NCBI RefSeq assembly: GCF_030028105.1 | Contig: NC_092374.1 | Location: forward strand, 180,127,487-180,191,486 | DNA from: Mobula birostris | Taxonomy: Eukaryota | Direction of reading: 5' to 3' | Length of the DNA: 64,000 nt | Shown here: positions 1 through 64,000 of the stretch, piece by piece | Position numbering within the stretch: the stretch's first letter is position 1 | How the letters are laid out: each line of letters begins with the position of its first letter | Made by a program: the position numbers and the translations under genes | The notes under the pieces: model-generated | The model's input: only the letters and a program-made list of their open reading frames with translations | The model's database searches: none | Told to the model about the DNA's origin: nothing

Positions 1-804
1 ACTTCCTCTGTAGCTGTTACACTTTATTCTGCATTGTTAATATTTTACCTTGTACTACCTCAATGTAGTGTGTAATGATCTGATCTGTATGAACAGTATG
101 CAAGACAAGCTTTTCACTGTACCACGATACATGTGACAACTCCATTTCCTCTCCAGCATCAGAATTCTGAATGGTCCATGAAACCATGAGCACTATGTGA
201 CTATTGCACCATTTACGTATTTTTCGTAACTTCGAATAATTGTTCTGTCTTGCACTGTGTGGTGCCACGGAACAGCAAATGTTGTGACAGATGCCAATGA
301 TGATCAATCTGATTCTGATCCTGACAATCACAAGCTTCCTGAGCCTTTCCAGAGAGCAGTTAAGAGTTAACCAAGTTGCAATTGGCTTGGGTAAGGAGGG
401 GACAGATCTTCTCCTCTGTACGTCACTAGTTGGCTAGTGATGACCGTCCAGTGGTTTCATGGTCTCTGATGGTGGTGGGTAGAGGAGCTGCTTCACATTC
501 CGGAGAGCTGGTTTCAATCCCATTCTGTCACTCTCTATGTGGAGTCCGCACATTCCCCCTGTGACCGACTGCATGGGTTTCTCCTGAACGCTCCGCTTTC
601 CTCCCATCTTCTGGAAGTTCAGGCGGCTGTAAGTTTCCTTGAGCGCGTGGGTGAAGTGCGGAATCTGGAATTGATGGGGATATGGAGAGAGCAAGTGGGG
701 TTGGTGTAAATGGGTGGCTGGTGGTCGTCATAGACTCAGTGGGCTGAAGGGTTTGTTACCCTGTTGAATGAAATTATTATTCCATTCGGTAACGTACATT
801 ACCA

Positions 805-1035
805 GCAACCCGCGTTCAATTCCCGCCGCTGCCTGTAAGGAGTTTGTACGTTCTCTCTGTGCCTGCGTGGGTTTCCTCTGGGTGCTCCGGTTTCCTGCCA
901 CAGTCCAAAGACGTACCAGTTGGTAGGTTGGTCATTGTAAATTGTCCCATGATTAGGCTGGGATTAAATCGGGGGAATGCTGGGTGGCGCAGTTCAAAGG
1001 GCCAGAAGGGCCTTCTCCGTATGTCAATAAGTAAA
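805..1035 (+). mobile_element. tRNA-derived V-SINE (HE1-like) copy; related copies at about 3880-4040(-), 10060-10320(-), 23520-23790(+) and 31300-31460(-)
   Basis: B-box-like gttcaattccc followed by the V-domain gtttgtacgttctc...tgcgtgggtttcctctgggtgctccggtttcc. Confidence 0.7.
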
Positions 1036-1303
1036 TATTGACAGTTATAATCTTGCGTTCCCTAGTCAGGGTTTGGACTGATATGTGGTCCATGCAAGCT
1101 GATTCTGACAGAAGGCATTCTGCATTCTAGATATCATGTTCTTAAGCCCTTGCCCCTTGTGCACGGTGCATAGGAGGGAAGGGGGAATGGATGTTCGGGA
1201 GAAGATAATATTCAGAATGAGATGGGATGGAAGGACATGGGGGATCATCCTCACAATATTTGAAGTAATTTCCCTGAAGAAAATTCTTTGATTATCTTTT
1301 CAG

Positions 1304-1378
1304 CTGAAAAATGGAGTGGAGCAGTACATTAGCAACTACGAGTACATGAAAGGAAGACTGTTGCTGTATTTGGAATCG
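1304..1378 (+). CDS. C4: C4 exon ([25 protein letters not shown])
   Basis: ttttcag|CTG...TCG|gtattt; 75 nt, phase 0/0; 25 aa like the human C4 segment [25 protein letters not shown]. Confidence 0.88.
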
Positions 1379-4300
1379 GTATTTATTTTAGTTTTATATT
1401 AAATCTATTGGTATTCCTTTTGCAATAAGTAGAAACATGGGCGACAGCAGATGCTGGAATCTGGAGTGAGACACAAAACGTTGGAACTGAGCAGGTCAGG
1501 AGATGCAATGGGACTGACAGAGTAGATGGAGATAAGGTGGTGAGGGGAAGGAGTTGAACATGAGCTGCAGGTGATAGGTGGATCCAGGTGGATGGGGATG
1601 AAAGGCAGGTGGAGGAGAGGAGAGCAGGAATAGTGACAGGGGCTGGGAGGTGAGAGGTGGAGGAGACACAGGGCTGATGAAGATGGGAACCGATAGGGAA
1701 GAACGTGCAGAATGGAATCACGGGAGGAGCGCAGGAGGCTGAGGCAGATGTATTGACAGGGAGTATAAGGACTGACTTTGGAATCATCGTATTATGTTCC
1801 AGTAATTCAGAAGAGGACAATATTTCCTGCAATCAGATATGTGAATCCAAATTTTTTCCTTCTGGTAATTCATTGCGCACAACTCCCCTGCTGGAACTGC
1901 TAACTTTTCTAGTGTTTCCCTAAATTGCTCTGATTCGTTCATATTATTTTGGTCTTGTTATCCTGATTCCCCCACCCAACCAGTTCATAGAATGGTTAGT
2001 AGAATTGTTACATGATTGGAGGTTCGGCCCATCCAGTCTCTACTAGTAAACCTGACAACCCAGCTACTTATCCTTCCTCTGTTGCTCTGCAGTCTCCTCC
2101 TAGTTGCCACTGTCTCCAGGTCATGATGTGTTCTGTCTAATGCTTTCTTCTGTAAACCTTACTCAAGCTCTCATGAACCTTGAACCACCTATGTACAGGG
2201 CCAATATTGCTGTACATACAATTCCAAAACTTAGTCACAGTTAACAGATTCAAATTCATTTACAGTTTTTATTTAACACAAGTACATCAAAACTCTCTGT
2301 GAAATGGCGTTGTTTGAGCTCACAACCAACACTACCTCAGGATGTGCTGGGGGCAGCCCGCAGGCGTCACTGCACACTCTGACACCAGCATAGCATGTTC
2401 ACGATGCCCAGCAGAAACACAGCAACGAAACAACGACAGCAGAACAAGCTGATTTTCTTCTTCCCATCCACCCGCTCACACAGTCCTCTATCCCCAGGAC
2501 AGGCATCCAGCCTGTATTGGACTCACAGATTCACAGCCCTCTGGTCTCTGACTTCCCCAGTCGATGCAAACCCAGGGCTTTAGGCATTGGGCCTCAACGT
2601 CAGCCTTCCAATTCACCTTCGAGCTTTGACCTTTGGTATTGCCCCAGGCCTTGAACTCTGAACTCACTTGCTGCAATAAAACTGCTCTCATCTCTTCCCC
2701 CATCTAGAGCGTTTATCAATTGCTTCCAATCTGTGTCTCCACCTACCAACAGAAACTGGTTCTCTTTATTCAGTACCAAGACTCCGCTTATGTTTTTGTG
2801 CAGAGCTGATGGAGTCCACCTCTCCACCCCCTACCGTCCCTCTACATAGCCTGTCCACTAAGGAATTCTCTCCACTTGTCCACTGTCTCATGCCAGTGAT
2901 CACAAACCAACTGCAGTCCAGTTGCCTCTCACTTCCCATTGCCTCGGTAAAACTGCCAGCTTATGCCATCAGAGACCCCACCCAGTGTGGAAGTTCTCAT
3001 TTCTCCCCACTCCCATCAGGTAGAAGCTGCAAAAGTCTAAAAGCATGTCCCACCAGGCTCAAGGACAGCTTCGACTCTGCTGTTAATAGACTATTGAACC
3101 GTTCCCTAGTACAATAAGATGGACCCTTCACCTCGCAACCAACCCCTCTATGGCTCTTGCAACATATTGTCTGCCTGCACAGCACTTTCTGTGTAACTGT
3201 AGTATTTTACTCTATATTCTGTTACTGATTTCCCTTGTGCTTCCTCAATGTGGATGTAATGGTCTGTATATCAGTACATGTGACAATAATAAACCGACCT
3301 TCCACCTTCCTCACTGAGCGAATCTTCGCTATGTCGCAGTGTACAAGTCAGGTTTGCAATGTACCTCGCTACGTGACCATGACAAACTAACTGCTGACCT
3401 GCCCCGCTGACAGTATTCCCTACCTTTGTACTCTATGCCGCAGTATGCCAGACAAATGTTTCACTGTACATGACAGTAATAGACCGATGCGGGAGTCTGG
3501 GATTGAATTTACAGGTGCACTCTCTCCATGGGAAATCCAACTGTGATTGGCTGAGTCGTGCTTTCGCCTGTCTCGTTGCCACACTTTTGTTGCTGTGAAT
3601 CTGCTTCTGTTCCCCAGATCCAAGAACGCAAAACGTGTATCATCTTTCCAGCCAAGCAGATCGTACCTCTGGGCTTGATGCAGCCTGCGCACGCTACGCT
3701 ATACGACTTTTACGACCCAAGTAAGTTGGAGCTCTTTTAAGAAGTCTGGTCAGTGCACTTTGTAGGGATTTACTTCCTGCAACACAGTTCAGTGCATACT
3801 GGATCTGAGCAGAGGAACCCCCCTGCCCCCATACCTTATCTCCCTGTGTCCCTGCAACTTATCTAACATGCCCATCAACTGAATTATTTTGCCCCTTACT
3901 CATACACAAGGGGCAATTAACCCACCAACCCATACATTGTTGATATGCAGGAGGACACCAGAACTCCTAAAGGAAACCCATGTGGTCACAAAGAGAACGT
4001 GTAAACTCCACACAGACAGTGCTGAGGACAAGATTGAACCCAGGTCCCTGGGCCTGTGACATAGCGACTCTAAGGACACTGGGCCACAGATGATGTGTAG
4101 CCTTTGATTCAGGAAGGCCCACCTCTGTGTCATCAGCTGCCACAGTATAAGAGTCAGGTTTCCAATGGTACCGATGGCCAGGCCTGCCTTGGGGGAAGGG
4201 GGATAGTTGGGCAACACTGAGTCATGGGTTTGGTGGCGGGGAGGTGCTCTGTTTGAGTTGTGCAGCTTCAACAGACTGAGATATATTGTCTTGAGATATA

Positions 4301-7300
4301 TTGTCTTGCAGCTGAACTTTTAAGGAGAGGCTCTGGTCTGACAAGCAAGCACAAACCAAAGTTCCCCTGTCATCACCCCCTTAAACATGTCACCATCAAG
4401 CCCTGTTTGTGGTATCTTTCTTTCTGTGCATAAGTTGACTTTCTTGCTTTTACACCAGTCATCACAAAGTACAATGAGCTAAGGTGTGGGTGTGTGAAAG
4501 AGGGATCTCCTTCTGATTGATATGCTGTCACAGAGTCACACAGCATGGAAATGGGTTCTTCAGTCTTTCTGTTTATTTTCTGATGCTTAGGGTTCCTCTG
4601 GGAGTCAGGAATGACGAGCAGACCTAGGCTATGTCCGCACTACGCCGGATAATTTTGAAAACGAAGCTTTTTCTCTTTGTTTTGACCCTCTGTCCACACT
4701 AAAACTGCGTTTTCATCCCCCGAAAACGGAGATTTTCAGAAACAGTCTCCAGGGTGAATAAATCTGAAAACGCCTAATATCCGTTGCAGTGTGTACGGGG
4801 CAACCGGAGCTTTTTAAAACCGCTGTCATGATGTGCCGCAACAGATGGCGGCAGCACAGCATTTCATAGTTTCCTTCTTCTTATTATTATTATTACTTTA
4901 TTGTCGCCAAGCAATTGATACTAGAGCGTACAATCATCACAGCGATATTTGATTCTGTGCTTCACAGAACCTAACAATTTCAGAACAGACGACAACGAGA
5001 CTGAAGCCAGAAGAGTTAGAAATGTACTCACCAAATGCTTTGACCCATAGCTTACTGAATAAATAAGTGTACTCACTTTGCCCTGTTTTCTGTACTTGCT
5101 TGTATGAAGGTAAGGACAGAAAACACCCTCTGCCACCTCCAGTTTAAATTCCATGCGGAATATTTTGGAGGATCAAGAACCAAGAACCAAGGTGGTTTAC
5201 CTATTTATGCAAGTATTTCTCTGCCAATAGATGTGTCACAGCCTAATGTAACATTGTATGGAAATACAAGATAACAGTCATGCAGACATGATTTATACAT
5301 TTAACAAGGTGCTTTATTAATGCAACAGAGTTAGTCAGTTTTACAATGTTTGTCGTCAGCCGGGTCATACTGTCCGTGAACTCCCTGTCGGTTGCCTCCA
5401 TATGCTCCAGTATTTGTTTTTTTCAGTTTTAAGTCCTCCTGTGTGAGAGCCAAGAGCAATTCCTTTTAAGTTTTTCTACTCTGTAACTGGACAAATGCAC
5501 ACCAAGTATACCGTTTCCTGTTCGCTTATTTTCTGTGTGTCCTGTGCATGCCCAGTAGGAGGAGATTTGCCCAAATATCCATGTTAATGTGGACAGAGAG
5601 ATTTTGAAAAACACTTACTGTGGACACCTATCGTTTTTACTCGAAACTGGTGTTTTCAAAATTATCTGGCGTAGTGTAGACGTAGCTTTAGTTTATCTTA
5701 GAGTTCAAACAAACATGCAAATAGTAAGCAAACTAAATAAAGAGCTGAGAAACTATGCTAAGGAGTGAATGAATGACAAAGAATGTGAAGGCAAAAGAAT
5801 GAAGAAGCAGAGATGGCACCTCTGAAAAAGCCATCACATTTATAGATATGAATAAATCAGTTAATAGGCTACATCATTAAAACAATTATATCATGTGGGT
5901 AATGTGCAAATACTTAGCCAATGAAAAATGAGGAAGGTGATAAACTGTCAGTTTAACTGCTATATTGCAATCTGCCAGTGAATGGGGATGAACCACCATA
6001 CACTGTTTCCAACTGATCCATACCAACCAAAGTTCCCATTTACCTGTATTTGGTCCATGTCTCTAACCTTTCCTATTCATGAAAGGGAGGAGATGCAGCA
6101 GCCCTCTCGCACACCTCCATTCTTAAAGATCCACCCTTACCCCATTCTCATGCTGCCTTAGCAGAGTTATAATTCATCTTGTCCTTTACTTATCACCCCG
6201 AGCCTCCACATCCAGAACATCATTACCACAACTTCTGCTACTTTTAATGGATCCTACCATCAAACACACCTTTACCTTGCCCCCGCTCTCTGCTTTCTGC
6301 AGGGATCAGTCTCTCTATGATTCTCTTGACCATTCGTCCCTCCTCACTGATTTCCCTCCTGGCAGTTACCTCTGCAAGCAGAACAAGTGCAGCACCTGCC
6401 CATTCACCTCGTCCATCACCTCCATTCAGGGCCCCAAACAGTCCTTCCAGGTAAGTCAACACTTCACCTGAGAGTCTATAGGGGCACCTACTGTATCTAG
6501 TTCTCTGAGTGCAGGCTCCTCTACATTAGTAAGATCGACATAGGTTGGGAGACTGCTCTGTCAAGGACCTTTGCTCCATCTGCAACAAGCAGAATCTCCT
6601 AATGGCAAACCATTTTAATTCCGATTCCCATTCCCATTCTGACATGTTGGTCCATGGCTGCCTGTACTGCCAAGATGAGGCCACTCCCAGGCTGGAAGAG
6701 CAATGCTTCCAAACTGAATGCATGAACGTTAATTTCATTAACTTCCGGTAATTCCTCCCCCTTCCCCCTTCTCTCTTTTCCATTTCATATTCTGACTCCC
6801 CTCTTACCCCCTAGAGGTTACCTGCCTATCACCTTCCTCTGGTGCCACTCCTCCTTCCCTTTCTCCCATGGTCCATTCTCCTCTCATATCTGATTCCTTC
6901 TTCTTCAGCCTTTTACCTCTTCCACCTATCACCTCCCAGCTTCTCACTTCAACTCTCTCCCCACCCACCTACCTTCCCCCTGCTTACCTGGCCTCACCTA
7001 TCACCTCCCAGCTTCTCACTTCAACTCTCTCCCCACCCACCTACCTTCCCCCTGCTCACCTGGCCTGACCTATCACCTCCTAGCTTGTGCTATGCTGTTA
7101 AACGGACCAGTGTAGGATTAGGAACTAGTAGGGTAGGACATATACACTAAATGGTAGTGCAATAAGAACATCCAAACCAAGGAATCTAAGGCTATTGTTC
7201 TCTGAAAGAGTCAACGTATATAGAAACATAGAAAACCTACAGCGCGATACAGGCCCTTCGGCCCACAAAGCTGTGCCGAACACGTCCTAGAACTACCTAG

Positions 7301-10300
7301 GCTTACCCATAGCCTTCTAATTTTCTAATCTCTATGTACCCATTCAGGAGTCTCTTAAATGACCCTATCTTTTCTGCCTCCACCACCGTCACTGGCAGCA
7401 CTTTCCATGCACTCTCTGCATAAAAAACTTACCCCTGACATCTCCTCTATACCTACTTCCAACCACCTTAAAACTATGCGCTCTCATTCTAGCCATTTCA
7501 GCCCTAGGAAAAAGCCTCTGACTATCCACATGATCAATGCCTCTCATTATCCTGAACACCTCTATCAGGTCACCTCTCATCCTCCGTCACTCCAAGGAGA
7601 AAAGGCCGAGTTCACTCAACCTGTTCTCATAAGGCATGCTCCCCAATCCAGGCAACATCCTTGTAAATCTCCTCTGCACCCTTTCTATGGCTTCCACATC
7701 CTTCCTGTAGTGAGGCGACCAGAACTGAGCACAGTACTCCAAGTGGGGTCTGATCTATATAGGGACATATATAGCTGCAACATTACCTCTCGGCTGTTAA
7801 ACTCAATCCCACGATTGATGAAGGCCAATCCTTCTTAACCGCAGACTCAACCTGCGTAGCAGCTTTGAGTGTCCTGTGGACTTGGACCCCAAGATCCCTC
7901 TGATCCTGCACTCTGCCAAGAGTCTTGACAAGCTTGCCTTCATAAGTCTTTTACACAGAATGTGGTTGATATCTGGAACGTGATACCAGAGGAGCTGGGG
8001 AAAATAGATACAGTTGCTGTACTGCAGAGTTATTTCAAAAAGTGCTAAAATAGATGAGGCATAGAAGGATAATGGGGGCATCAGTGTAGATGGACGTAGT
8101 AGGCTAAAGGGCCTGTTTGTGTGCTGTACTACTCTGACTCCTTTACTCATTCAGTCTATTTCCATGGTGCGTTGCCTCGGGGAGGCTAACGTTGTCGTCA
8201 AGTATGACTGCATGCCGGCCTTTCCCTTCTCTGGGAAAAGATACAGGAGTCTGAAAGCCTAGAAATCCAGGCTCAAGAACAGCTCTTACCCTCTCCTGAG
8301 CCCAGCCGCATCTTTCACATCCCCTCCTGGTGGGGCTGCCACATTCTCCAGCTCCTAGCTCTAGCTCTCTCTGCCACTCTTCCATTGTCACATCAGCATT
8401 TCTTTTTGTACTACTTCAGATTTGCGGTAAAATCACCATCAGCATTAACAGTACACCAATCTACAATGTTGATCCTGTCGCTACACTATTGTGTTTCCTA
8501 TTACCATGTACACTGTATGTGACAAGAACAGAAAAGCCTACAGAAATTGGTAGATACATCACAGGAAGAGCCCTCCCCAGCGTTGAGCACATCTACAAGC
8601 AGTGTCCATTGTTAAGGACCCCGTGCACTCTTCTTGCTGCTGCCATCAGGAAGGACGTATGGGAGCCTTAGGTCACACATCACCAGGTCCTGGGACAGTT
8701 ACAGGCTCCGGAACCAGAGTGGATAACTTCACTCACTAGCGAACTCTTGAAAGTAAGATAGAATCCCTTAAACTGAGATCCACGTCAGCTACGATGTGCT
8801 AGCGTATATGCTGTTGCATATTAGTATTTCATTTCTTTTGGCAAAATGTTGTACTGATAATACAGATATTCCTTATCATTATTGATTCCCCAGTCGATGG
8901 ACTCACTCCAAGGACTCTGCAACCCATCTTCTCAGTATTATTTGTTTATTATTTGTTTTTTTTTTGTATTTGCACAGTTTGTCTTCTTATGGACATTGGA
9001 TGTTCGTCACTCTCTGATTGTGCATAGTTTTTCATTGGTTCTCTTGTATTTCTTTGTACTACTATGAATGCCTGCAAGAAAATGAATCTCAGGGTTGTAC
9101 ATGGTGACATGTATGTACTTTGATAATAAATTTACTTTGAACTTTGAAGCCTAAAGTACGCTAATCTGACTGTTAATGGTCGATGCAGACTTAATGATTC
9201 TGTTTTTGTGCTTTGTGATATGCTGGGTAAGTGACAATGATCTGATTGTGCTTTTGTTTGCTTTCAGGTACGAAATGCACGATAACGTACAATGCTCCAA
9301 AAGAAAACCCCCTGGTCTCGAAGCTCTGTGATGGCCAGATTTGCACCTGTGCTGAAGGTAAGTTCCCTTCTCCCCTCTCTCTCAGTTTTGTACTTGTCAC
9401 TGAATTTATTGTTATATTTCTTATTGTCTCTGATCAGTCCCATTGAGGCAGAATACAGTCCATATCGGAACTGGGTTAATAGTGTTACAAACTACCTACC
9501 CACTACTGTACTTCAACCTACCCTACCTGCCCATGATGCCTACCGAACCTACCTACGCACCTACTCAATGCACCCACCTGTCCGCCCAACTTATCCACCT
9601 ACCCTACTTAGGCACCCTACCCAACCTCCCTAACCTCCTACCCAATCCACCCACCTACCCAACCTACCTACCCACCTACCCTACCCACCTACACAACCTA
9701 CCTACCTACGCAAACTCCCTAACCCACCACCCACCTATCCAACCTTACCTATCCACCCTACCCACCCCAACCTACCCACCCAACCTACCTACCCACCCAA
9801 CCTACCTACCTACCCAACCTCTCTAACCCACTATCCACCTATCTACCCAACCCACTCAACTTACCCACCTATTCAACCTTTCTAACCTTCTACCCAATCC
9901 ACCCACCTACCCACCTACTCAACCTACCTACCTACCCAACCTCCATAACCCACTACCAACCTATCCAACCTACCTATCCACACAATCTACCCCAATCTAC
10001 CTACCTATGCACCTGCCCAACCTACCTACCTACCTACTCCCCCCACCCAGCCTACCTACCTAACATGCAGAATGGGCCCCTCCAGCCCTTCAAGCCAGGT
10101 GGCCCAGCAACCCCCGATTCAACTCTAGCCTAATCAAGGGACAACTTACAATGACCAATTAACCTACCAACTGGAGCGTCTTTGAACTGCAGGAGGAAAC
10201 CTGAGCACCCAGAGGAAACCCACGCTGTCATGGGGAGAACGTAACTCCTCACGGAGGCAGTGGTGGGTTGCTGGTACTGTAAAGTGCTGTGATAACAACT

Positions 10301-13300
10301 ACACTATTGTGCTGCCCTTATTGAACTCTTGAACAAACGTCTCATATCTTAAAAGATGAGCTCTTCATCTCCCAGTCTACCCTGTCGTGGCCCTTGAACT
10401 TTGTCTACATGCATTTCACCTTCTGTAACGGTAACAGCATATTCTGTATTGTGTTGTCCTTTTGCATCACATTGATGCACTCATGTATGGAATGATATGA
10501 CCAGATAGCATGCAGACAAAAACTTTTCAAAGTATCTTGGTAGTTGACAATAATAAACCAACACCAATTCCAATTCTGATATCCATGCCATTACAAATTC
10601 CTTTTCCAGCATCAGTACCTTTTCCTGTTTGTCTTTCTGTTTGTGCATCTCACTGTCTATCTTGTTCTATTTCTCTGTGTTAACAATTATTGGTTTATCA
10701 TGGACTTTCCAAGTTTACTACAAATTTTGACATTCATTGAAAACTTTCTAGAATTAATTAATATTTTGTGTAAAGATTTTAATAAGAGAGTGCTTAAGCT
10801 GTTTCTTATACACTTCCACCAGGTCCCTGTCCTAAGATCACACAGATTTTAGAAGTAGACTTGGAGGATAGTCCTCGGACTACCTTTGCCTGCTACACTC
10901 CGATTGTGGATTATGGTATGTGCAAAGATCTTTCCTGTCCTTCTCTGCTTCCGTTCAAAGGGTTTCAGGAAAAGAGAAAATGCTGGGAACACCTGCCAAG
11001 TCAGTCAGCGTCAATGGTATGAAATGGGTGTGGGTGGTGGGGCAGAGAACACAGCACTACCACTTCCTCTGGCAGCTCCTTCCACATATCCACACCCTCT
11101 GTGTGAAAACATTTGATGCTGGAAATCTGAAATAAAGCCAGAAAATGCTGGCAACACTCAGCAGGTCAGGCAGTAGCTGTGGAGGGAGAAGGTCATCAAC
11201 CTGAAACGTTAAGCCTCTCTCATTCTCTCCACAGATGCTGCCTGACCTGTTGTGTGTTTCCAGTATTTTTCTCCTTTTATCAGCCTTTCAGACAGTTAAA
11301 TCAGACAATGAATCCTGCTGCACGTGGCGTTTTCTAGGGATCAAATAGCTAGATACAAACACAATATAATCAGACTGTCAAGTTAGAAACTGAATCTTTC
11401 CCCCTGAACACCCAATTCTCCAAGTTAAAATTTAAAGGCATCCGTTAGTCTTTCGAGACCATGGATCTGCGCCTGGAAAGTCTTCACTCTCCAGGGCGCA
11501 GGCCTGGGCAAGGTTGTATGGAAGACGAGCAGTTGCCCATGCTGCAAGTCTCCCCTCTCCACGACACCAATGTTGTCCAAGGGAAGGGCATTAGGACACA
11601 TACAGCTTGGCACCAGTGTCATCGCAGAGCAATGTGTGATTAAGGACACAACACGTTTCCTCAGCTGGGGCTCGAACTCACGACCTTCAGGTCGTTAGTG
11701 CAATGCCTTAACCACTTGGCCATGTGCCCACTCTGAGTTACACATACAATAATGTTACCATCCTATCAGATACTGAATAGAACATAGAAAATCAAACATG
11801 GATCAGTACAACACATAAACAGGCCCTTTGGCCCCGGAAGTTGTGCCGAAACTAATTAAACTAATCCCTTCTGCCTGCCCGTGGTCCATGTCCCTCCATT
11901 CTCTGCACACGCACGTAGCTGCCTTAAGAGCCTGGTAACACCTCTATCATGTCTGCTTCCACCACCATTCCAGGCACCTACCCCACTCTGCCCCGCACCT
12001 CTCCTTTGAACTGTCCTTTCTCACCTTAAATGCGTTTCCTCTAATATTAGACATTTGACCCAGGGAGGAAAGAAAAGATACTGACTGTCTATTCTGTCTA
12101 CGCCTCCCACAGTTTTAAGTGCTTCCATTAGATCACCCCCCACCCCCAGCCTCTGCCACTCCAGAAAAAATCAACCTTGTCGAACTTGAGCAAGTTTGTC
12201 AAACTACTCCTTATAGCTCATGCCAGGTAATCCAGCCTTCGGCCGGTTAACCACTTCTGCACCAAAGCCTCCACATCCTTCCTATAACGGACACAGAAGA
12301 ATTGAATCCTCCCACTACGCAGGCAGTTCTTCAGCAGGAAAAGAAAAATTAAAGATCTAAAAAACAGTCGTACCAAGATGCTCTCAGATATCATGTTAGA
12401 AACTGAATATGAAGTAATATGAAGGTTCATAACAATAGCATTTCCACCTTCCCATCAGACTGTCAATCTGTCCCATGCTAGATCATACAGTTTCCTCACA
12501 GGAAGAGGATGCAAGTCCAAACGTGTCACATGATTGAGAGTGATGGGTGGAATGCCACCACCTTCCTGCAATTCTGACGCACTTTCTTTCCAATTGATGT
12601 TCAGTCTACAGGGTGCAGCTTGTGAATCAGACCTCGCTGGGGTACTTTGACAGTTACATCATGTCCATCAATGATGTTTTCAAGATTCACGGTGAGTATT
12701 ATTCGCAGAAGTGAATGCAGGCTAGATCTGGGGGATCTGAGTGAAACCAGTGTTAAGTCCAGAACTTGTTTTAGGAAGAGCTTCCTCCCCTCTGCCGTCA
12801 TATTTCTGAACAGTCCGGGAACACGACTTCACTATTCGCCTTTTGCACTGGTATTTATCTGATGTAGGAGAATCTGCCACATGGTCCATATCCCTCCATT
12901 TATGTGCCAATGTCTATTGTATCTGCTTCCGCCACCAACCCTGGCAGCGCCTTCAATTCTCCATGTAAAAAATAACTTGCCTCACAATACTCCAGACCAG
13001 ACACAGCCAGAATCTTATAAAGCTGCAGCGTAACTTCCTGACTCTTGAATTGACTGCCTTGTCCAATAAAGGCAAGGATGCTATCTGACTTCTTCACCAC
13101 AATATCTACTTGTGTGGCCATTTTCATGGAGCAATGGACTTGTACCCCAAGACCTCTCTGTACATCAAAACTGTTAAGGGTCCTGCCACCATCTGTGTAC
13201 TTTTCCCTCGCCTTTTGTCCTTTGCATTTAAGCCCTTTGAACTTACCCCCTCTCACCTTAAATACACACCCTCCAGTATTGACATTTCGACCCTAGGAGA

Positions 13301-16300
13301 AAGATATTGGCTATGTAATCTAGGTAAACCTCTCCCACATCCTCTCTGGTGTCTCCATGTTCTTCCTATAATGAGACAACCAGAACTGAGTACAATACTC
13401 CAGATGCAGCCTGACCACATTTTTATAAAACTACAATGTAACTTCCTGAATCTTCAATTGAAGTAGTGAAAAAAACATTTGCTAAAGTGACACTGAGGGG
13501 AGAGAGATAGAGTTAAGAGTCTAAGAACATGGCAGCACCACCGAGAATGGGCTGTGAAAGAGGTGGTTCGTTGAGGAGTCGGGTAGTACTGGGAATGAAG
13601 GTGTTCTGGATTCACGGAGTCAGGAAGTGGTACAGCATATAACAGGCCCTTCAGCTCACCTCTCTCCTATCTACAATGATCAGTGCACAGCAGCAGCATA
13701 GTGCAAAGCTAATGAAGTCAAGGTCCTGAATGAAGGATGTTGCCATTTTGAGGCACTGCTTTTTTAAGGTGTCCTGGATCCTGTGGAGACCATGTGCCCG
13801 TGATGGAGCTGGCTGAGTTTACAACCTTTTGCAGCTTTTTCTGATCCTGTGCAGTGGTCCCTCCATACCAGATAGTGATGTAACCAGGTAGAATGCTCTT
13901 CACGGTACATCTGTAGAGATTTGCGAGTGCCTTTGCTGATATAGCCATTCTCCTCAAACTCCTCATGAAACATGGCCAGTGTCGTGCCTTCTTTGTAATT
14001 ACATCAGTATGTTGGCCCCAGGACAAATCCCCGGAGATGTTGACACGCAGGAAGTTGAAACTGCTCACCCTTTCCACTTCTGATCCCTCAACGAGGACTA
14101 GTGTGTGTTCCCTCCACTTCCCCTTCCTGAAGTCTATAATCAATTCCTTGGTCTTACGGACATCGAGTGCAAGTTTATTGTGACACCACTCAACCAGCTG
14201 ATCTGGTGTACGCCTCCTCATCACCATCTGAAATTTTACCAACACTACTTGTGTGGTCAGCAAATTTACTGATGTGGTTTGGGCTGTGCCTACGCAGACA
14301 GTGGTGTGTGTAGATTGATTAGAGCAGTGGGCTAAGCATGCATCCTTGGGATCCGCCAGCGTTGATTGTCAGCGAGGACGAGATGTTGTTTCCACACTGC
14401 ACTGGCTGTGTTCTCACAGTGAGGAAGTCAGGGATCCAGCGGCAGAGGGAGGTACAGAGATCCAGGTTCTGGAGATTGTTTATAGAAGCGAGGCAGGGCC
14501 CAGATGGTGGGGCCCCTGATGATAGATGTTGCCACTTTGGGGCAGCACCAGACGTAGAATGCTGCAGATAGTGGGGAGGGCAGACACCACTAATCTTTTC
14601 TTCCCCCTTTCCAAAGGAAAGTGACTAAAGCATCACATCATTGGAATACTACAGTATTTTACAATTCTCTCTGTTTACAAATGATGGATTCAAATTAGAA
14701 CACCGTCAATTCTATCCAGACTGCACTCAAACTCCTGTGGTGCCCAGCAGTACTGGAAAGCCTCCATTTGTACTTGGGACTTTCCCCCTTCGCCATGGAA
14801 CACATGGGGAGATCATTTCTCTCTGCAGCTTCTTACGCTCAAATGTTGGGTACAGGTTGAATCGAGGCGGCAGACTTCATACCCCAGAGTGTATCAGAGC
14901 AACAGAACCCAATGTCTGGATGATGAATTAAGTGTTGGGCCAGATTGAAAAGGTCAGGATATTGGGGCCTGGGGTGTGGGTCGGGTTGATTCAGCCCACG
15001 TCTCCGTAAAGGTTATTCAGCTTTGCGTGCAACTGCGGTCTGTGGATGGACTTTCTTTTGTAGACTCCTGTTCTGGTCGGTATTTGCTAATCATTGTTTG
15101 CACGATTTGTTTTTGTTTTGCTCTCTGCACATGGAGTGTTCGACGGTCTTCTTTTAATGGGTTCTTTTGGGTTTCTTTCTTTTGTGGCTGCCTCGAGATA
15201 AATCTCAAAGATGTATAATTTATATATACTTTGATAATGAACTTTGAACTTTGAAATTGCCATACCGGACCAAGATACAGCCCGTCAGGACACCTTCAAC
15301 AGGATGTCTGTGGAAGTACAAGTATGCAAGATTGTTTGATGTCATTTCTAGTAAACGAGTGTAAAGAAATAATTGTTACTCCAGATCCGATGCAGCACAA
15401 AAAACACATACACAATAAGGTAAAGAATACTAATTAAAAAAACACAATAAATATAAGTACATAAGTTAGCTTGTGTACAAAGATTGATTTTATGTACATA
15501 AAATGACCATAAGATACAGGAGCAGAATTAGGCCATTTGATCCATCAAGTCTACTCCGACATTTCATCACGGCTGATCCATTTTTCCTTTCAGCCCCAAT
15601 CTCCAGCCTTCAACCCATATCACCCATGCCCTGACTAACCAACGACATTAGGAACATGAGCGTCTTCACATGAGTTGACTCTGACAGGAAATGATAAATT
15701 AGTAGTGGTGGGTGTGGTGTGGAATCTGAAGGAGAGCAAAGAGGAATATTACAATAATGGAAGAGATAGATTCAAGGGTTTGAGGACATGGCAACACCAT
15801 GAGGAAGGGGCTGTAGCCAATGTCTGATTCTGTTCACATGCCCGGTGAAGGTTGGACAGCCTCACTGGCCACGCGGTCACGGGTCAGTGCTGTACTGCAA
15901 TCCGATTGGGTGACCGTAGTCTCTGTGAGTTCAAGGTATCCTGTAACCAAGCTGACCTGGCTCTCTCCTTTCCAGACAATGACAACATTCAAAAGAATGA
16001 CGTCAGAGCTTTCATCAACCGGAAGTCTTGCCAGCTGCAGATAAAGAGGGACACGGAATACCTGGTGATGGGGAAAATCGGGAAAGGCATCGACGTCACT
16101 GGGAAGTAAGTTTGGATCCGGGGATATCCCATGTGGGATCGCTGCAGGAGTGTTGTAGGTTTGTGTGAGCCAGCGTTTCAGTTGGAGGGAGGGAGGTTCC
16201 CTGGGCTGACCATCCACTGTGTCCTGGTCCCGCTTCCCTGCCAGGGATATTGGCTCTGTGTCCAACCCATAATGCAGAACAGCACTCCAACTCTCCTGGG

Positions 16301-19300
16301 TAACTGGTTCATCATCGTTGCATGCACAGTAAATTGGTTTATTATTGCAACGTACCAAGCTACAGTGGAAAAAATGGAATTGCAGTCTGTGGCATCAAAT
16401 ACAACAGTGGGTAAAACCCTCTGAGTGGTACAGATGGCAAATTGTTTTATTACTGTCCCATGCAGAATGCAAAGCTTTCTTTTGACTCCCATCCATACAG
16501 ATCACTTCATCAGGTCAGGACAAGGGAGAATGAGAACGGAATAACAGAGTGACTTGATACAGTGTAGTGCAGTCAGGCAATAAAGTGCAAGGGCTATGCC
16601 ATCAGCAGTTCATCTTTGTCATTCAGGAGGTCTTTTCACTAACCTTAGAGTTGTATTGAAGTCGTCCTCCAGCCCAGTGGGATCATGTCCTCCTGCTTTT
16701 GTTTCTTCTGTGTGATGGAAGGGTGGAAAAGAGAAAATGCTCCTGGTGAGAAAAGTCCTTGATCCTGTTGGCTACTTCACCGAGGCAGTGGGAATTGTCG
16801 ACAGAGTCAATGGAACAGGGGCTGGTTTGCAAGATGGACTGGATTGCTTTAAAAGGGAGACACTTTAACACCATATTCCACATCTCTCAAGCTTTTGTAC
16901 CTGTTCCCTGATGTTTATAAGGCCAGGCCTCTATTCCAGGAATCATCTTGCTGAATCTCTCTGCACTGTTGCATCTTTCCTGGAGCCTGCTGATGCCTGT
17001 TTGCAAGCTTTTGTATCTTACCGTTCATCCCTTTGAACAATAAAACTAGACTTCTCCCCTCCCCTCCCTTGCTCTCGCTCTGCCTCTCCATCTCCCTGCA
17101 TCTCTCTATTTGCTTCTTGTAACTGTTCTTTCTTCTCTGTGCCATTGATGCCAAACATTACAGATACTGTGAAGGTGGGGTTACCACATCGAGCAAATTT
17201 TGTGTAGTTTCCAACTTCTGAACAAACATAACTTGAGGTGGGCTATGAAAACAGAACACATTCTTTACCTTTCGTATGGTTGTAAACTTTATTAGAGTTA
17301 TGGATGGATCAGCCCATCACAGAAACCAGCCTCCTCTCTACAGACTCCATCTATGCTTCTCTGCATCAGTAAAGACGCCAGCCTAATCAAAGACCCCTCC
17401 CACCCCAAACAAGCTCTCTTCTTCACCTCTCATTGGGCAGAAGATATCAAAGCCTGAAAGCACATCCTTCTTCTTCGGTTGTCCATCGAAATCCGATGAC
17501 GACGTCCATTCCTTTAACGAGGAGATCTTTGATGGCTATACAGTCCTATCCTGGACCCACAAGCTCTATTACAGGTGGGACATGTGTATGTGGTAGTGGT
17601 GGCAACCATGGCTGCATTTCTCCTGGCTCCCTTCTGCTATCTTCTGGTTGTTCTTTCCATCTCCAGAATATGAACCCTGTCCCTACACAGCTGTCGCCAA
17701 GTGGTACGGTCAGCAGCAACATCCTCCAGGTCCTCGGGTCTGATCTTGCACTTCCTTAAAGCATTCTTCATCTGATCCTTAGAGCGCTTCTTTGGCCCTC
17801 CAGCTGAGCGTCAACCATGATATAGCTGTCCATATAACACTCTGCGGGGTAGCCGACATGGGGGCATCCTTATCATGTGCCCCAGCCGCTGCAGCTGACG
17901 CTGGGTGATCGTGGCCTCAATACTCCTGCAGTTGGTCTTTACAAGTATTTCAGTGTGAGGCATCCGCTCACGCCAGGTAGTTCCCAGGATGCGCTGGAGG
18001 CAGCTTATGTGGAAGCGCTCCAAGGACTTGATGCGACGGCTGTAGGTTACCCAAGCTTCACAGCTATAAAGGAGAGTGGTGACACAGACCGCTTGGTATA
18101 CGGCGACCTTTGTGGAGGGACAAAGGCTCCCGTTCTGAAAGGCTCTACGCTGAAGTCTCCCAAAGGCAGCTGATGCCTGTTTAATGCGGCTCTGGATGTC
18201 GTTGTCAACGCCGCTATCCTCAGAGAGAATGCTCCCCAGGTATTTGAGCAGTGGGTGTGGCAGTGGACGTCAGATTAGATGGCAACCTCTTTGACATCAG
18301 GAGGCTCCACGCAACCACCAAACTCCGTAGAGAGCAGGTCCTGGAGCTGCAGTATGCAGACGACTGTGTTCTTGTGGCCCATACTCCGGAGGATCTTCAG
18401 ACTGTCCTTGCTGTGGCGGTGAGAGCGTACAGCAGGATGGGGCTGACTGTCAATACCACCAAGACAGAAGTGGTTTGCCAATGGAGTACCAGTGTCCGAC
18501 CCACTCTACCTGCCTTCACTGTTGGTGATGAAAAGCTGTCAGAGGTGCCATCTTTCAAAGAAAGCACATAACACCAGGCTCAAGGACAGCTTCTACCCCA
18601 TTGATATAAGACTATTGAACAGACCTCCTGAATACGAATCAGGTTTATTATCACCAGCATGTGTGTGAAATGTGTTAACTTAGCAGCAGCTGTTCAATGC
18701 AATACATAAAAGTGAAGAAAAAAATAATAAATAAATAGGCCTTTGATAAGGTCCCACACGGAAGGTTAGTTAGGAAGGTTCAATCGTTAGGTACTAATAT
18801 TGAAGTAGTAAAATGGATTCAGCAGTGGCTGGATGGGAGACACCAGAGAGTAGTGGTGGATAATTGTGTGTCAGATTGGAGGCCGGTGACTAGTGGTGTG
18901 CCTCAGGGATCTGTACTGGGTCCAATGTTGTTTGTCATATACATTAATGATCTGGATGATGGGGTGGTAAATTGGATGAGTAAGTATGCAGGTGATACTA
19001 AAATAGATGGAGTTGTGGATAATGAAGTAGGTTTTCAAAGCTTGCAGAGAGATTTAGGCCAGTTAGAAGAGTGGGCTGAAAGATGGCAGATGGAGTTTAA
19101 TGCTGATAAATGTGAGGTGCTACACTTTGGTAGGACTAATAAAAATAAGACATAGATGGTAAATGGTAGGGCATTGAAGAATGCTGTAGAACACAGGGTT
19201 CTAGGAATAATGGTGCATAGTTCCCTGAAGGTGGAACGTCATGAAAGCTTTGAAGCTTTCATGGTGAAGAAAGCTTTTGGTATGCTGCCCTTTATTAATC

Positions 19301-22300
19301 AGAGCATTGAGTATAGGAGATGGGATGTAATGTTGAAATTGTACAAGGCATTGGTGAAGCCAAATTTGGAGTATTGTGTACAGTTTTGGTCACCGAATTA
19401 TAGGAAAGATGTCAACAAAATAGAGAGAGTACAGAGAAGATTTACTAGAATGTTACCTGGGTTTCATCACCTAAGTTGCAGAAAAAGGTTGAACAAGTTG
19501 GGTCTTTATTCTTTGGAACGTAGAAGGTTGAGGGGGGACTTGATAGAGGTATTTAAAATTATGAGGGGGATAGATAGAGTTGACGTGGATAGGCTTTTTC
19601 CATTGAGAGTGGGGGAGATTCAAACAAGAGGATATGGGTTGAGAGTTAAAGGGCAAAAGTTTAGGGGTAACATGAGGGGGAACTTCTTTACTCAGAGTGG
19701 TGGCTGTGTGGAACAAGCTTCCAGCAGAAGTGGTTGATGTAGGTTCGATGTTGTCGTTTAAAGTTAAATTGGACAGGTATATGGACAGAAAAGGAATGGA
19801 GGGTTATGGGCTGAGTGCAGGTCAGTGGGACTAGGTGAGAGTAAGAGTTCGGCACGGACTAGAAGGGCCGAGATGGCCTGTTTCCATGCTGTAATTGTTA
19901 TATGGTTATATGGTTAAATAATTTCTTTCAAAAATTCATTCTGAGAACATCTCCAGTTATCTCCGGTTCGCTTTCAGTTCCTCGTGCTGGTGTGGGCAGG
20001 AACAGGGAGTTAGGGCCCTGAATGTGTGGCTGATGAGGAGCTGGTGTGGGAAGCAGGGATTTAGATTCTTAGACCACTGGGATCTGTTTTGTGGTATGTT
20101 TGAATTGTACAGAAGGGACAGGTTGCACCTTAACAGGTGGGGGACCAGCATTCTGGCAGGCAGGTTTGCCACTGGTACACGGGTGTGTTTAAAATAAGTA
20201 GGGGGGAGGGTAGTGGGGGTGGGGAAGGAGAGGAAATGTAAGGATGGAGTTAAAGGGAAAGAGAGAATAAGGAAAGTTAAGAAAGACAACAGAATTAACG
20301 GGGCAGAAAGCTTAGGAAGGGATCAGAGAGTATGGCAATAGGAATCGATGTGAAAGGTGTGGGGAGTAATGGATTAAAAGTATTATATATGAATGCACGA
20401 TATATAAGAAATAAAGTGGATGAACTTGAGGCTCAGTTGGAAATTGGCAAGTATGATGTTGTAGGAATAACAGAGACATAGCTGCAAGAGGACCAGGGCT
20501 GGGAAATAAATATTCAAGGGTATACGTCCTATCAGAAGGACAGACAGGTGGGCAGAGAGGGTGGGGTGGCTCTGTTGGTGAGGAATGAAATTCAGTCCCT
20601 TGCGAGGAGGATGTAGAGTCAGTATGGATAGAACTGAGAAACTGTAAGGGCAAAAAGACCCTAATGGGAGTTATCTACAGGCCCCCAAACAGTAGCCTGG
20701 TTATAGGGTGCAAGTTGAATCAAGAGTTAAAATTGGCATGTCACAAAGGTAACTCTACGGTTGTTATGGGGGATTTCAACATGCAGGTAGACTGGGAAAA
20801 TCAGGTTGGTACTGGACCCCAAGAAAGGGAGTTTGTGGAGTGCCTCCGAGATGGATTCTTAGAACAGCTTGTACTGGAACCTACCAGGAAGAAGGTATTT
20901 CTGGGAATAATACAGAAGGTGCAGGATCAGTTCATTCGAAAGAGGAAGAAAGATTCTAAAGGGAGTAAGGGGCGACTGTGGCTGACAAGGGAAGTCAAGG
21001 ACAGTATCAAAATAAAAGGGAAAGTAACATAGCAAAGATGAGCAGGAAGCCAGAGGACTGGGAAACTTTTAAAGAGCAACAGAGGATAACTAAAATGGCA
21101 ATACAGAGAGAAAAGATGAGATACGAAGGTAAGCTAGCCAAGAATATAAAGGAGGATAGTAAAAGCTTCTTTAGGGATGTGAGGAGGGAAAAAATTAGTT
21201 AAGACCAAAGTTGGGCCCTTGAAGACAGAAACGGGTGAATTTATTATGGGGAACAAGGAAATGGCAGATGAGTTGAACAGGTACTTTGGATCTGTCTTCA
21301 CTAGGAAAGACGCAAACAATCTCCCAGATGTAATAGTGGCCAAAGGACCGAGGGTAACGGAGGAACTGAAGGATATTTACATCAGGCAGAAAATGGTGTT
21401 GGATAGGCTGATGGGACTAAAGGCTGATAAATCCCCAGGGCCTGATGGTCTGCACCCCAGGGTATTTAAGGAGATGGCTCTAGAAATCATGGACACATTG
21501 GTAATCATTTTCCAATGTTCTATAGATTCAGGATCAGCTCCTGAGGACTGGAGGGTAGCTTTTTAAGAAAGGAGGGAGAGAGAAAACATGGAATTATAGA
21601 CCAGTTAGCCTGACATCAGTGGTGGGTAAGATGCTGGAGTCAATTTTAAAAGATGAAATTACGGCACATTTGGATAGCGGTAACAGGATCGGTCTGAGTC
21701 AGCATGGATTTACGAAGGGGAAATCATGCTTGACTAATCTTCTGGAATTTTTTGAGAATGTAACTATGAAAATGAACAAGGGAGAGCCAGTGGATGTAGT
21801 GTACCTGAACTTTCAGAAAGCCTTTGATAAGGTCCCACATAGGAGATTAGTGGGCAAAATTAGAGCACATGGTATTGGGGGTAGGGTACTTGCATGGATA
21901 GAAATTTGGTTGGCAGACAGGGAACGAAGAGTAGGGATAACGGGTCCCTTTCAGAATGGCAGGCAGTGACAACTGGAGTACCGCAAGGCTCGGTGCTGGG
22001 ACCGCCGCTATTTACAATATACATTAATGATTTAGATGAAGGGATTAAAAGTAAAGTTAGCAAATTTGCAGATGACGCAAAGCTGGGTGGCAGTGTGAAA
22101 TGTGTGGAGGATGGTATGATAATGCTGGGTGACTTGGACAGGTTGGATGAGTGGGCAGATGCATGGCAGATGCGGTTTAATGTGGATGAATGTGAGGTTA
22201 TCCACTTTGGTGGCAAGAACAGGAAGGCAGATTGCTACTTGAATGGTGTCAAGTTAGGGAAAGGGGAAGTACAACGAGATCTAGGTGTCCTTGTTCATCA

Positions 22301-23320
22301 GTCACTGAAAGTAAGCATGCAGGTACAGCAGGTGGTGAAGAAAGCTAATGGCATGCTGGCCTTCATAACAAGGGGAGTTGAGTATAGGAGCAAAGGAGTT
22401 CTTCTGCAGTTGTACAGGGCCCTTGTGAGACCCCACCTGGAGTATTGTGTACAGGTTTGGTCTCCAAATTTGAGGAAGGACATTCTTGCTATTGAGGGAG
22501 TGCAGCATAGGTTCACAAGGTTAATTCCCAGGATGGTGGAAGATTGGAGCGACTGGGCTTGTATACACTGGAATTTAGAAGGATGAGAGGGGATCTGATT
22601 GAAACATATAAGATTATTAAGGGATTGGACACGCTAGAGGTAGGAAACATCTTCCTGATGGTTCTCGATGTCCAGAACCAGAGTCCACAGCTTGAGAATA
22701 AGGGGTAGGCCATTTAGAACGGAGTTGAGGAAAAACTCTTTCACCCAGAGAGTTGTGGATCTGTGGAATGCTCTGTCTCAGAAGGCAGAGGAGGCCAATT
22801 CCCTGGATGCTTTCAAGAACGAGATGGATAGGACTCTTAATGATAGCGGTGTCAAGGGATATGGGGAGAAGGCAGGAACGGGGTACTGATTGTGAATGAT
22901 CCGCCATGATCACAGTGAATGGCGGTGCTGGCTTGAAGGGCCGAATGGCCTTCTCCTATTATCTGTTATCTTATTACCGATTCAGAAACCTTTCTTATAT
23001 CAACTCAGTTGTGGAAGACCTGTTGAGAATACCCCTGAATGAGCTGGCAATATACCCTACAGATCAGAAACAGGCCTTGAGACACCTTAGATAAGTCCAG
23101 CATCTGTGTTTTGATTTTCGGTGTCTGCGATGCTTTGCTAATAACTGTTGCATGAAAACTTGCTGTGCCTGTCTGCAGGATGCAGTATCTTCTCAGTGAC
23201 ACCACGTGGATCGAAGCCATTCCACCAGCAGCGACGTGTAACCTTCGGACCTACAGGGAGTCCTGTCAGCACCTGAATACCTTCTTTGACAACCTGCTCA
23301 TGTACGGATGCATATTGTAA
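1304..23320 (+). CDS. C4: Complement C4, 3' part (gamma chain: MG8 C-terminal part and C345C/NTR domain); 7 coding exons, 5' exons outside the window
   Basis: Exons 1304-1378, 3618-3720, 9268-9357, 10823-10915, 12605-12691, 15976-16105 and 23179-23320 all have AG/GT boundaries and sum to 720 nt (239 aa + TAA). Motifs [46 protein letters not shown] and GCIL* match human C4 (QPASATLYDYYNP, FACYYPRVEY, QYLLDSNSWIE) better than C3 or C5. Confidence 0.9.
3618..3720 (+). CDS. C4: C4 exon ([34 protein letters not shown])
   Basis: ccccag|ATC...CCAA|gtaagt; 103 nt; A2M/complement receptor-binding-domain motif QPA-x-ATLYDFY. Confidence 0.92.
4627..5687. mobile_element. Non-autonomous PIF/Harbinger-type DNA transposon
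   Basis: Imperfect ~36-bp TIRs (ggctatgtccgcactacgccggataattttgaaaac / gttttcaaaattatctggcgtagtgtagacgtagct), flanked by CTA/TTA 3-bp TWA-like TSD. Confidence 0.75.
6095..7090 (+). mobile_element. Decayed Penelope-like retroelement fragment (GIY-YIG region plus pLTR)
   Basis: Homologous to the Penelope copy at 44862-46234 (cacttcacctg...tactgtatc, cattcccattctgacatg). Confidence 0.65.
7221..7925 (-). mobile_element. CR1 LINE 3' fragment
   Basis: [22 protein letters not shown]-terminus and (tagaaaca) tail. Confidence 0.8.
9268..9357 (+). CDS. C4: C4 exon ([30 protein letters not shown])
   Basis: tttcag|GT...GAAG|gtaagt; 90 nt; CT-x-x-Y and LC-x4-CxCAE motifs. Confidence 0.92.
9520..10065. 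repeat. Degenerate (CCTA/CCCA/CCAA)n low-complexity tract in a C4 intron
   Basis: About 540 bp of cctacccacctacccaa-type tetramers. Confidence 0.85.
10823..10915 (+). CDS. C4: C4 exon ([31 protein letters not shown])
   Basis: ccaccag|GT...TATG|gtatgt; 93 nt; not reported in frame by the ORF track; FACY-x-P-x-V-x-Y is C4-like. Confidence 0.88.
11440..11729 (-). mobile_element. tRNA-headed SINE; second copy at about 30465-30749
   Basis: On the minus strand, A box TGGCCAAGTGG and B box GTTCGAGCC, then a body shared with 30465-30749 and partly with 25300-25620. Confidence 0.7.
12605..12691 (+). CDS. C4: C4 exon ([29 protein letters not shown])
   Basis: gttcag|TC...CACG|gtgagt; 87 nt, phase 1/1, fills the expected C345C strand segment; NQT sequon. 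Confidence 0.85.
12880..13460 (-). mobile_element. Decayed CR1 LINE fragment
   Basis: [13 protein letters not shown]...LAFIGQG...LEYC CR1 RT C-terminal peptide. Confidence 0.7.
13710..14340 (-). mobile_element. Rex1/Babar- or L2-like LINE RT fragment; related copies at 28330-29400(+) and 42510-43030(+)
   Basis: LVEWC...[12 protein letters not shown]...VSSFNFL RT motif; clade assignment by recall only. Confidence 0.65.
15976..16105 (+). CDS. C4: C4 exon ([43 protein letters not shown])
   Basis: ctttccag|AC...GGGAA|gtaagt; 130 nt; C345C motif R-x-F-x5-C and EYLVMG. Confidence 0.92.
17466..18559 (-). mobile_element. RTE-clade LINE insertion with 5' inversion and 10-bp TSD
   Basis: GAAAGCACAT at 17456-17465 and 18560-18569; (GAA)n tail on the minus strand at 17466; RT segment LQYADD on the plus strand at about 18248-18559; KYLGSIL...[12 protein letters not shown] on the minus strand from 18247. 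Confidence 0.88.
18738..19917 (+). mobile_element. 5'-truncated CR1 LINE
   Basis: [35 protein letters not shown] and (ttatatgg) tail; stops and frameshifts. Confidence 0.9.
20000..22975 (+). mobile_element. Decayed CR1 LINE (end of ORF1, APE, RT, tail)
   Basis: [45 protein letters not shown] and SKFADD; multiple stops. Confidence 0.9.
23179..23320 (+). CDS. C4: C4 terminal coding exon ([47 protein letters not shown])
   Basis: gtctgcag|G ATG CAG...TTG TAA; 142 nt; YLL-x4-WIE and terminal GC motifs. Confidence 0.92.
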
Positions 23321-23390
23321 ATTCAGTCAGCAGTTGCAGTGCCTCTGGTGACAAACCTCCCACTAATAAGCAGAATGTAGTCATTGTTGC

Positions 23391-23430
23391 AATAAAACTT
23401 GTAACAAAAATAAGGTGCACTTTCAATAAA
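23391..23430 (+). terminator. Candidate C4 polyadenylation signals
   Basis: AATAAA at 23391-23396 and 23425-23430, 70-110 nt after the stop codon. Confidence 0.65.
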
Positions 23431-26400
23431 CTGCTCTGTGACATTGTCTGTCTGAAGTTTTTGCAATGGAATGGCATTGAGATGGTGACGGGAAAATGGG
23501 CTTCATCTCGTGAATTGGTAGCACAGCAGGTAGAGATTCTGCCTCAGGATGCTGGGGACCTGGGCTTGATCTCGACATCTGCCTGTGTGTGGATTTGACA
23601 TGTTCTTCCTGTGACCCTGGGCTCTCTGGTTTCCTCACAAACCCAAACACCGGCTGCTGTAAATTGTGGGTGAGTGGGAAAAACCAGGGGATGTTGATGG
23701 GAATTTGGGGAGACTAAAATGGGATTTATGCCAACAGGTGCTTGACGGTTGGTAAAGACTCAATGGACTGGAGGTCCTGTTTCCACACGGTAGGAAAATT
23801 ATGGTCACTTGGCTGTTTTCTGTGGACAGGGAACATTTGTTCTGTCTCCCTCTGTACCTACTGACACCTTTACCAGCCAAAAGTTGGTGCAAGGATGGCA
23901 AGGGGCACTCTCAGCAGGCCAGCAATAAACCACACCATCATCACACCTCACTCTTAACAGCTCAGTTATCGATCTGCAGTGCCGAGAGAGGCTCCTTTGT
24001 GCAAGTGGCTTCCCACACATTTCAATGCAGTAATGGCTTAGCTGGTGGTTTTACCTCAGCCCAGTGCCTGGGCAGGAGACCAACCAGTGACGTGGCGGGG
24101 GGGGGACGGTTGGACCAGTGACAGGGCTTCCATGTTGGAAGGACTGGTGACAGGGTGGGGCTCCTGTGGTGGACAGATGAGTGACAGGGGAACACTGTTC
24201 TGGTCGGTCTGATGATGGGGACCCCAGTGGTGGACGGACCAGTGATGGGACCAGTGTCAGAGTTCCTGTCACAGATGTAATGGACATACCCATCAAACAG
24301 AATTTCCAAAATGAGCTGCTGTCATTAACTCTCTTCTCCTCAGAATTCCAGTGACCAACTTCCACTCCAGTGGCGAGGTGCCCGGTGACACCAGTGTGGC
24401 TTCCCCAGACTCTACAGTGGGAGCTTGTTGGTCAGAGGGTGGGGATGGCGGGGGGGTGGTGGAAAGGGGCAATCTGTAAAGTAGTTTGGCCAGGAACTCA
24501 TGCTCCTCAACACATTCTCCACTTGGAATGCTCACAGACTGGGAACTCTACCGTGACTGTGTCATGGCTCGTCAAAGAGGTGTTGAGAACAGCCTTGAAT
24601 TCCCCTTAATGACTTCCCTGGAACTCTGCTGCAGAGCTTGGAGCACACACTTCCCGAGTTCGGACTTGAAAGCAATATCACAGCTATACAGGGCAATGGA
24701 AAAGGTGTTTGCCAACACGGGCCCCTATCAGTTGGGGCACCGAATGTGGGAGAAAGAAGAGACTGCGGAGGCTGGATTCTGGAGCAACACACAAGATGCC
24801 GGAGGAGCTCAGCTGGCCAGGCAGCATCTGTGGTGAGAAATGGACAGTGGATATTCCGGGTTGAGAGCCTTCATTTGGACTGAAAGAGGGAGCACAGGTA
24901 GCCGGTATAAAGAGGAGGAGAGAAGGGGTGAAATAAGAGCTGGCAGGCGATTTTCGATCCGGGCAGGAGGGCGATGGTGAGAGGCAGGTGATTCCAGGAA
25001 TGAAAAGCTCAACAATCTCACTCTGCCCCTCCCTCACTTGCCTCTTACACCTTGTAAAGGTGAAGACAAACCAGCTGGGGCATAGAGAGGTGAGCAGACA
25101 TTTTTGCAAGGTTAGGAGAACAACGAACTGTGGAGGAATAGGTTTAAGGTGAGAGGGAAGAAGTTTGAGACCCCAGGGGCAGCTTTTTCACACAGAGGGT
25201 GTTATGCATGTTGAATAAGCTGCCAGAGGAAGTGGTTGAGGCAGGTAGATTGAGGCCCTCCGTTGGTCAGGGGGTGTCGTGTCCCAGTTACCTATGTGAT
25301 ACGCTAGCCAGGGCAGTACGATATGGAGAGCGAGCTGTTGCCCATGTAGCAGGCTCCCCTTTTCCACGCGGCTGATACAGGAACCGCAGGGTCTGATACA
25401 GTTTGGCACCAGTGGTGACGCAGGAGTTGCCAGTCAGCATTAAACTCAACGTAGGACTGCCTCAGGGACTCCAGCTGCAGATTTTTCCCTCCGGGTTTAC
25501 TCCTGAAACCTTCCCCATGAGTGGGTTTAGCTGCAAGGCAGCCAAGGTTCAAGATTGGAATTTTCCTTCCAGATGAGCTGCCAACCACGGCTGACAAGCC
25601 CCAGTTGCTGAAGTGACTGGTTTGAAGACGCAAAGTAACCCACCTTTGCCCCTTCTCCCGTTGGTAGAAATGGTTCTTCCAGCCTTAGAAGCTAAACCAC
25701 ACATGAAGGCCAGGAGCTGGATGGTTGTCAGAGCCTATTTGAGATGCATGCCTTTGGGAGCGTTTAATAGAGAGTGGGAGCTTATTGCCAATACCACCCC
25801 TGCTTATAACAATCTTAAGGAACTAGCAGGCAGGTACATCATCAACATTCAAAATTATTCAACATTCAAATGGCACAGTCTCAGGATAGAGGGCTATTCA
25901 TTCAAAACAGAGATGCAGAGAAATTTCTTTAGCCAGAGGGTGGTGAATTTGTAGAATTTGTTGCTGTGTGCAGCTGTGGAGGCCAGGCCATTGGGTGTAT
26001 TTAAGGCAGAGAATGATAGGTTCGTGATTGGACATGGCATCAGAGGTTACGGGGAGAAGTCTAGGAAATGGGGTTGAGGAGGAGGAAAAAAAGTATCAGC
26101 CATGATTGAATGGTGGAGCTGACTCGATAGGCTAGATGAACTAATTCTGCTCCTATGTCTTATGGTCTTATATATCGTGGGCATAGAGAACCATGGACAC
26201 AACATGGGTAAACAGGATCACAAACAAGAGAAAATCTGCAGATGCTGGAAATCCGAGCAACACACAAAATGCTGGAGGAACTCAACAGGCCAGGCAGCAT
26301 TTATGCAAAAGAGTAAACAGTCGACGTTTCAGGCCTAAGCCTTTCCACAGGACGGAGCCTCGACTGTACTCTTTTCCATATATGCTGCCTGGCCTGCTGA

Positions 26401-27171
26401 GTTCTTCCAGCATTTTGTATTATGGGTAAACAGGATCATAAACATGAGAAAATCTGAAGATCCAAAGCAACACACACAAAATACAGCAGGCTTGGCAGCA
26501 TCTATAGAAACGAGTAAACAGTCAAAGTTTCAGGCCGAGACTCTTCTTCAGGACTCTTTTCCATAGATGCTGACTGGCCTGCTGAGTTCTTCCAGCATTT
26601 TATGGGCAAACAGGATTAGTGTGGAAGTTGCAGCAAGACAAGGGTTAAAATAGTGTGCTGACAGAACAGTGTGCCGATATCGTACAGTGACGGAATAAAC
26701 TCGATTTTGAGAGCATAGCTTCTCTTCCCATAGTTCTTTGTTCAAGTCTGAGACCAAAATGTTACCAGGCATACCAGAAAAAGATAAGGATGAGTACAAA
26801 GGAATGTAGGGCACACAGTAGCTACTGGATAGTAATTCTACTAATTAAGTATTATTGGCCTTTAATGCATAGATTGTATTGGTTATTTACAACTGAAATA
26901 TGTCATGTGGTTTTATCCCTGGGGTCAAGTATGATGTTCTCCTAAGGGGTTGTCTATTGCTGGGTCTTCAGGTGGCTGTATGGACAACCTGGGATCCACA
27001 TAGCCAGGAAGTCTGGATGGATTTCCTTAATGGAGAACACTTGTGTGTAACTTCATGTAATATGGGGAGGCTGATGTATAGACACCCACCACATGGTCCT
27101 TGACAGTTTGGGATCAGGGTTGGGTGGCATGGAATGTAAAATGACTAGGGACCCTTCACTGCCATTGTGAT

Positions 27172-27517
27172 CAATGTTCCCTCTAATTTGTAAGACCAGT
27201 GTATGCAAAAATCTTGTGCTGTGCAATTTTCTTTCCAGCGATGACAACATGTGTGCACTGAGTAATGTCTTCAATAAAAACAGTATAAATAAGCTAGTTC
27301 TAAATCTCAGAGAAATCATCACAAGCTCCACATTGTCAACACTGTCTGTAGCAGAAACCAGAAAAGGGAATGTGATCATGTACAATCGTGAAATATACTT
27401 AACATGCCAACAGGGTAGAGGGTGACAACCTTCTGTGCGCAGTTTAAGCTCCTTTGTGCACTAGTAGAAAAAGACGTGTGCATGCACACGCACTTGCACA
27501 CTTTCGAAGGAACATTG
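27172..27517. mobile_element. hAT-family MITE (same TIR family as 43039-46985)
   Basis: TIR caatgttccctc.../...gaaggaacattg; 8-bp TSD attgtgat/attgtggt (7 of 8 match). Confidence 0.75.
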
Positions 27518-30500
27518 ATTGTGGTGTGTCATCATCTTCCACCAGCTCCATTAAGATCCTTGGAACTGCTCTCTTGACATTACTGCTATGGGTGACCCGA
27601 GTTGTAGCTAAGCGCCAGCTGGCTAAACTCCAGCCAGCATTACTCTCAGGATCTCAGGAACCTGCAAGCCTCTCCATCACGCCAATGTGATTATTGGTAC
27701 ATAATCATGCTAATAATGGGATTCAGAAGTGCACAAAATTGCTATTGGATCAATGTCTGTATTTAAAAAAAATAACAACTTTGAGCTGTAACTTCAGAAT
27801 TAGTTCTTTGACAGGGGCTGAGCTGCTCTTGTCCACAAGTAAATGAAGTGTGATTGATGGGGTGGTTAATTGGCAAGGACATTAACAAGGGGCAGGAAGG
27901 ACTTGATGGGCCAAATGGCCTGTTCCTGTGTTGTACAGATCTGAAACTTTAGGAGACTCCTTTCAACGAAACGAGACAATATTGAACCTCTCCAGAGCAC
28001 TATTTGACTCTCTGATGAATTGGGACGAAGACATCAGTTCTTGTGGTTCACACCTTTCTCCCTGCTGCCTGCCTCTGAACTACATCCTGCAGGAACCTCA
28101 CGACGCAGGACAGATCCAGCAACAGCACATCCACAAAATCCCTTCAAGCTCCTTTAATGCTCAGCCTGCTCCAGAATTGACATTGAGCCATTCAGTAACA
28201 GAGCAGGGAACAGACCCTTCGGCCCAACACATTCATGCTGGCCGCAAGGTAGTCCCATTTGCCCAGGTTTAGTCCACATCTCTTCAAAACCCCTCCTATC
28301 TATGTATTTACCCAAATGTCTTTCAAATCTTGGTAACTGTTACGTAAATACCTATGTCAGGATGCTTTTTATTGACTATAGGTCTGCATTTAAAACCATC
28401 ACTCCTACAGTCCCAATTGTAAAGCTACAGAATCTGGGTCTCTGGACCTCCCTCTGCAACTGGATCGTTGACTTCCTAACTGGAAGACCACACCCTGTGT
28501 GGATTGGAAATACCATCTACACCTCTCTGACGATCAACACTGGTGCACCACCAGGATGTGTGCTTAGCCCACTGCTCCACTCTCCCTACACCATGACTGT
28601 GTGGCTAGGCATAGCTCAAATGCCAGCTGACAACACAACTATTGTTGGCAGAATTTCAGATGGTGATGAGAAGGCATACAGGAGTGACATATTCCAGTTA
28701 GTTGAGTGGTGTTTCCGCAACAACCTGGCACTCAGCGTCAGCAAGACCAAAGAGCTGATTGTGGACTTCAGGAAGGGCAAGACGAGGGAATGCACACCAA
28801 TCGTCATAGAGGGGTCAGACATGGAGAGAGTGAGCAATTTCAAATTCCTGGGTGTCAACATCTGAGGACCTAACCTGGACGCAACATATTGATGCAGCTA
28901 TAAAGGCGGCAAGACAGTGGCTATATTTCATTAACGATTGAGATTTGGTTTCTTAACTAAAACACTCAAATACTTCAACAGATGTACTGTGGAGAGCATT
29001 CTGACTGGCTACATCACCATATAGTACAAGGGGTGGGGGGGGGGGTGGGAGTGTCTACTGTACAGGATTAAAATAAACTGCAGAAAGTTGTAAAATTACT
29101 CAGCTCCATCATGGGTACAAGCCTCCATAGTCTCCAAGGCATCTTCAAGGAGCAGTGCCTGAGAAAGGAGGTGTCCATCATTTAGAACCACCCACCCTCC
29201 ACTACCTGGCATACGCCCACTTTTCATTGTTACCATGGAGTGGGAGGTACAGAAGTCTGAATGCACACACAGCAATTCAGGAACAGCTTCTTCCGCTTTG
29301 CCATCTGATTTCTAAATGGACATTAACCCATGAAGACTACTTCATTCCTTTTTTTTTATTTTCTTTATTTAAAATTTTAACTTAACTTTAACAGACACAC
29401 ATTTCCTTAGTGTAATAGTTTTCTTTTCTATATTAGTTTATCACGTATTTCATTGTATTGCTGCCGTAAAGTTAACACAGTTCACGACGAATGCCGGGGA
29501 CCATTGAATCTCATTCTGGACCTTTCCCAGTCACTTCCTCCGGCAGCTCATTCCTTCAGCACTGTCCACTATGACTCGTACCACCAAGCCAATTTATTAC
29601 CTAACTGGCTAGCACACGCTCAATCCTTATGTGATCTATCCTTCTGGAACAGCCTCCAATCTGGGACCTCGTCAAAGGTCCATGAAGATGATATGAGTCA
29701 TATCGCACTCGGCAGACCCAGATCACTTCTTCAAAAAAAAACTCAGTCACATTCATGAGATATGATTTTCCCCACACACGCAATGCCATACTGAGCAACC
29801 CAAATCCTTGCCTTCCCACACTGATGCTGGGCTCACTGGCCTGTGGTTTCTTGGCTTGCCCTTACAGTATTAGGCACCCTTCAGTCACCCCGGCCCCTCT
29901 CTGTGTGGCTAATGTATTTACAAGCATCTCCAACAACACCCAGCAATTTCTTCTCTGGCTTCCAACAATGTCCTCAGATACATTTGGTATGAACGAAGAG
30001 AATTTATCCTCCGTGATAAATCTTAACATGTTTTAAATTTGCCAGCACCACCTCATTGTCAGTAGGATCATGGATGATGAAGTACGATGGTTAACACATT
30101 CTTTTATTAATCTCTCTATACTACCCATAACCACATCCACAAACTCATGTTTGGGCACATCCAGAATCAGACAAGTCTGCAATCTCATACGTCCACATCT
30201 GAAATTCCACGTGGTCACAATGGGACAACTCAGCAATACCACATGTGCATCTCACATATCGCTAATCCCACACACATGTAATCCCAGGTGTAACACATGG
30301 CTCGAGTAACTCACGTTCATCTCGGGGAAAGTGCCGTCTGCCCCGCCAAACTGTGCACTCATGTTTATGTAGATGCTGTGTAATACACCCCGGATCAAAC
30401 CCACAATGCAGAATATCAGACAGTACACACAATATATGATTAAATAATTACACTTTATAACTCTTATCTTGTGGTCTCATGAGACCATGGATTTGCACCT

Positions 30501-30976
30501 TGGAAGGTTTCCAGGGCACAGGCCTCGGCAAGGTTGTATGGAGACCAGCAGTTGCCCACGCTGCAAGTCTCCCCTCTCCACGCCACCGATGTTGTCCAAG
30601 GGAAGGGCATTAAGCTTGGCACTGGTGTTGTCACAGAGCAATGTGTGGTTAAGTGCCTTGCTCAAGGACACAACGCGCTGCCTCAGCCAAGGCTCGAACT
30701 AGTGACCTGCAGATCACTAGACGAACGCCTTAACCACTTGGCCACGTGCCTGTAGTGCTACACATCAGCAATATGCCAAATCTACAATCTGACACATTTG
30801 TAATTGTACATTTCTGACATCTGACAGGATACACACTCTTTTGTTGTCTCTGTGTTGGACAGTTCTGGCTGTTAATGTGATTTCTCTGCTCTAGTACAAT
30901 CTGACTTGCTGGAGATGTCCATAACACCAGCCTTCCATTCCAGTTCCAGAAGGAAACATGCAGAGGTCTTCTCAAA

Positions 30977-31187
30977 TCAAGGAGCGTTGGCTTGGAATGA
31001 TGAGCTGGTACAGCCCTGGAGTCTCTTGGTCCTCATCCTAATCGAACCACCAGTCTGGGGAAGCAAAATTGGTCACATCAGATCCAGGGTCAACTGCACT
31101 TTTCCATCCCACCTCCCTCAGACCCGCCCTCTTCCACTCTACCTGCCCCATCATCCCCCTCCTCCCATACCGGCACTCCCCGGTAAC
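30977..31187 (-). CDS. Tentative gene 1 cytoplasmic exons: 31171-31187 (GYRGVP) and 30977-31054 (TGGSIRMRTKRLQGCTSSSFQANAP*)
   Basis: Phase-compatible pair with plausible splice sites (cttcgaag|GTTAC...GCCG|gtatgg; ttttgcttccccag|ACT...TGA), but no homology to the gene 2 tail, so unverified. Confidence 0.3.
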
Positions 31188-31575
31188 CTTCGAAGCAGAC
31201 AGCGAAGTACATCCATGACAGACACAGTACAAATATGTACTGGGGCAGCCCGCAGGTGTTGATGTGCTTTCAGCACTCACATACCATGTCCCCAACCTAC
31301 TAATTCCGATCTGTACACTTTTGTAATGTGGGAAGAAACTGTAACATCCCAAGGAAACCCACACGGTCACAGGGAGAACGGACAAACTCCGCACAGACAG
31401 CCACGTAACTGAACCTGTGCAGCTGGCCCTGAACAGCATTACACTTACCAGTACACTAGCATGCTGCCACTGATACTCTCCTGCATCAGAACCTTCCCCT
31501 ACCCCCACAGACCCTCAGCTATACCTTCCCCACACCCTCCCTGCTCCCTCTGCCCAGTTCCCTTCCCAGCCATAC

Positions 31576-31719
31576 CTCGCCTTCTGCAGCTGGCACCGAT
31601 AATGAAGATAATGATGATGGAAATGGCCCTGATCCCGAAGAGTGGAATCCAGCACAACCCACTGAAAATGCTGGAGCTACTGAGCAGGTCAGGCTGTATC
31701 CAAGGTTGAGTTCCCTGCA
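31576..31719 (-). CDS. Class I gene 1 stalk/TM exon ([48 protein letters not shown])
   Basis: tctttccccag|TG...CGA G|gtatgg; 144 nt; both ends align with the gene 2 TM exon (acceptor ccccag, donor GGCGAG|gta). Confidence 0.8.
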
Positions 31720-34700
31720 CTGGGGAAAGAATCAGAGAGGGTGTCTGAGACACAGGCCCCACAATCACACAGGGTACACTGCCCCGTGTGGTAACATTAC
31801 AGGGCACGCTGCCCCGTGCAGTAATGCCATGGGGCACACTGGCCCGTACTGTAATATCAAGTGGTACAGTACACTGTACAGTAATATTACAGGGTACACT
31901 GCACCATATGGTAATATTACAGGGCACACTGCCCTGTACTGTAATAATACAGGGCCCACCGCCCTGTACTGTAATAATACAGGGCCCACCGCCCTGTACT
32001 GTAATATTAGAGGGTACATTGCTCTGTACTGTAATAATATAGGGTACACGGCACAGAAAAAGTAATATTACAGGGTACACGGCCCTGTACTGTAATATTA
32101 CAGAGTACATTGCACTGTATTATAATAATACAGGGTACACTGCACTGTACTGTAATAATACAGGGTACACTGCCCTGTACTGAAATATCACAGGGTACAC
32201 AGCACCATACTGTTATATTACAGGGTACACTGCCCTGTACTGTAATATCACAGGGAACTCTGCCCTGTGCAGTAATCACCTCGGATACAACTGCCACTGC
32301 TCCGTACTGTCCCCTGTCGCAGGATAAACCAAGCCCTGCTCTATCCTGTTCCTGGATACCAGGGATTTGACCTCACTTTGAGCAGCGGCAAACTGGAGAT
32401 CAGAACCCTGAGAAGACGCAGCTCACTCAGGCTTGCCAACTGAGTCGAAAAGCTAGCGACTCATGGCAGTTTAGTGCTTTGAGCAGTGGCCTATCAGCAT
32501 TTGGGATAGATTGGCAAGAACAAATTAAATTAAGGCAGGGGCAAGCAGAGTGGCCACTGTTAGAGTGGTCACATTTTAGCTCTTCAAGGCTTCATCAGGT
32601 GAGGCTTCAGTCAGAGAAGGCAAAAAAGCTGTAGATAGAGTTTCCACCCCCACCCCAACAGTTTATTGTTCTTCCTTCTTTACATTTGCTCAGTTAGGAC
32701 AGTAGAGATGCCAGGCAGAATAGTGACATGCTCCTCTTGAGCGGTGTGGGAAGGCAGGGAGACCTCCAGTGACCCTGATGACAAGTGCATCCTGCTGCAG
32801 TTTCTAGCAATCCGCATTGAGGGGTTGGAGCTGGAACTGGATGAACTCTGGATCATTTGAGAGGCTGAGGGGGTGATAGACAGGACTAATAGAGAGGTAG
32901 TTACACTCAAGGTGCAGGACACCGGAAACTGGGTGACAGTCAGGAGGGAGAAAGGGGCTAAACAGCCAGTACAGAGTACCCTGTGGCATCCCCGTCAACA
33001 ACAGGTATATCTCTTTAGATACTGTTCGAGGGGTTGACCTAGCAGAGGAAAGTCACAGCAGTCAGGTCTCTGGCACTGAAACTCAAATGGGAAGGGGTGG
33101 GGGGAAGAAGAGGCAAGCTGTGGTGACAGGCGATTCATTAGTTAGGAGAACAGAAAGGAAGTTCCGTGAACGAGAATGAGATTCTCGGATGGTATGTTGC
33201 CTCCCGGGTGCTAGGGTCTGGGATATCTTGGATTGAGTTCTCAGCATTCTTAAGTGAGGGGATGAATAGCCAGAGGTTGTGGTCCATGTAGGTACCAATG
33301 ACAGGGGTAGGACGAGTGACGAGGGTCTGCAAAGTGAGCTCAGGGAGTTGGGAGTTGGCAGACCTCCAGGCTTGTGATCTCAGGATTGCTACCTCCACCA
33401 CGTGCTACTGAGGCCAGAAATAGGAAGAATATATAACTTAATATGCGGCTGAGGAGCTGGTGAAGGAGGCAGGACATTAGAGCTTTGGATCATTCGGCTC
33501 TCTTCCAAGGAAGCTGGGTTCTGTTTAGAAGAGATTGTTTGCACCTGAACTGGATGGGGACTAATATCCTAAAGGGGAAGTTTGCCAATGCTGCACGGGA
33601 AGGGGGGCGGGGTGCTAAAACTAGAGTTGTAGGGGGATGTGAACCAGAGTGCCAGAGCAGATAGTGCAGAGATTGTGGAGATACGTTGTTATTGAGACCT
33701 CAGATATAGTCAGGAATCAAAAGATTAAACATGATGTGACTAATGTTCTGAGCTTGTATATTTCAATGCAAGAAGTTTATAGGAAAGGCAGATGACTGCA
33801 GGGCTTGGATCAACATATGGAATTATGATAAGCTAGCCATTAGTGAGACTTGGTTGCAGGAGGGGCAGGACTGCCAGCTCAATATTCTGGGGTTCCATTA
33901 TTTTAGATGTGACAGAATGGTGGGGGGGATTAAACAAGGAGGGGTGGCGTTATTAGTCAGGGAAAATATCAAGGCAGTGCTCAGTCAGGACAGACTGGAG
34001 AACTCATCTAGTGAGGTGTTGTGGGTGGTACTGAGTAACAAGACTATATAAATATGGCTATATTACAGATCACCCAACAGTCTGAGGGATTTAGAGGAAC
34101 AAATTTGTAGAGAGATCGCAGACTGTTGCAAGAAATATAAGATTGTTTTAGTAGGTGATTTTTAACTTTCCAAATATTCCTATACTGTAAAGTTACTAGA
34201 TGGGATAGAATTTGTCAAATGTCGTAAGGAACGTGTCCTTAATCAGTACATAAAAGTCCCAATGAGAGAGTGTGCAATACTTGACCAGCTATTAGGGAAT
34301 GAGACAGGGCAGGCGACAGAAGTTTGTGTAGGGGAACACTTTGCATCTAGTGATCATAATGCCATCTGCTTCAAAGTCAATATGCAAAAAGACAGGTCTG
34401 GTCTGCAGATTGTGATTCTAAATTGAAGAAAGGCCAAATTTGATGGCATCAGAAAGGATCTGGCAAGTGTGAATTGGGACAGGCTATTTTCTGGTAAAGG
34501 CGTGATGCCTTGAAAAGGGAAACCCTTAGAGTAGAAAGCTTGTATGTGCCTGTCAGAATAAAAGGTAAAGATAACAGGGCAGGGTACCTTGGTTTTTAAG
34601 AGATATTGAGGCCCTGGTTAAGAAAAGCAGGTATAGACAGGGAGGAACAAATGAGGAGCTTATGGAGTACAAGAAATGAAAGAGAACACCTAAGGAAGAA

Positions 34701-37700
34701 ATTGGGAAGCGTAAAAGAAGGCAGAAAGTTCCTCTGGCAGATAAGGTGAAGAAGAATCCCAAGGAATTCCACAGAGCAAAAGAGGTGGGGGAGATCTTAA
34801 ATGAATTCTTTGCATCTGTTTTTACTCAGGAGACGGACACAGAGTCAATAGAAGTGAAGCAGAGTAGCATCAACTTTATGGACCCTGTATAACCCTGTAT
34901 AGATTACAGAGGAAGTTGTGTTTGCTGTCCTTAGGGCAAATTGTCCTGTCCAAGGCCGAAAGAAGCTGCAGAAGATCGTGAACGTGGTGCAGCACATCAC
35001 AAAAACCAATCTTCTGTCCTTGGACTCACTTTACACCGCACGCTGTTGGAGCAGTGCTGCCAGGATAATCAAGGACACAACCCACCCAGCCAACACACTT
35101 TTCGTCCCTCTTCCCTCCGGGAGAAGACTCAGGAGCTTGAAGGCTCGTACGGCCAGATTTGGGAACTGCTTCTTTCCAACTGTGATAAGACTGCTGAACG
35201 GATCCTGACCCGGATCTGGGCCGTACCCTCCAAATATCCGGACCTGCCTCTCGGTTTTTTTTGCACTACCTTACTTCCCATTTTTCTATTTTCTATTTAT
35301 GATTTATAATTTAATTTTTTTATATTTACTAATTTTTACTGTTTTTAATATTTAATATTTGTAATCCAGGGAGTGGGAAGCGCAGAATCAAATATCGCTG
35401 TGATGATTGTACGTTCTAGTATCAATTGTTTGGTGACAATAAAGTATAAAGTATAAATTAAAATCCCCTGGCCCTGACAGGGTGTTTCCTCAGACCCTAT
35501 GGGAGGCAAGTGCTGAAATTGCTGGGGCCCTAGGTGATACATTTAAATCATTCTTAGTGACGGAGAGGTACCAGAGGATTGGAAGATAGTCAATATTGTT
35601 CTGCTGTTTAAGAAAGGTTCTAAACAGAAACCAGGAAATTATAGGCCGGTGAGCCTGACATCAGTAGTGGGAAGGTTATTGGAAAGTATTCCAAAGGACT
35701 GGATATATAAGTATTTGGATAGATATGGACTTACTAAGTATAATCAGCATGGTTTTGTGCATGGTAGGTAGTGTCTAACCAATCTTACAGAATTTTTTGA
35801 GGAAGTCACCAGGAAAATTGATGAAGGCATTGCAGTGGATGTTGTCTACATGGACTTTAGTAAGGTATTTGATAAGGTCCCACATGGGAGGTTGGTCAAG
35901 AAGGTTCAGTCGGTTGGCGTTCAAGATGAGGTAGTAAATTAGATTAGACATTGGCTGTGGGAGAAGCCAGAGAGTGGTAGTATACAGTTGCATCTCTGAC
36001 TGATGACCTGTGACTAGTAAAGTGTTGCAGGGATCAGTGCTGGGTCTAATGTTGTTCCTCATCTATACCAATGATCTGGATGATAATGTGGTTAACTGAA
36101 TCAGCAAATTTGCAGATGACACCAAGACTGGGTTGTAGCGGACAGCGAGGAAGACTCTCGGTACTTGCAATAGATTACAGGCCATCTGGAAAAATGGACT
36201 GATGGAATTTAATGCAGACAAGTACGAGGTGTTGTACTTTGGTAGGACCAACCAGGGTAGGCTTTATAGAATGAATGTTAGGGCACTGAGGAGTGCGGTA
36301 GAACAAAAGGATTTGTGAATGGAGACCACAATTCATTGAAAGTGGCATCATAGGTAGATAGAGTCATAAAGAAAGCTTTTGGCACATTGGCCTTTGTAAA
36401 TCAATGTACTGGGTGTTATGTTGAAGTTGTATAGGACGTTGGTGCGACCTTATTTGGAGCATTATGTGCAGTTCAGGTCACCTACCCACAGGAAAGATGA
36501 ACTAAGGTTGAAAGAGACAGAAGATTTTCAAGGATGTTGCCATGCCTGGAAGATCTGAGTTATAAGGAAATGTTAAATAGGTTAGGACTTTATTCCTTGG
36601 AATGTAACAGATTGCGAGGAGATTTAATAAAGGTATACAAAATTATGAGGGGTATAGACAGGGCAAATGCAAGCAGGCTTTTTCCACTGAGGTTAGGTGG
36701 GACTACTAAAGGTCATGGGTTGAGGGTGAAAGGTGAAGAGTTTAAGGGGAATATGAAGGGAAACTTCACTCAGAGGGTGGTGAGAGTACGGAATGAGCTG
36801 CCAGCACAAGTGGTGTATGCAAGATCGATTTCAATGTTTAAGAGAAGTTTGGATAGTAGGGATAAGAAGGGCTATGGTCCCTGTGCAGGTCGATGGGAGT
36901 TGGCAGTTCCAATGGCTCAGCATGAACTAGATGGCCCGAAGGGCCAGTTTCTATGGTCTGCTTTTCTGTGACTCTACCTGAGTATCTGAGGATCTCCCCC
37001 AGCACAACTCTGGGACCCTCAGACACCTCGCCCCCACTCTCTACTGCCCCACTCGCGAGCGCACACGTGTGTTCTTGGACCCTCCCCCATGGCAACCGAC
37101 CAGCTCACCGTAATTCCAGATGATGGGATCCTTCAGTCCGCTGTGCCCCACCTGACAGGAGAACGATGCCGGGTCCGCGGGATCAATCTGCACCCACTTC
37201 CGGATCTGGTATGTGCCATTGTGATTGGGCAGGAGCCCAGTGGAGTGGGCCTCAGGGAGGATGGTCCCATTCTTCCACAGGGTCACCTCAATGGATGAGG
37301 GGCGGAAGCCAGTGGCCAAGCAGGAGAGGGCGCTGGTGTCGGCTGACAGGGTGAAGGTCACCTGGGGAGGTTCTGAGGGGAAGGAAGATGGGTGAGTGTT
37401 GATTCTATAGGGATAGAGACACCCCCAACCAGAGAGACAGAAAGAGAGAAAGAGACCCCAAAGAGGGGGAACATGGTGGAGTCCATCACACACACACACA
37501 GATCGATAGAGACCACCCAATCCTATCTCTTTATGATACTCTAACGTGCACGCACGCACACAACTGGAGACAATTTCTCATCTCTGCTCCCTGAACCCCA
37601 CACCCTCACATACCTCTCACTCCTGCCTCGCCCACACCTTCTTCCTAACTGCCCCCCGTCACCCCTTCACCCCCCCCATTCACTACAACCCACCACCCTC

Positions 37701-40700
37701 ATCAGCGATGTTCAGTTCCCTACCCCAATATCCCGGAATTGCAACCTCCCCCGACCACTCACCCACTCGCAGTTGCTTCCTTCCGTAAGCCAGGAACTTC
37801 CTCAGCCACCGGACACAGTCCACCTTCAGGAAGTACTTCCATTTCCCAATGTTGACCATGTCCTGATCCCACTGGTGTTTAATTCTCTCTGCCCACATTA
37901 CAAATGCGTCCCACTCTGTGTGGTCCTTGTCCAGGCTCAGCAGGTCGTCTCCATCCCAGCTGTACTGAGTGAAGCCTTTCGTGGTCCCATTCTCCCTCAG
38001 GTCACAGCCAATCACCTGCTGGAGTGTGTGGATTTCTGTCAACAACATAAGAAGTCGGCGAATGTTTAACGAAACTCATGGTTCTTGTTCTGTGTTCAGA
38101 GAAGCACACGTGTCCAGTCAAAGGACCCTTAAATAAATGAGACCATCTGTATGGACTCACAGAGCTAGAAAAAGGCCTTTCAGCCCATCACATCTATGCT
38201 GATGTCTCATCCCGCTTAAGTTCATTTTACCCAGGGTATCAATACTTTGTGCAGCAGGAGCACAGCACATGAAAAACACAATGGAGATAGTTTAACATGT
38301 ACTTGAATTAACATAAATTATGCACCACTAAACATAAGGACACTTGTACAAGCTGATGGAGAAAAGAAATACAGTCCTCTTGTAGATGTCCTTGATGGTG
38401 TGAAGGGCTGTACCTGTGATAGAACTGGCTGAGTTTACCTCTCTCTGCATCCTCTTGTGTTCCTGTGTACTGGAGTTCTTTCATACCAGGCAGTGATGCT
38501 TTCCACCGTACATCGGCAGAGGTTTGTCAGAGTCTTTGGTGAAGTGCAGAATCACCTAAACTTTTAAGAAAGGAGGGACATTGGCATGCTCTCATTGACG
38601 GTTGCGTCTAAGTGCTGGCTTCAGGATAGACCCTCTGAGATGTTGCTTCAATGACCCTTCACCGTAAGCCTTTCGGTGAGGACTGGTGTGTTCCCAGTAC
38701 TTGGTCCATAACTGAGTTCTGCCTTACAATTCAAGTGCTCACCCAGAGAATTAATGTTGTGGACAGCTAACTAATCTATTAATTGCATGCCTAAACTAAA
38801 TTAATGCCCTCTGCCTTCACAACAACCGAATCCTCCAATTCCCAGCACAATCATGTACCTACGAAGAGTCTCTTCAGCAGCTCCAGTATTTCTGCCTCCG
38901 TCACCACTGCAGGCAGTGCTTTTCAGGCACCCACCACTCACCATGCACATCTCCTTTCAACTTACCCCTCCCACTGGGAATGCATGCTTTTCGACCCTGG
39001 GAGCAAGATGCTATCTGTCTCTCTGTTTATACCTCTTGTAAACATACAGTAAATCAGGGCTTCCCTCTGCCTCCACTGTCCAGAGAAAACAACCCAAGTT
39101 TGTCTCACCTTTCCTTACGGCACGTGGCCTCTAATCCAGGCGGCATTGTGGCAAACATCTTCTGCGCCGCCTGCCAAGTCTCCATATCCTTACCACAACA
39201 GAGTGACTGCAACTGAATCTCCTGTAATTTGCACTGCCCCAATTTCATACCCTCCTGCAGGGTCTACACTTCCCCTTATCTATAGCTCTCTTAAAACTTA
39301 AGGAACAGTGATCTCCATTGCTTAAACGTTTTCCCACAGAAAGGTCAGTCACCTGACCAGGCTGATTTTGCAGCCTTGGATGCCATATATCCCCTCCTTT
39401 AGTTGGACTATTTACACTTACTTAAGGACCCATCCCCAGTTGTCCCTAACAAATAAACCCCATGCACTAAGGAGGTCCCCGTTTATATTGAGGAAACTGA
39501 AGTAACTCCCAACAACAAAACCTTTTGTTTTCCCGTCTTCCCTGAATCTGCCCGCATGCCTGTTTCTCAACGGCTATTGAAGGGTCTGTTGTTTGTTGTC
39601 CCATTAGGTTGCTTGCACCTTTCTTATTCTGAGTTTTATTCCTATACACTCAGTGGCCACTTCATGAGATATGTCTTGTACCTCAGACAGGAGTGCTGCT
39701 GCTGTATCCTAACCATTTTAGGGTTTGAGGAGATGTGTGTTCAGAGATGCCCTTCTGTAAGCCACTATGGTAACACATGGTTAGGGTTACTGTATCCTTC
39801 CTTTTCTGCTTGAACCTGTCTCAACAATCTCCTCTGACTTCTCTCATTAACAAGGCAATTTCAGTCACAGAATGCCTCCCACTGGATGTTTTCTGTTTTT
39901 CACGCCATCCTCTGTAAACTCTAGAGAACGTTGTGAGTGAAAATCCCAGGAGATCACTTTCTGAGATACTCAAACCATCCAGTCTGACACCAACAATCAT
40001 TCCACGGTCAAAGTCATTTAGATCACATTTCTTCCCAAATCTGATGTTTGATCTGAGCAACAACTGAACCTTTTGACCATGTCTGCATGCTTTTATGCAT
40101 TGAGTTGCTACCACATGATTGGCTGATTAGATATTTGCATCATTAAGTGTACCTAATAAAGTGGCAACTGAAGTTAGACTCAGTGGGTGAGCCCTCAGTG
40201 ATGTCCCCTCTGAACACTCTGCTGTGATATTGTCCCCGATTAATATTGCAGCTCTTGGCCCTCCTTTACCTTCTCATTCTGGCTTCTCGCTCATGATGGA
40301 AGGGTCTTGGCCCAAAATGTCAACCGTTCATTCCCTTCCGTAGACTCTTGCTCTCATTGACCTCCCATTCTGTTATGATACACACCCAACTGCTCCAGCT
40401 TCCGACATTTAGACCTCTAACTCTCTGGAATACGGCTAGCTGGCGCGGCCCCTTTAAGAGTTCAGGACTATCCTGCTAACTGGCAATCACAGTTTGGGCA
40501 CCAAGAATTCAGTACTTAAAGAGACCTGAACCGAGGTTCAGTGCTCAATGGTGAGCCTAACTAGAAATATTGTCTAGCACAGCCCTTCTCAACCTCCTTG
40601 CCCTGGAGAAACCGTTGAAATAGTTTTCAGATCTCAGGGAACCCCTATGTAAAAATTATTATATCTACAGCTCACGGTACGTTAGTGTGATCAGTAATTT

Positions 40701-43700
40701 GTAGATATAATTATCCAAAAGTAATAGTCAATGCTCTTTTGAATAGAGAATCAATTTTTCGCCAACCTTTCTTAAAAATAAAACAGGTAATTAAGCTTAG
40801 CCTACCTTTCTTGAAATTAATCTCTTTCTTTCCCTTTCACAAATTTTAAAAACTCATAAGACAAACATAATGAATTTCTGTTAAATAACTGGCTTAAGCC
40901 AAAATGGGACTTAAATTTTCCTAAAGGTAGGCTCGGTAGATTTAATTTAAATAAAACTTGTAAGTTGCTTTTAATTAGTGCTACTTACAACATGAAAATT
41001 TATTGACAATGTTGAATGGTAAAGTTACTAAAAACTATAAGCCAAAGCAGTATGAATAAAAATATAGCCTAAGACACAATTGTACACAGGACTTTGAAAA
41101 AACATTTTCTTACTAAGTGACAGATATAGGCCCAGCATGTGAAACCCGTGCTTGTTGTTTGCCATAGACTAGGCACAATGGAATAGGACAACCTGGACCA
41201 CCAGTCCATGAAGGCCCCATTAATAAGCAGCTTTCATTGCAAAGAGGCACTTTTTTGTGTCTGTTGTGGTAAATAGTGCAGTGAAATGACTCAGAAGATT
41301 GTAATTCTTCATCATTAACCTTATCAGAATTGTCCGTAGGCCTAGGCCTAGTATCCTCCTCTTCCATCTCACACCTTCTCTTCAAAAATTGGCACATTGG
41401 ACTGTCTTTAGAATAAAAAGTTCCCTCCAATTTTCTACTACACCTGTAGAGTCTGTTCACTCCCATAAGTCAGTCGTCGGCGCACAACAGGAAGCTGGGG
41501 GACGTAATTCGGAAGGGAGAGCACTGCCATACTGGGCTGAGAGCTCTCCAACGTGATTGCCAATGGTGCTGCTTAGTCACTGCCCACCACTCCGAGTGCT
41601 AGCATCATGCGTCGCATGAAGTTCAGAAAACTATGTTTATTTTTAATCATGATCTCTCGCAGAACCCCCAACAAACTCCCAGGGCACCCTGTAAAGATTC
41701 ACGTACTGACGCATGCTCCGTAACCTTACCACTAATATCCCTGGCGCTAAAGTAAACACATTTCCACCCATTCATTCCATCGTCTCCATTACCTTGCTCC
41801 TGAATTACTGCTCATCTACCTTCCAGTCAATCCCTCCATCTTCTGACTTGTTGCTCTGGTTTCCCCTCCCCACCCCAAGAAAAACAGTTTAAATCTTCCA
41901 GAGTAACACGACCAAACTTCCCAGCCAGGATATTAGTTCCCGTCCAGATAAAGAGCAGGTCATCTCCGCCACAGATGCTCCAAGTATCAAAAAAAGTTCA
42001 AGGTCTCTCGAATGTCCCACACCTCACGCAGGCGGGAGAAGGAAGAAAACCCTCCCTGCCATGCCCGACCACAGTCCGACTCTGAGTTGTCCGAAAACCT
42101 CGAGCCTCTGATCGGCCCTCCGACACCGAGTACCGAGCACCATCTCTATCCGAATGGTTCGACCTCAGTCTCGGTCGCCAGCAGCAGACAAAGCCGGGGA
42201 TTTTGGGGCCTTCCCTCTGGAGATTCTCGATCACAGAGTAGCAGCGGCAGTGAACTGGCATTTCAGAAATTTCTCCAGATGTTCCTCTGTGCTTTCACGT
42301 CTGTCTCCATCAAATCAGAATTGTCCACGGCCCCTATTTAACAGAAACGATATCATTTCACCGGAGAGCTGCGCGTGCTGCCATCTTCTCCTCCCGCTTA
42401 TGGTGGGGAGGCTAAACACAGCTCCAAAGCCATGATTTAAGTTTGCTGGTGACACCACAGTCACCGGCCAGATTGGAGGTGGTGATGAGTCCCCATATAG
42501 GATGAGGCTGAAAATCTGGCTGAGCGGTGCCACAACAATAACCTGTCACTCAGTGTCAGCGAGACCAAAGAGCTGATTATTGACGTCAGGAGGAGGAAAC
42601 TGCAGGTCCGTGAGCCCGTCCTCACTGGGGGACCGGAAGGAGAGGGCCAACAACTTTAAATTCCTCAGTGTTATCATTTCATAGGATCTGTCTTGGGCCC
42701 AGCAAGTATGTGGAATTATGAAGAAAGCACACTTAGAAGTTTGTGAAGATTCGGCATGAAATCTAAAACTTTAAAAAACTTCAATAAATGTATGGTGGAG
42801 AGTATATTGACTGGCTGCATTATGGCCTGGTATGGAAACACCAATGCCCTTGAATGGAAAGTCTTACAAAGAGTAGTGGATATGGGCCAGTCCCTCATGG
42901 GTAAAGCCCTCCCCGCAAACGAGCACATCTACACAGACTGTTCTTGTAGGAAAGCAGCACCCATCATCAAGAAACCTCCCACAGCCCAACCAGCCATGCT
43001 CTCTTCTTGCTGCTGCAATTGGGAAGAAGAGTCTGGAGCATAGTTCCCTCTAAGCTGTGCGCGTGTGCGCGCACACACGTTTTTCAACCAGTGCACAAAG
43101 GAAATTAATGCACGCACAAAAGGTTACTTACCTAAAATAATGTAGTAGTTAATAATTATACTTATTGAAACTAATCTTTTAGCTAACTGTTTCTGTTACC
43201 TAGTTAGTCGGTTTTTCAAATACCACAATGCACGTCACTAATTTACGTCACCTCACCTTTCCTGTTCCGGTTTGTACAGCTGCATCACGGCGGCAGCCAT
43301 CTTTGGCGGACAGTGTTCATATCGTAAAGTTTACAAAGATCTGTTTCAAACCCTGTAGATAGCTTACTTAGTTTTTATTGGAAAAAATATTGATTCACTA
43401 TTTCGAATTCAAAAGAAGTGAAGGGCGTGAAGCACAAAAGAACTGCAAATTTGTTTAAAGTTGAATGGCTTAACAAAATAGTAGAAACTGTTACACCAAA
43501 AGCTCATGAGGTCACGAACATTCAGCTATGAGAAATATTTATGTGCGATTCGGAAACTGGAGTTATGTTTGTATTGTCGTGATGCGAAAGTTGCTGGAGA
43601 ACTTGCTAGTGGGAAGAAGTGGGATGATATTTGGAAACTTGACTTTTTGAAGCATCATTTGGCAAGTAAATCGCATTTGGACGGTGTACAAAAGCTCAGG

Positions 43701-46700
43701 CAACAGAACCTGTCATTACCTGTTACAGGAGTGCTACGCATGTACGATTGAGTGTAGATGAGCGAGAGCGAAAACCATCAAACCCAGAGGAGACCAAAGT
43801 TGAGGTACAAGAATGGTCAGCCTTTGATTTCTCCGCAATTGCAGATTCTGACTTCACATTAGGCGATGAACAAGTTAATGCCTTATGTCTAAAATATCAT
43901 GATTTTCTGGCTGAAAATATTGTAATAGTTAGACAGTTTAATGATTTCAAATTTTCCGTGCAAGAAAAAATTAAATCCAAATTGATTTCAAACTTTGCTC
44001 AGATGGTGGCACTTGTACTTCAAAATGAACAGCTTTGCCACCTTGCACAGTTGATGGACATTGGGGGAACCTTTCTTGCATCTAGTGCGGACTGTGAGCG
44101 AGATTTTAGCCTAATGAATCAACTCAAAAACAAGCTGAGAAACCGTTTAGGTGAATGTCATTTGATATGTTAATGAGAATCAAAAGCTATCAATGCCATG
44201 GAAGTTCTATTAGTCGCGATAGAGTTTACAAAGAATAGGTAAATGCCAAAGACAGGAGAGAGAAAAAAATAACTGAGTGACTTAAATATGATAAAAATTA
44301 AATATTTCCAACCTGATGGCATGAACATTGACTTCTTTAACTTCCGTTAATGCCCCTCCGCCTGTTCGTACCCCATCCCTTATTTATTTATTTATTATTA
44401 TGATTTTTTTTCTTTCCCTTTTTTCTCTCTTTTTCCTCCCTCTGTCCCTCTCACTATAACTTCTTGCCCATCCTCTGGGCTTCCCTCCTCCCCCTTTCTT
44501 TCTCCCTAGGCCTCCCATCCCATGATGCTCTCCCTTCTCCAGCCTCGTATCCCTTTTGCCAATCAACTTCCCAGCTCTTAGCTTCATTCCCTCCCTTTCC
44601 TGTCTTCTCCTATCATTTTGGATCTCCCCCTCCCCATCCCACTTTCAAATCTCTTACTATCTCTTCTTTCAGTTAGTCCTGACGAAGGGTCTCAGCCCGA
44701 AACGTCGAATGTACCTCTTTCTATAGATGCTGCCTGGCCTGCTGTGTTCACCAGCATTTTTTGTGTGTGTGACTTCAATATGTATGTTATTTCGTTGTTA
44801 TTCTGTGCAGTTTTATGTCAAGTATTTTGTAAACCTACATAAACTATCCCACCAACACACATCAAAGTTGCTGGTGAACGCAGCAGGCCAGGCAGCATCT
44901 CCAGGAAGAGGTACAGTCGACGTTGCGGGCCAAGACCCTTCGTCAGGACTAATTGAAGGAAGAGCTAGTAAGAGATTTGAAAGTGGGAGGGGAGGGGAGA
45001 TTCAAAATGATAGGAGAAGACAGGAGGGGGAGGGATGGAGCCAAGAGCTGGACAGGTGATTGGCAAAAGAGGTATGAGAGGATCATGGGACAGGAGGCCC
45101 AGGGAGAAGGAAAAGGGGGAGGGGGGAAAACCCAGAGGATGGGCAAGGGGTATAGTCAGAGGGACAGAGGGAGAAAAAGGAGAGAGAGAGAAAGAATTTG
45201 TGTATATAAATAAATAACGGATGGGTTATGAGGGGGAGGTGGGGCATTAGTGGAAGTTAGAGAAGTCAATGTTCATGCCATCAGGTTGGAGGCTACCCAG
45301 ACGGAATATAAGGTGTTGTTCTTCCAACCTGAGTGTGGCTTCATCTTTACGGTAGAGGAGGCTGTGGATAGACATGTCAGAATGGGAATGGGATGTGGAA
45401 TTAAAATGTGTGGCCACTGAGAGATCCTGCTTTCTCTGGCGGACAGAGCATAGGTGTTCAGCAAAATGGTCTCCCAGTCTGCGTCGGGTCTCGCCAATAT
45501 ATAGAAGGCCACATCAGGAGCACCGGACGCAGTATATCACCCCCGCCGACTCACAGGTGAAGTGTCGCCTCACCTGGAAGTACTGTTTGGGGCCCTGAAT
45601 GGTGGTAAGGGAGGAAGTGTAAGGGCATGTGTAGCACTTGTTCCGCTTACAAGGATAAGTGCCAGGAGGGAGATCAGTGGGGAGGGATGGGGGGGACGAA
45701 TGGACAAGGGAGTCGTGTAGGGAGCGATCCCTGCGGAAAGCAGAGAGTGGGGGAGGGAAAGATGTGCTTAGTGGTGGGGTTCCGTTGGAGGTGGCGGAAG
45801 TTACGGAGAATCATATGTTGGACCCGGAGGCTGGTGGGTTGGTAGGTGAGGACCAGGGGAACCCTATTCCTAGTGGGGTGGCGGGAGGATGGAGTGAGAG
45901 CAGATGTGCGTGAAATGGGGGAGATGCGTTTAAGAGCAGAGTTGATGGTGGAGGAGGGGAAGCCCCTTTCTTTAAAAAAGGATGACATCTCCCTCGTCCT
46001 GGAATGAAAAGCCTCATCCTGAGAGCAGATGCGGCGGAGACGGAGGAATTGTGAGAAGGGGATTGCATTTTTGCAAGAGACAGGGTGAGAAGAGGAGTAG
46101 TCCAGATAGCTGTGAGAGTCAGTAGGCTTATAGTAGACATCAGTGGATAAGCTGTCTCCAGAGATAGAGACAGAAAGATCTAGAAAGGGGAGGGAGGTGT
46201 CGGAAATGGACCAGGTAAACTTGAGGGCAGGGTGAGAAAGCAGGATCTCCCAGTGGCCACACATTTTAATTCCACATGTCATTCCCATTCTGACATGTCT
46301 ATCCATGGCCTCCTCTACTGTAAAGAGAAGCCACACTCAGGTTGGAGGAACAGCACCTTATATTCCGTCTGGGTAGCCTCCAACCTGATGGCATGAACGT
46401 TGACTTCTCAAACTTCCGCTAATGCACCACCTCCCCCTCGTACCCCATCCGTTATTTATTTATATACACACATTCTTTCTCTCTCTCTCTCTCCTTTTTC
46501 TCCCTCTATCCCTCTGACTATACCCCTTGCCCATCCTCTGGGTTTTTCCCCCCCGTCCCCCCTTTTCCTTCTCCCTGGGCCTCCTGTCCCATGATCCTCT
46601 CATATCCGTTTTGCCAATCACCTGTCCAGCTCTTGGCTCCATCCCTCCCCCTCCTGTCATCTCCTATCATTTTGGATCTCCCCCTCTCCCTCCCATTTTC

Positions 46701-49700
46701 AAGTCTCTTGCTAGATCTTCCTTCAGTTAGTCCTGACGAAGGGTCTCAGCCCGAAACATCGACTGTACCTCTTCCTAGAGATGTTACCTGGCCTGCTGCG
46801 TTCACCAGCAACTTTGATGTGTGTTGCTTGAATTTCCAGCATCTTCAGAGTTCTTAGTGTTTACATTTTTAAATAAACTGTCCCATGTGTGCATTCAGTG
46901 CGCACATACATTTGTCACAGGAAAAAGATTTGCACAACATAAGATTTTTGCGCACACTGACTACTAAAAATTAGAGGGAACATTGGTCTGGAGCCTCAGG
47001 ACCCAAAACACTATGTTTAGAAACAGTTATTACCCCTCAGCCATCAGGTTCTTGAGCAAGAGGGGATAACTTCACTCAACTTCACTCGCCCCATCACTGA
47101 ACTCTTCCCACAAACTGTAGACTTACTTCCAAGGACGTATGATAATGTACATGTACTTTGATAATAAATGTAGTTTGAACTTTTAAATTTAAAATACATG
47201 TTGACAACATCTACCACCCTGCCCTTATCAATCCTCTTCAAAAATTAATCACATTTGTGAAGCAGGATTTTCCACACACACATCCATGTAAATTACCCTT
47301 TATCAGTCTTTACCTTTCCAAAACCTGGTAGATCCCTCATTATTGCCTTATGTCTACTGGCACCTTCCTTGTTGTAATGTAGATATATTACAACACCCCA
47401 TTGCTCATTTCCCTTCACTCATTAACTTCCAAAACATTCTCCGCAAATACAGATGAAAAATATTCATTTAGCACCTTGGCCATCTCCTGTGGCACTTCAG
47501 AATGATGACCACACCGAACCTAAAAGGGACTATGCTGTCCTTGGTTAGCCTTTTGCTCTTTTACTTCTAGAATCTCAGTAAATTACCTCTATTTGTGGTG
47601 TCAGTCTGCTACTGAAGGAGAATTCCAGATATTTGTCACTTCCATTCTGAATACTTATAGAAGTACATATCCTGACATTCAATATTAGTCACCCCATAAT
47701 TTTTTGGGGGAGGGGACACGTGTAACCTAAGGGCCTGTGTCCTATGAGACAGTCTCACAACACTTGGTTCAAATAGACCACCATGAGTGGCATTGGTGCC
47801 TCATTAACTGGATAACACGGTGAATGTACTGATGGGCATTGTGCTCACTCTGAATAATTTTATGAATAAAAGTTAATTTTGAAATTAAAACCAAGTTGTC
47901 TGCAGGTTCAATTCTTGCCCGTCACTCCGCCACGTTTGAAGCACTGACCAGCCACTCACTTAAATCTAATCACTGGGAAACATGTGTTGACTGATTTGAT
48001 GCAAAGATTCAACCCCAATTTATAAAAGTCACGCTGAAATTAAACTAGTCAGATAGGGACTCACCACCCAACTGATTGGTCAAAGACGTTATGAAGAGAA
48101 TAAGTTTTTTCTGGGTCCTCTCCCACTCCTCAGCAAGTGACAACTTCTTCTGCCATTCGGCCCCCTCGCTCTTCACCATCCACTGCTCCTGGGGAACCAG
48201 CTTCCGCTTACTGTCGTAAACCACAAACTGGACACTATCCACATTGGTGACAGCCACTAACTGTGGAAAATCCGGAATCTCAGTCACGGACGTCAGGAGA
48301 ATTCGGAGAGAGTGAGATTCTGAAACAAAGAGAGAGGGGAAAATCAGGGCACAAAACAAGGTAACCTATCGCAGCCGATACAATGCGGAGACAAAGTCAC
48401 AGGCTGGTTCCTTACTGGGTTCCATTATCCCCGTCTGCTGTCAGCCTCCTAACACAGGGAAGTAGTCGATGATTTCCGTGATCCCGCCTGAAGCCCTTGT
48501 GCTCCAGTGGTCAGTTTGTTGGAGACGAGACGTAACATAACATCACAATAGGGAACATGTCACTGGGGCAATGACACAGCCTTATCCGACGTTGGTCTTC
48601 ACAGAGGTTGCTGTAGGTCGGGATGCGCACGCACACGCTCAACACACAGATCGTCACACATATTCCTGTTCCAATTAGACAGGGAAGTTATAGTGGGGTA
48701 CAGGAACCATGGTGTACAAAGGCTGGAATAAATCTAGTCAAGAAGAAAAGAAAAGCTAACAAAAGGTTCAGAGATTTAGAGATCTAGAAGATTATAAGGC
48801 TAACAGGAAGGAGCTTAAGAAGGAAATTGGGAGAGCCAGAAGGAGCCATGAGAAGGCCTTGGCGGGCAGCATTAAGGGAAACCCCAAGGCATTCTACAAG
48901 TATGTAAAGAGCAAGAGGATAAGACGTGAAAGAACAGGACCTATCAAGTGTGACAGTGAGAAAGTGCGAATGGAACCGGAAGAAATAGCAGAGGTACTTA
49001 GTGAATACTTTGCTTCAGTATTCACTGTGGAAAAGGATCTTGGTGATTGTAGTGATGACTTGCAGCAGACTGAAAAGCTTGAGCATGTAGATATTAAGAA
49101 AGAGGATGTGCTGGAGCTTTTGGAAAGCATCAAGTTGTATAAGTCACTGGGACCGAATGAGATGTGCCCCAGGCTACTGTGGGAGGCAAAGGAGGAGATT
49201 GCTGAGCCTCTGGCGATGATCTTTGCATCATCAATGGGGACGGGAGAGGTTCCAGAGGATTGGAGGGTTGTGGATGTTGTTCCTTTATTCAAGAAAGGGA
49301 GTAGGGATAGCCCAGGAAATTATAGACCACTGAGTCTTACTTCAGTGGTTGGTAAGTTGATAGAGAAGATCCTGAGAGGCAGGATTTATGAACATTTGGA
49401 GAGGCATAATATGATTAAGAATAGTCAGCATGGCTTTGTCAAGGGCAGGTCATGCCTTACGAGCCTGATTGAATTTTTTGAGGATGTGACTAAACACATT
49501 GATGATGGTAGAGCAGTAGCTGTAGTGTATATGGATTTCAGCAAGGCATTTGATAAGGTACCCCATACAAGGCTTACTGAAAAAGTAAGGAGGCATGGGA
49601 TCCAAGGGGACATTGCTTTCTGGATCCAGAATTGGCTTGCCCACGGAAGGCAAAGAGTGGTTGTAGACGGGTCATATTCTGCATGGACGTCGGTGACCAG

Positions 49701-51446
49701 TGGTGTGCCTCAGGGATCTGTTCTGGGACCCTTACTCTTCGTGATTTTTATAAATGACCTGATGAGGAAGTAGAGGGATGGGTTGGTAAGTTTGCTGATG
49801 ACACAAAGGCTGGAAGTGTTGTGGATAGTGTGGAGGGCTGTCAAAGGTTACAGCGGGACATTGATAGGATGAAAAACTGGGCTGAGAAGTGGCAGATGGA
49901 GTTCAACCCAGATAAGTGTGAAGTGGTTCATTTTGGTAGGTCAAATTTGATGGCAGAATATGGTATGAATGGTAAGACTCTTGGCAGTGTGGAGGATCAG
50001 AGGGATCTTGGGGTCCGAGTCCATAGGACGTTTAAAGCAGCTGCGCAGGTTGACTCTGTGGTTAAGAAGGCATACGGTGTATTGGCTTTCATCAATCGTG
50101 GAATTGAATTTATGAGCCAAGAGGTAATGTTGCAGTTATATAGGACCCTGGTCAGACCCCACTTGGAGTACTGTGCTCAGTTCTGGTCGCCTCACCACAG
50201 GAAGGATGTGGAAGCCATAGAAAGGGTGCAGAGGAGATTTACAAGGATGTTGCCTGGATTGGGGAGCATGCCTTGTGAGAATAGTTTGAGTGAACTTGGC
50301 CTTTTCTCCTTGGAACGACAGAGGATGAGAAGTGACCTGATAGAGTTGTATAGGATGAGAGGTATTGATGGTGTGGATCGTAAGAGGCTTTTCCCCAGGG
50401 CTGATATGGTTGCCGCAAGAAGACACAGGTTTACTATGCTGGGGATTAGGTACAGAGGAGATGTCAGGGGTAAGTTTTTTTATGCAGAGAATGCTGAGTG
50501 CGTGGAATGGGCTGTCGGCAACGGTGGTGGAGGTGGATACGATAGGGTCTTTTAAGAAACTTTTGGATAGGTACATGGAGCTTAGAAAAATAGAGGGCTA
50601 TAGGTAAGCCTTGTAATTTCTAAGGTAGGGACATGGTCGGCACAACTTTGTGGGCCGAAGGGCCTGTGTTGTGCTGTAGGTTTTCTATATTACAATGTTT
50701 CTATACACAAATACACAAGCACGCTCACACACATACCCTCATCCTCAAGCCCCTCACCACCGACACCCTCCCCTCTCAACGTGAAGTGGAAGTAACAAGC
50801 TGCTGTAACTGATAGGGGTGGGAGGGCTGGTGTCCAATCAGAAGTAGGTTGTGTGTTACGTGTCTCGGAGTGTTGCGAGGATGAAGTTTTGAGTTGGAAT
50901 ATGTTAATTAGAATAAAAGAGCCAGTCAGGGCCCTCTGTCCGCTGATGTTAAAGTGAAAGTTGAGTTTATTTTCATCCGCACAAGTACGGGTGAGCTCAG
51001 TTGCAGTGACAAACTTAATTCCAGCAGCATCACGGGCAGATAGCATCCGAGACGCAAGCTTCACAAGAAAGACACATACATATATACATACATACACACA
51101 CACACACAGATTATGCAAAAAGAACATAATTAGAACAAGAAAACACATACAGACAGACATACACACACACACTGGTCCACTGACCTTCTCCACTCCCTCT
51201 CCCCATTTCTCTTCCCCACGCACGCTCCGGTTTCAAGCTCCATTTCGATGGTCAGCTCGTCTCCGTTCGGACCCCCTGTCATTCACCCTAGCATGACAAT
51301 CCTAACTCCCCCCCTCGCTGTCGGAGATAAACACTTTGCTCAGCCTCTGAAACCCTCCCACCCTGTCACCCACCTGCGGAGGCAGCGTCGCACAGGAAGG
51401 CCAACACTATCAGCCCCACCACTCTGCGAGAACTCGTCCGCTCCAT
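31576..51446 (-). CDS. MHC class I-like heavy chain gene 1 (nonclassical); leader, a1, a2, a3 and TM exons; cytoplasmic exons unresolved
   Basis: Exons 51374-51446, 48065-48319, 37763-38035, 37109-37372 and 31576-31719 all join in phase 1 with canonical splice sites and no stops; canonical a2 C101/C164 and a3 Ig-C1 cysteines are present. Confidence 0.9.
31769..32279. repeat. 30-bp minisatellite, ~17 units, consensus acagggtacactgccctgtactgtaatatt
   Basis: Direct 30-bp periodicity (one 31-bp unit); internally palindromic. Confidence 0.92.
32380..36970 (+). mobile_element. Near full-length decayed CR1 LINE (ORF1 with SGNH-esterase-like region, ORF2 APE-RT), with another LINE 3' end nested at about 34944-35460
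   Basis: [10 protein letters not shown]...CCLPGARV esterase remnant, [16 protein letters not shown] remnants, [15 protein letters not shown]-terminus; the nested segment ends in an (aaagtat) tail. Confidence 0.85.
37109..37372 (-). CDS. Class I gene 1 alpha3 (Ig-C1) exon (PPQVTF...[10 protein letters not shown]...[10 protein letters not shown]...WNY)
   Basis: ccctcag|AA CCT...TAC G|gtgagc; 264 nt. Confidence 0.93.
37763..38035 (-). CDS. Class I gene 1 alpha2 exon ([12 protein letters not shown]...[19 protein letters not shown])
   Basis: gacag|AA ATC...GTG G|gtgagt; 273 nt; HTLQ-x3-GC, YSWDG and CV-x-WL motifs. Confidence 0.93.
40581..41690. mobile_element. Non-autonomous hAT (Charlie/Buster-like) remnant
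   Basis: cagcccttctcaacc...gggaacccc terminus; minus-strand transposase N-terminus remnant CQFLKRR...[14 protein letters not shown]; other end eroded. Confidence 0.55.
44306..46850. mobile_element. Penelope-like retroelement cluster: pLTR(+) 44306-44770, element(-) 44862-46234, inverted pLTR(+) 46234-46850
   Basis: Minus-strand peptide [12 protein letters not shown]...[17 protein letters not shown]...[14 protein letters not shown], typical of PLE RT; mutually inverted pLTR copies. Confidence 0.85.
44675..44710 (+). ncRNA. Minimal type I hammerhead ribozyme motif in a Penelope pLTR; other copies at 44915-44950(-), 46729-46764(+) and 62322-62357(-)
   Basis: AGTC-CTGACGA-A-GGGTCTCAGCCC-GAAA-CGTC-GA(A/C)T: catalytic core, stem II, 1-bp palindromic stem III, stem I. 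Confidence 0.7.
48065..48319 (-). CDS. Class I gene 1 alpha1 exon ([32 protein letters not shown]...SLTNQLG)
   Basis: tttcag|AA TCT CAC...GGT G|gtgagt; 255 nt; SHSLR, P-x-FP, VD-x-VQF, YDS and WM motifs. Confidence 0.92.
48725..50690 (+). mobile_element. Relatively young 5'-truncated CR1 LINE (antisense in class I gene 1 intron 1)
   Basis: 304-aa ORF 48859-49773 and 244-aa ORF 49821-50555 are consecutive RT parts separated by one frameshift. Confidence 0.92.
51374..51446 (-). CDS. Class I gene 1 leader exon ([24 protein letters not shown])
   Basis: ATG at 51446, hydrophobic core, ASA cleavage motif, G|gtgggt phase-1 donor; joins to give ASA/ESHSL. Confidence 0.8.
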
Positions 51447-51560
51447 ATCTGGTACCCAGATTGTCAAGTGTAACTACTGAGGTTTGTATCCAATCAGAAA
51501 CGTCGCCAAGTGGCGTGTCACCAGTCTCCGGGTAAAAGAGTGCTGAAGAAGTTTCCCAGT
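51447..51560 (-). promoter_or_regulatory. Putative class I gene 1 proximal promoter (Y box, X-like, kappaB-like)
   Basis: CTGATTGG Y box (ccaatcag at 51490-51497), RFX-like half-site TTGGCGAC at about 51502-51511, GGGAAACTTC at 51548-51557, all just upstream of the leader ATG. Confidence 0.55.
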
Positions 51561-52299
51561 CAGAGGCTTGAACACCCGATGTGTTTCTTGCCAAATATTC
51601 ACGCGTATTTATGCACAAGCGCAATGTAAAACTTACTCGCAGCGATGACCTGTTCGGCTTGTCACCGAATAAACTTCCACATACATTACCTGTAGAAAGT
51701 GTACTGACTGGCTGCATCACGGTCTGGAACTGCGAACGCGCGGGTGCAAAGCAGCCGGAAAGAATACGCAGCCCTGTATATCACGGGCACGAAGCTAAAA
51801 TTGGATGCATCGGTATCGCAACTGAGTAAAGACATGAGGGAGACGTGAGAAAGGAGCTGGCCAAAGTTGTTTGGAAGCGGACACTGGCAGGGATGACGGT
51901 AGAGCAGCAATGGCTGGAGATTCCGGGAGTAACTCGGAAGATACCGTGTCAGTTCATCCTAAAGTAGTAGTATTTTAAAGGGCGGGTGACTTACCCGCGA
52001 CTGGCAAGGGGAAGCCAAAGACAGCACAAAACCAAAAGAGAGGGCATAAAATATAGCAAAAAATAATGGAAAGCTAGAGTATTCGGAAGCCATCTAAAAA
52101 GCAATTCCGTTATGAAAAAGCAACACACTATCTGCAGATTTTCTCGTGTTAAATTCTGAAAAAGGAAACGGAAGAGATTATGGAGCCATTAGCAGTGATA
52201 AAACATAGAATATATTGCATACAGTTCTGATTGCCCCACTACAAGAAGGATGTTGAGGCTTTGGAGAGGGTGCAGAAGATGTTTAGCTGGATGCTGCCT

Positions 52300-53250
52300 G
52301 GATTAGAGGGCATGTGCTTTCACCAGAGGCTGGGTATGCCCTATCTCTGTTCTCAAAGGATGAACCTCTATTCCCAGGCCGTATCTTCTGGTCTTACACT
52401 TCCACCGTAGGAAACATCCTCTCCACATCCACTCTCTCAAGGCCTCTCACCGTTTGATAGGCAGCAATGAGCTGACGACTCGTTCTTCTGAATTCTAGTG
52501 AATGCTAACCCTGAGCCATCAAACGCTCTTCATATGACAAGCTGTTCAATCCTGGAATCATTTTCATGAACCTGCTTTGATCCTCTCCAGCTTCAGCAAG
52601 TCCATTCTAAGATAAGAGCTCACAATACTCCAAGAGAGCCCTCACCAATGCCTTATAAAGTCGCAACATCACATTATATCCTTGCTGTTAAGATTCTAGT
52701 CCTGGGGTGTACCCCATCTGGTTCAGGTGATTAAATTGCTTTCAGACCTTTCAGTTTCCCAAGAACCTTCTCCCTAATAATGGCAACTTCACACACTTCT
52801 GACCCCTTACATCTAGAAATTCCACCACACTGCTGGTGTCATTCACAATGAAGACTGGTGCAAAATGTTCAGTCCATTCACCCCACATTTCCTTGTCCCC
52901 CATTACTACCTCACCAGCATCATTTTCCAATGGTCCGATATCCACTCTCACCTTTTACACTTTATATATCTGAGGAAACTTTTGTTATCCTCTTTAATCT
53001 TATTGGCTAGATTACTTTTGTATTCTATCTTTACCTTCTTAATTAACTACTTTTTTTTTTAAGTTGCCTGCTGTTGGTTTTTAGAAGCATCCCAATCCTA
53101 ACTTCCCACAGATTTTTCTCTATTGTAGCCCTCTGTTTAGACTTTATATTGATTTTTAGTTCTCTTGTTAGCTACGGTTATGTCATCTTGCCTTTAGAAT
53201 ACTTCTTCCTCTTTGGGATGTATGTATCCTGTGCCTTCGATCATCTTCCT
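52300..53250 (-). mobile_element. Decayed CR1 fragments
   Basis: MRVDIGPLENDAGEVVMGDKEM linker peptide and RT C-terminal remnants. Confidence 0.65.
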
Positions 53251-53489
53251 TCAGCCATGACTCAGTGATGGCTTCAACATCACACGTCAACCTATAACTG
53301 CGCTACAAGCACACATATCTACCTTATTCCATATACTGCACACATTCAAATATAACACCTTCAGTCCTGTATTCATCCTTTTCCATTTTGTCTGCCTTTT
53401 ACATTGCAACTCATCCCATTGTCTACAATTTTGCCCCATCATCAATCTCTCATTCCTAGGAGTCTCACTACATACTTAGATTCTGAGAA

Positions 53490-54110
53490 CACTCAGTCAT
53501 CTTTTATTGTCATTTAGAAATGCATACATGCATTAAGAAATGATACAATGTTTCTCTGGAGTGATGTCACAGAAAACAAGCTGGACCAAAGACTAACACT
53601 GACAGAACCACATTAATTATAACATATAGTTACAGCAGTGCAAAGCAATACCATAATTTGATAAAGAACAGACCATGGGCACAGTAAAAAAAAGCCTCAA
53701 AGTCCCGAGTCGATCGATTCCGGAATCCCCAATAGCAGGTGGCAAAAGGGAGAAACTCCCTGCCATAAACCTCCAGGCACCGTCAACTTGCCGATGCCTT
53801 GGAAGCAGCCGACCCCAGCCGACACTGAGTCCATCCGTGAGAAAACTTTGTGCTTCTGACCAGTCTCTCTGATATAGCCTCCCGAACGCCATCCTCTGCC
53901 AAGCGCCTTCGACCTCTCCCTGGCCGCTGAAACATGCAAAGCTGAGGATTTTGGGGCCTTCTGCTCCGGAGATTCCGGTTACCACACAGTAGCAGCGGCA
54001 GCGAAGCGGGCATTTCAGAAGTTTTCCAGATGTTCTCACGTCTGTCTCCATCAAATCAGAATTGTGCACAGTCTCCTATTTGACAGATAACAGATATTCA
54101 TCAACGAAGT
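53490..54110 (-). repeat. Interspersed LINE 3'-UTR-type repeat; related copy at about 41990-42360
   Basis: Shared ~150-nt block gattttggggccttc...ccatcaaatcagaattg. Confidence 0.6.
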
Positions 54111-54959
54111 GGCTATATTGCCTCTCTTGTAAACTCATCCTCAGCACCATCACTCCAGTTCCCATCCCCCTGCCAAATTATTTTAAACCCTGCTGAACAG
54201 CTCTAGCAAGGATATAAATCCAAACCTAAGCTAGTCAATATAGGACACCTGTGATTGCTACTTCCCATGGTTCCTTTTGACACAGAAAAGGCCATTCAGC
54301 CCATCAAACCTACACCAGCTGTTTTTAAAATTGTATAGCTACGTTTATACAAATGGATACAATATCGCAACAATACTCTTATTATACACATCTCAATATT
54401 TCATAAATACCACTATTTACAGTTACAATTATCACTGTCCGCAGCCCACCCTAGCCCTTGAGGGTCCTATCTTGAAAGGTGTATTGGTTTTAAATTGTAG
54501 ACAGTTCAGTGGACCAACACAACTACAGGAATACAAGACATACCAAAACGCATTTGGGTCATACATATTATCTGGCTCAGAGTGTTTACGAATGGCAGGA
54601 TAAGGTTCCAGTCGAAGGTGCAGAGGCAGGCATTAGGGGGAGGGATTGATTAACATTTTAAACTAATGACTCTCCTATTAGAATTGGGAAGGATTTGAAA
54701 ACAAAAGCTGTGGCAATGTGGAAGGGAGAGGGTGGAGACGGAGAGAGAGGGTGTTGAAGGTGGACAAATCCCATCTGGTTCTGCACAGCATGAAGGGAGG
54801 ATATACAGGTTTGGACTGGTCGTGTGAGTTGCGAATAAGCGACATGCATCTGGCATGTTATGTACAGTAACTGCAGTGTGTGGGAGCTGATGGTACCAGC
54901 ACAGATCCACAGAGACCCAATCCAGAATCAAGCAGTGTTGACTTGAAGTGATGAGCTGA

Positions 54960-55355
54960 AACATAGAAACATAGAAAATAGGTGCAGGAGTAGGTCATTC
55001 GGCCCTTCGAGCTTGCACCACCATTCAGTATGATCATGGCTGATCATCCAACTCAGAACCCTGTACCAGCCTTCCCTCCGTACCCCCGATTCCTTTAACC
55101 GCAAGGGCCATATCTAACTCCCTCTTAAATATAGCCAATGAACTGGCCTCAACTGTTTCCTGTGGCAGAGAATTCCACAGATTCACCACTCTCTGTGTGA
55201 AGAAGTTTTTCCTAATCTTGGTCCTAAAAGGCTTCCCCTTTATCCTCAAACTGTGACCCCTCGTTCTGGACTTCCCCAACATCGGGAACAATCTTCCTGC
55301 ATCTAGCCTGTCCAATCCCTTTAGGATTTTATACGTTTCAATAAGATCCCCCCAA
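54960..55355 (-). mobile_element. CR1 LINE 3' end
   Basis: [23 protein letters not shown]...NFFTQRVVNLWNSLP and (tttctatg) tail. Confidence 0.85.
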
Positions 55356-56969
55356 TAGGAAATGTCCCCATAGTCTCTCAGTCCTCTCCTCGGACAACTT
55401 CTCGTCCTCACTGACTGCCAGTGAGATCACTGCGGAAGAGAGATCAGTCACATCAGAGTTATGCAAACCGTTGGGCCCAGAGTCAACTGGACTTCCTGTG
55501 CACCACCCCATTCCCCACCCCTCCCTCAGACACTCCCTCTCCCCCCCATCATCTCTCGGCTTCCATCACTGGCACTCCCCGGAAAACACCATCAGCAACG
55601 TCTCCTCCCCCCCTACCCCCCAGCCCCAATCCCAGTGAAGCCCATCAGACCCAGGGAAAGGGAATCAAAAACCAGAGGGCAGAGTTTAAAGGTGAGAGAG
55701 GAAAGAGCAACTTCAGGACACAGAGGGTGATGGGAATTTGGTACGAGCTGCCAGAGGATACGATAACATTTGGTCCAATACATGGGATGTTAGTCAAATG
55801 GACACCGTGGTTGGCATTGATGAGACTGGCTGCTTCTGTACTCTGTTACTCTGCATATTTAATGCTTCGACTGTGAATGCTTGGAATGTACGTGTGCGTG
55901 TTTGTTGGTTGGTGTAGATGCAATGAGCCAAAGGACATGCTTCCTTGCTGTTAGGGTCTACACCAGTTGAGACCTAGGAGATGAGAACAAGATGTCACCA
56001 TCCTGAGCCAGCGGAATTTTCTTCCCGATAGGATTGGGTGTGTATCCATGACTGGGTTCAACAGATCGTTGGATATTAGAGGAATTAAGGGATTTGAAGA
56101 TATTTCATATAGATCAATACTTCCTTACACTACTGATGGAGACTATTTGGCCCATTTAGTGCTTACCAGCTGATGGAGTAATCTCATTGTCTCACTAACC
56201 CATTGGCCCCACATTCCAATTTTCTACCCCTCACCCACACTACGGAGGCAAAGGAGGGGCACACAGAGCTGATACAGTAACGAGCATCTGTAATGAGCCG
56301 GTTGGGAGCCGAGTGTCAATCAATACCATTCCTACCTGAAGTACTGCCGAGGGAACTTGCTGCAGATCCTGCATCATCTGTGGCTGCGAATGGAAGGGCA
56401 AGAGTTAGAATCCGTTCACTGTCAGGGACGGAGAGGGAGGGAGTCACTGACCGTGGACTGGGAAAGAATCAGGGAGAGGGGCTTGGAAATAGAGAGAGAA
56501 CCACAGTAGGTGCCCGATGGGTGGAAACCATTCCCCTGAATAATTCCTTTCTGTGTGTCCCTTGTGTGTCCCCAGGGGCGCTCAGCTCCCCATCCCCTCC
56601 GGGGGGGGGGGGTGCTGTGCTCCCCATCCCATAGGGGCTGTATTCCCCATCCTAACAACTTACTTGTGTACATATTTCCCCAGACCACACTTGATTCTTT
56701 GGCTGATCAGAAACATTCTCTGACCCCTGGTTCCTGACCACTCCTGCAGTGGGAACTGTCCCTCCCCACGTGCCCCACACAGTTCACCACTTTTAATCCA
56801 TGTCTCACCCTTCTCCCTCTGTTCCCTAACCAGCAACCTGGCTTCTCCATTCCATCCCCAGCAGCAACGTTCCCCATTCTAGAACCCCTGAGGTGAACTG
56901 CTCTGAAGCCCTTTGATCTTCCCCGAGTTGTGTGAACTCCCCCCCCCCACCGCAACTCTGGAACTTGTC

Positions 56970-56980
56970 TCATGGCTCCA
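56970..56980 (-). CDS. Class I gene 2 last coding exon (MEP*)
   Basis: Strong acceptor tctgtctctccctctctcag|TG GAG CCA TGA in phase 1. Confidence 0.5.
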
Positions 56981-59900
56981 CTGAGAGAGGGAGAGACAGA
57001 CACACAGACCCACGAGGAGTTTATCGTCACATAATCAAGGGGGAGGAGAGGAGCACTGATATTGAACTTACTCCGTGTGGCATTGTACTTCCTCTTCACT
57101 CCCACTGCGAAAACAAGGAGACCTGGTGAGTGCAGCTGATGGACTGGGATAGACAAAACTGACCCCCACAGACTCCACCCCTCCCTTTAGGATCCTCACA
57201 CTCTACCCCATCTCTCTCCATTTAGAACGCTCACACTCCCCCAAAGGATGCTCCCCCCATCTCTTCCAACTCCCCTTTAGAACCTTCACACTCCCCCAAC
57301 AGACCCTCCCCTCATCTCTCCCAACCCTCCCCCTCCCCCAACAGATCCTCCCCTCATCTCTCCCAACCCTCCCCCAACAGATCCTCCCCTCAGCTCTCCC
57401 AACCCTCCCCCTCCCCCAACAGATCCTCCCCTCATCTCTCCCAACCCTCCCCCTCCAACAGATCCTCCCCTCATCTCTCCCAACCCTCCCCCTCCCCCAA
57501 CAGATCCTCCCCTCAGCTCTCCCAACCCTCCCCCCTCCCCCAACAGATCCTCCCCTCATCTCTCCCAACCCTCCCCCTCCAACAGATCCTCCCCTCATCT
57601 CTCCCAACCCTCCCCCTCCCCCAACAGATCCTCCCCTCAGCTCTCCCAACCCTCCCCCTCCCCTCATCTCTCCCAACCCTCCCCCAACAGATTCTCCCCC
57701 ATCTCTCCCAACCCTCCCCCTCCCCCAACAGATCCTCCCCTCATCTCTCCCAACCCTCCCCCTCCCCCAACAGACCCTCCCCTCATCTCTCCCAACCTTT
57801 TAGAACCCTCACACTCCCAACAGATCCTCTCCTCACACTCCTCCCAACAGATCCTCCCGTCATCTCTCCCAACCCTCCCCCTCCCCCAACAGATCCTCTC
57901 ATCTCTCCCAACCCTCCTTTAGAACCCTCCCCCTCCCCCAACAGACCCTCCCCTCATCTCTCCCAACTCCCCTTTAGAACCCTCACACTCCCAACAGATC
58001 CTCCCCTCTCTCCCAACTCTCCCCCTCCCCCAACAGACCCTCCCCTCATCTCTCCCAACTCCCCTTTAGAACCCTCACACTCCCAACAGATCCTCCCCTC
58101 TCTCCCAACTCTCCCCCTCCCCCAACAGACCCTCCCCTCATCTCTCCCAACTCCCCTTTAGAACCCTCACACTCCCAACAGATCCTCCCCTCATCTCTCC
58201 CAACTCTCCCCCTCCCCCAACAGATCCTCCCCTCATCTCTCCCAACCCCCCTTTGGAACCCTCACACTACCCCAACAGATCCTCCCCCCATCTCTCCCAC
58301 CCCCCCATGCTCAGTTCTCCCCAGCCCTACCTCGCCACCTGTACACAGCACCAATGGTGATGGCCAGAACCATGAGGATGGCCAGGAGCCCGACTATTAA
58401 TAGGATCCGGGATTGAGCTTCCCGCTCTGGGGAGAGAATTGGAGAGGATGTAGGAAGTTCACAGTTACACAGGCCGCAATCACCAAGGGCACACCACACT
58501 GTATTTTTAATTGCACCGGCTACACCACCCTGTGTGGTAATTTGCCAAGAAGCACTGGCCACGACTGTAATAACACAGCACACCAGATCAGACTGTAATG
58601 ACCAAGGTCTGGCCACCTGTCAGACTACGGAATGCACCAATCTGCCCTGGAATAACCCACTGACCTGCACTGAAATAATTCAGGATACAGGTGTCCCCCG
58701 CTTTTTGAACGTTCACTTTATGAAACCTCACTGTTACGAAAGACCTACATTAGTACCCTGTTTTCGCTTTCAGAAGGTGTTTTCACTGTTATGAAGAACG
58801 GCAGCGCGCCACAAAAAAACAGCGCGCCATAAAAGGCAGCGCGCCCCGAGCAGCCGCTCTGCCCCGGATTCGGAACGGCATTGCTTAAACACGTTGCATT
58901 GAGCAGCCGTTAGCAAGATGAGTCCTAAGGTGTGGGAAAAGCCTGAAAGAGTAAGAGTGTTACACTTAGCGTAAAACTAGACATAATTAAGCATTTCGAT
59001 CGTGGTGAACAAAGCAAGGACAAAGTGAGTTTGGCTTGTGGAAGCTGACGAAGATGATGATGAAGAGGTTTTGGCATCCCATGACCAAGAACTGATAGAT
59101 GAAGAGCTGATGCAGTTGGAAGAGGAAAGGATAACAATCGAAACCAAATGCAGAAAGTGAAGCAGCTGCGTGAGATTTTCGCTGCAATGATAAAGTACGA
59201 CTTTAATTTTGAAAGGGTACGTAGCTTTAGGGGATATTTGCAGGATGGTTTGAGTGCTTACAAACAACTGTATGATAGAAAAATGCGCGAGGCTCAGCGG
59301 TCAAGCAAGCCTTCCACATCAGCCACAGCAGACGACAAACTTCGACCTTCGACATCGAGGCGGGCAGTCATAGGAGAAGATGAGTTGCCTGCCCTGATCG
59401 ACGATGAGATGACACCCCCGTGTCCCACCACCCCGACAGCCGGGCCCCGGACAGATACTGTACCGATTCGCGAAGAACGCAGTGGTAGCTGGGAGGCACA
59501 CAGCACATCTTTAAGAAAAATGCCCAAATAAACATGCTAAATAATTAGGTGCCGCCTGGCACGTAATTGTCGACCCAGATCAGAGGCGATGCAATTGGCA
59601 ATCTGCGCCGACATTTACGTGCCGGGCAGCACCTAATTAATTAGCATGTTTATTTTGGCTTTTTTCTTAACGATGTGCTGTTTGCCTCCCAGCTACCGCT
59701 GTGTTCTTCGCGGCAATGTATCGGGTCGGCGGCCCGGAGGGTGGGGGCCACTGCACCACCCAGCCTGCGATGACTCAGCCTAACACACCATCATCAGTGT
59801 GCTCAGCGCTGTTTTCCCAATTCCGGTAAGTGATACTCACTGTACATACATTACTTCTACTTTATATAGGCTGTGTATTTTTATGTGTTATTTGGTAGAT

Positions 59901-61559
59901 TTGGCAGCTTCATAGTTTACAGGTTACTGGAGAGCGCGTTTATGCCAACAGCGCTTGCGTGAGATTTTCTGCCGAGAGCACTTACGTGAGATTTTCGCTA
60001 CGGAGATCTGTGCAGGTAATCGTTGTAGAGAAGTATTTATACTTTATACAGGCTGTGTATTTATCATATCATTCCTGCTTTTACTACATGTTACTGTTAT
60101 TTTAGGTTTTATATGTTATTTGGCATGATTTGGTAGGTTATTTTTGGGTCTGCGAACGCTCACAAAATTTTCCCATGTAAATAAATGGTAATTGCTTCTT
60201 TGCTTTACGACATTTCGGCTTACAAACCGTTTCATAGGACACTCTACCTTCGGATGGCGGGGGAAACCTGTATACCAGCCCTGCTCTGTCCTGTCCCTTG
60301 GCTCGACCTCCTTTTGTGAAGTGTCTGAGAATCTCCCCCTGCACAGCTGTGGGCCCCCCTCAGACAACTCCCCACACAACTCCCACTCCTCACCCGTGAG
60401 TGCAGCCGGACCCTCCCTCAGGGTGACCGATCAACTCACTGTAAATCCGGGTGACGGCGTCCTCCAGTCCTCTGTGCTCCACCCGACATGAGAACGGGCC
60501 CGGGTCTGTGGGGTCCACCGACACCCACTTCCGGATCTGGTGGGTGCCGTCGTGATTGGGCAGGAGCCCACTGGAGTGGGTCTCGGGTAAGATGGTCCCA
60601 TTCCTCAACAGGGTCACCTCGATAGATGGGGGGTGGAAGCCAGTGGCCAAGCAGGAGAGGTGCAGGCTGTCGGCTGAAGGCGTGATCGTCACCTGGGGAG
60701 GCACTGGGGAATGGAAGAAAGATAGAAGGAGGGGGAGGGAGAGAAAAGAAAAGAATGTTTAGAGATCAAGATAGAGGTGACTTTAATTTTCTACAGATTG
60801 ACTGGGACTTCCACTGTAAAAGGACTAGATGTGATAGAGTTTATCAAATGTATTCAGGAAAGGTTCCTTGCTCAGTACATAGAAGTCGCAATGAGAGAGT
60901 GGGCGATACTTGAGCTGCTGTTAAGGGACAGGGCAGGTGACAGAAGTTTGTAGGTTCAACGACAGGAAGAGTGTGAGGGACAGGGAGGGGGAGAGATGGC
61001 GACTGAAGGCGGGATGGTGAGAGGGAGAGAGATGGAGAGACAGTGAACACCCCACCCACACAGAGTCTGAGAGGAACAGAGAATCTGGTAGAGCCCAACC
61101 CAGACAGAGAGAGAGAATCCCCTAAAGAGAGGATTCCCCCAACACTCTCATACCACTCAGAGACCCTCTCAGCAATCACCACTCTCCCATCCCTCACTCC
61201 ATCACTGTTAGAACTCACCTCCCCCCACCCTCATTGTTTCATTTCCTGACCCACAACCCTGGGATCTACCCCTCGCCACCACTCACCCACTCGCGATTCC
61301 CTCTCTCCGTATTCTATGTATCTCTGCAGCCATTGCACACACTCCTTCTCCAGGAAGTCCTTCAGTCTCTTAACACGGACCTCATCACCAGTGCACTGGT
61401 TTTTAATGTTCTGTGCCCACGATGATGGTGTCACCCAGAACATGTGGCCCTGGTCAAAGCGCATCACATCCTCGCCGTCCCAGCTGTAATGGGAGAAGCC
61501 ACTTGAGGTCCCGTCCTCCTTCAGATCACAACCAAATATCTGCTGCAGGGTGTGGAAAT
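56970..61559 (-). CDS. MHC class I-like heavy chain gene 2 (nonclassical), partial: a2, a3, TM and two cytoplasmic exons; a1 and leader not in the window
   Basis: Exons 61287-61559, 60440-60703, 58331-58426, 57072-57104 and 56970-56980 join in phase 1 and end ...GVKRKYNATRMEP*; the a2 and a3 exons are the same lengths as in gene 1 (273 and 264 nt). Confidence 0.85.
57072..57104 (-). CDS. Class I gene 2 cytoplasmic exon 1 (VGVKRKYNATR)
   Basis: tgttttcgcag|TG...CGG A|gtaagt; 33 nt; basic residues plus Tyr, typical of class I tails. Confidence 0.75.
57200..58310. repeat. C-rich ~40-bp minisatellite (cccaacagatcctcccctcatctctcccaaccctccccctc) in the class I gene 2 intron
   Basis: More than 20 variant units filling the TM-to-cytoplasmic intron; G-rich on the transcribed strand. 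Confidence 0.9.
58331..58426 (-). CDS. Class I gene 2 TM exon (KREAQSRILLIVGLLAILMVLAITIGAVYRWR)
   Basis: tctctccccag|AG...CGA G|gtaggg; 96 nt; uninterrupted hydrophobic helix. Confidence 0.88.
58688..60270 (+). mobile_element. Defective Tigger/pogo (Tc1/mariner) DNA transposon
   Basis: TIRs caggtgtcccccgc / gcgggggaaacctg with TA on both sides; CENP-B-like HTH remnant (KLDIIKHFDRGE) and C-terminal FERVRSF...YKQLY. Confidence 0.8.
60440..60703 (-). CDS. Class I gene 2 alpha3 exon ([24 protein letters not shown]...FSCRVEHRGLEDAVTRIY)
   Basis: ttccccag|TG CCT...TAC A|gtgagt; 264 nt; 60/87 aa identical to gene 1 a3 (hand count). Confidence 0.92.
61287..61559 (-). CDS. Class I gene 2 alpha2 exon (FHTLQQIFGCDLKEDG...ECVQWLQRYIEYGERESRV)
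   Basis: gatag|AT TTC...GTG G|gtgagt; 273 nt; 41/90 aa identical to gene 1 a2 (hand count). Confidence 0.92.
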
Positions 61560-62829
61560 CTATCAGCACACAAACAGTCGATGGGTGTTTACCATGATTT
61601 GGAACTTGTTCTGTGTGTTTTGAGAAGCAGCCACATCATCTAAAAAACAAGACTATCTGTATGGAGTTGCAGAGCAGAGAAAAAGGCCATTTGGCCCACC
61701 ACCTCCATGCTGATCTAATAAATAGAGACCCGATTTATCAGCATTTGATCTGTAACCTTCAGTGTCTTAGTGATTTTAGAGCTGGTCCAGACTTTTTTTT
61801 TTAGCATTTATGACGGTCACTGTCTCCACCACCCCCTCAGGCAGTATGCTCTGGCTTCCAAGCCGCTTCTGGGTGAAAAAAAATCCTTCCCAGGTCCACT
61901 CTAAACCTCTCAGCTGTCCCCCTAAATCTCAGCCTTATGCCATGAGAGAAGTTTTATTATCTACCATTCGCTAAATACCTTTTCATGAATAAAATTTAGC
62001 TTTCAAATTATAAACAATGTGTCTGCAGAACTGAGACTGCAGGGGTTACCAATCTTTTTTACACCATGGACCAATACCATTGAGCAAGGGGTCAGTGGAC
62101 CCTGAGTTGGGAACCCCTGGTCCAAAGTCTCACCCACTACACTACTACATTTGAAGCACCGATCCTGTCTTTTAATCAGAGGGTATTTTGGGAAGTGTGA
62201 TCACAACTCCTTAAGGTTTAACAAACACAAAAAAATCTGTAAATGCTGGAAATCCAAAACAACACACCCAAAATACTGGAGGAACTCAGCAGAATAAAGC
62301 AGAATCTATGGAAAAGAGTATAGTTGACGTTTCAGACCGAGACCCTTCATCGAGACTGAAAAGAAAGAGAAGTCAGAGTAAGAAGGTGGGGGGAGGGGAG
62401 GAAGACGTACAAGGTGGAGGTGATAGGTAAAACCATTTCTCATTCCTGTTACCCTCTCTCACCTAGCCTCCTTACCTGTCCATCGCCTCCCGCTGGTACT
62501 CATCCCTCTTCCTTTTCTTCCATGGTCTTCTATCCTCTCCTATCAGATTCCCCCTTCTCCAGCCTTTTATCTCTTTCCCTAATCAACTTCCCAGCTCTTT
62601 ACTTCACCCCTCCCCCATCCAGGTTTCATCTTTCACCTTCCACTTTGTACGTCTTCCTTCCCTCCCCCCACCTTCTCAGTCTGACCTCTTCCTTTACCAG
62701 TCCTGGCCAAGGCTCTTGGCCCAAAACGTCAACTGCTTGTTCTTTTCCAATAGATGCTGCCTAGCCTGCTGAGTTCCTCCAGCATATTATGTGTGTTCCT
62801 CACAGTTTAAGATAGTTATGGATAAATCT

Positions 62830-63470
62830 GGACCTTGAGAAGAATTAAATTGGGGCAGATCAAATTAGATCCCCTGCATCTTAATTTTCTGGATCAGCCT
62901 CCAATGAGAGATCTTGTCAAATGCTATTGCAAGTTTATGCAGACAACAATTACTGTACTGTTCTCATCAATCACCTTCATCAGCTTCCTCAAGTCATGTC
63001 AGAGTCCGATGACATTTGGAAGATCATTAATAACGCCTCCACAATCTCAACTGCTACCTCTTGCAGAACGCTAGGGTGCGGTTCATCTGGTCCCGGTAAC
63101 TTATGTAGCCTTAGGTCTTTCAGCTTTTTGTGCACCTTGTAATAGTAACTGGACTCACTTCTCTTCCCTCACACCCTTCAACATCTGGCACACTGCTAGT
63201 GTCTTCCACAGTGAAGACTGACGCAGAATACTCATTTAGTTCACCAGCTATCTGCTTGTCCCCTGTTATTACTCTTCCAGCCCTATAGCTACTCTCATCT
63301 CTCTTATATTTTTTTACATTCTTGAAAAAGCTTTTATTATCCGCTTTGATATTATTTGCTAGCTTGCTTTCATATTTCATCTTTTCCCATCTAATGACTC
63401 TTTTAATTGCTCCTTGTAGGTTTCTAAAAGCTTCCTAATCCTATATAACCATATAACAATTACAGCATGG
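62830..63470 (-). mobile_element. CR1 LINE fragments
   Basis: MKYESKLANNIKADNKSFFK peptide and CR1 tail. Confidence 0.7.
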
Positions 63471-63734
63471 TGTTACGTACCCCGTAACTGGGTTGTCAAA
63501 CCAGTAGAAACGGAACACTCGTTGGAGTCTGTGATTACTAGAAACTAGTAAAGTTTTATTAACAAAAATAAGTAATACAGTACACTAACCGCAAGGATAT
63601 AAATGTAACAGGTTAGCAATGATAGTACACAGACACAGGGTAATAGGAATCAACCAAGCTCTATTGCAATCTAGGGGTAAAATGATCAGTCTTAGGTGAA
63701 GCAGAGTTCAGTTCGAAGTAATCGCTGCGCAGTT
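63471..63734. mobile_element. Probable LTR start running into the assembly gap
   Basis: Abrupt TGTTACG start inside a CR1 tail; polyA-like signal on the minus strand; terminus not visible. Confidence 0.35.
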
Positions 63735-63970
63735 NNNNNNNNNNNNNNNNNNNNNNNNNNNNNNNNNNNNNNNNNNNNNNNNNNNNNNNNNNNNNNNNNN
63801 NNNNNNNNNNNNNNNNNNNNNNNNNNNNNNNNNNNNNNNNNNNNNNNNNNNNNNNNNNNNNNNNNNNNNNNNNNNNNNNNNNNNNNNNNNNNNNNNNNNN
63901 NNNNNNNNNNNNNNNNNNNNNNNNNNNNNNNNNNNNNNNNNNNNNNNNNNNNNNNNNNNNNNNNNNNNNN
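63735..63970. other. Assembly gap (N run)
   Basis: Run of N. Confidence 1.
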
Positions 63971-64000
63971 GGTTTCAGGCAAACCTTTCGATGCCTTCCA

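Follow-up and report, generated by a model that had tools for sequence, protein, structure and literature searches.

Which chondrichthyan class I lineage does a tandem pair of divergent MHC class I genes in the giant manta (Mobula birostris) belong to, and what could molecules with such altered grooves bind? We examined the pair in a window of 64,000 nucleotides, the whole stretch of DNA analysed here (contig NC_092374.1, 180,127,487 to 180,191,486). A first-pass annotation, made from the letters alone, had proposed that the genes represent either an undescribed lineage or, if the host is a batoid, a ray family resembling the nonclassical lineages UEA and UCA. The host is a batoid, M. birostris, as shown by the 100% identity of gene 1 to NCBI model XP_072115087.1 (P0209) of that species. 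Very probably, the window holds the C4-linked UBA cluster of the giant manta, that is, two tandem, intact and transcribed nonclassical class I genes tail to tail with a C4-like gene.

Gene structure, expression and surroundings

The two intact genes form a head-to-tail tandem on the minus strand, with gene 2 upstream of gene 1 (Table 1). Gene 1 (51446-31038, minus strand) reaches beyond the region first flagged (31576-61559), which starts at the end of the gene 1 transmembrane (TM) exon and ends at the first base of the gene 2 alpha2 exon. Gene 2 corresponds to NCBI model XP_072115084.1 (351 aa); its exons from alpha2 to the tail lie inside the window, with the 3' end at 54056. Model coordinates put its start around 6.3 kb past the window end and its leader and alpha1 exons around 3.7-6.3 kb past it. 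A search of the readable sequence in 61560-64000, on either side of the N run at 63735-63970, found no gene 2 alpha1 exon, and a loose RNA end at 61560 carries the last residues of alpha1 (...FIMSQTNHSR). Gene calls within 10 kb upstream contained no further gene.

Consensus AG/GT signals flank the exons of both genes, at the positions given by the first-pass annotation. Both genes are transcribed: four runs yielded spliced RNA contigs whose joints coincide exactly with the predicted exon borders. Contig word depth was higher in gene 2 (261-899) than in gene 1 (13-88). The gene 1 word share in these runs (0.44) fits alpha2 and alpha3 exons joined without the intron. Differences listed across the four runs numbered 0 in the gene 2 alpha2 exon, 0 in the gene 1 alpha3 and TM exons and 2 elsewhere in gene 2. 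We rejected a pseudogene reading because the frames are open, the splice sites follow the consensus, the RNA is spliced and the orthologues are conserved. Gene 1 has an unusually long connecting-peptide/TM exon (48 aa), with an Arg within the hydrophobic stretch, and a cytoplasmic tail of 5 residues. Splice forms lacking the TM exon occur among the predicted isoforms, and NCBI names several isoforms 'MR1-like'.

Table 1. Features of the class I pair and the neighbouring C4-like gene (window coordinates)
Feature	Position	Strand	Evidence
Gene 2 alpha2 exon	61287..61559	-	Pfam MHC_I, E 9e-20; 100% to NCBI model P0293; RNA joint 60703->61287
Gene 2 alpha3 exon	60440..60703	-	Ig C1-set (Pfam); RNA joints on both sides
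Gene 2 connecting-peptide/TM exon	58331..58426	-	RNA joints 58426->60440 and 57104->58331
Gene 2 cytoplasmic exon 1	57072..57104	-	GVKRKYNATR; RNA joints; translation
Gene 2 cytoplasmic exon 2	56336..56383	-	RNA joint 56383->57072; loose end runs into last exon
Gene 2 last coding exon	54056..54075	-	(G)DCAQF, stop; RNA loose end at 56335 agrees
Gene 1 leader exon	51374..51446	-	24 residues + 1 nt; tblastn of P0209 at 100%; ATG; donor G|GTGGGT
Gene 1 alpha1 exon	48065..48319	-	255 nt, 85 codons, short; Pfam MHC_I, E 6e-9; 100% to P0209
Gene 1 alpha2 exon	37763..38035	-	Pfam MHC_I, E 2e-20
Gene 1 alpha3 exon	37109..37372	-	Ig C1-set (Pfam); RNA contigs of 1271-1337 nt span exon, 0 differences
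Gene 1 connecting-peptide/TM exon	31576..31719	-	RNA joint 31719->37109, GT..AG ends, 4/4 runs
Gene 1 last coding exon	31038..31054	-	(D)WWFD, stop; CDS end agrees with NCBI model arithmetic
C4-like gene, 3' part	3555..23320	+	1685-aa product; gene call with MG1-4, ANATO, A2M, TED
C4-like A2M_recep exon	3555-3737	+	Part of C4-like gene
C4-like NTR/C345C exon	15849-16106	+	Part of C4-like gene

The C4-like gene has PDB matches only to the C4 gamma chain (E 0.007). Its 3' end, at about 23320, faces that of gene 1 in a tail-to-tail arrangement, and the gene marks the UBA cluster by synteny. In the published map, the class Ib cluster flanking c4 is exclusively UBA, sawfish included, whereas UEA is placed with UDA in the other class Ib cluster, near b2m/brd2 (Verissimo et al. 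2023, PMC10751288). The syntenic counterpart of the manta pair is the C4-adjacent MHC-Ib cluster of the sawfish Pristis pectinata (LOC127585854, LOC127585956 and LOC127586083; Verissimo et al. 2023, PMC10751288, Supplemental File 3), in which class Ib genes are again tail to tail with a C4-like gene, although there are three of them rather than two. Two tandem copies are present in both M. birostris and M. hypostoma (in the latter as the fused model P0289).

Placement among chondrichthyan class I lineages

Both genes are members of UBA, an elasmobranch lineage. In a maximum-likelihood tree, they and their orthologues in Mobula hypostoma, Hemitrygon and Pristis form an eight-member ray clade (100/100), itself inside a 27-tip UBA clade (100/99) that includes the shark sequences Heterodontus O19480 and Ginglymostoma O19479 (Bartl et al. 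1997) and leaves out the UAA and UDA-type genes. These two, like the 'UAA' sequence O19481, are named only 'MHC class I protein' in the database, and we assigned the labels 'UBA' and 'UAA' from a review's citation of Bartl 1997, anchor residues and copy number. A tree of alpha1 and alpha2 only again recovered UBA membership (100/97), and the closest non-ray matches of gene 1 are all shark UBA. With shark UBA, the ray genes have in common K63, L66 and I143, the lack of Y59 and K146, linkage to C4 and a three-domain class I architecture; they are also multicopy, as is UBA in Mustelus, Scyliorhinus, Hemiscyllium and other sharks. Given this nesting, and a position beside C4 that matches the sawfish UBA map, the pair is very probably neither a new lineage nor a UEA/UCA-like family, and no lineage is added to the chondrichthyan class I catalogue.

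An origin of the pair from ray classical (UAA) genes, with the UBA likeness of alpha1 and alpha2 arising by convergence, would make it a ray-specific class Ib lineage after all. The alpha3-only tree leans that way: in it, the ray genes join classical-type alpha3 domains of rays and squalomorphs (84/95) instead of shark UBA alpha3. A long branch (0.42) also leads to the ray clade. Taxon-wise clustering of alpha3 is, however, a common outcome of exon homogenisation among class I genes; an all-ray clade was rejected for the full-length alignment (AU test, p = 0.016), and the alpha1-alpha2 tree, the K63, L66 and I143 residues and the C4-adjoining position all argue against convergence, which we regard as very unlikely. 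Because the alpha3-only tree disagrees, UBA membership is carried by alpha1-alpha2 and synteny. Affinity to the shark lineages UEA and UCA, in which anchor residues are reportedly replaced by more hydrophobic ones, is less probable still and close to negligible. The manta genes do carry hydrophobic replacements at anchor positions, and their mean groove hydropathy (0.54-0.63) exceeds the means for classical class I and shark UBA (both 0.14), but the highest UAA (0.64) and shark UBA (0.61) values overlap with it, and the pair nests in UBA at a map position different from the b2m/brd2-side cluster. A 2025 review moreover ranks UEA as more ancient than the UAA/UBA pair. This exclusion rests on positive UBA membership and map position: the best 150 alpha2-search representatives and the best 120 profile matches included no UEA/UCA sequence, and the chondrichthyan ones were all of UAA, UBA or UDA type. 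A divergent catshark candidate for a UEA/UCA reference (P0105) proved to be a UAA/UDA-like isoform without alpha3.

Inside UBA, the ray genes branch from among the galeomorph sharks and not as the sister group of shark UBA as a whole; this placement may be a long-branch effect. The closest non-myliobatiform relatives of the manta genes are the sawfish sequences P0218 and P0220, with groove identities to manta of only 43-55%. Gene 2 groups with P0220 (100/98); a strict one-to-one orthology of gene 1 and P0218 is absent from the best tree but is not rejected (AU test, p = 0.089). The duplication that separated gene 1 from gene 2 is older than the Mobula/Pristis split. In stingrays and mantas, the UBA lineage is represented by an old and conserved unit of two genes next to C4, which supports the published view that the C4-side class Ib cluster predates the split between sharks and rays.

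Groove residues, conservation and possible function

We aligned the pair computationally with classical class I of Triakis and nurse shark, and the residues that the first-pass annotation had called by eye were reproduced throughout: I7, L84, L123, I143, Q146, W147, F159 and F171 in gene 1, whose alpha1 domain is short and has a one-residue deletion (EGAEW) that leaves no Tyr at 59, and V123, I143, Q146, C147, F159 and Y171 in gene 2, with the YSWDG motif present in both. The change at 123 is uninformative, because shark classical class I itself varies there (S, F, L or Y). Of the invariant classical set (Y7, Y59, R/Y84, T143, K146, W147, Y159 and Y171), gene 1 retains only W147 and gene 2 only Y171, and the description of the pair as one nonclassical family whose groove lacks the residues that fix peptide termini is thereby borne out. 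Classical UAA (Triakis, nurse shark 6LUP and ray M4R434-type sequences) has all of these residues (with R84), yet has the same exon structure and disulfides as the manta genes and is their best PDB match by sequence and fold.

Shark UBA mostly retains Y7, R84, W147, Y159, Y171 and the N86 sequon. Ray UBA genes, by contrast, have lost Y7, Y59, T143, K146 and Y159 throughout and R84 and Y171 mostly; gene 2 has C147 in place of W147, and the gene 1 type lacks the N86 glycan site, which is replaced by NQL in gene 1. Identity to shark UBA in alpha2 is only around 50-56%. The sawfish groove resembles that of the manta genes (I/M143, Q146 and F159, with C147 in P0220 and W147 in P0218), although P0218, unlike gene 1, retains R84 and the N86 sequon. 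As read from these sequences, anchor loss in ray UBA goes beyond that in shark UBA, a modest novelty.

The fold itself appears conventional. Gene 1 has an alpha1-alpha2 platform, an Ig C1-set alpha3 and the C101-C164 and alpha3 disulfides (from Pfam, invariant cysteines and AlphaFold2), and its AlphaFold2 model (pLDDT 91.3) shows the expected strands and helices of normal length. The best PDB match of the model in Foldseek is shark class I 6LUP (E 4e-29), in a comparison in which fold matches do not discriminate ligand type. MR1 is the second-best match by structure and sequence, at around 34% identity and without orthology. MR1 has Y7 and R9, whereas gene 1 has I and L at these positions.

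The expectation of a hydrophobic groove held in part. Hydropathy is moderately above that of classical class I and shark UBA, and 26 of 42 groove positions in gene 1 are hydrophobic, compared with about 20 in classical molecules, but the ranges overlap and about seven charged groove residues are kept (K62, K63, E69, K76, D150, K155 and D163 in gene 1). Conservation was measured as protein-level identity at groove versus non-groove positions. Between Mobula and Hemitrygon, 38-39 of 41 groove positions are identical versus 75-78% of the rest of alpha1-alpha2 (p = 0.04), as is the case against P0239 (p = 0.004); across comparisons, the groove is 93-100% conserved and other positions 75-94%. In Triakis alleles and in UAA-type genes of Mobula, by contrast, it is the groove that varies more, and the diversification typical of classical class I is absent from the manta pair. 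Ray UBA has shed its peptide-clamping residues almost completely while its groove is still under constraint, which makes these genes candidates for invariant, non-peptide or unconventional antigen display in cartilaginous fish.

How might such molecules work? Each heavy chain would fold as a normal class I molecule, presumably pair with beta2-microglobulin and reach the cell surface, and the splice forms without a TM exon are predicted to be secreted. Classical clamping of the two peptide termini is unlikely in either molecule, because Y7, Y59, R84, T143, K146 and Y159 are replaced, together with Y171 in gene 1 and W147 in gene 2, and presentation of diverse peptides by either gene seems unlikely. 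Within the peptide-loading complex, quality control by calnexin/calreticulin uses the N86 glycan; the gene 1 type would go without this control and may fold outside that complex. In the most likely mode, an invariant T- or NK-type receptor would recognise either one conserved non-canonical ligand on display (a small hydrophobic molecule, or a peptide held without anchors) or the class I molecule directly. Non-peptide binding, which the first-pass annotation proposed, may be read from the residue identities, in a groove only moderately more hydrophobic than those of classical class I and shark UBA.

Two more specific functions can be set against this mode. Display of lipids or other non-peptide hydrophobic ligands, in the style of CD1 or chicken YF1*7.1, is possible but doubtful: the loss of all peptide-terminus clamps, the run of I7, L9, L22, I99, L123, I143, F159 and F171 in gene 1 and the cross-species conservation of the groove speak for it; the charged groove residues in gene 1 speak against it, and sequence and fold lie nearest to classical class I and MR1 rather than CD1. 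We would give no better prospects to an empty groove, with the molecule itself acting as an innate-receptor ligand or in a non-immune role (compare MIC, HFE, ZAG and FcRn). Such a role would fit the missing terminus anchors and, in gene 1, the lost glycan, odd TM exon, very short tail and predicted soluble isoforms; against it, the predicted helices are of normal length, and the residues lining the groove are better conserved than the remainder of alpha1-alpha2, which suggests that they contact something. Returning to the display of one conserved ligand, we tentatively propose, as a minority possibility, that the gene 1 type (found in Mobula, Hemitrygon and one further species) is a myliobatiform offshoot of UBA that has taken on a function new among class Ib molecules, pairing with an invariant receptor and carrying either no ligand or one conserved ligand that is not a peptide. 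In this type, seven of eight terminus anchors are gone, and the groove is near-frozen over deep divergence.

Structure and transcription of the tandem pair

Both MHC class I genes are real, intact and expressed, and both belong, as its ray representatives, to the known UBA lineage. They are arranged head to tail, both on the minus strand, bearing out the tandem pair described in the first-pass annotation. The six coding exons of gene 1 have AG/GT consensus at all borders, and their translations are 100% identical to Mobula birostris model XP_072115087.1 (P0209; assembly record GCA_030028105.1); the a1 exon is indeed short, at 85 codons. Gene 2 is NCBI model XP_072115084.1 (P0293; 351 aa). Its leader and a1 exons are absent from the readable window (a run of N occupies 63735-63970), and the NCBI model coordinates place its start ~6.3 kb past the window end.

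Coordinates of the class I exons and the neighbouring C4-like gene
Feature	Position	Strand	Basis
Gene 1 leader exon	51446-51374	-	AG/GT borders
Gene 1 a1 exon	48319-48065	-	Pfam MHC_I
Gene 1 a2 exon	38035-37763	-	Pfam MHC_I
Gene 1 a3 exon	37372-37109	-	Pfam C1-set
Gene 1 connecting-peptide/TM exon	31719-31576	-	AG/GT borders
Gene 1 last exon	31054-31038	-	AG/GT borders
Gene 2 a2 exon	61559-61287	-	Pfam MHC_I
Gene 2 a3 exon	60703-60440	-	Pfam C1-set
Gene 2 TM exon	58426-58331	-	
Gene 2 cytoplasmic exons	57104-57072 and 56383-56336	-	
Gene 2 last exon	54075-54056	-	
Complement C4-like gene, 3' part	3555-23320	+	last exon ends ~23320
C4-like A2M_recep exon	~3555-3737	+	domain match
C4-like NTR/C345C exon	15849-16106	+	domain match

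In four RNA runs from M. birostris, the proposed RNA-seq check yielded spliced contigs of both genes. Four joints of gene 2 (60703->61287, 58426->60440, 57104->58331 and 56383->57072) are bounded by GT..AG on its own strand, and the sequence running past 61560 at a loose contig end is the last part of a1 (FIMSQTNHSR). In gene 1, the joint 31719->37109 is spanned by contigs of 1271-1337 nt, and the word share of 37000-38100 in RNA (0.44) is the value expected for a2 and a3 without the intron. Contig word depth, a poor measure of expression, was 261-899 for gene 2 and 13-88 for gene 1. For the gene 2 exons just two differences were listed relative to the assembly, in contigs of three runs: 58373 T>C, a Met-to-Val substitution in the TM segment (M. 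hypostoma has Val), and 60489 T>G, which is synonymous in a3. None were listed for the gene 1 a3 and TM exons in the four runs.

For both genes NCBI models isoforms (P0290, P0291 and P0288) that lack the TM exon or continue beyond a3 and would be secreted; P0292 and P0294 have alternative first exons without a signal peptide. RNA contig depth is very high, reaching ~26,000, over a stretch of the gene 2 a3-TM intron (58600-60430), probably from dispersed repeats transcribed elsewhere. At 48 aa, the gene 1 connecting-peptide/TM exon is longer than that of gene 2 (32 aa); an Arg lies within its hydrophobic stretch, and a five-residue tail, DWWFD, comes after it. This exon is kept in Hemitrygon and M. 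hypostoma; a 35-nt piece of it (31664-31698) matches 11141-11175 at 83%.

Lineage and synteny

The nearest relative of gene 1 is in Mobula hypostoma (95% identity over a1-a3), where the match is part of a model that fuses gene 2 and gene 1 in the same tandem order. Other close relatives are Hemitrygon akajei P0229 (80-86% identity per exon), Logan assembly protein P0239 and sawfish proteins P0218 and P0220. After these ray relatives come shark genes only, in a family with Heterodontus O19480 and Ginglymostoma O19479. A 2025 review traces UBA to Bartl 1997. From that study, O19481 retains every classical anchor and falls with Triakis UAA. O19480 and O19479 are without Y59, T143 and K146, and cluster among multicopy shark genes; because of these losses, this grouping and the source named in the review, we infer that they represent UBA.

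In a careful maximum-likelihood tree of a1-a3 (62 sequences), eight ray sequences formed one clade (100/100) inside a 27-tip clade that holds all shark UBA (100/99) and stands apart from shark UAA, ray UAA-type genes and a conserved UDA-like group. A single grouping of all ray class I genes was rejected (AU test, p = 0.016). The same UBA clade was recovered from a1+a2 only (100/97), and the UBA signature of K63, L66, I143, non-Y59 and non-K146 is present in the ray clade as well. The a3-only tree disagrees: there the ray clade falls with classical-type a3 domains of rays and squalomorphs (84/95), so the assignment to UBA is carried by the ligand-binding domains and by synteny. Grouping of a3 by taxon usually indicates that a3 has been homogenised within taxa.

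The pair adjoins a C4-like gene, which lies tail to tail with gene 1 and is called with a 1685-aa product carrying MG1-4, ANATO, A2M and TED domains; complement C4 gamma chain gave the only PDB matches. Verissimo et al. (PMC10751288) describe the class Ib cluster flanked by c4 as made up exclusively of UBA genes. In their sawfish table, three MHC-Ib genes adjoin a C4-like gene, likewise tail to tail, which makes the manta pair the syntenic counterpart of that published cluster. The protein of sawfish LOC127585956 falls with P0218 in one 90% cluster. Gene 2 forms a group with sawfish P0220 that leaves out gene 1 (100/98), so the duplication is older than the Mobula/Pristis split. The best tree does not pair gene 1 with P0218 as 1:1 orthologues, yet this pairing was not rejected (p = 0.089).

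Of the two origins first proposed, a new lineage is contradicted by the nesting of both genes in a known lineage at a known map position, and a UEA/UCA-like family is set aside indirectly, through UBA membership and map position. The nonclassical character of both genes stands. Separately, catshark, zebra shark and bamboo shark proteins (P0270, P0262, P0268, P0269 and P0057) keep all eight anchor residues and have identical groove residues across species (Q63, S70, H99, E116 and Y123). This group looks like a conserved single-copy UDA-type lineage and attaches to squalomorph classical genes in the tree.

Groove remodelling and candidate ligands

Alignment to classical shark class I (Triakis; nurse shark 6LUP) reproduced all residue calls of the first-pass annotation. 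Gene 1 has I7, L84, I143, Q146, W147, F159 and F171, with a one-residue deletion and no Tyr at position 59; gene 2 has I143, Q146, C147, F159 and Y171, and F7, W59 and Q84 in the a1 domain of P0293. The calls at position 123 hold but are uninformative, because shark classical genes themselves vary there. NQL replaces the otherwise invariant N86-x-S/T glycosylation sequon in gene 1-type sequences of both Mobula species and Hemitrygon and in the Logan protein. This loss appears to be undescribed in the searched literature, as does the extent of groove remodelling in ray UBA.

We scored Kyte-Doolittle hydropathy at 42 peptide-contact positions of HLA-A2.

Groove hydropathy by gene type
Type	Mean	Range	Hydrophobic positions
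Gene 1 type	0.63	0.60 to 0.66	~26/42
Gene 2 type	0.54	0.42 to 0.83	~25/42
Shark UAA	0.14	-0.40 to 0.64	~20/42
Ray UAA-type	-0.12	-0.64 to 0.26	~18/42
Shark UBA	0.14	-0.16 to 0.61	~22/42

Canonical peptide presentation by the pair seems unlikely from the residues, and we consider a conserved unconventional ligand most likely. The gene 1 groove is conserved at 38/41 positions in Hemitrygon (rest of a1-a2, 78%; p = 0.04) and at 39/41 in P0239 (rest, 75%; p = 0.004), and neither gene differs at any groove position between M. birostris and M. hypostoma. In classical comparisons the pattern was the opposite, the groove being less conserved than the rest. A ligand-free role is possible but improbable. 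Lipid binding, one form of the non-peptide ligand first proposed, is about equally improbable. The raised hydropathy, with ~7 charged groove residues left in both ray types, marks grooves that have moved towards hydrophobic but are not CD1-like. An AlphaFold2 model of the gene 1 ectodomain is confident (pLDDT 91.3), with normal helices; its closest PDB match is shark class I 6LUP, followed by MR1 and fish class I, and these fold matches do not tell ligand types apart.

Repeats within the genes

A minisatellite-like array (31700-32400, both strands) lies in the gene 1 a3-TM intron directly upstream of the TM exon and yields long repetitive ORFs on either strand. The gene 2 TM-to-cytoplasmic intron holds a G-rich tandem repeat (57203-57728, minus strand; ORF units GRVGRDEGRICW / GGLGEMRGGSVGG), over which there were no RNA contigs. 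Within a C4 intron is a long proline/threonine/tyrosine-rich repeat of PTYLPTQPT units (9430-10130, plus strand). LINE reverse-transcriptase ORFs occur in the last introns of the C4-like gene (18.2-22.6 kb), and LINE/CR1-type ones in the gene 1 leader-a1 intron (48859-50555, plus strand).

What the first reader, a model, noticed from the sequence alone, without database searches (positions are those of the whole stretch)
31647..31702. Penelope pLTR fragment exonised in frame inside the class I gene 1 TM exon
Seen: the gene 1 TM exon is 144 nt versus 96 nt in gene 2, and the ends align (VQGTQPWI vs KREAQSRI; IGA..RRR vs IGA..RWR). The extra ~51 nt (cagcctgacctgctcagtagctccagcattttcagtgggttgtgctggat) closely resembles the abundant pLTR segment ctgcctggcctgttgagttcctccagcattttgtgtgttgctcggat (e.g. 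reverse complement of about 26240-26300) and is bracketed by TGGAT on both sides. It keeps the frame and adds [16 protein letters not shown], including a new Cys. Inference: a retroelement fragment was co-opted as a longer stalk or extra hydrophobic segment with a potential dimerising Cys.
Basis: partly seen in the sequence, partly recalled or inferred. Interest (0 to 1): 0.7.

Follow-up and report, generated by a model that had tools for sequence, protein, structure and literature searches.

The report
Retroelement-derived insert in ray MHC-I stalk
A 51-base piece of a Penelope-like retroelement repeat was copied, in frame, into the stalk/membrane exon of a divergent MHC class I gene in an ancestor of manta rays and stingrays; it is still transcribed and spliced today, a tidy but not surprising case of transposon-derived coding sequence.

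Summary
The window is Mobula birostris. Gene 1 is XP_072115087.1, a divergent MHC class I gene on the minus strand. Its connecting-peptide/TM exon (31576-31719) is 144 nt, against 96 nt in gene 2 and in two Pristis relatives. The flanks are homologous and the only difference is one clean 48-column gap.

The extra segment matches a profile built from 13 other repeat copies in the window (27 bits, E=2e-7). None of 20,000 shuffled exons came close. The repeat is a Penelope-like element terminal repeat (pLTR): it carries a minimal hammerhead core and flanks a PLE ORF fragment.

In all 4 runs laid, a contig joins the a3 exon directly to the full 144-nt exon (GT..AG, 0 mismatches). Orthologues in M. 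hypostoma, Hemitrygon akajei and an unnamed ray transcriptome also carry the insert. A tree places a single insertion on the stem of the gene 1 clade. The original insert was 51 nt (17 codons); M. birostris later lost one Phe codon.

The "dimerising Cys" is not conserved. It is also not exonisation by splice-site capture: the copy landed inside an existing exon, probably templated through GAT/GGAT microhomology. The likely effect is a longer Ser-rich stalk. This is a new member of a known kind. Two first-stage notes on other DNA of this genome also read these repeats as Penelope pLTRs.

The parts
31576..31719 (-). Connecting-peptide/transmembrane exon of class I gene 1 (144 nt, phase 1-1)
   Evidence: AG/GT boundaries read. 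100% identical to residues 290-336 of XP_072115087.1. Covered end to end with 0 mismatches by spliced contigs in 4 runs.
31647..31697 (-). pLTR-derived insert: the 51-nt unit from after the first TGGAT through the second TGGAT. The alignment gap against insert-free exons is 31648-31695. It encodes [16 protein letters not shown].
   Evidence: nhmmer profile hit 31700-31643, 27.0 bits, E=2e-7. 0 of 20,000 shuffles reach it. 48-column gap in gene 2 and two Pristis exons.
37109..37372 (-). Alpha-3 exon of gene 1, whose donor is joined to the TM exon in RNA
   Evidence: The joint 37109->31719 skips 5389 nt with GT..AG on the minus strand in runs X1-X4.
37763..38035 (-). Alpha-2 exon of gene 1
48063..48317 (-). 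Alpha-1 exon of gene 1 (coding core; boundaries within a few nt)
   Evidence: tblastn with shark class I proteins. 100% identical to P0169 residues 26-109.
31038..31054 (-). Coding start of the terminal exon of gene 1 (completes D, then WWFD and stop). The 3'UTR runs on about 316 nt.
   Evidence: Acceptor AG at 31056-31055 and the sequence read. The P0169 C-terminus is DWWFD. Contigs extend about 333 nt past the TM exon.
58331..58426 (-). TM exon of gene 2 (96 nt), the insert-free paralogous site with a single CGGAT
   Evidence: Gene 2 is P0270, XP_072115084.1.
26234..26315 (-). Other copies: 24762-24839(-), 26367-26425(+), 26454-26515(-), 26553-26616(+), 11109-11183(-), 11226-11269(+), 1444-1500(-), 44713-44778(+), 44846-44912(-), 46767-46850(+), 62235-62319(-), 62741-62807(+).
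   Evidence: nhmmer hits; alignment printed.
44679..44706 (+). Intact minimal hammerhead core (CTGACGA, helix II, GAAAC, GTC) just 5' of a pLTR arm
   Evidence: Pattern search (0 expected by chance). The related box CCCGAAACGTCGAC lies next to 7 arms. Sequence read.
45674..46336 (-). Penelope-like element ORF fragment lying between inverted pLTR arms
   Evidence: 761 homologues with E<=1e-5. Listed hits carry PF26215, some together with PF01541 (GIY-YIG) or PF00078 (RVT_1). Atlas look-alikes are HTH_animal +/- RVT_1.

Best explanation
Gene 1 is a transcribed, divergent (probably nonclassical) MHC class I gene of Mobula birostris. In an ancestor of mobulid and dasyatid rays, a 51-nt internal stretch of a Penelope-like-element terminal repeat (pLTR) was copied in sense orientation into the existing connecting-peptide/TM exon. 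This happened after the gene 1/gene 2 duplication. The copied stretch lies 20-75 nt 3' of the pLTR's minimal hammerhead. The copy landed at a ..TGGAT|CCCACTC.. site. The donor stretch is itself bounded by GAT and GGAT in the pLTR. The simplest mechanism is therefore a microhomology-primed templated insertion (break repair or replication template switch), not a retrotransposition event. That step is inferred. The insert kept the frame, so the TM anchor survived. It lengthens the membrane-proximal stalk from about 8 to about 25 residues. The conserved core is QP.L..SSS.FS...W: a polar Ser-rich spacer followed by a few interfacial residues that abut the ancestral TM helix. The exon is spliced normally through its ancestral splice sites. 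The segment evolves fast, like the rest of this exon. It is most likely a tolerated stalk extension that raises the ectodomain further from the membrane, not a new interaction or dimerisation module.
For: Shown: gene identity, with 100% identity of four exons to XP_072115087.1. Shown: homology of the exon and its flanks to gene 2, with one 48-nt gap, and the same gap in two 96-nt Pristis exons. Shown: homology of the insert to the repeat (27 bits, E=2e-7; 0/20,000 shuffles; six-frame matches such as PGLLSSSSIL in several copies). Shown: PLE identity of the repeat, from the minimal hammerhead core at 44679-44706 and the core box beside 7 arms, and from an ORF between inverted arms whose homologues carry GIY-YIG/RT domains. 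This matches the published description of min-HHRs in pLTRs, including inverted pairs 100-700 bp apart (PMC4209133). Shown: transcription and splicing. The joint 37109->31719 has GT..AG ends and the full 144 nt lie with 0 mismatches in contigs of 305 nt (X1) and 1271-1330 nt (X2-X4), one in each of the 4 runs. Shown: age. The insert is present in M. hypostoma, Hemitrygon akajei and a further ray transcriptome, L001. The gene 1 clade has 100% support; gene 2 pairs with Pristis P0188 (96%); every sequence examined outside the clade (gene 2, Pristis P0185 and P0188, shark P0012) lacks the insert. The pLTR family also exists in Pristis (29.5 bits). Hydropathy places the TM core in the ancestral part. 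Inferred: microhomology, since GAT/GGAT sits at both ends of the matched stretch in the pLTR profile and GGAT sits at the empty site of gene 2.
Against: The insert is short and about 22% diverged from the profile. In the L001 orthologue the profile hits the same place only weakly (5.4 bits). The repeat profile comes from this window only; no curated PLE consensus was available. No genomic DNA could be fetched for Hemitrygon or M. hypostoma, so their insert is known only at protein level. The runs are labelled 'RNA?' by guess and all come from one study. Contigs cannot show how often the exon is skipped, and RefSeq predicts skipping isoforms X4 and X5. High dN in the exon (0.26 against 0.07-0.10 in a1-a3) gives no sign of constraint on the insert. 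Length conservation could simply reflect the need to keep the TM in frame. The mechanism of insertion cannot be proven from an event this old.
Confidence: 0.8

Rival explanations
1. Classical PLE integration into the exon with a 5-bp TGGAT target-site duplication, followed by loss of most of the element so that only 46 nt plus the duplicated site remain.
For: TGGAT direct repeats lie exactly 51 nt apart, and insert-free exons have a single (C/T)GG(AT/CT/CC) site. PLE copies are abundant around and inside the gene.
Against: The retained piece is internal to the pLTR and carries neither end of the element. Both GAT/GGAT motifs belong to the pLTR consensus itself, so they need not be a duplication of the target. 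An in-frame remnant after a large deletion inside a 96-nt exon requires two lucky events.
Confidence: 0.12
2. Adaptive co-option as proposed by the first reader: the insert provides a dimerising cysteine or an extra membrane-active segment that changes how the molecule is displayed or signals.
For: The insert is retained in frame with fixed length in four species. The QP.L..SSS.FS...W positions are conserved. The neighbouring TM carries an unusual Arg (GIRAIS) in Mobula and Hemitrygon.
Against: The Cys is absent in Hemitrygon and shifted in L001. 7 of 16 residues differ between Mobula and L001, nearly all by nonsynonymous changes (sequences; exon-wide dN). There is no second hydrophobic peak. 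Frame retention is enforced anyway by the downstream TM.
Confidence: 0.1
3. Chance resemblance: the extra 48 nt arose by ordinary indel or duplication and merely looks like the repeat.
For: The match is short, and the orthologue in L001 scores poorly against the profile.
Against: E=2e-7 in a window-wide search with a profile that excludes the exon. 0/20,000 shuffles reach it, maximum 13.6 bits against 27.1. The weak L001 hit falls at exactly the orthologous position. The insert does not resemble the adjacent exon sequence.
Confidence: 0.03
4. The long form is ancestral, and gene 2 and the Pristis genes lost 48-51 nt.
For: Two-sequence comparison alone cannot polarise an indel.
Against: Gene 2, both Pristis genes and the shark outgroup P0012 have the short connecting peptide. 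The tree would need at least two or three independent identical deletions. The segment is also homologous to a dispersed repeat.
Confidence: 0.02

Closest known systems
TE-derived coding sequence / TE exonisation (e.g. Alu exonisation in primates)
   Same: A fragment of a dispersed retroelement now forms part of a translated, spliced exon and is retained across species.
   Different: Classical exonisation recruits an intronic TE as a new cassette exon through TE-borne splice sites. Here a 51-nt internal TE fragment sits inside an ancestral constitutive-type exon and uses the ancestral splice sites. The donor is a Penelope-like element pLTR, not a SINE or LINE.
Penelope-like element pLTRs with minimal hammerhead ribozymes (Cervera and de la Pena 2014, PMC4209133)
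   Same: The donor repeat has the CUGANGA...GAAAC-GUC minimal core with no helix III. It occurs as inverted pairs a few hundred bp apart and flanks an ORF related to GIY-YIG/RT proteins.
   Different: The exon holds only the stretch 3' of the ribozyme. No hammerhead core is present in the exon, so no ribozyme activity is expected in the mRNA.
Templated insertions at repaired breaks (microhomology-mediated end joining or template switching)
   Same: A short insert copied from elsewhere, bounded by 3-5 nt of identity between donor and target at both junctions.
   Different: Inferred only from junction sequences of an ancient event. No direct evidence for the repair pathway.
Elasmobranch nonclassical MHC class I lineages (UBA, UDA, UEA, UFA; PMC10751288)
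   Same: Gene 1 and gene 2 are tandem, divergent class I genes of a batoid clade. That clade is sister to a shark clade containing Heterodontus O19480 and Ginglymostoma O19479.
   Different: Assignment to a named lineage was not tested. A UBA assignment is my recollection only. None of the papers read mentions a lengthened connecting peptide.

Membership tests
Penelope-like element pLTR (donor repeat) | Minimal type-I hammerhead motif in the repeat | tested here: met
   One intact core at 44679-44706, with 0 expected by chance. The core box lies next to 7 arms. Helix I pairing CAGTC/GACTG read by eye. Rfam hammerhead models gave no hit, as expected for motifs that lack helix III.
Penelope-like element pLTR (donor repeat) | Repeats flank an ORF with RT and GIY-YIG endonuclease | tested here: inconclusive
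   Only an ORF fragment (45674-46336) lies between inverted arms. Its homologues carry PF26215, some with PF01541 GIY-YIG or PF00078 RVT_1. No complete RT-EN ORF is present in the window, and Pfam in this copy gave no hit on the fragment itself.
Penelope-like element pLTR (donor repeat) | The exon segment is homologous to the repeat | tested here: met
   27.0 bits, E=2e-7. 0/20,000 shuffles reach it.
Penelope-like element pLTR (donor repeat) | Match to a curated PLE consensus (Repbase/Dfam) | not testable with these tools
   No repeat library is available here.
Classical TE exonisation | The TE supplies a splice site or forms a new exon from intronic sequence | tested here: not met
   Acceptor, donor and both exon ends are homologous to gene 2 and Pristis exons. 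The insert is internal.
MHC class I heavy chain | Alpha-1/alpha-2 MHC_I domain plus C1-set alpha-3, connecting peptide/TM exon, phase-1 exon structure | tested here: met
   PF00129 and PF07654 are precomputed for P0169. Exons a1, a2, a3 and TM were located. Phase-1 junctions read.
Classical (peptide-presenting) class I | Conserved peptide-terminus-binding residues (Y7, Y59, Y84 and others) and polymorphism | tested here: inconclusive
   By eye, alpha-1 reads SHSLRILLT (Ile at the Tyr7 position) and lacks the Tyr59 position. No formal residue mapping or polymorphism test was done.
Target-site duplication of a retroelement insertion | A direct repeat that is single-copy at the empty site and absent from the element itself | tested here: not met
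   GAT/GGAT is also present in the pLTR consensus at both ends of the copied stretch.

The most novel reading that the evidence does not exclude
The pLTR-derived 17 residues were exapted as a functional Ser-rich stalk that sets the height or flexibility of this class I molecule above the membrane, possibly with O-glycosylation. Alternatively they work together with the unusual intramembrane Arg (GIRAIS) to pair the molecule with a partner chain. Either way, purifying selection on the QP.L..SSS.FS...W positions would have kept them across myliobatiform rays.
Probability: 0.2. Interest if true: 0.5.

Novelty: new member of a known kind. Interest (0 to 1): 0.33.

Why it matters
This is a clean, datable example of a retroelement fragment becoming translated sequence inside an immune receptor gene. 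The donor family, empty sites, orthologues and transcript evidence are all in hand. It also illustrates a route into coding sequence that is less often documented than splice-site capture: a short templated copy inside an exon. For ray immunogenetics it marks a lineage-specific class I gene with a long stalk, an Arg in the TM and a 5-residue cytoplasmic tail, which deserves functional study. It does not change any general concept: TE-derived coding segments are common, and the connecting peptide is the most indel-tolerant part of class I molecules.

Tried and rejected
- Rfam at gathering and at E<=5 found no hammerhead family. The only hits were spurious miRNA-hairpin matches to the inverted repeats.
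- Pfam found only generic RVT_1 in other LINE fragments and nothing on the PLE ORF fragment.
- The representative-library search with alpha-3 gave only relatives of about 50% identity. The real orthologues came from a profile search scaffolded on a shark protein.
- An alignment that included the TM pieces scattered them across the scaffold and was discarded.
- Hemitrygon genomic DNA could not be fetched: the service was busy twice, then the file was too large.
- The first look-up of sequencing runs attempt was busy.
- The species of run SRR6291316 (L001) could not be identified from the paper library.
- ARAGORN found no tRNA in the tRNA-like stretch of the 3'UTR.
- Considered and rejected: a tandem duplication of neighbouring exon sequence (no similarity); deletion in gene 2 (tree and outgroups); a second TM segment in the insert (hydropathy).
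- No structure or complex prediction was run.

Full report
WHAT IS THERE

On the minus strand, 31719-31576 is a 144-nt phase-1 exon with AG at 31721-31720 and GT at 31575-31574. It encodes [48 protein letters not shown].

tblastn places the other gene 1 exons as follows:
- alpha-3 at 37372-37109
- alpha-2 at 38035-37763
- alpha-1 at about 48317-48063, roughly 10 kb upstream

The gene 2 exons are at 60701-60441 and 61557-61288, and its 96-nt TM exon is at 58426-58331.

All four gene 1 exons are 100% identical to P0169 = XP_072115087.1, 'class I histocompatibility antigen, F10 alpha chain-like isoform X1' of Mobula birostris (341 aa). Gene 2 is XP_072115084.1. The exon is therefore already part of a RefSeq model. 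What is not annotated is where its extra part came from.

THE LENGTH DIFFERENCE IS ONE INSERTION

Aligning the two Mobula exons with about 100 nt of intron on each side gives clearly homologous flanks and a single 48-nt gap in gene 2. I fetched two related Pristis pectinata genes (P0188 and P0185; loci L002 and L003). Both have 96-nt exons with the same gap.

A maximum-likelihood tree gives a 100%-supported batoid clade made of two groups:
- {Pristis P0185, (Mobula gene 2, Pristis P0188; 96%)}
- a 100%-supported gene 1 clade {Hemitrygon akajei P0186, transcript L001, (M. birostris, M. hypostoma)}

Sharks are the sister group. Every member of the gene 1 clade has the extra residues. Gene 2, both Pristis genes and the shark protein examined do not. 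One insertion on the gene 1 stem explains this. It happened after the gene 1/gene 2 duplication, which itself predates the Pristis-Myliobatiformes split, and before mobulids and dasyatids diverged.

M. hypostoma and Hemitrygon read LFFG where M. birostris reads LFG. The original gain was therefore 17 codons (51 nt), exactly the spacing of the two TGGAT motifs (exon nt 18-22 and 69-73). M. birostris later lost one codon.

THE INSERT COMES FROM THE REPEAT

One repeat copy (26215-26320, minus strand) used as nhmmer query finds 13 other places in the window, plus the exon at E=1e-3. A profile built from the 13 other copies, with the exon left out, hits 31700-31643 at 27.0 bits and E=2e-7 for the whole window. 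None of 20,000 dinucleotide shuffles of the exon exceeds 13.6 bits.

Translated in the exon's frame, several copies read P(G/D)LLSSSSI(L/F). The orthologous cDNA L001 is more diverged, with a longer branch and 26% nucleotide difference in this exon. There the profile's best hit in the contig still falls at the orthologous position, but only at 5.4 bits. The family also exists in Pristis (L003:159-202, 29.5 bits), so it is old enough to have been the donor.

THE REPEAT IS A PENELOPE-LIKE ELEMENT pLTR

About 15-20 nt 5' of the arms lies the box CCCGAAACGTCGAC, found next to 7 arms. One copy keeps a complete minimal hammerhead core, CTGACGA-helix II-GAAAC-GTC, at 44679-44706, with a CAGTC/GACTG helix I in the better-preserved copies.

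Cervera and de la Pena (PMC4209133) describe exactly such helix-III-less hammerheads in PLE pLTRs, including pairs on opposite strands 100-700 bp apart. That is the arrangement seen at 44686-44939 and 62235-62807.

Between inverted arms at 44846-44929 and 46750-46850 lies an ORF fragment (45674-46336). It has 761 homologues; the listed ones carry PF26215, some together with GIY-YIG or RVT_1. Rfam and this Pfam copy gave nothing, and no curated repeat library was available. The family assignment is therefore well supported but not formally closed. Two first-stage notes on other parts of this genome make the same reading.

THE EXON IS EXPRESSED AND SPLICED

Four runs of one study hold the exon. 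I laid them on 31450-37420. Each run has a contig whose alpha-3 piece ends at 37109 and continues at 31719 through 31576 with 0 mismatches and 0 gaps. The contigs are 305 nt in X1 and 1271-1330 nt in X2-X4. The skipped 5389 nt have GT..AG ends on the minus strand. The three long contigs run on 529-587 nt 5' of alpha-3 and about 333 nt 3' of the TM exon.

The run type is only a guess on record, but a spliced 1.3-kb contig in small assemblies from four samples is cDNA. L001 is an independent transcript from another species. No alternative acceptor appeared among the joints listed.

RefSeq does predict isoforms that skip the exon: X5 (293 aa) and X4 (296 aa). Gene 2 has a skipping isoform too. 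Contigs cannot give proportions.

HOW IT GOT THERE (INFERRED)

The copied stretch is internal to the pLTR and carries neither end of the element. In the pLTR it is bounded by ..AGAT| and |..CGGAT-TTCCA. At the target the insert-free exons read ..C(C/T)GG(AT/CT/CC)-CC(C/T)A... Both junctions therefore share 3-5 nt, and at the 3' side up to about 8 nt, between donor and target.

A microhomology-primed templated insertion fits this better than a PLE integration with a 5-bp target-site duplication followed by loss of nearly the whole element. I give about 0.12 to that rival.

WHAT IT DOES (INFERRED)

Hydropathy puts the single TM core in the ancestral part ([19 protein letters not shown]). The first ~10 inserted residues are polar and Ser-rich, and the last six abut the membrane. 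The conserved positions among the four species are QP.L..SSS.FS...W.

The Cys is present in both Mobula species, absent in Hemitrygon (SEWRW) and shifted in L001 (SCWHW). A conserved disulfide role is therefore unlikely.

Between Mobula and L001, 7 of the 16 inserted residues differ, with only one synonymous-only codon. The exon's dN is 0.26, against 0.07-0.10 for alpha-1 to alpha-3. The fixed length is expected anyway, because a frameshift would destroy the anchor.

My reading is a tolerated extension of the stalk from about 8 to about 25 residues. I keep about 0.2 for a selected spacer function.

VERDICT

It is wrong or unsupported on the cysteine and the extra hydrophobic segment, and loose on 'exonised'. 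This is an ordinary kind of event (TE-derived coding sequence), nicely documented in an unusual gene and from an unusual donor.

Noticed in passing
window 31038-31054 (minus) and L001:969-1012: Gene 1 splices from the TM exon straight to a terminal exon, giving a 5-residue cytoplasmic tail (DWWFD). The L001 orthologue appears to use the same terminal exon in another frame. The predicted Hemitrygon protein keeps a conventional ~30-residue Ser-rich tail.
   Followed up: partly
window 31625-31645 (minus), residues GIRAIS of the TM: An Arg sits inside the predicted TM helix in M. birostris, M. hypostoma and Hemitrygon, where gene 2 and Pristis have Leu (GLLAIL/GLLVAL). L001 lacks it. Charged TM residues often mark pairing with a partner chain.
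   Followed up: no
window 31769-32276: A 30-nt minisatellite (16.9 copies, 79% matches) fills the intron immediately upstream of the TM exon acceptor.
   Followed up: partly
window 44679-46850: A decayed Penelope-like element: inverted pLTR arms, one intact minimal hammerhead core (44679-44706), and an ORF fragment related to HTH/GIY-YIG/RT proteins that are very numerous in Hypanus sabinus and in metagenome-derived animal contigs.
   Followed up: yes
window 34850-36850: TE fragments in the 5.4-kb alpha-3/TM intron, including a 145-aa ORF at 36534-36971. I recognise this ORF from memory as a CR1-like LINE C-terminus. These fragments attract very deep contig coverage (word depth up to about 50,000) from genome-wide TE transcripts. 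This is not evidence of intron retention.
   Followed up: no
window 48063-48317 (minus): The gene 1 alpha-1 domain reads SHSLRILLT (Ile at the Tyr7 position) and lacks the usual Tyr59 region. This suggests a nonclassical, possibly non-peptide-binding groove. Alpha-1 lies about 10 kb upstream of alpha-2.
   Followed up: partly
window 30690-30750 (minus): A tRNA-like stretch (GGCCAAGTGGTTAAGGCG...GGTCACTAGTTCGAGCC) lies just beyond or at the end of the gene 1 3'UTR, probably a SINE head. ARAGORN called no tRNA.
   Followed up: partly
P0266 (Mobula hypostoma XP_062905765.1, 738 aa) and P0001 (654 aa): Some predicted ray and shark class I proteins are fusions of two tandem class I genes. These are probably gene-model read-throughs in these tandem clusters.
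   Followed up: no
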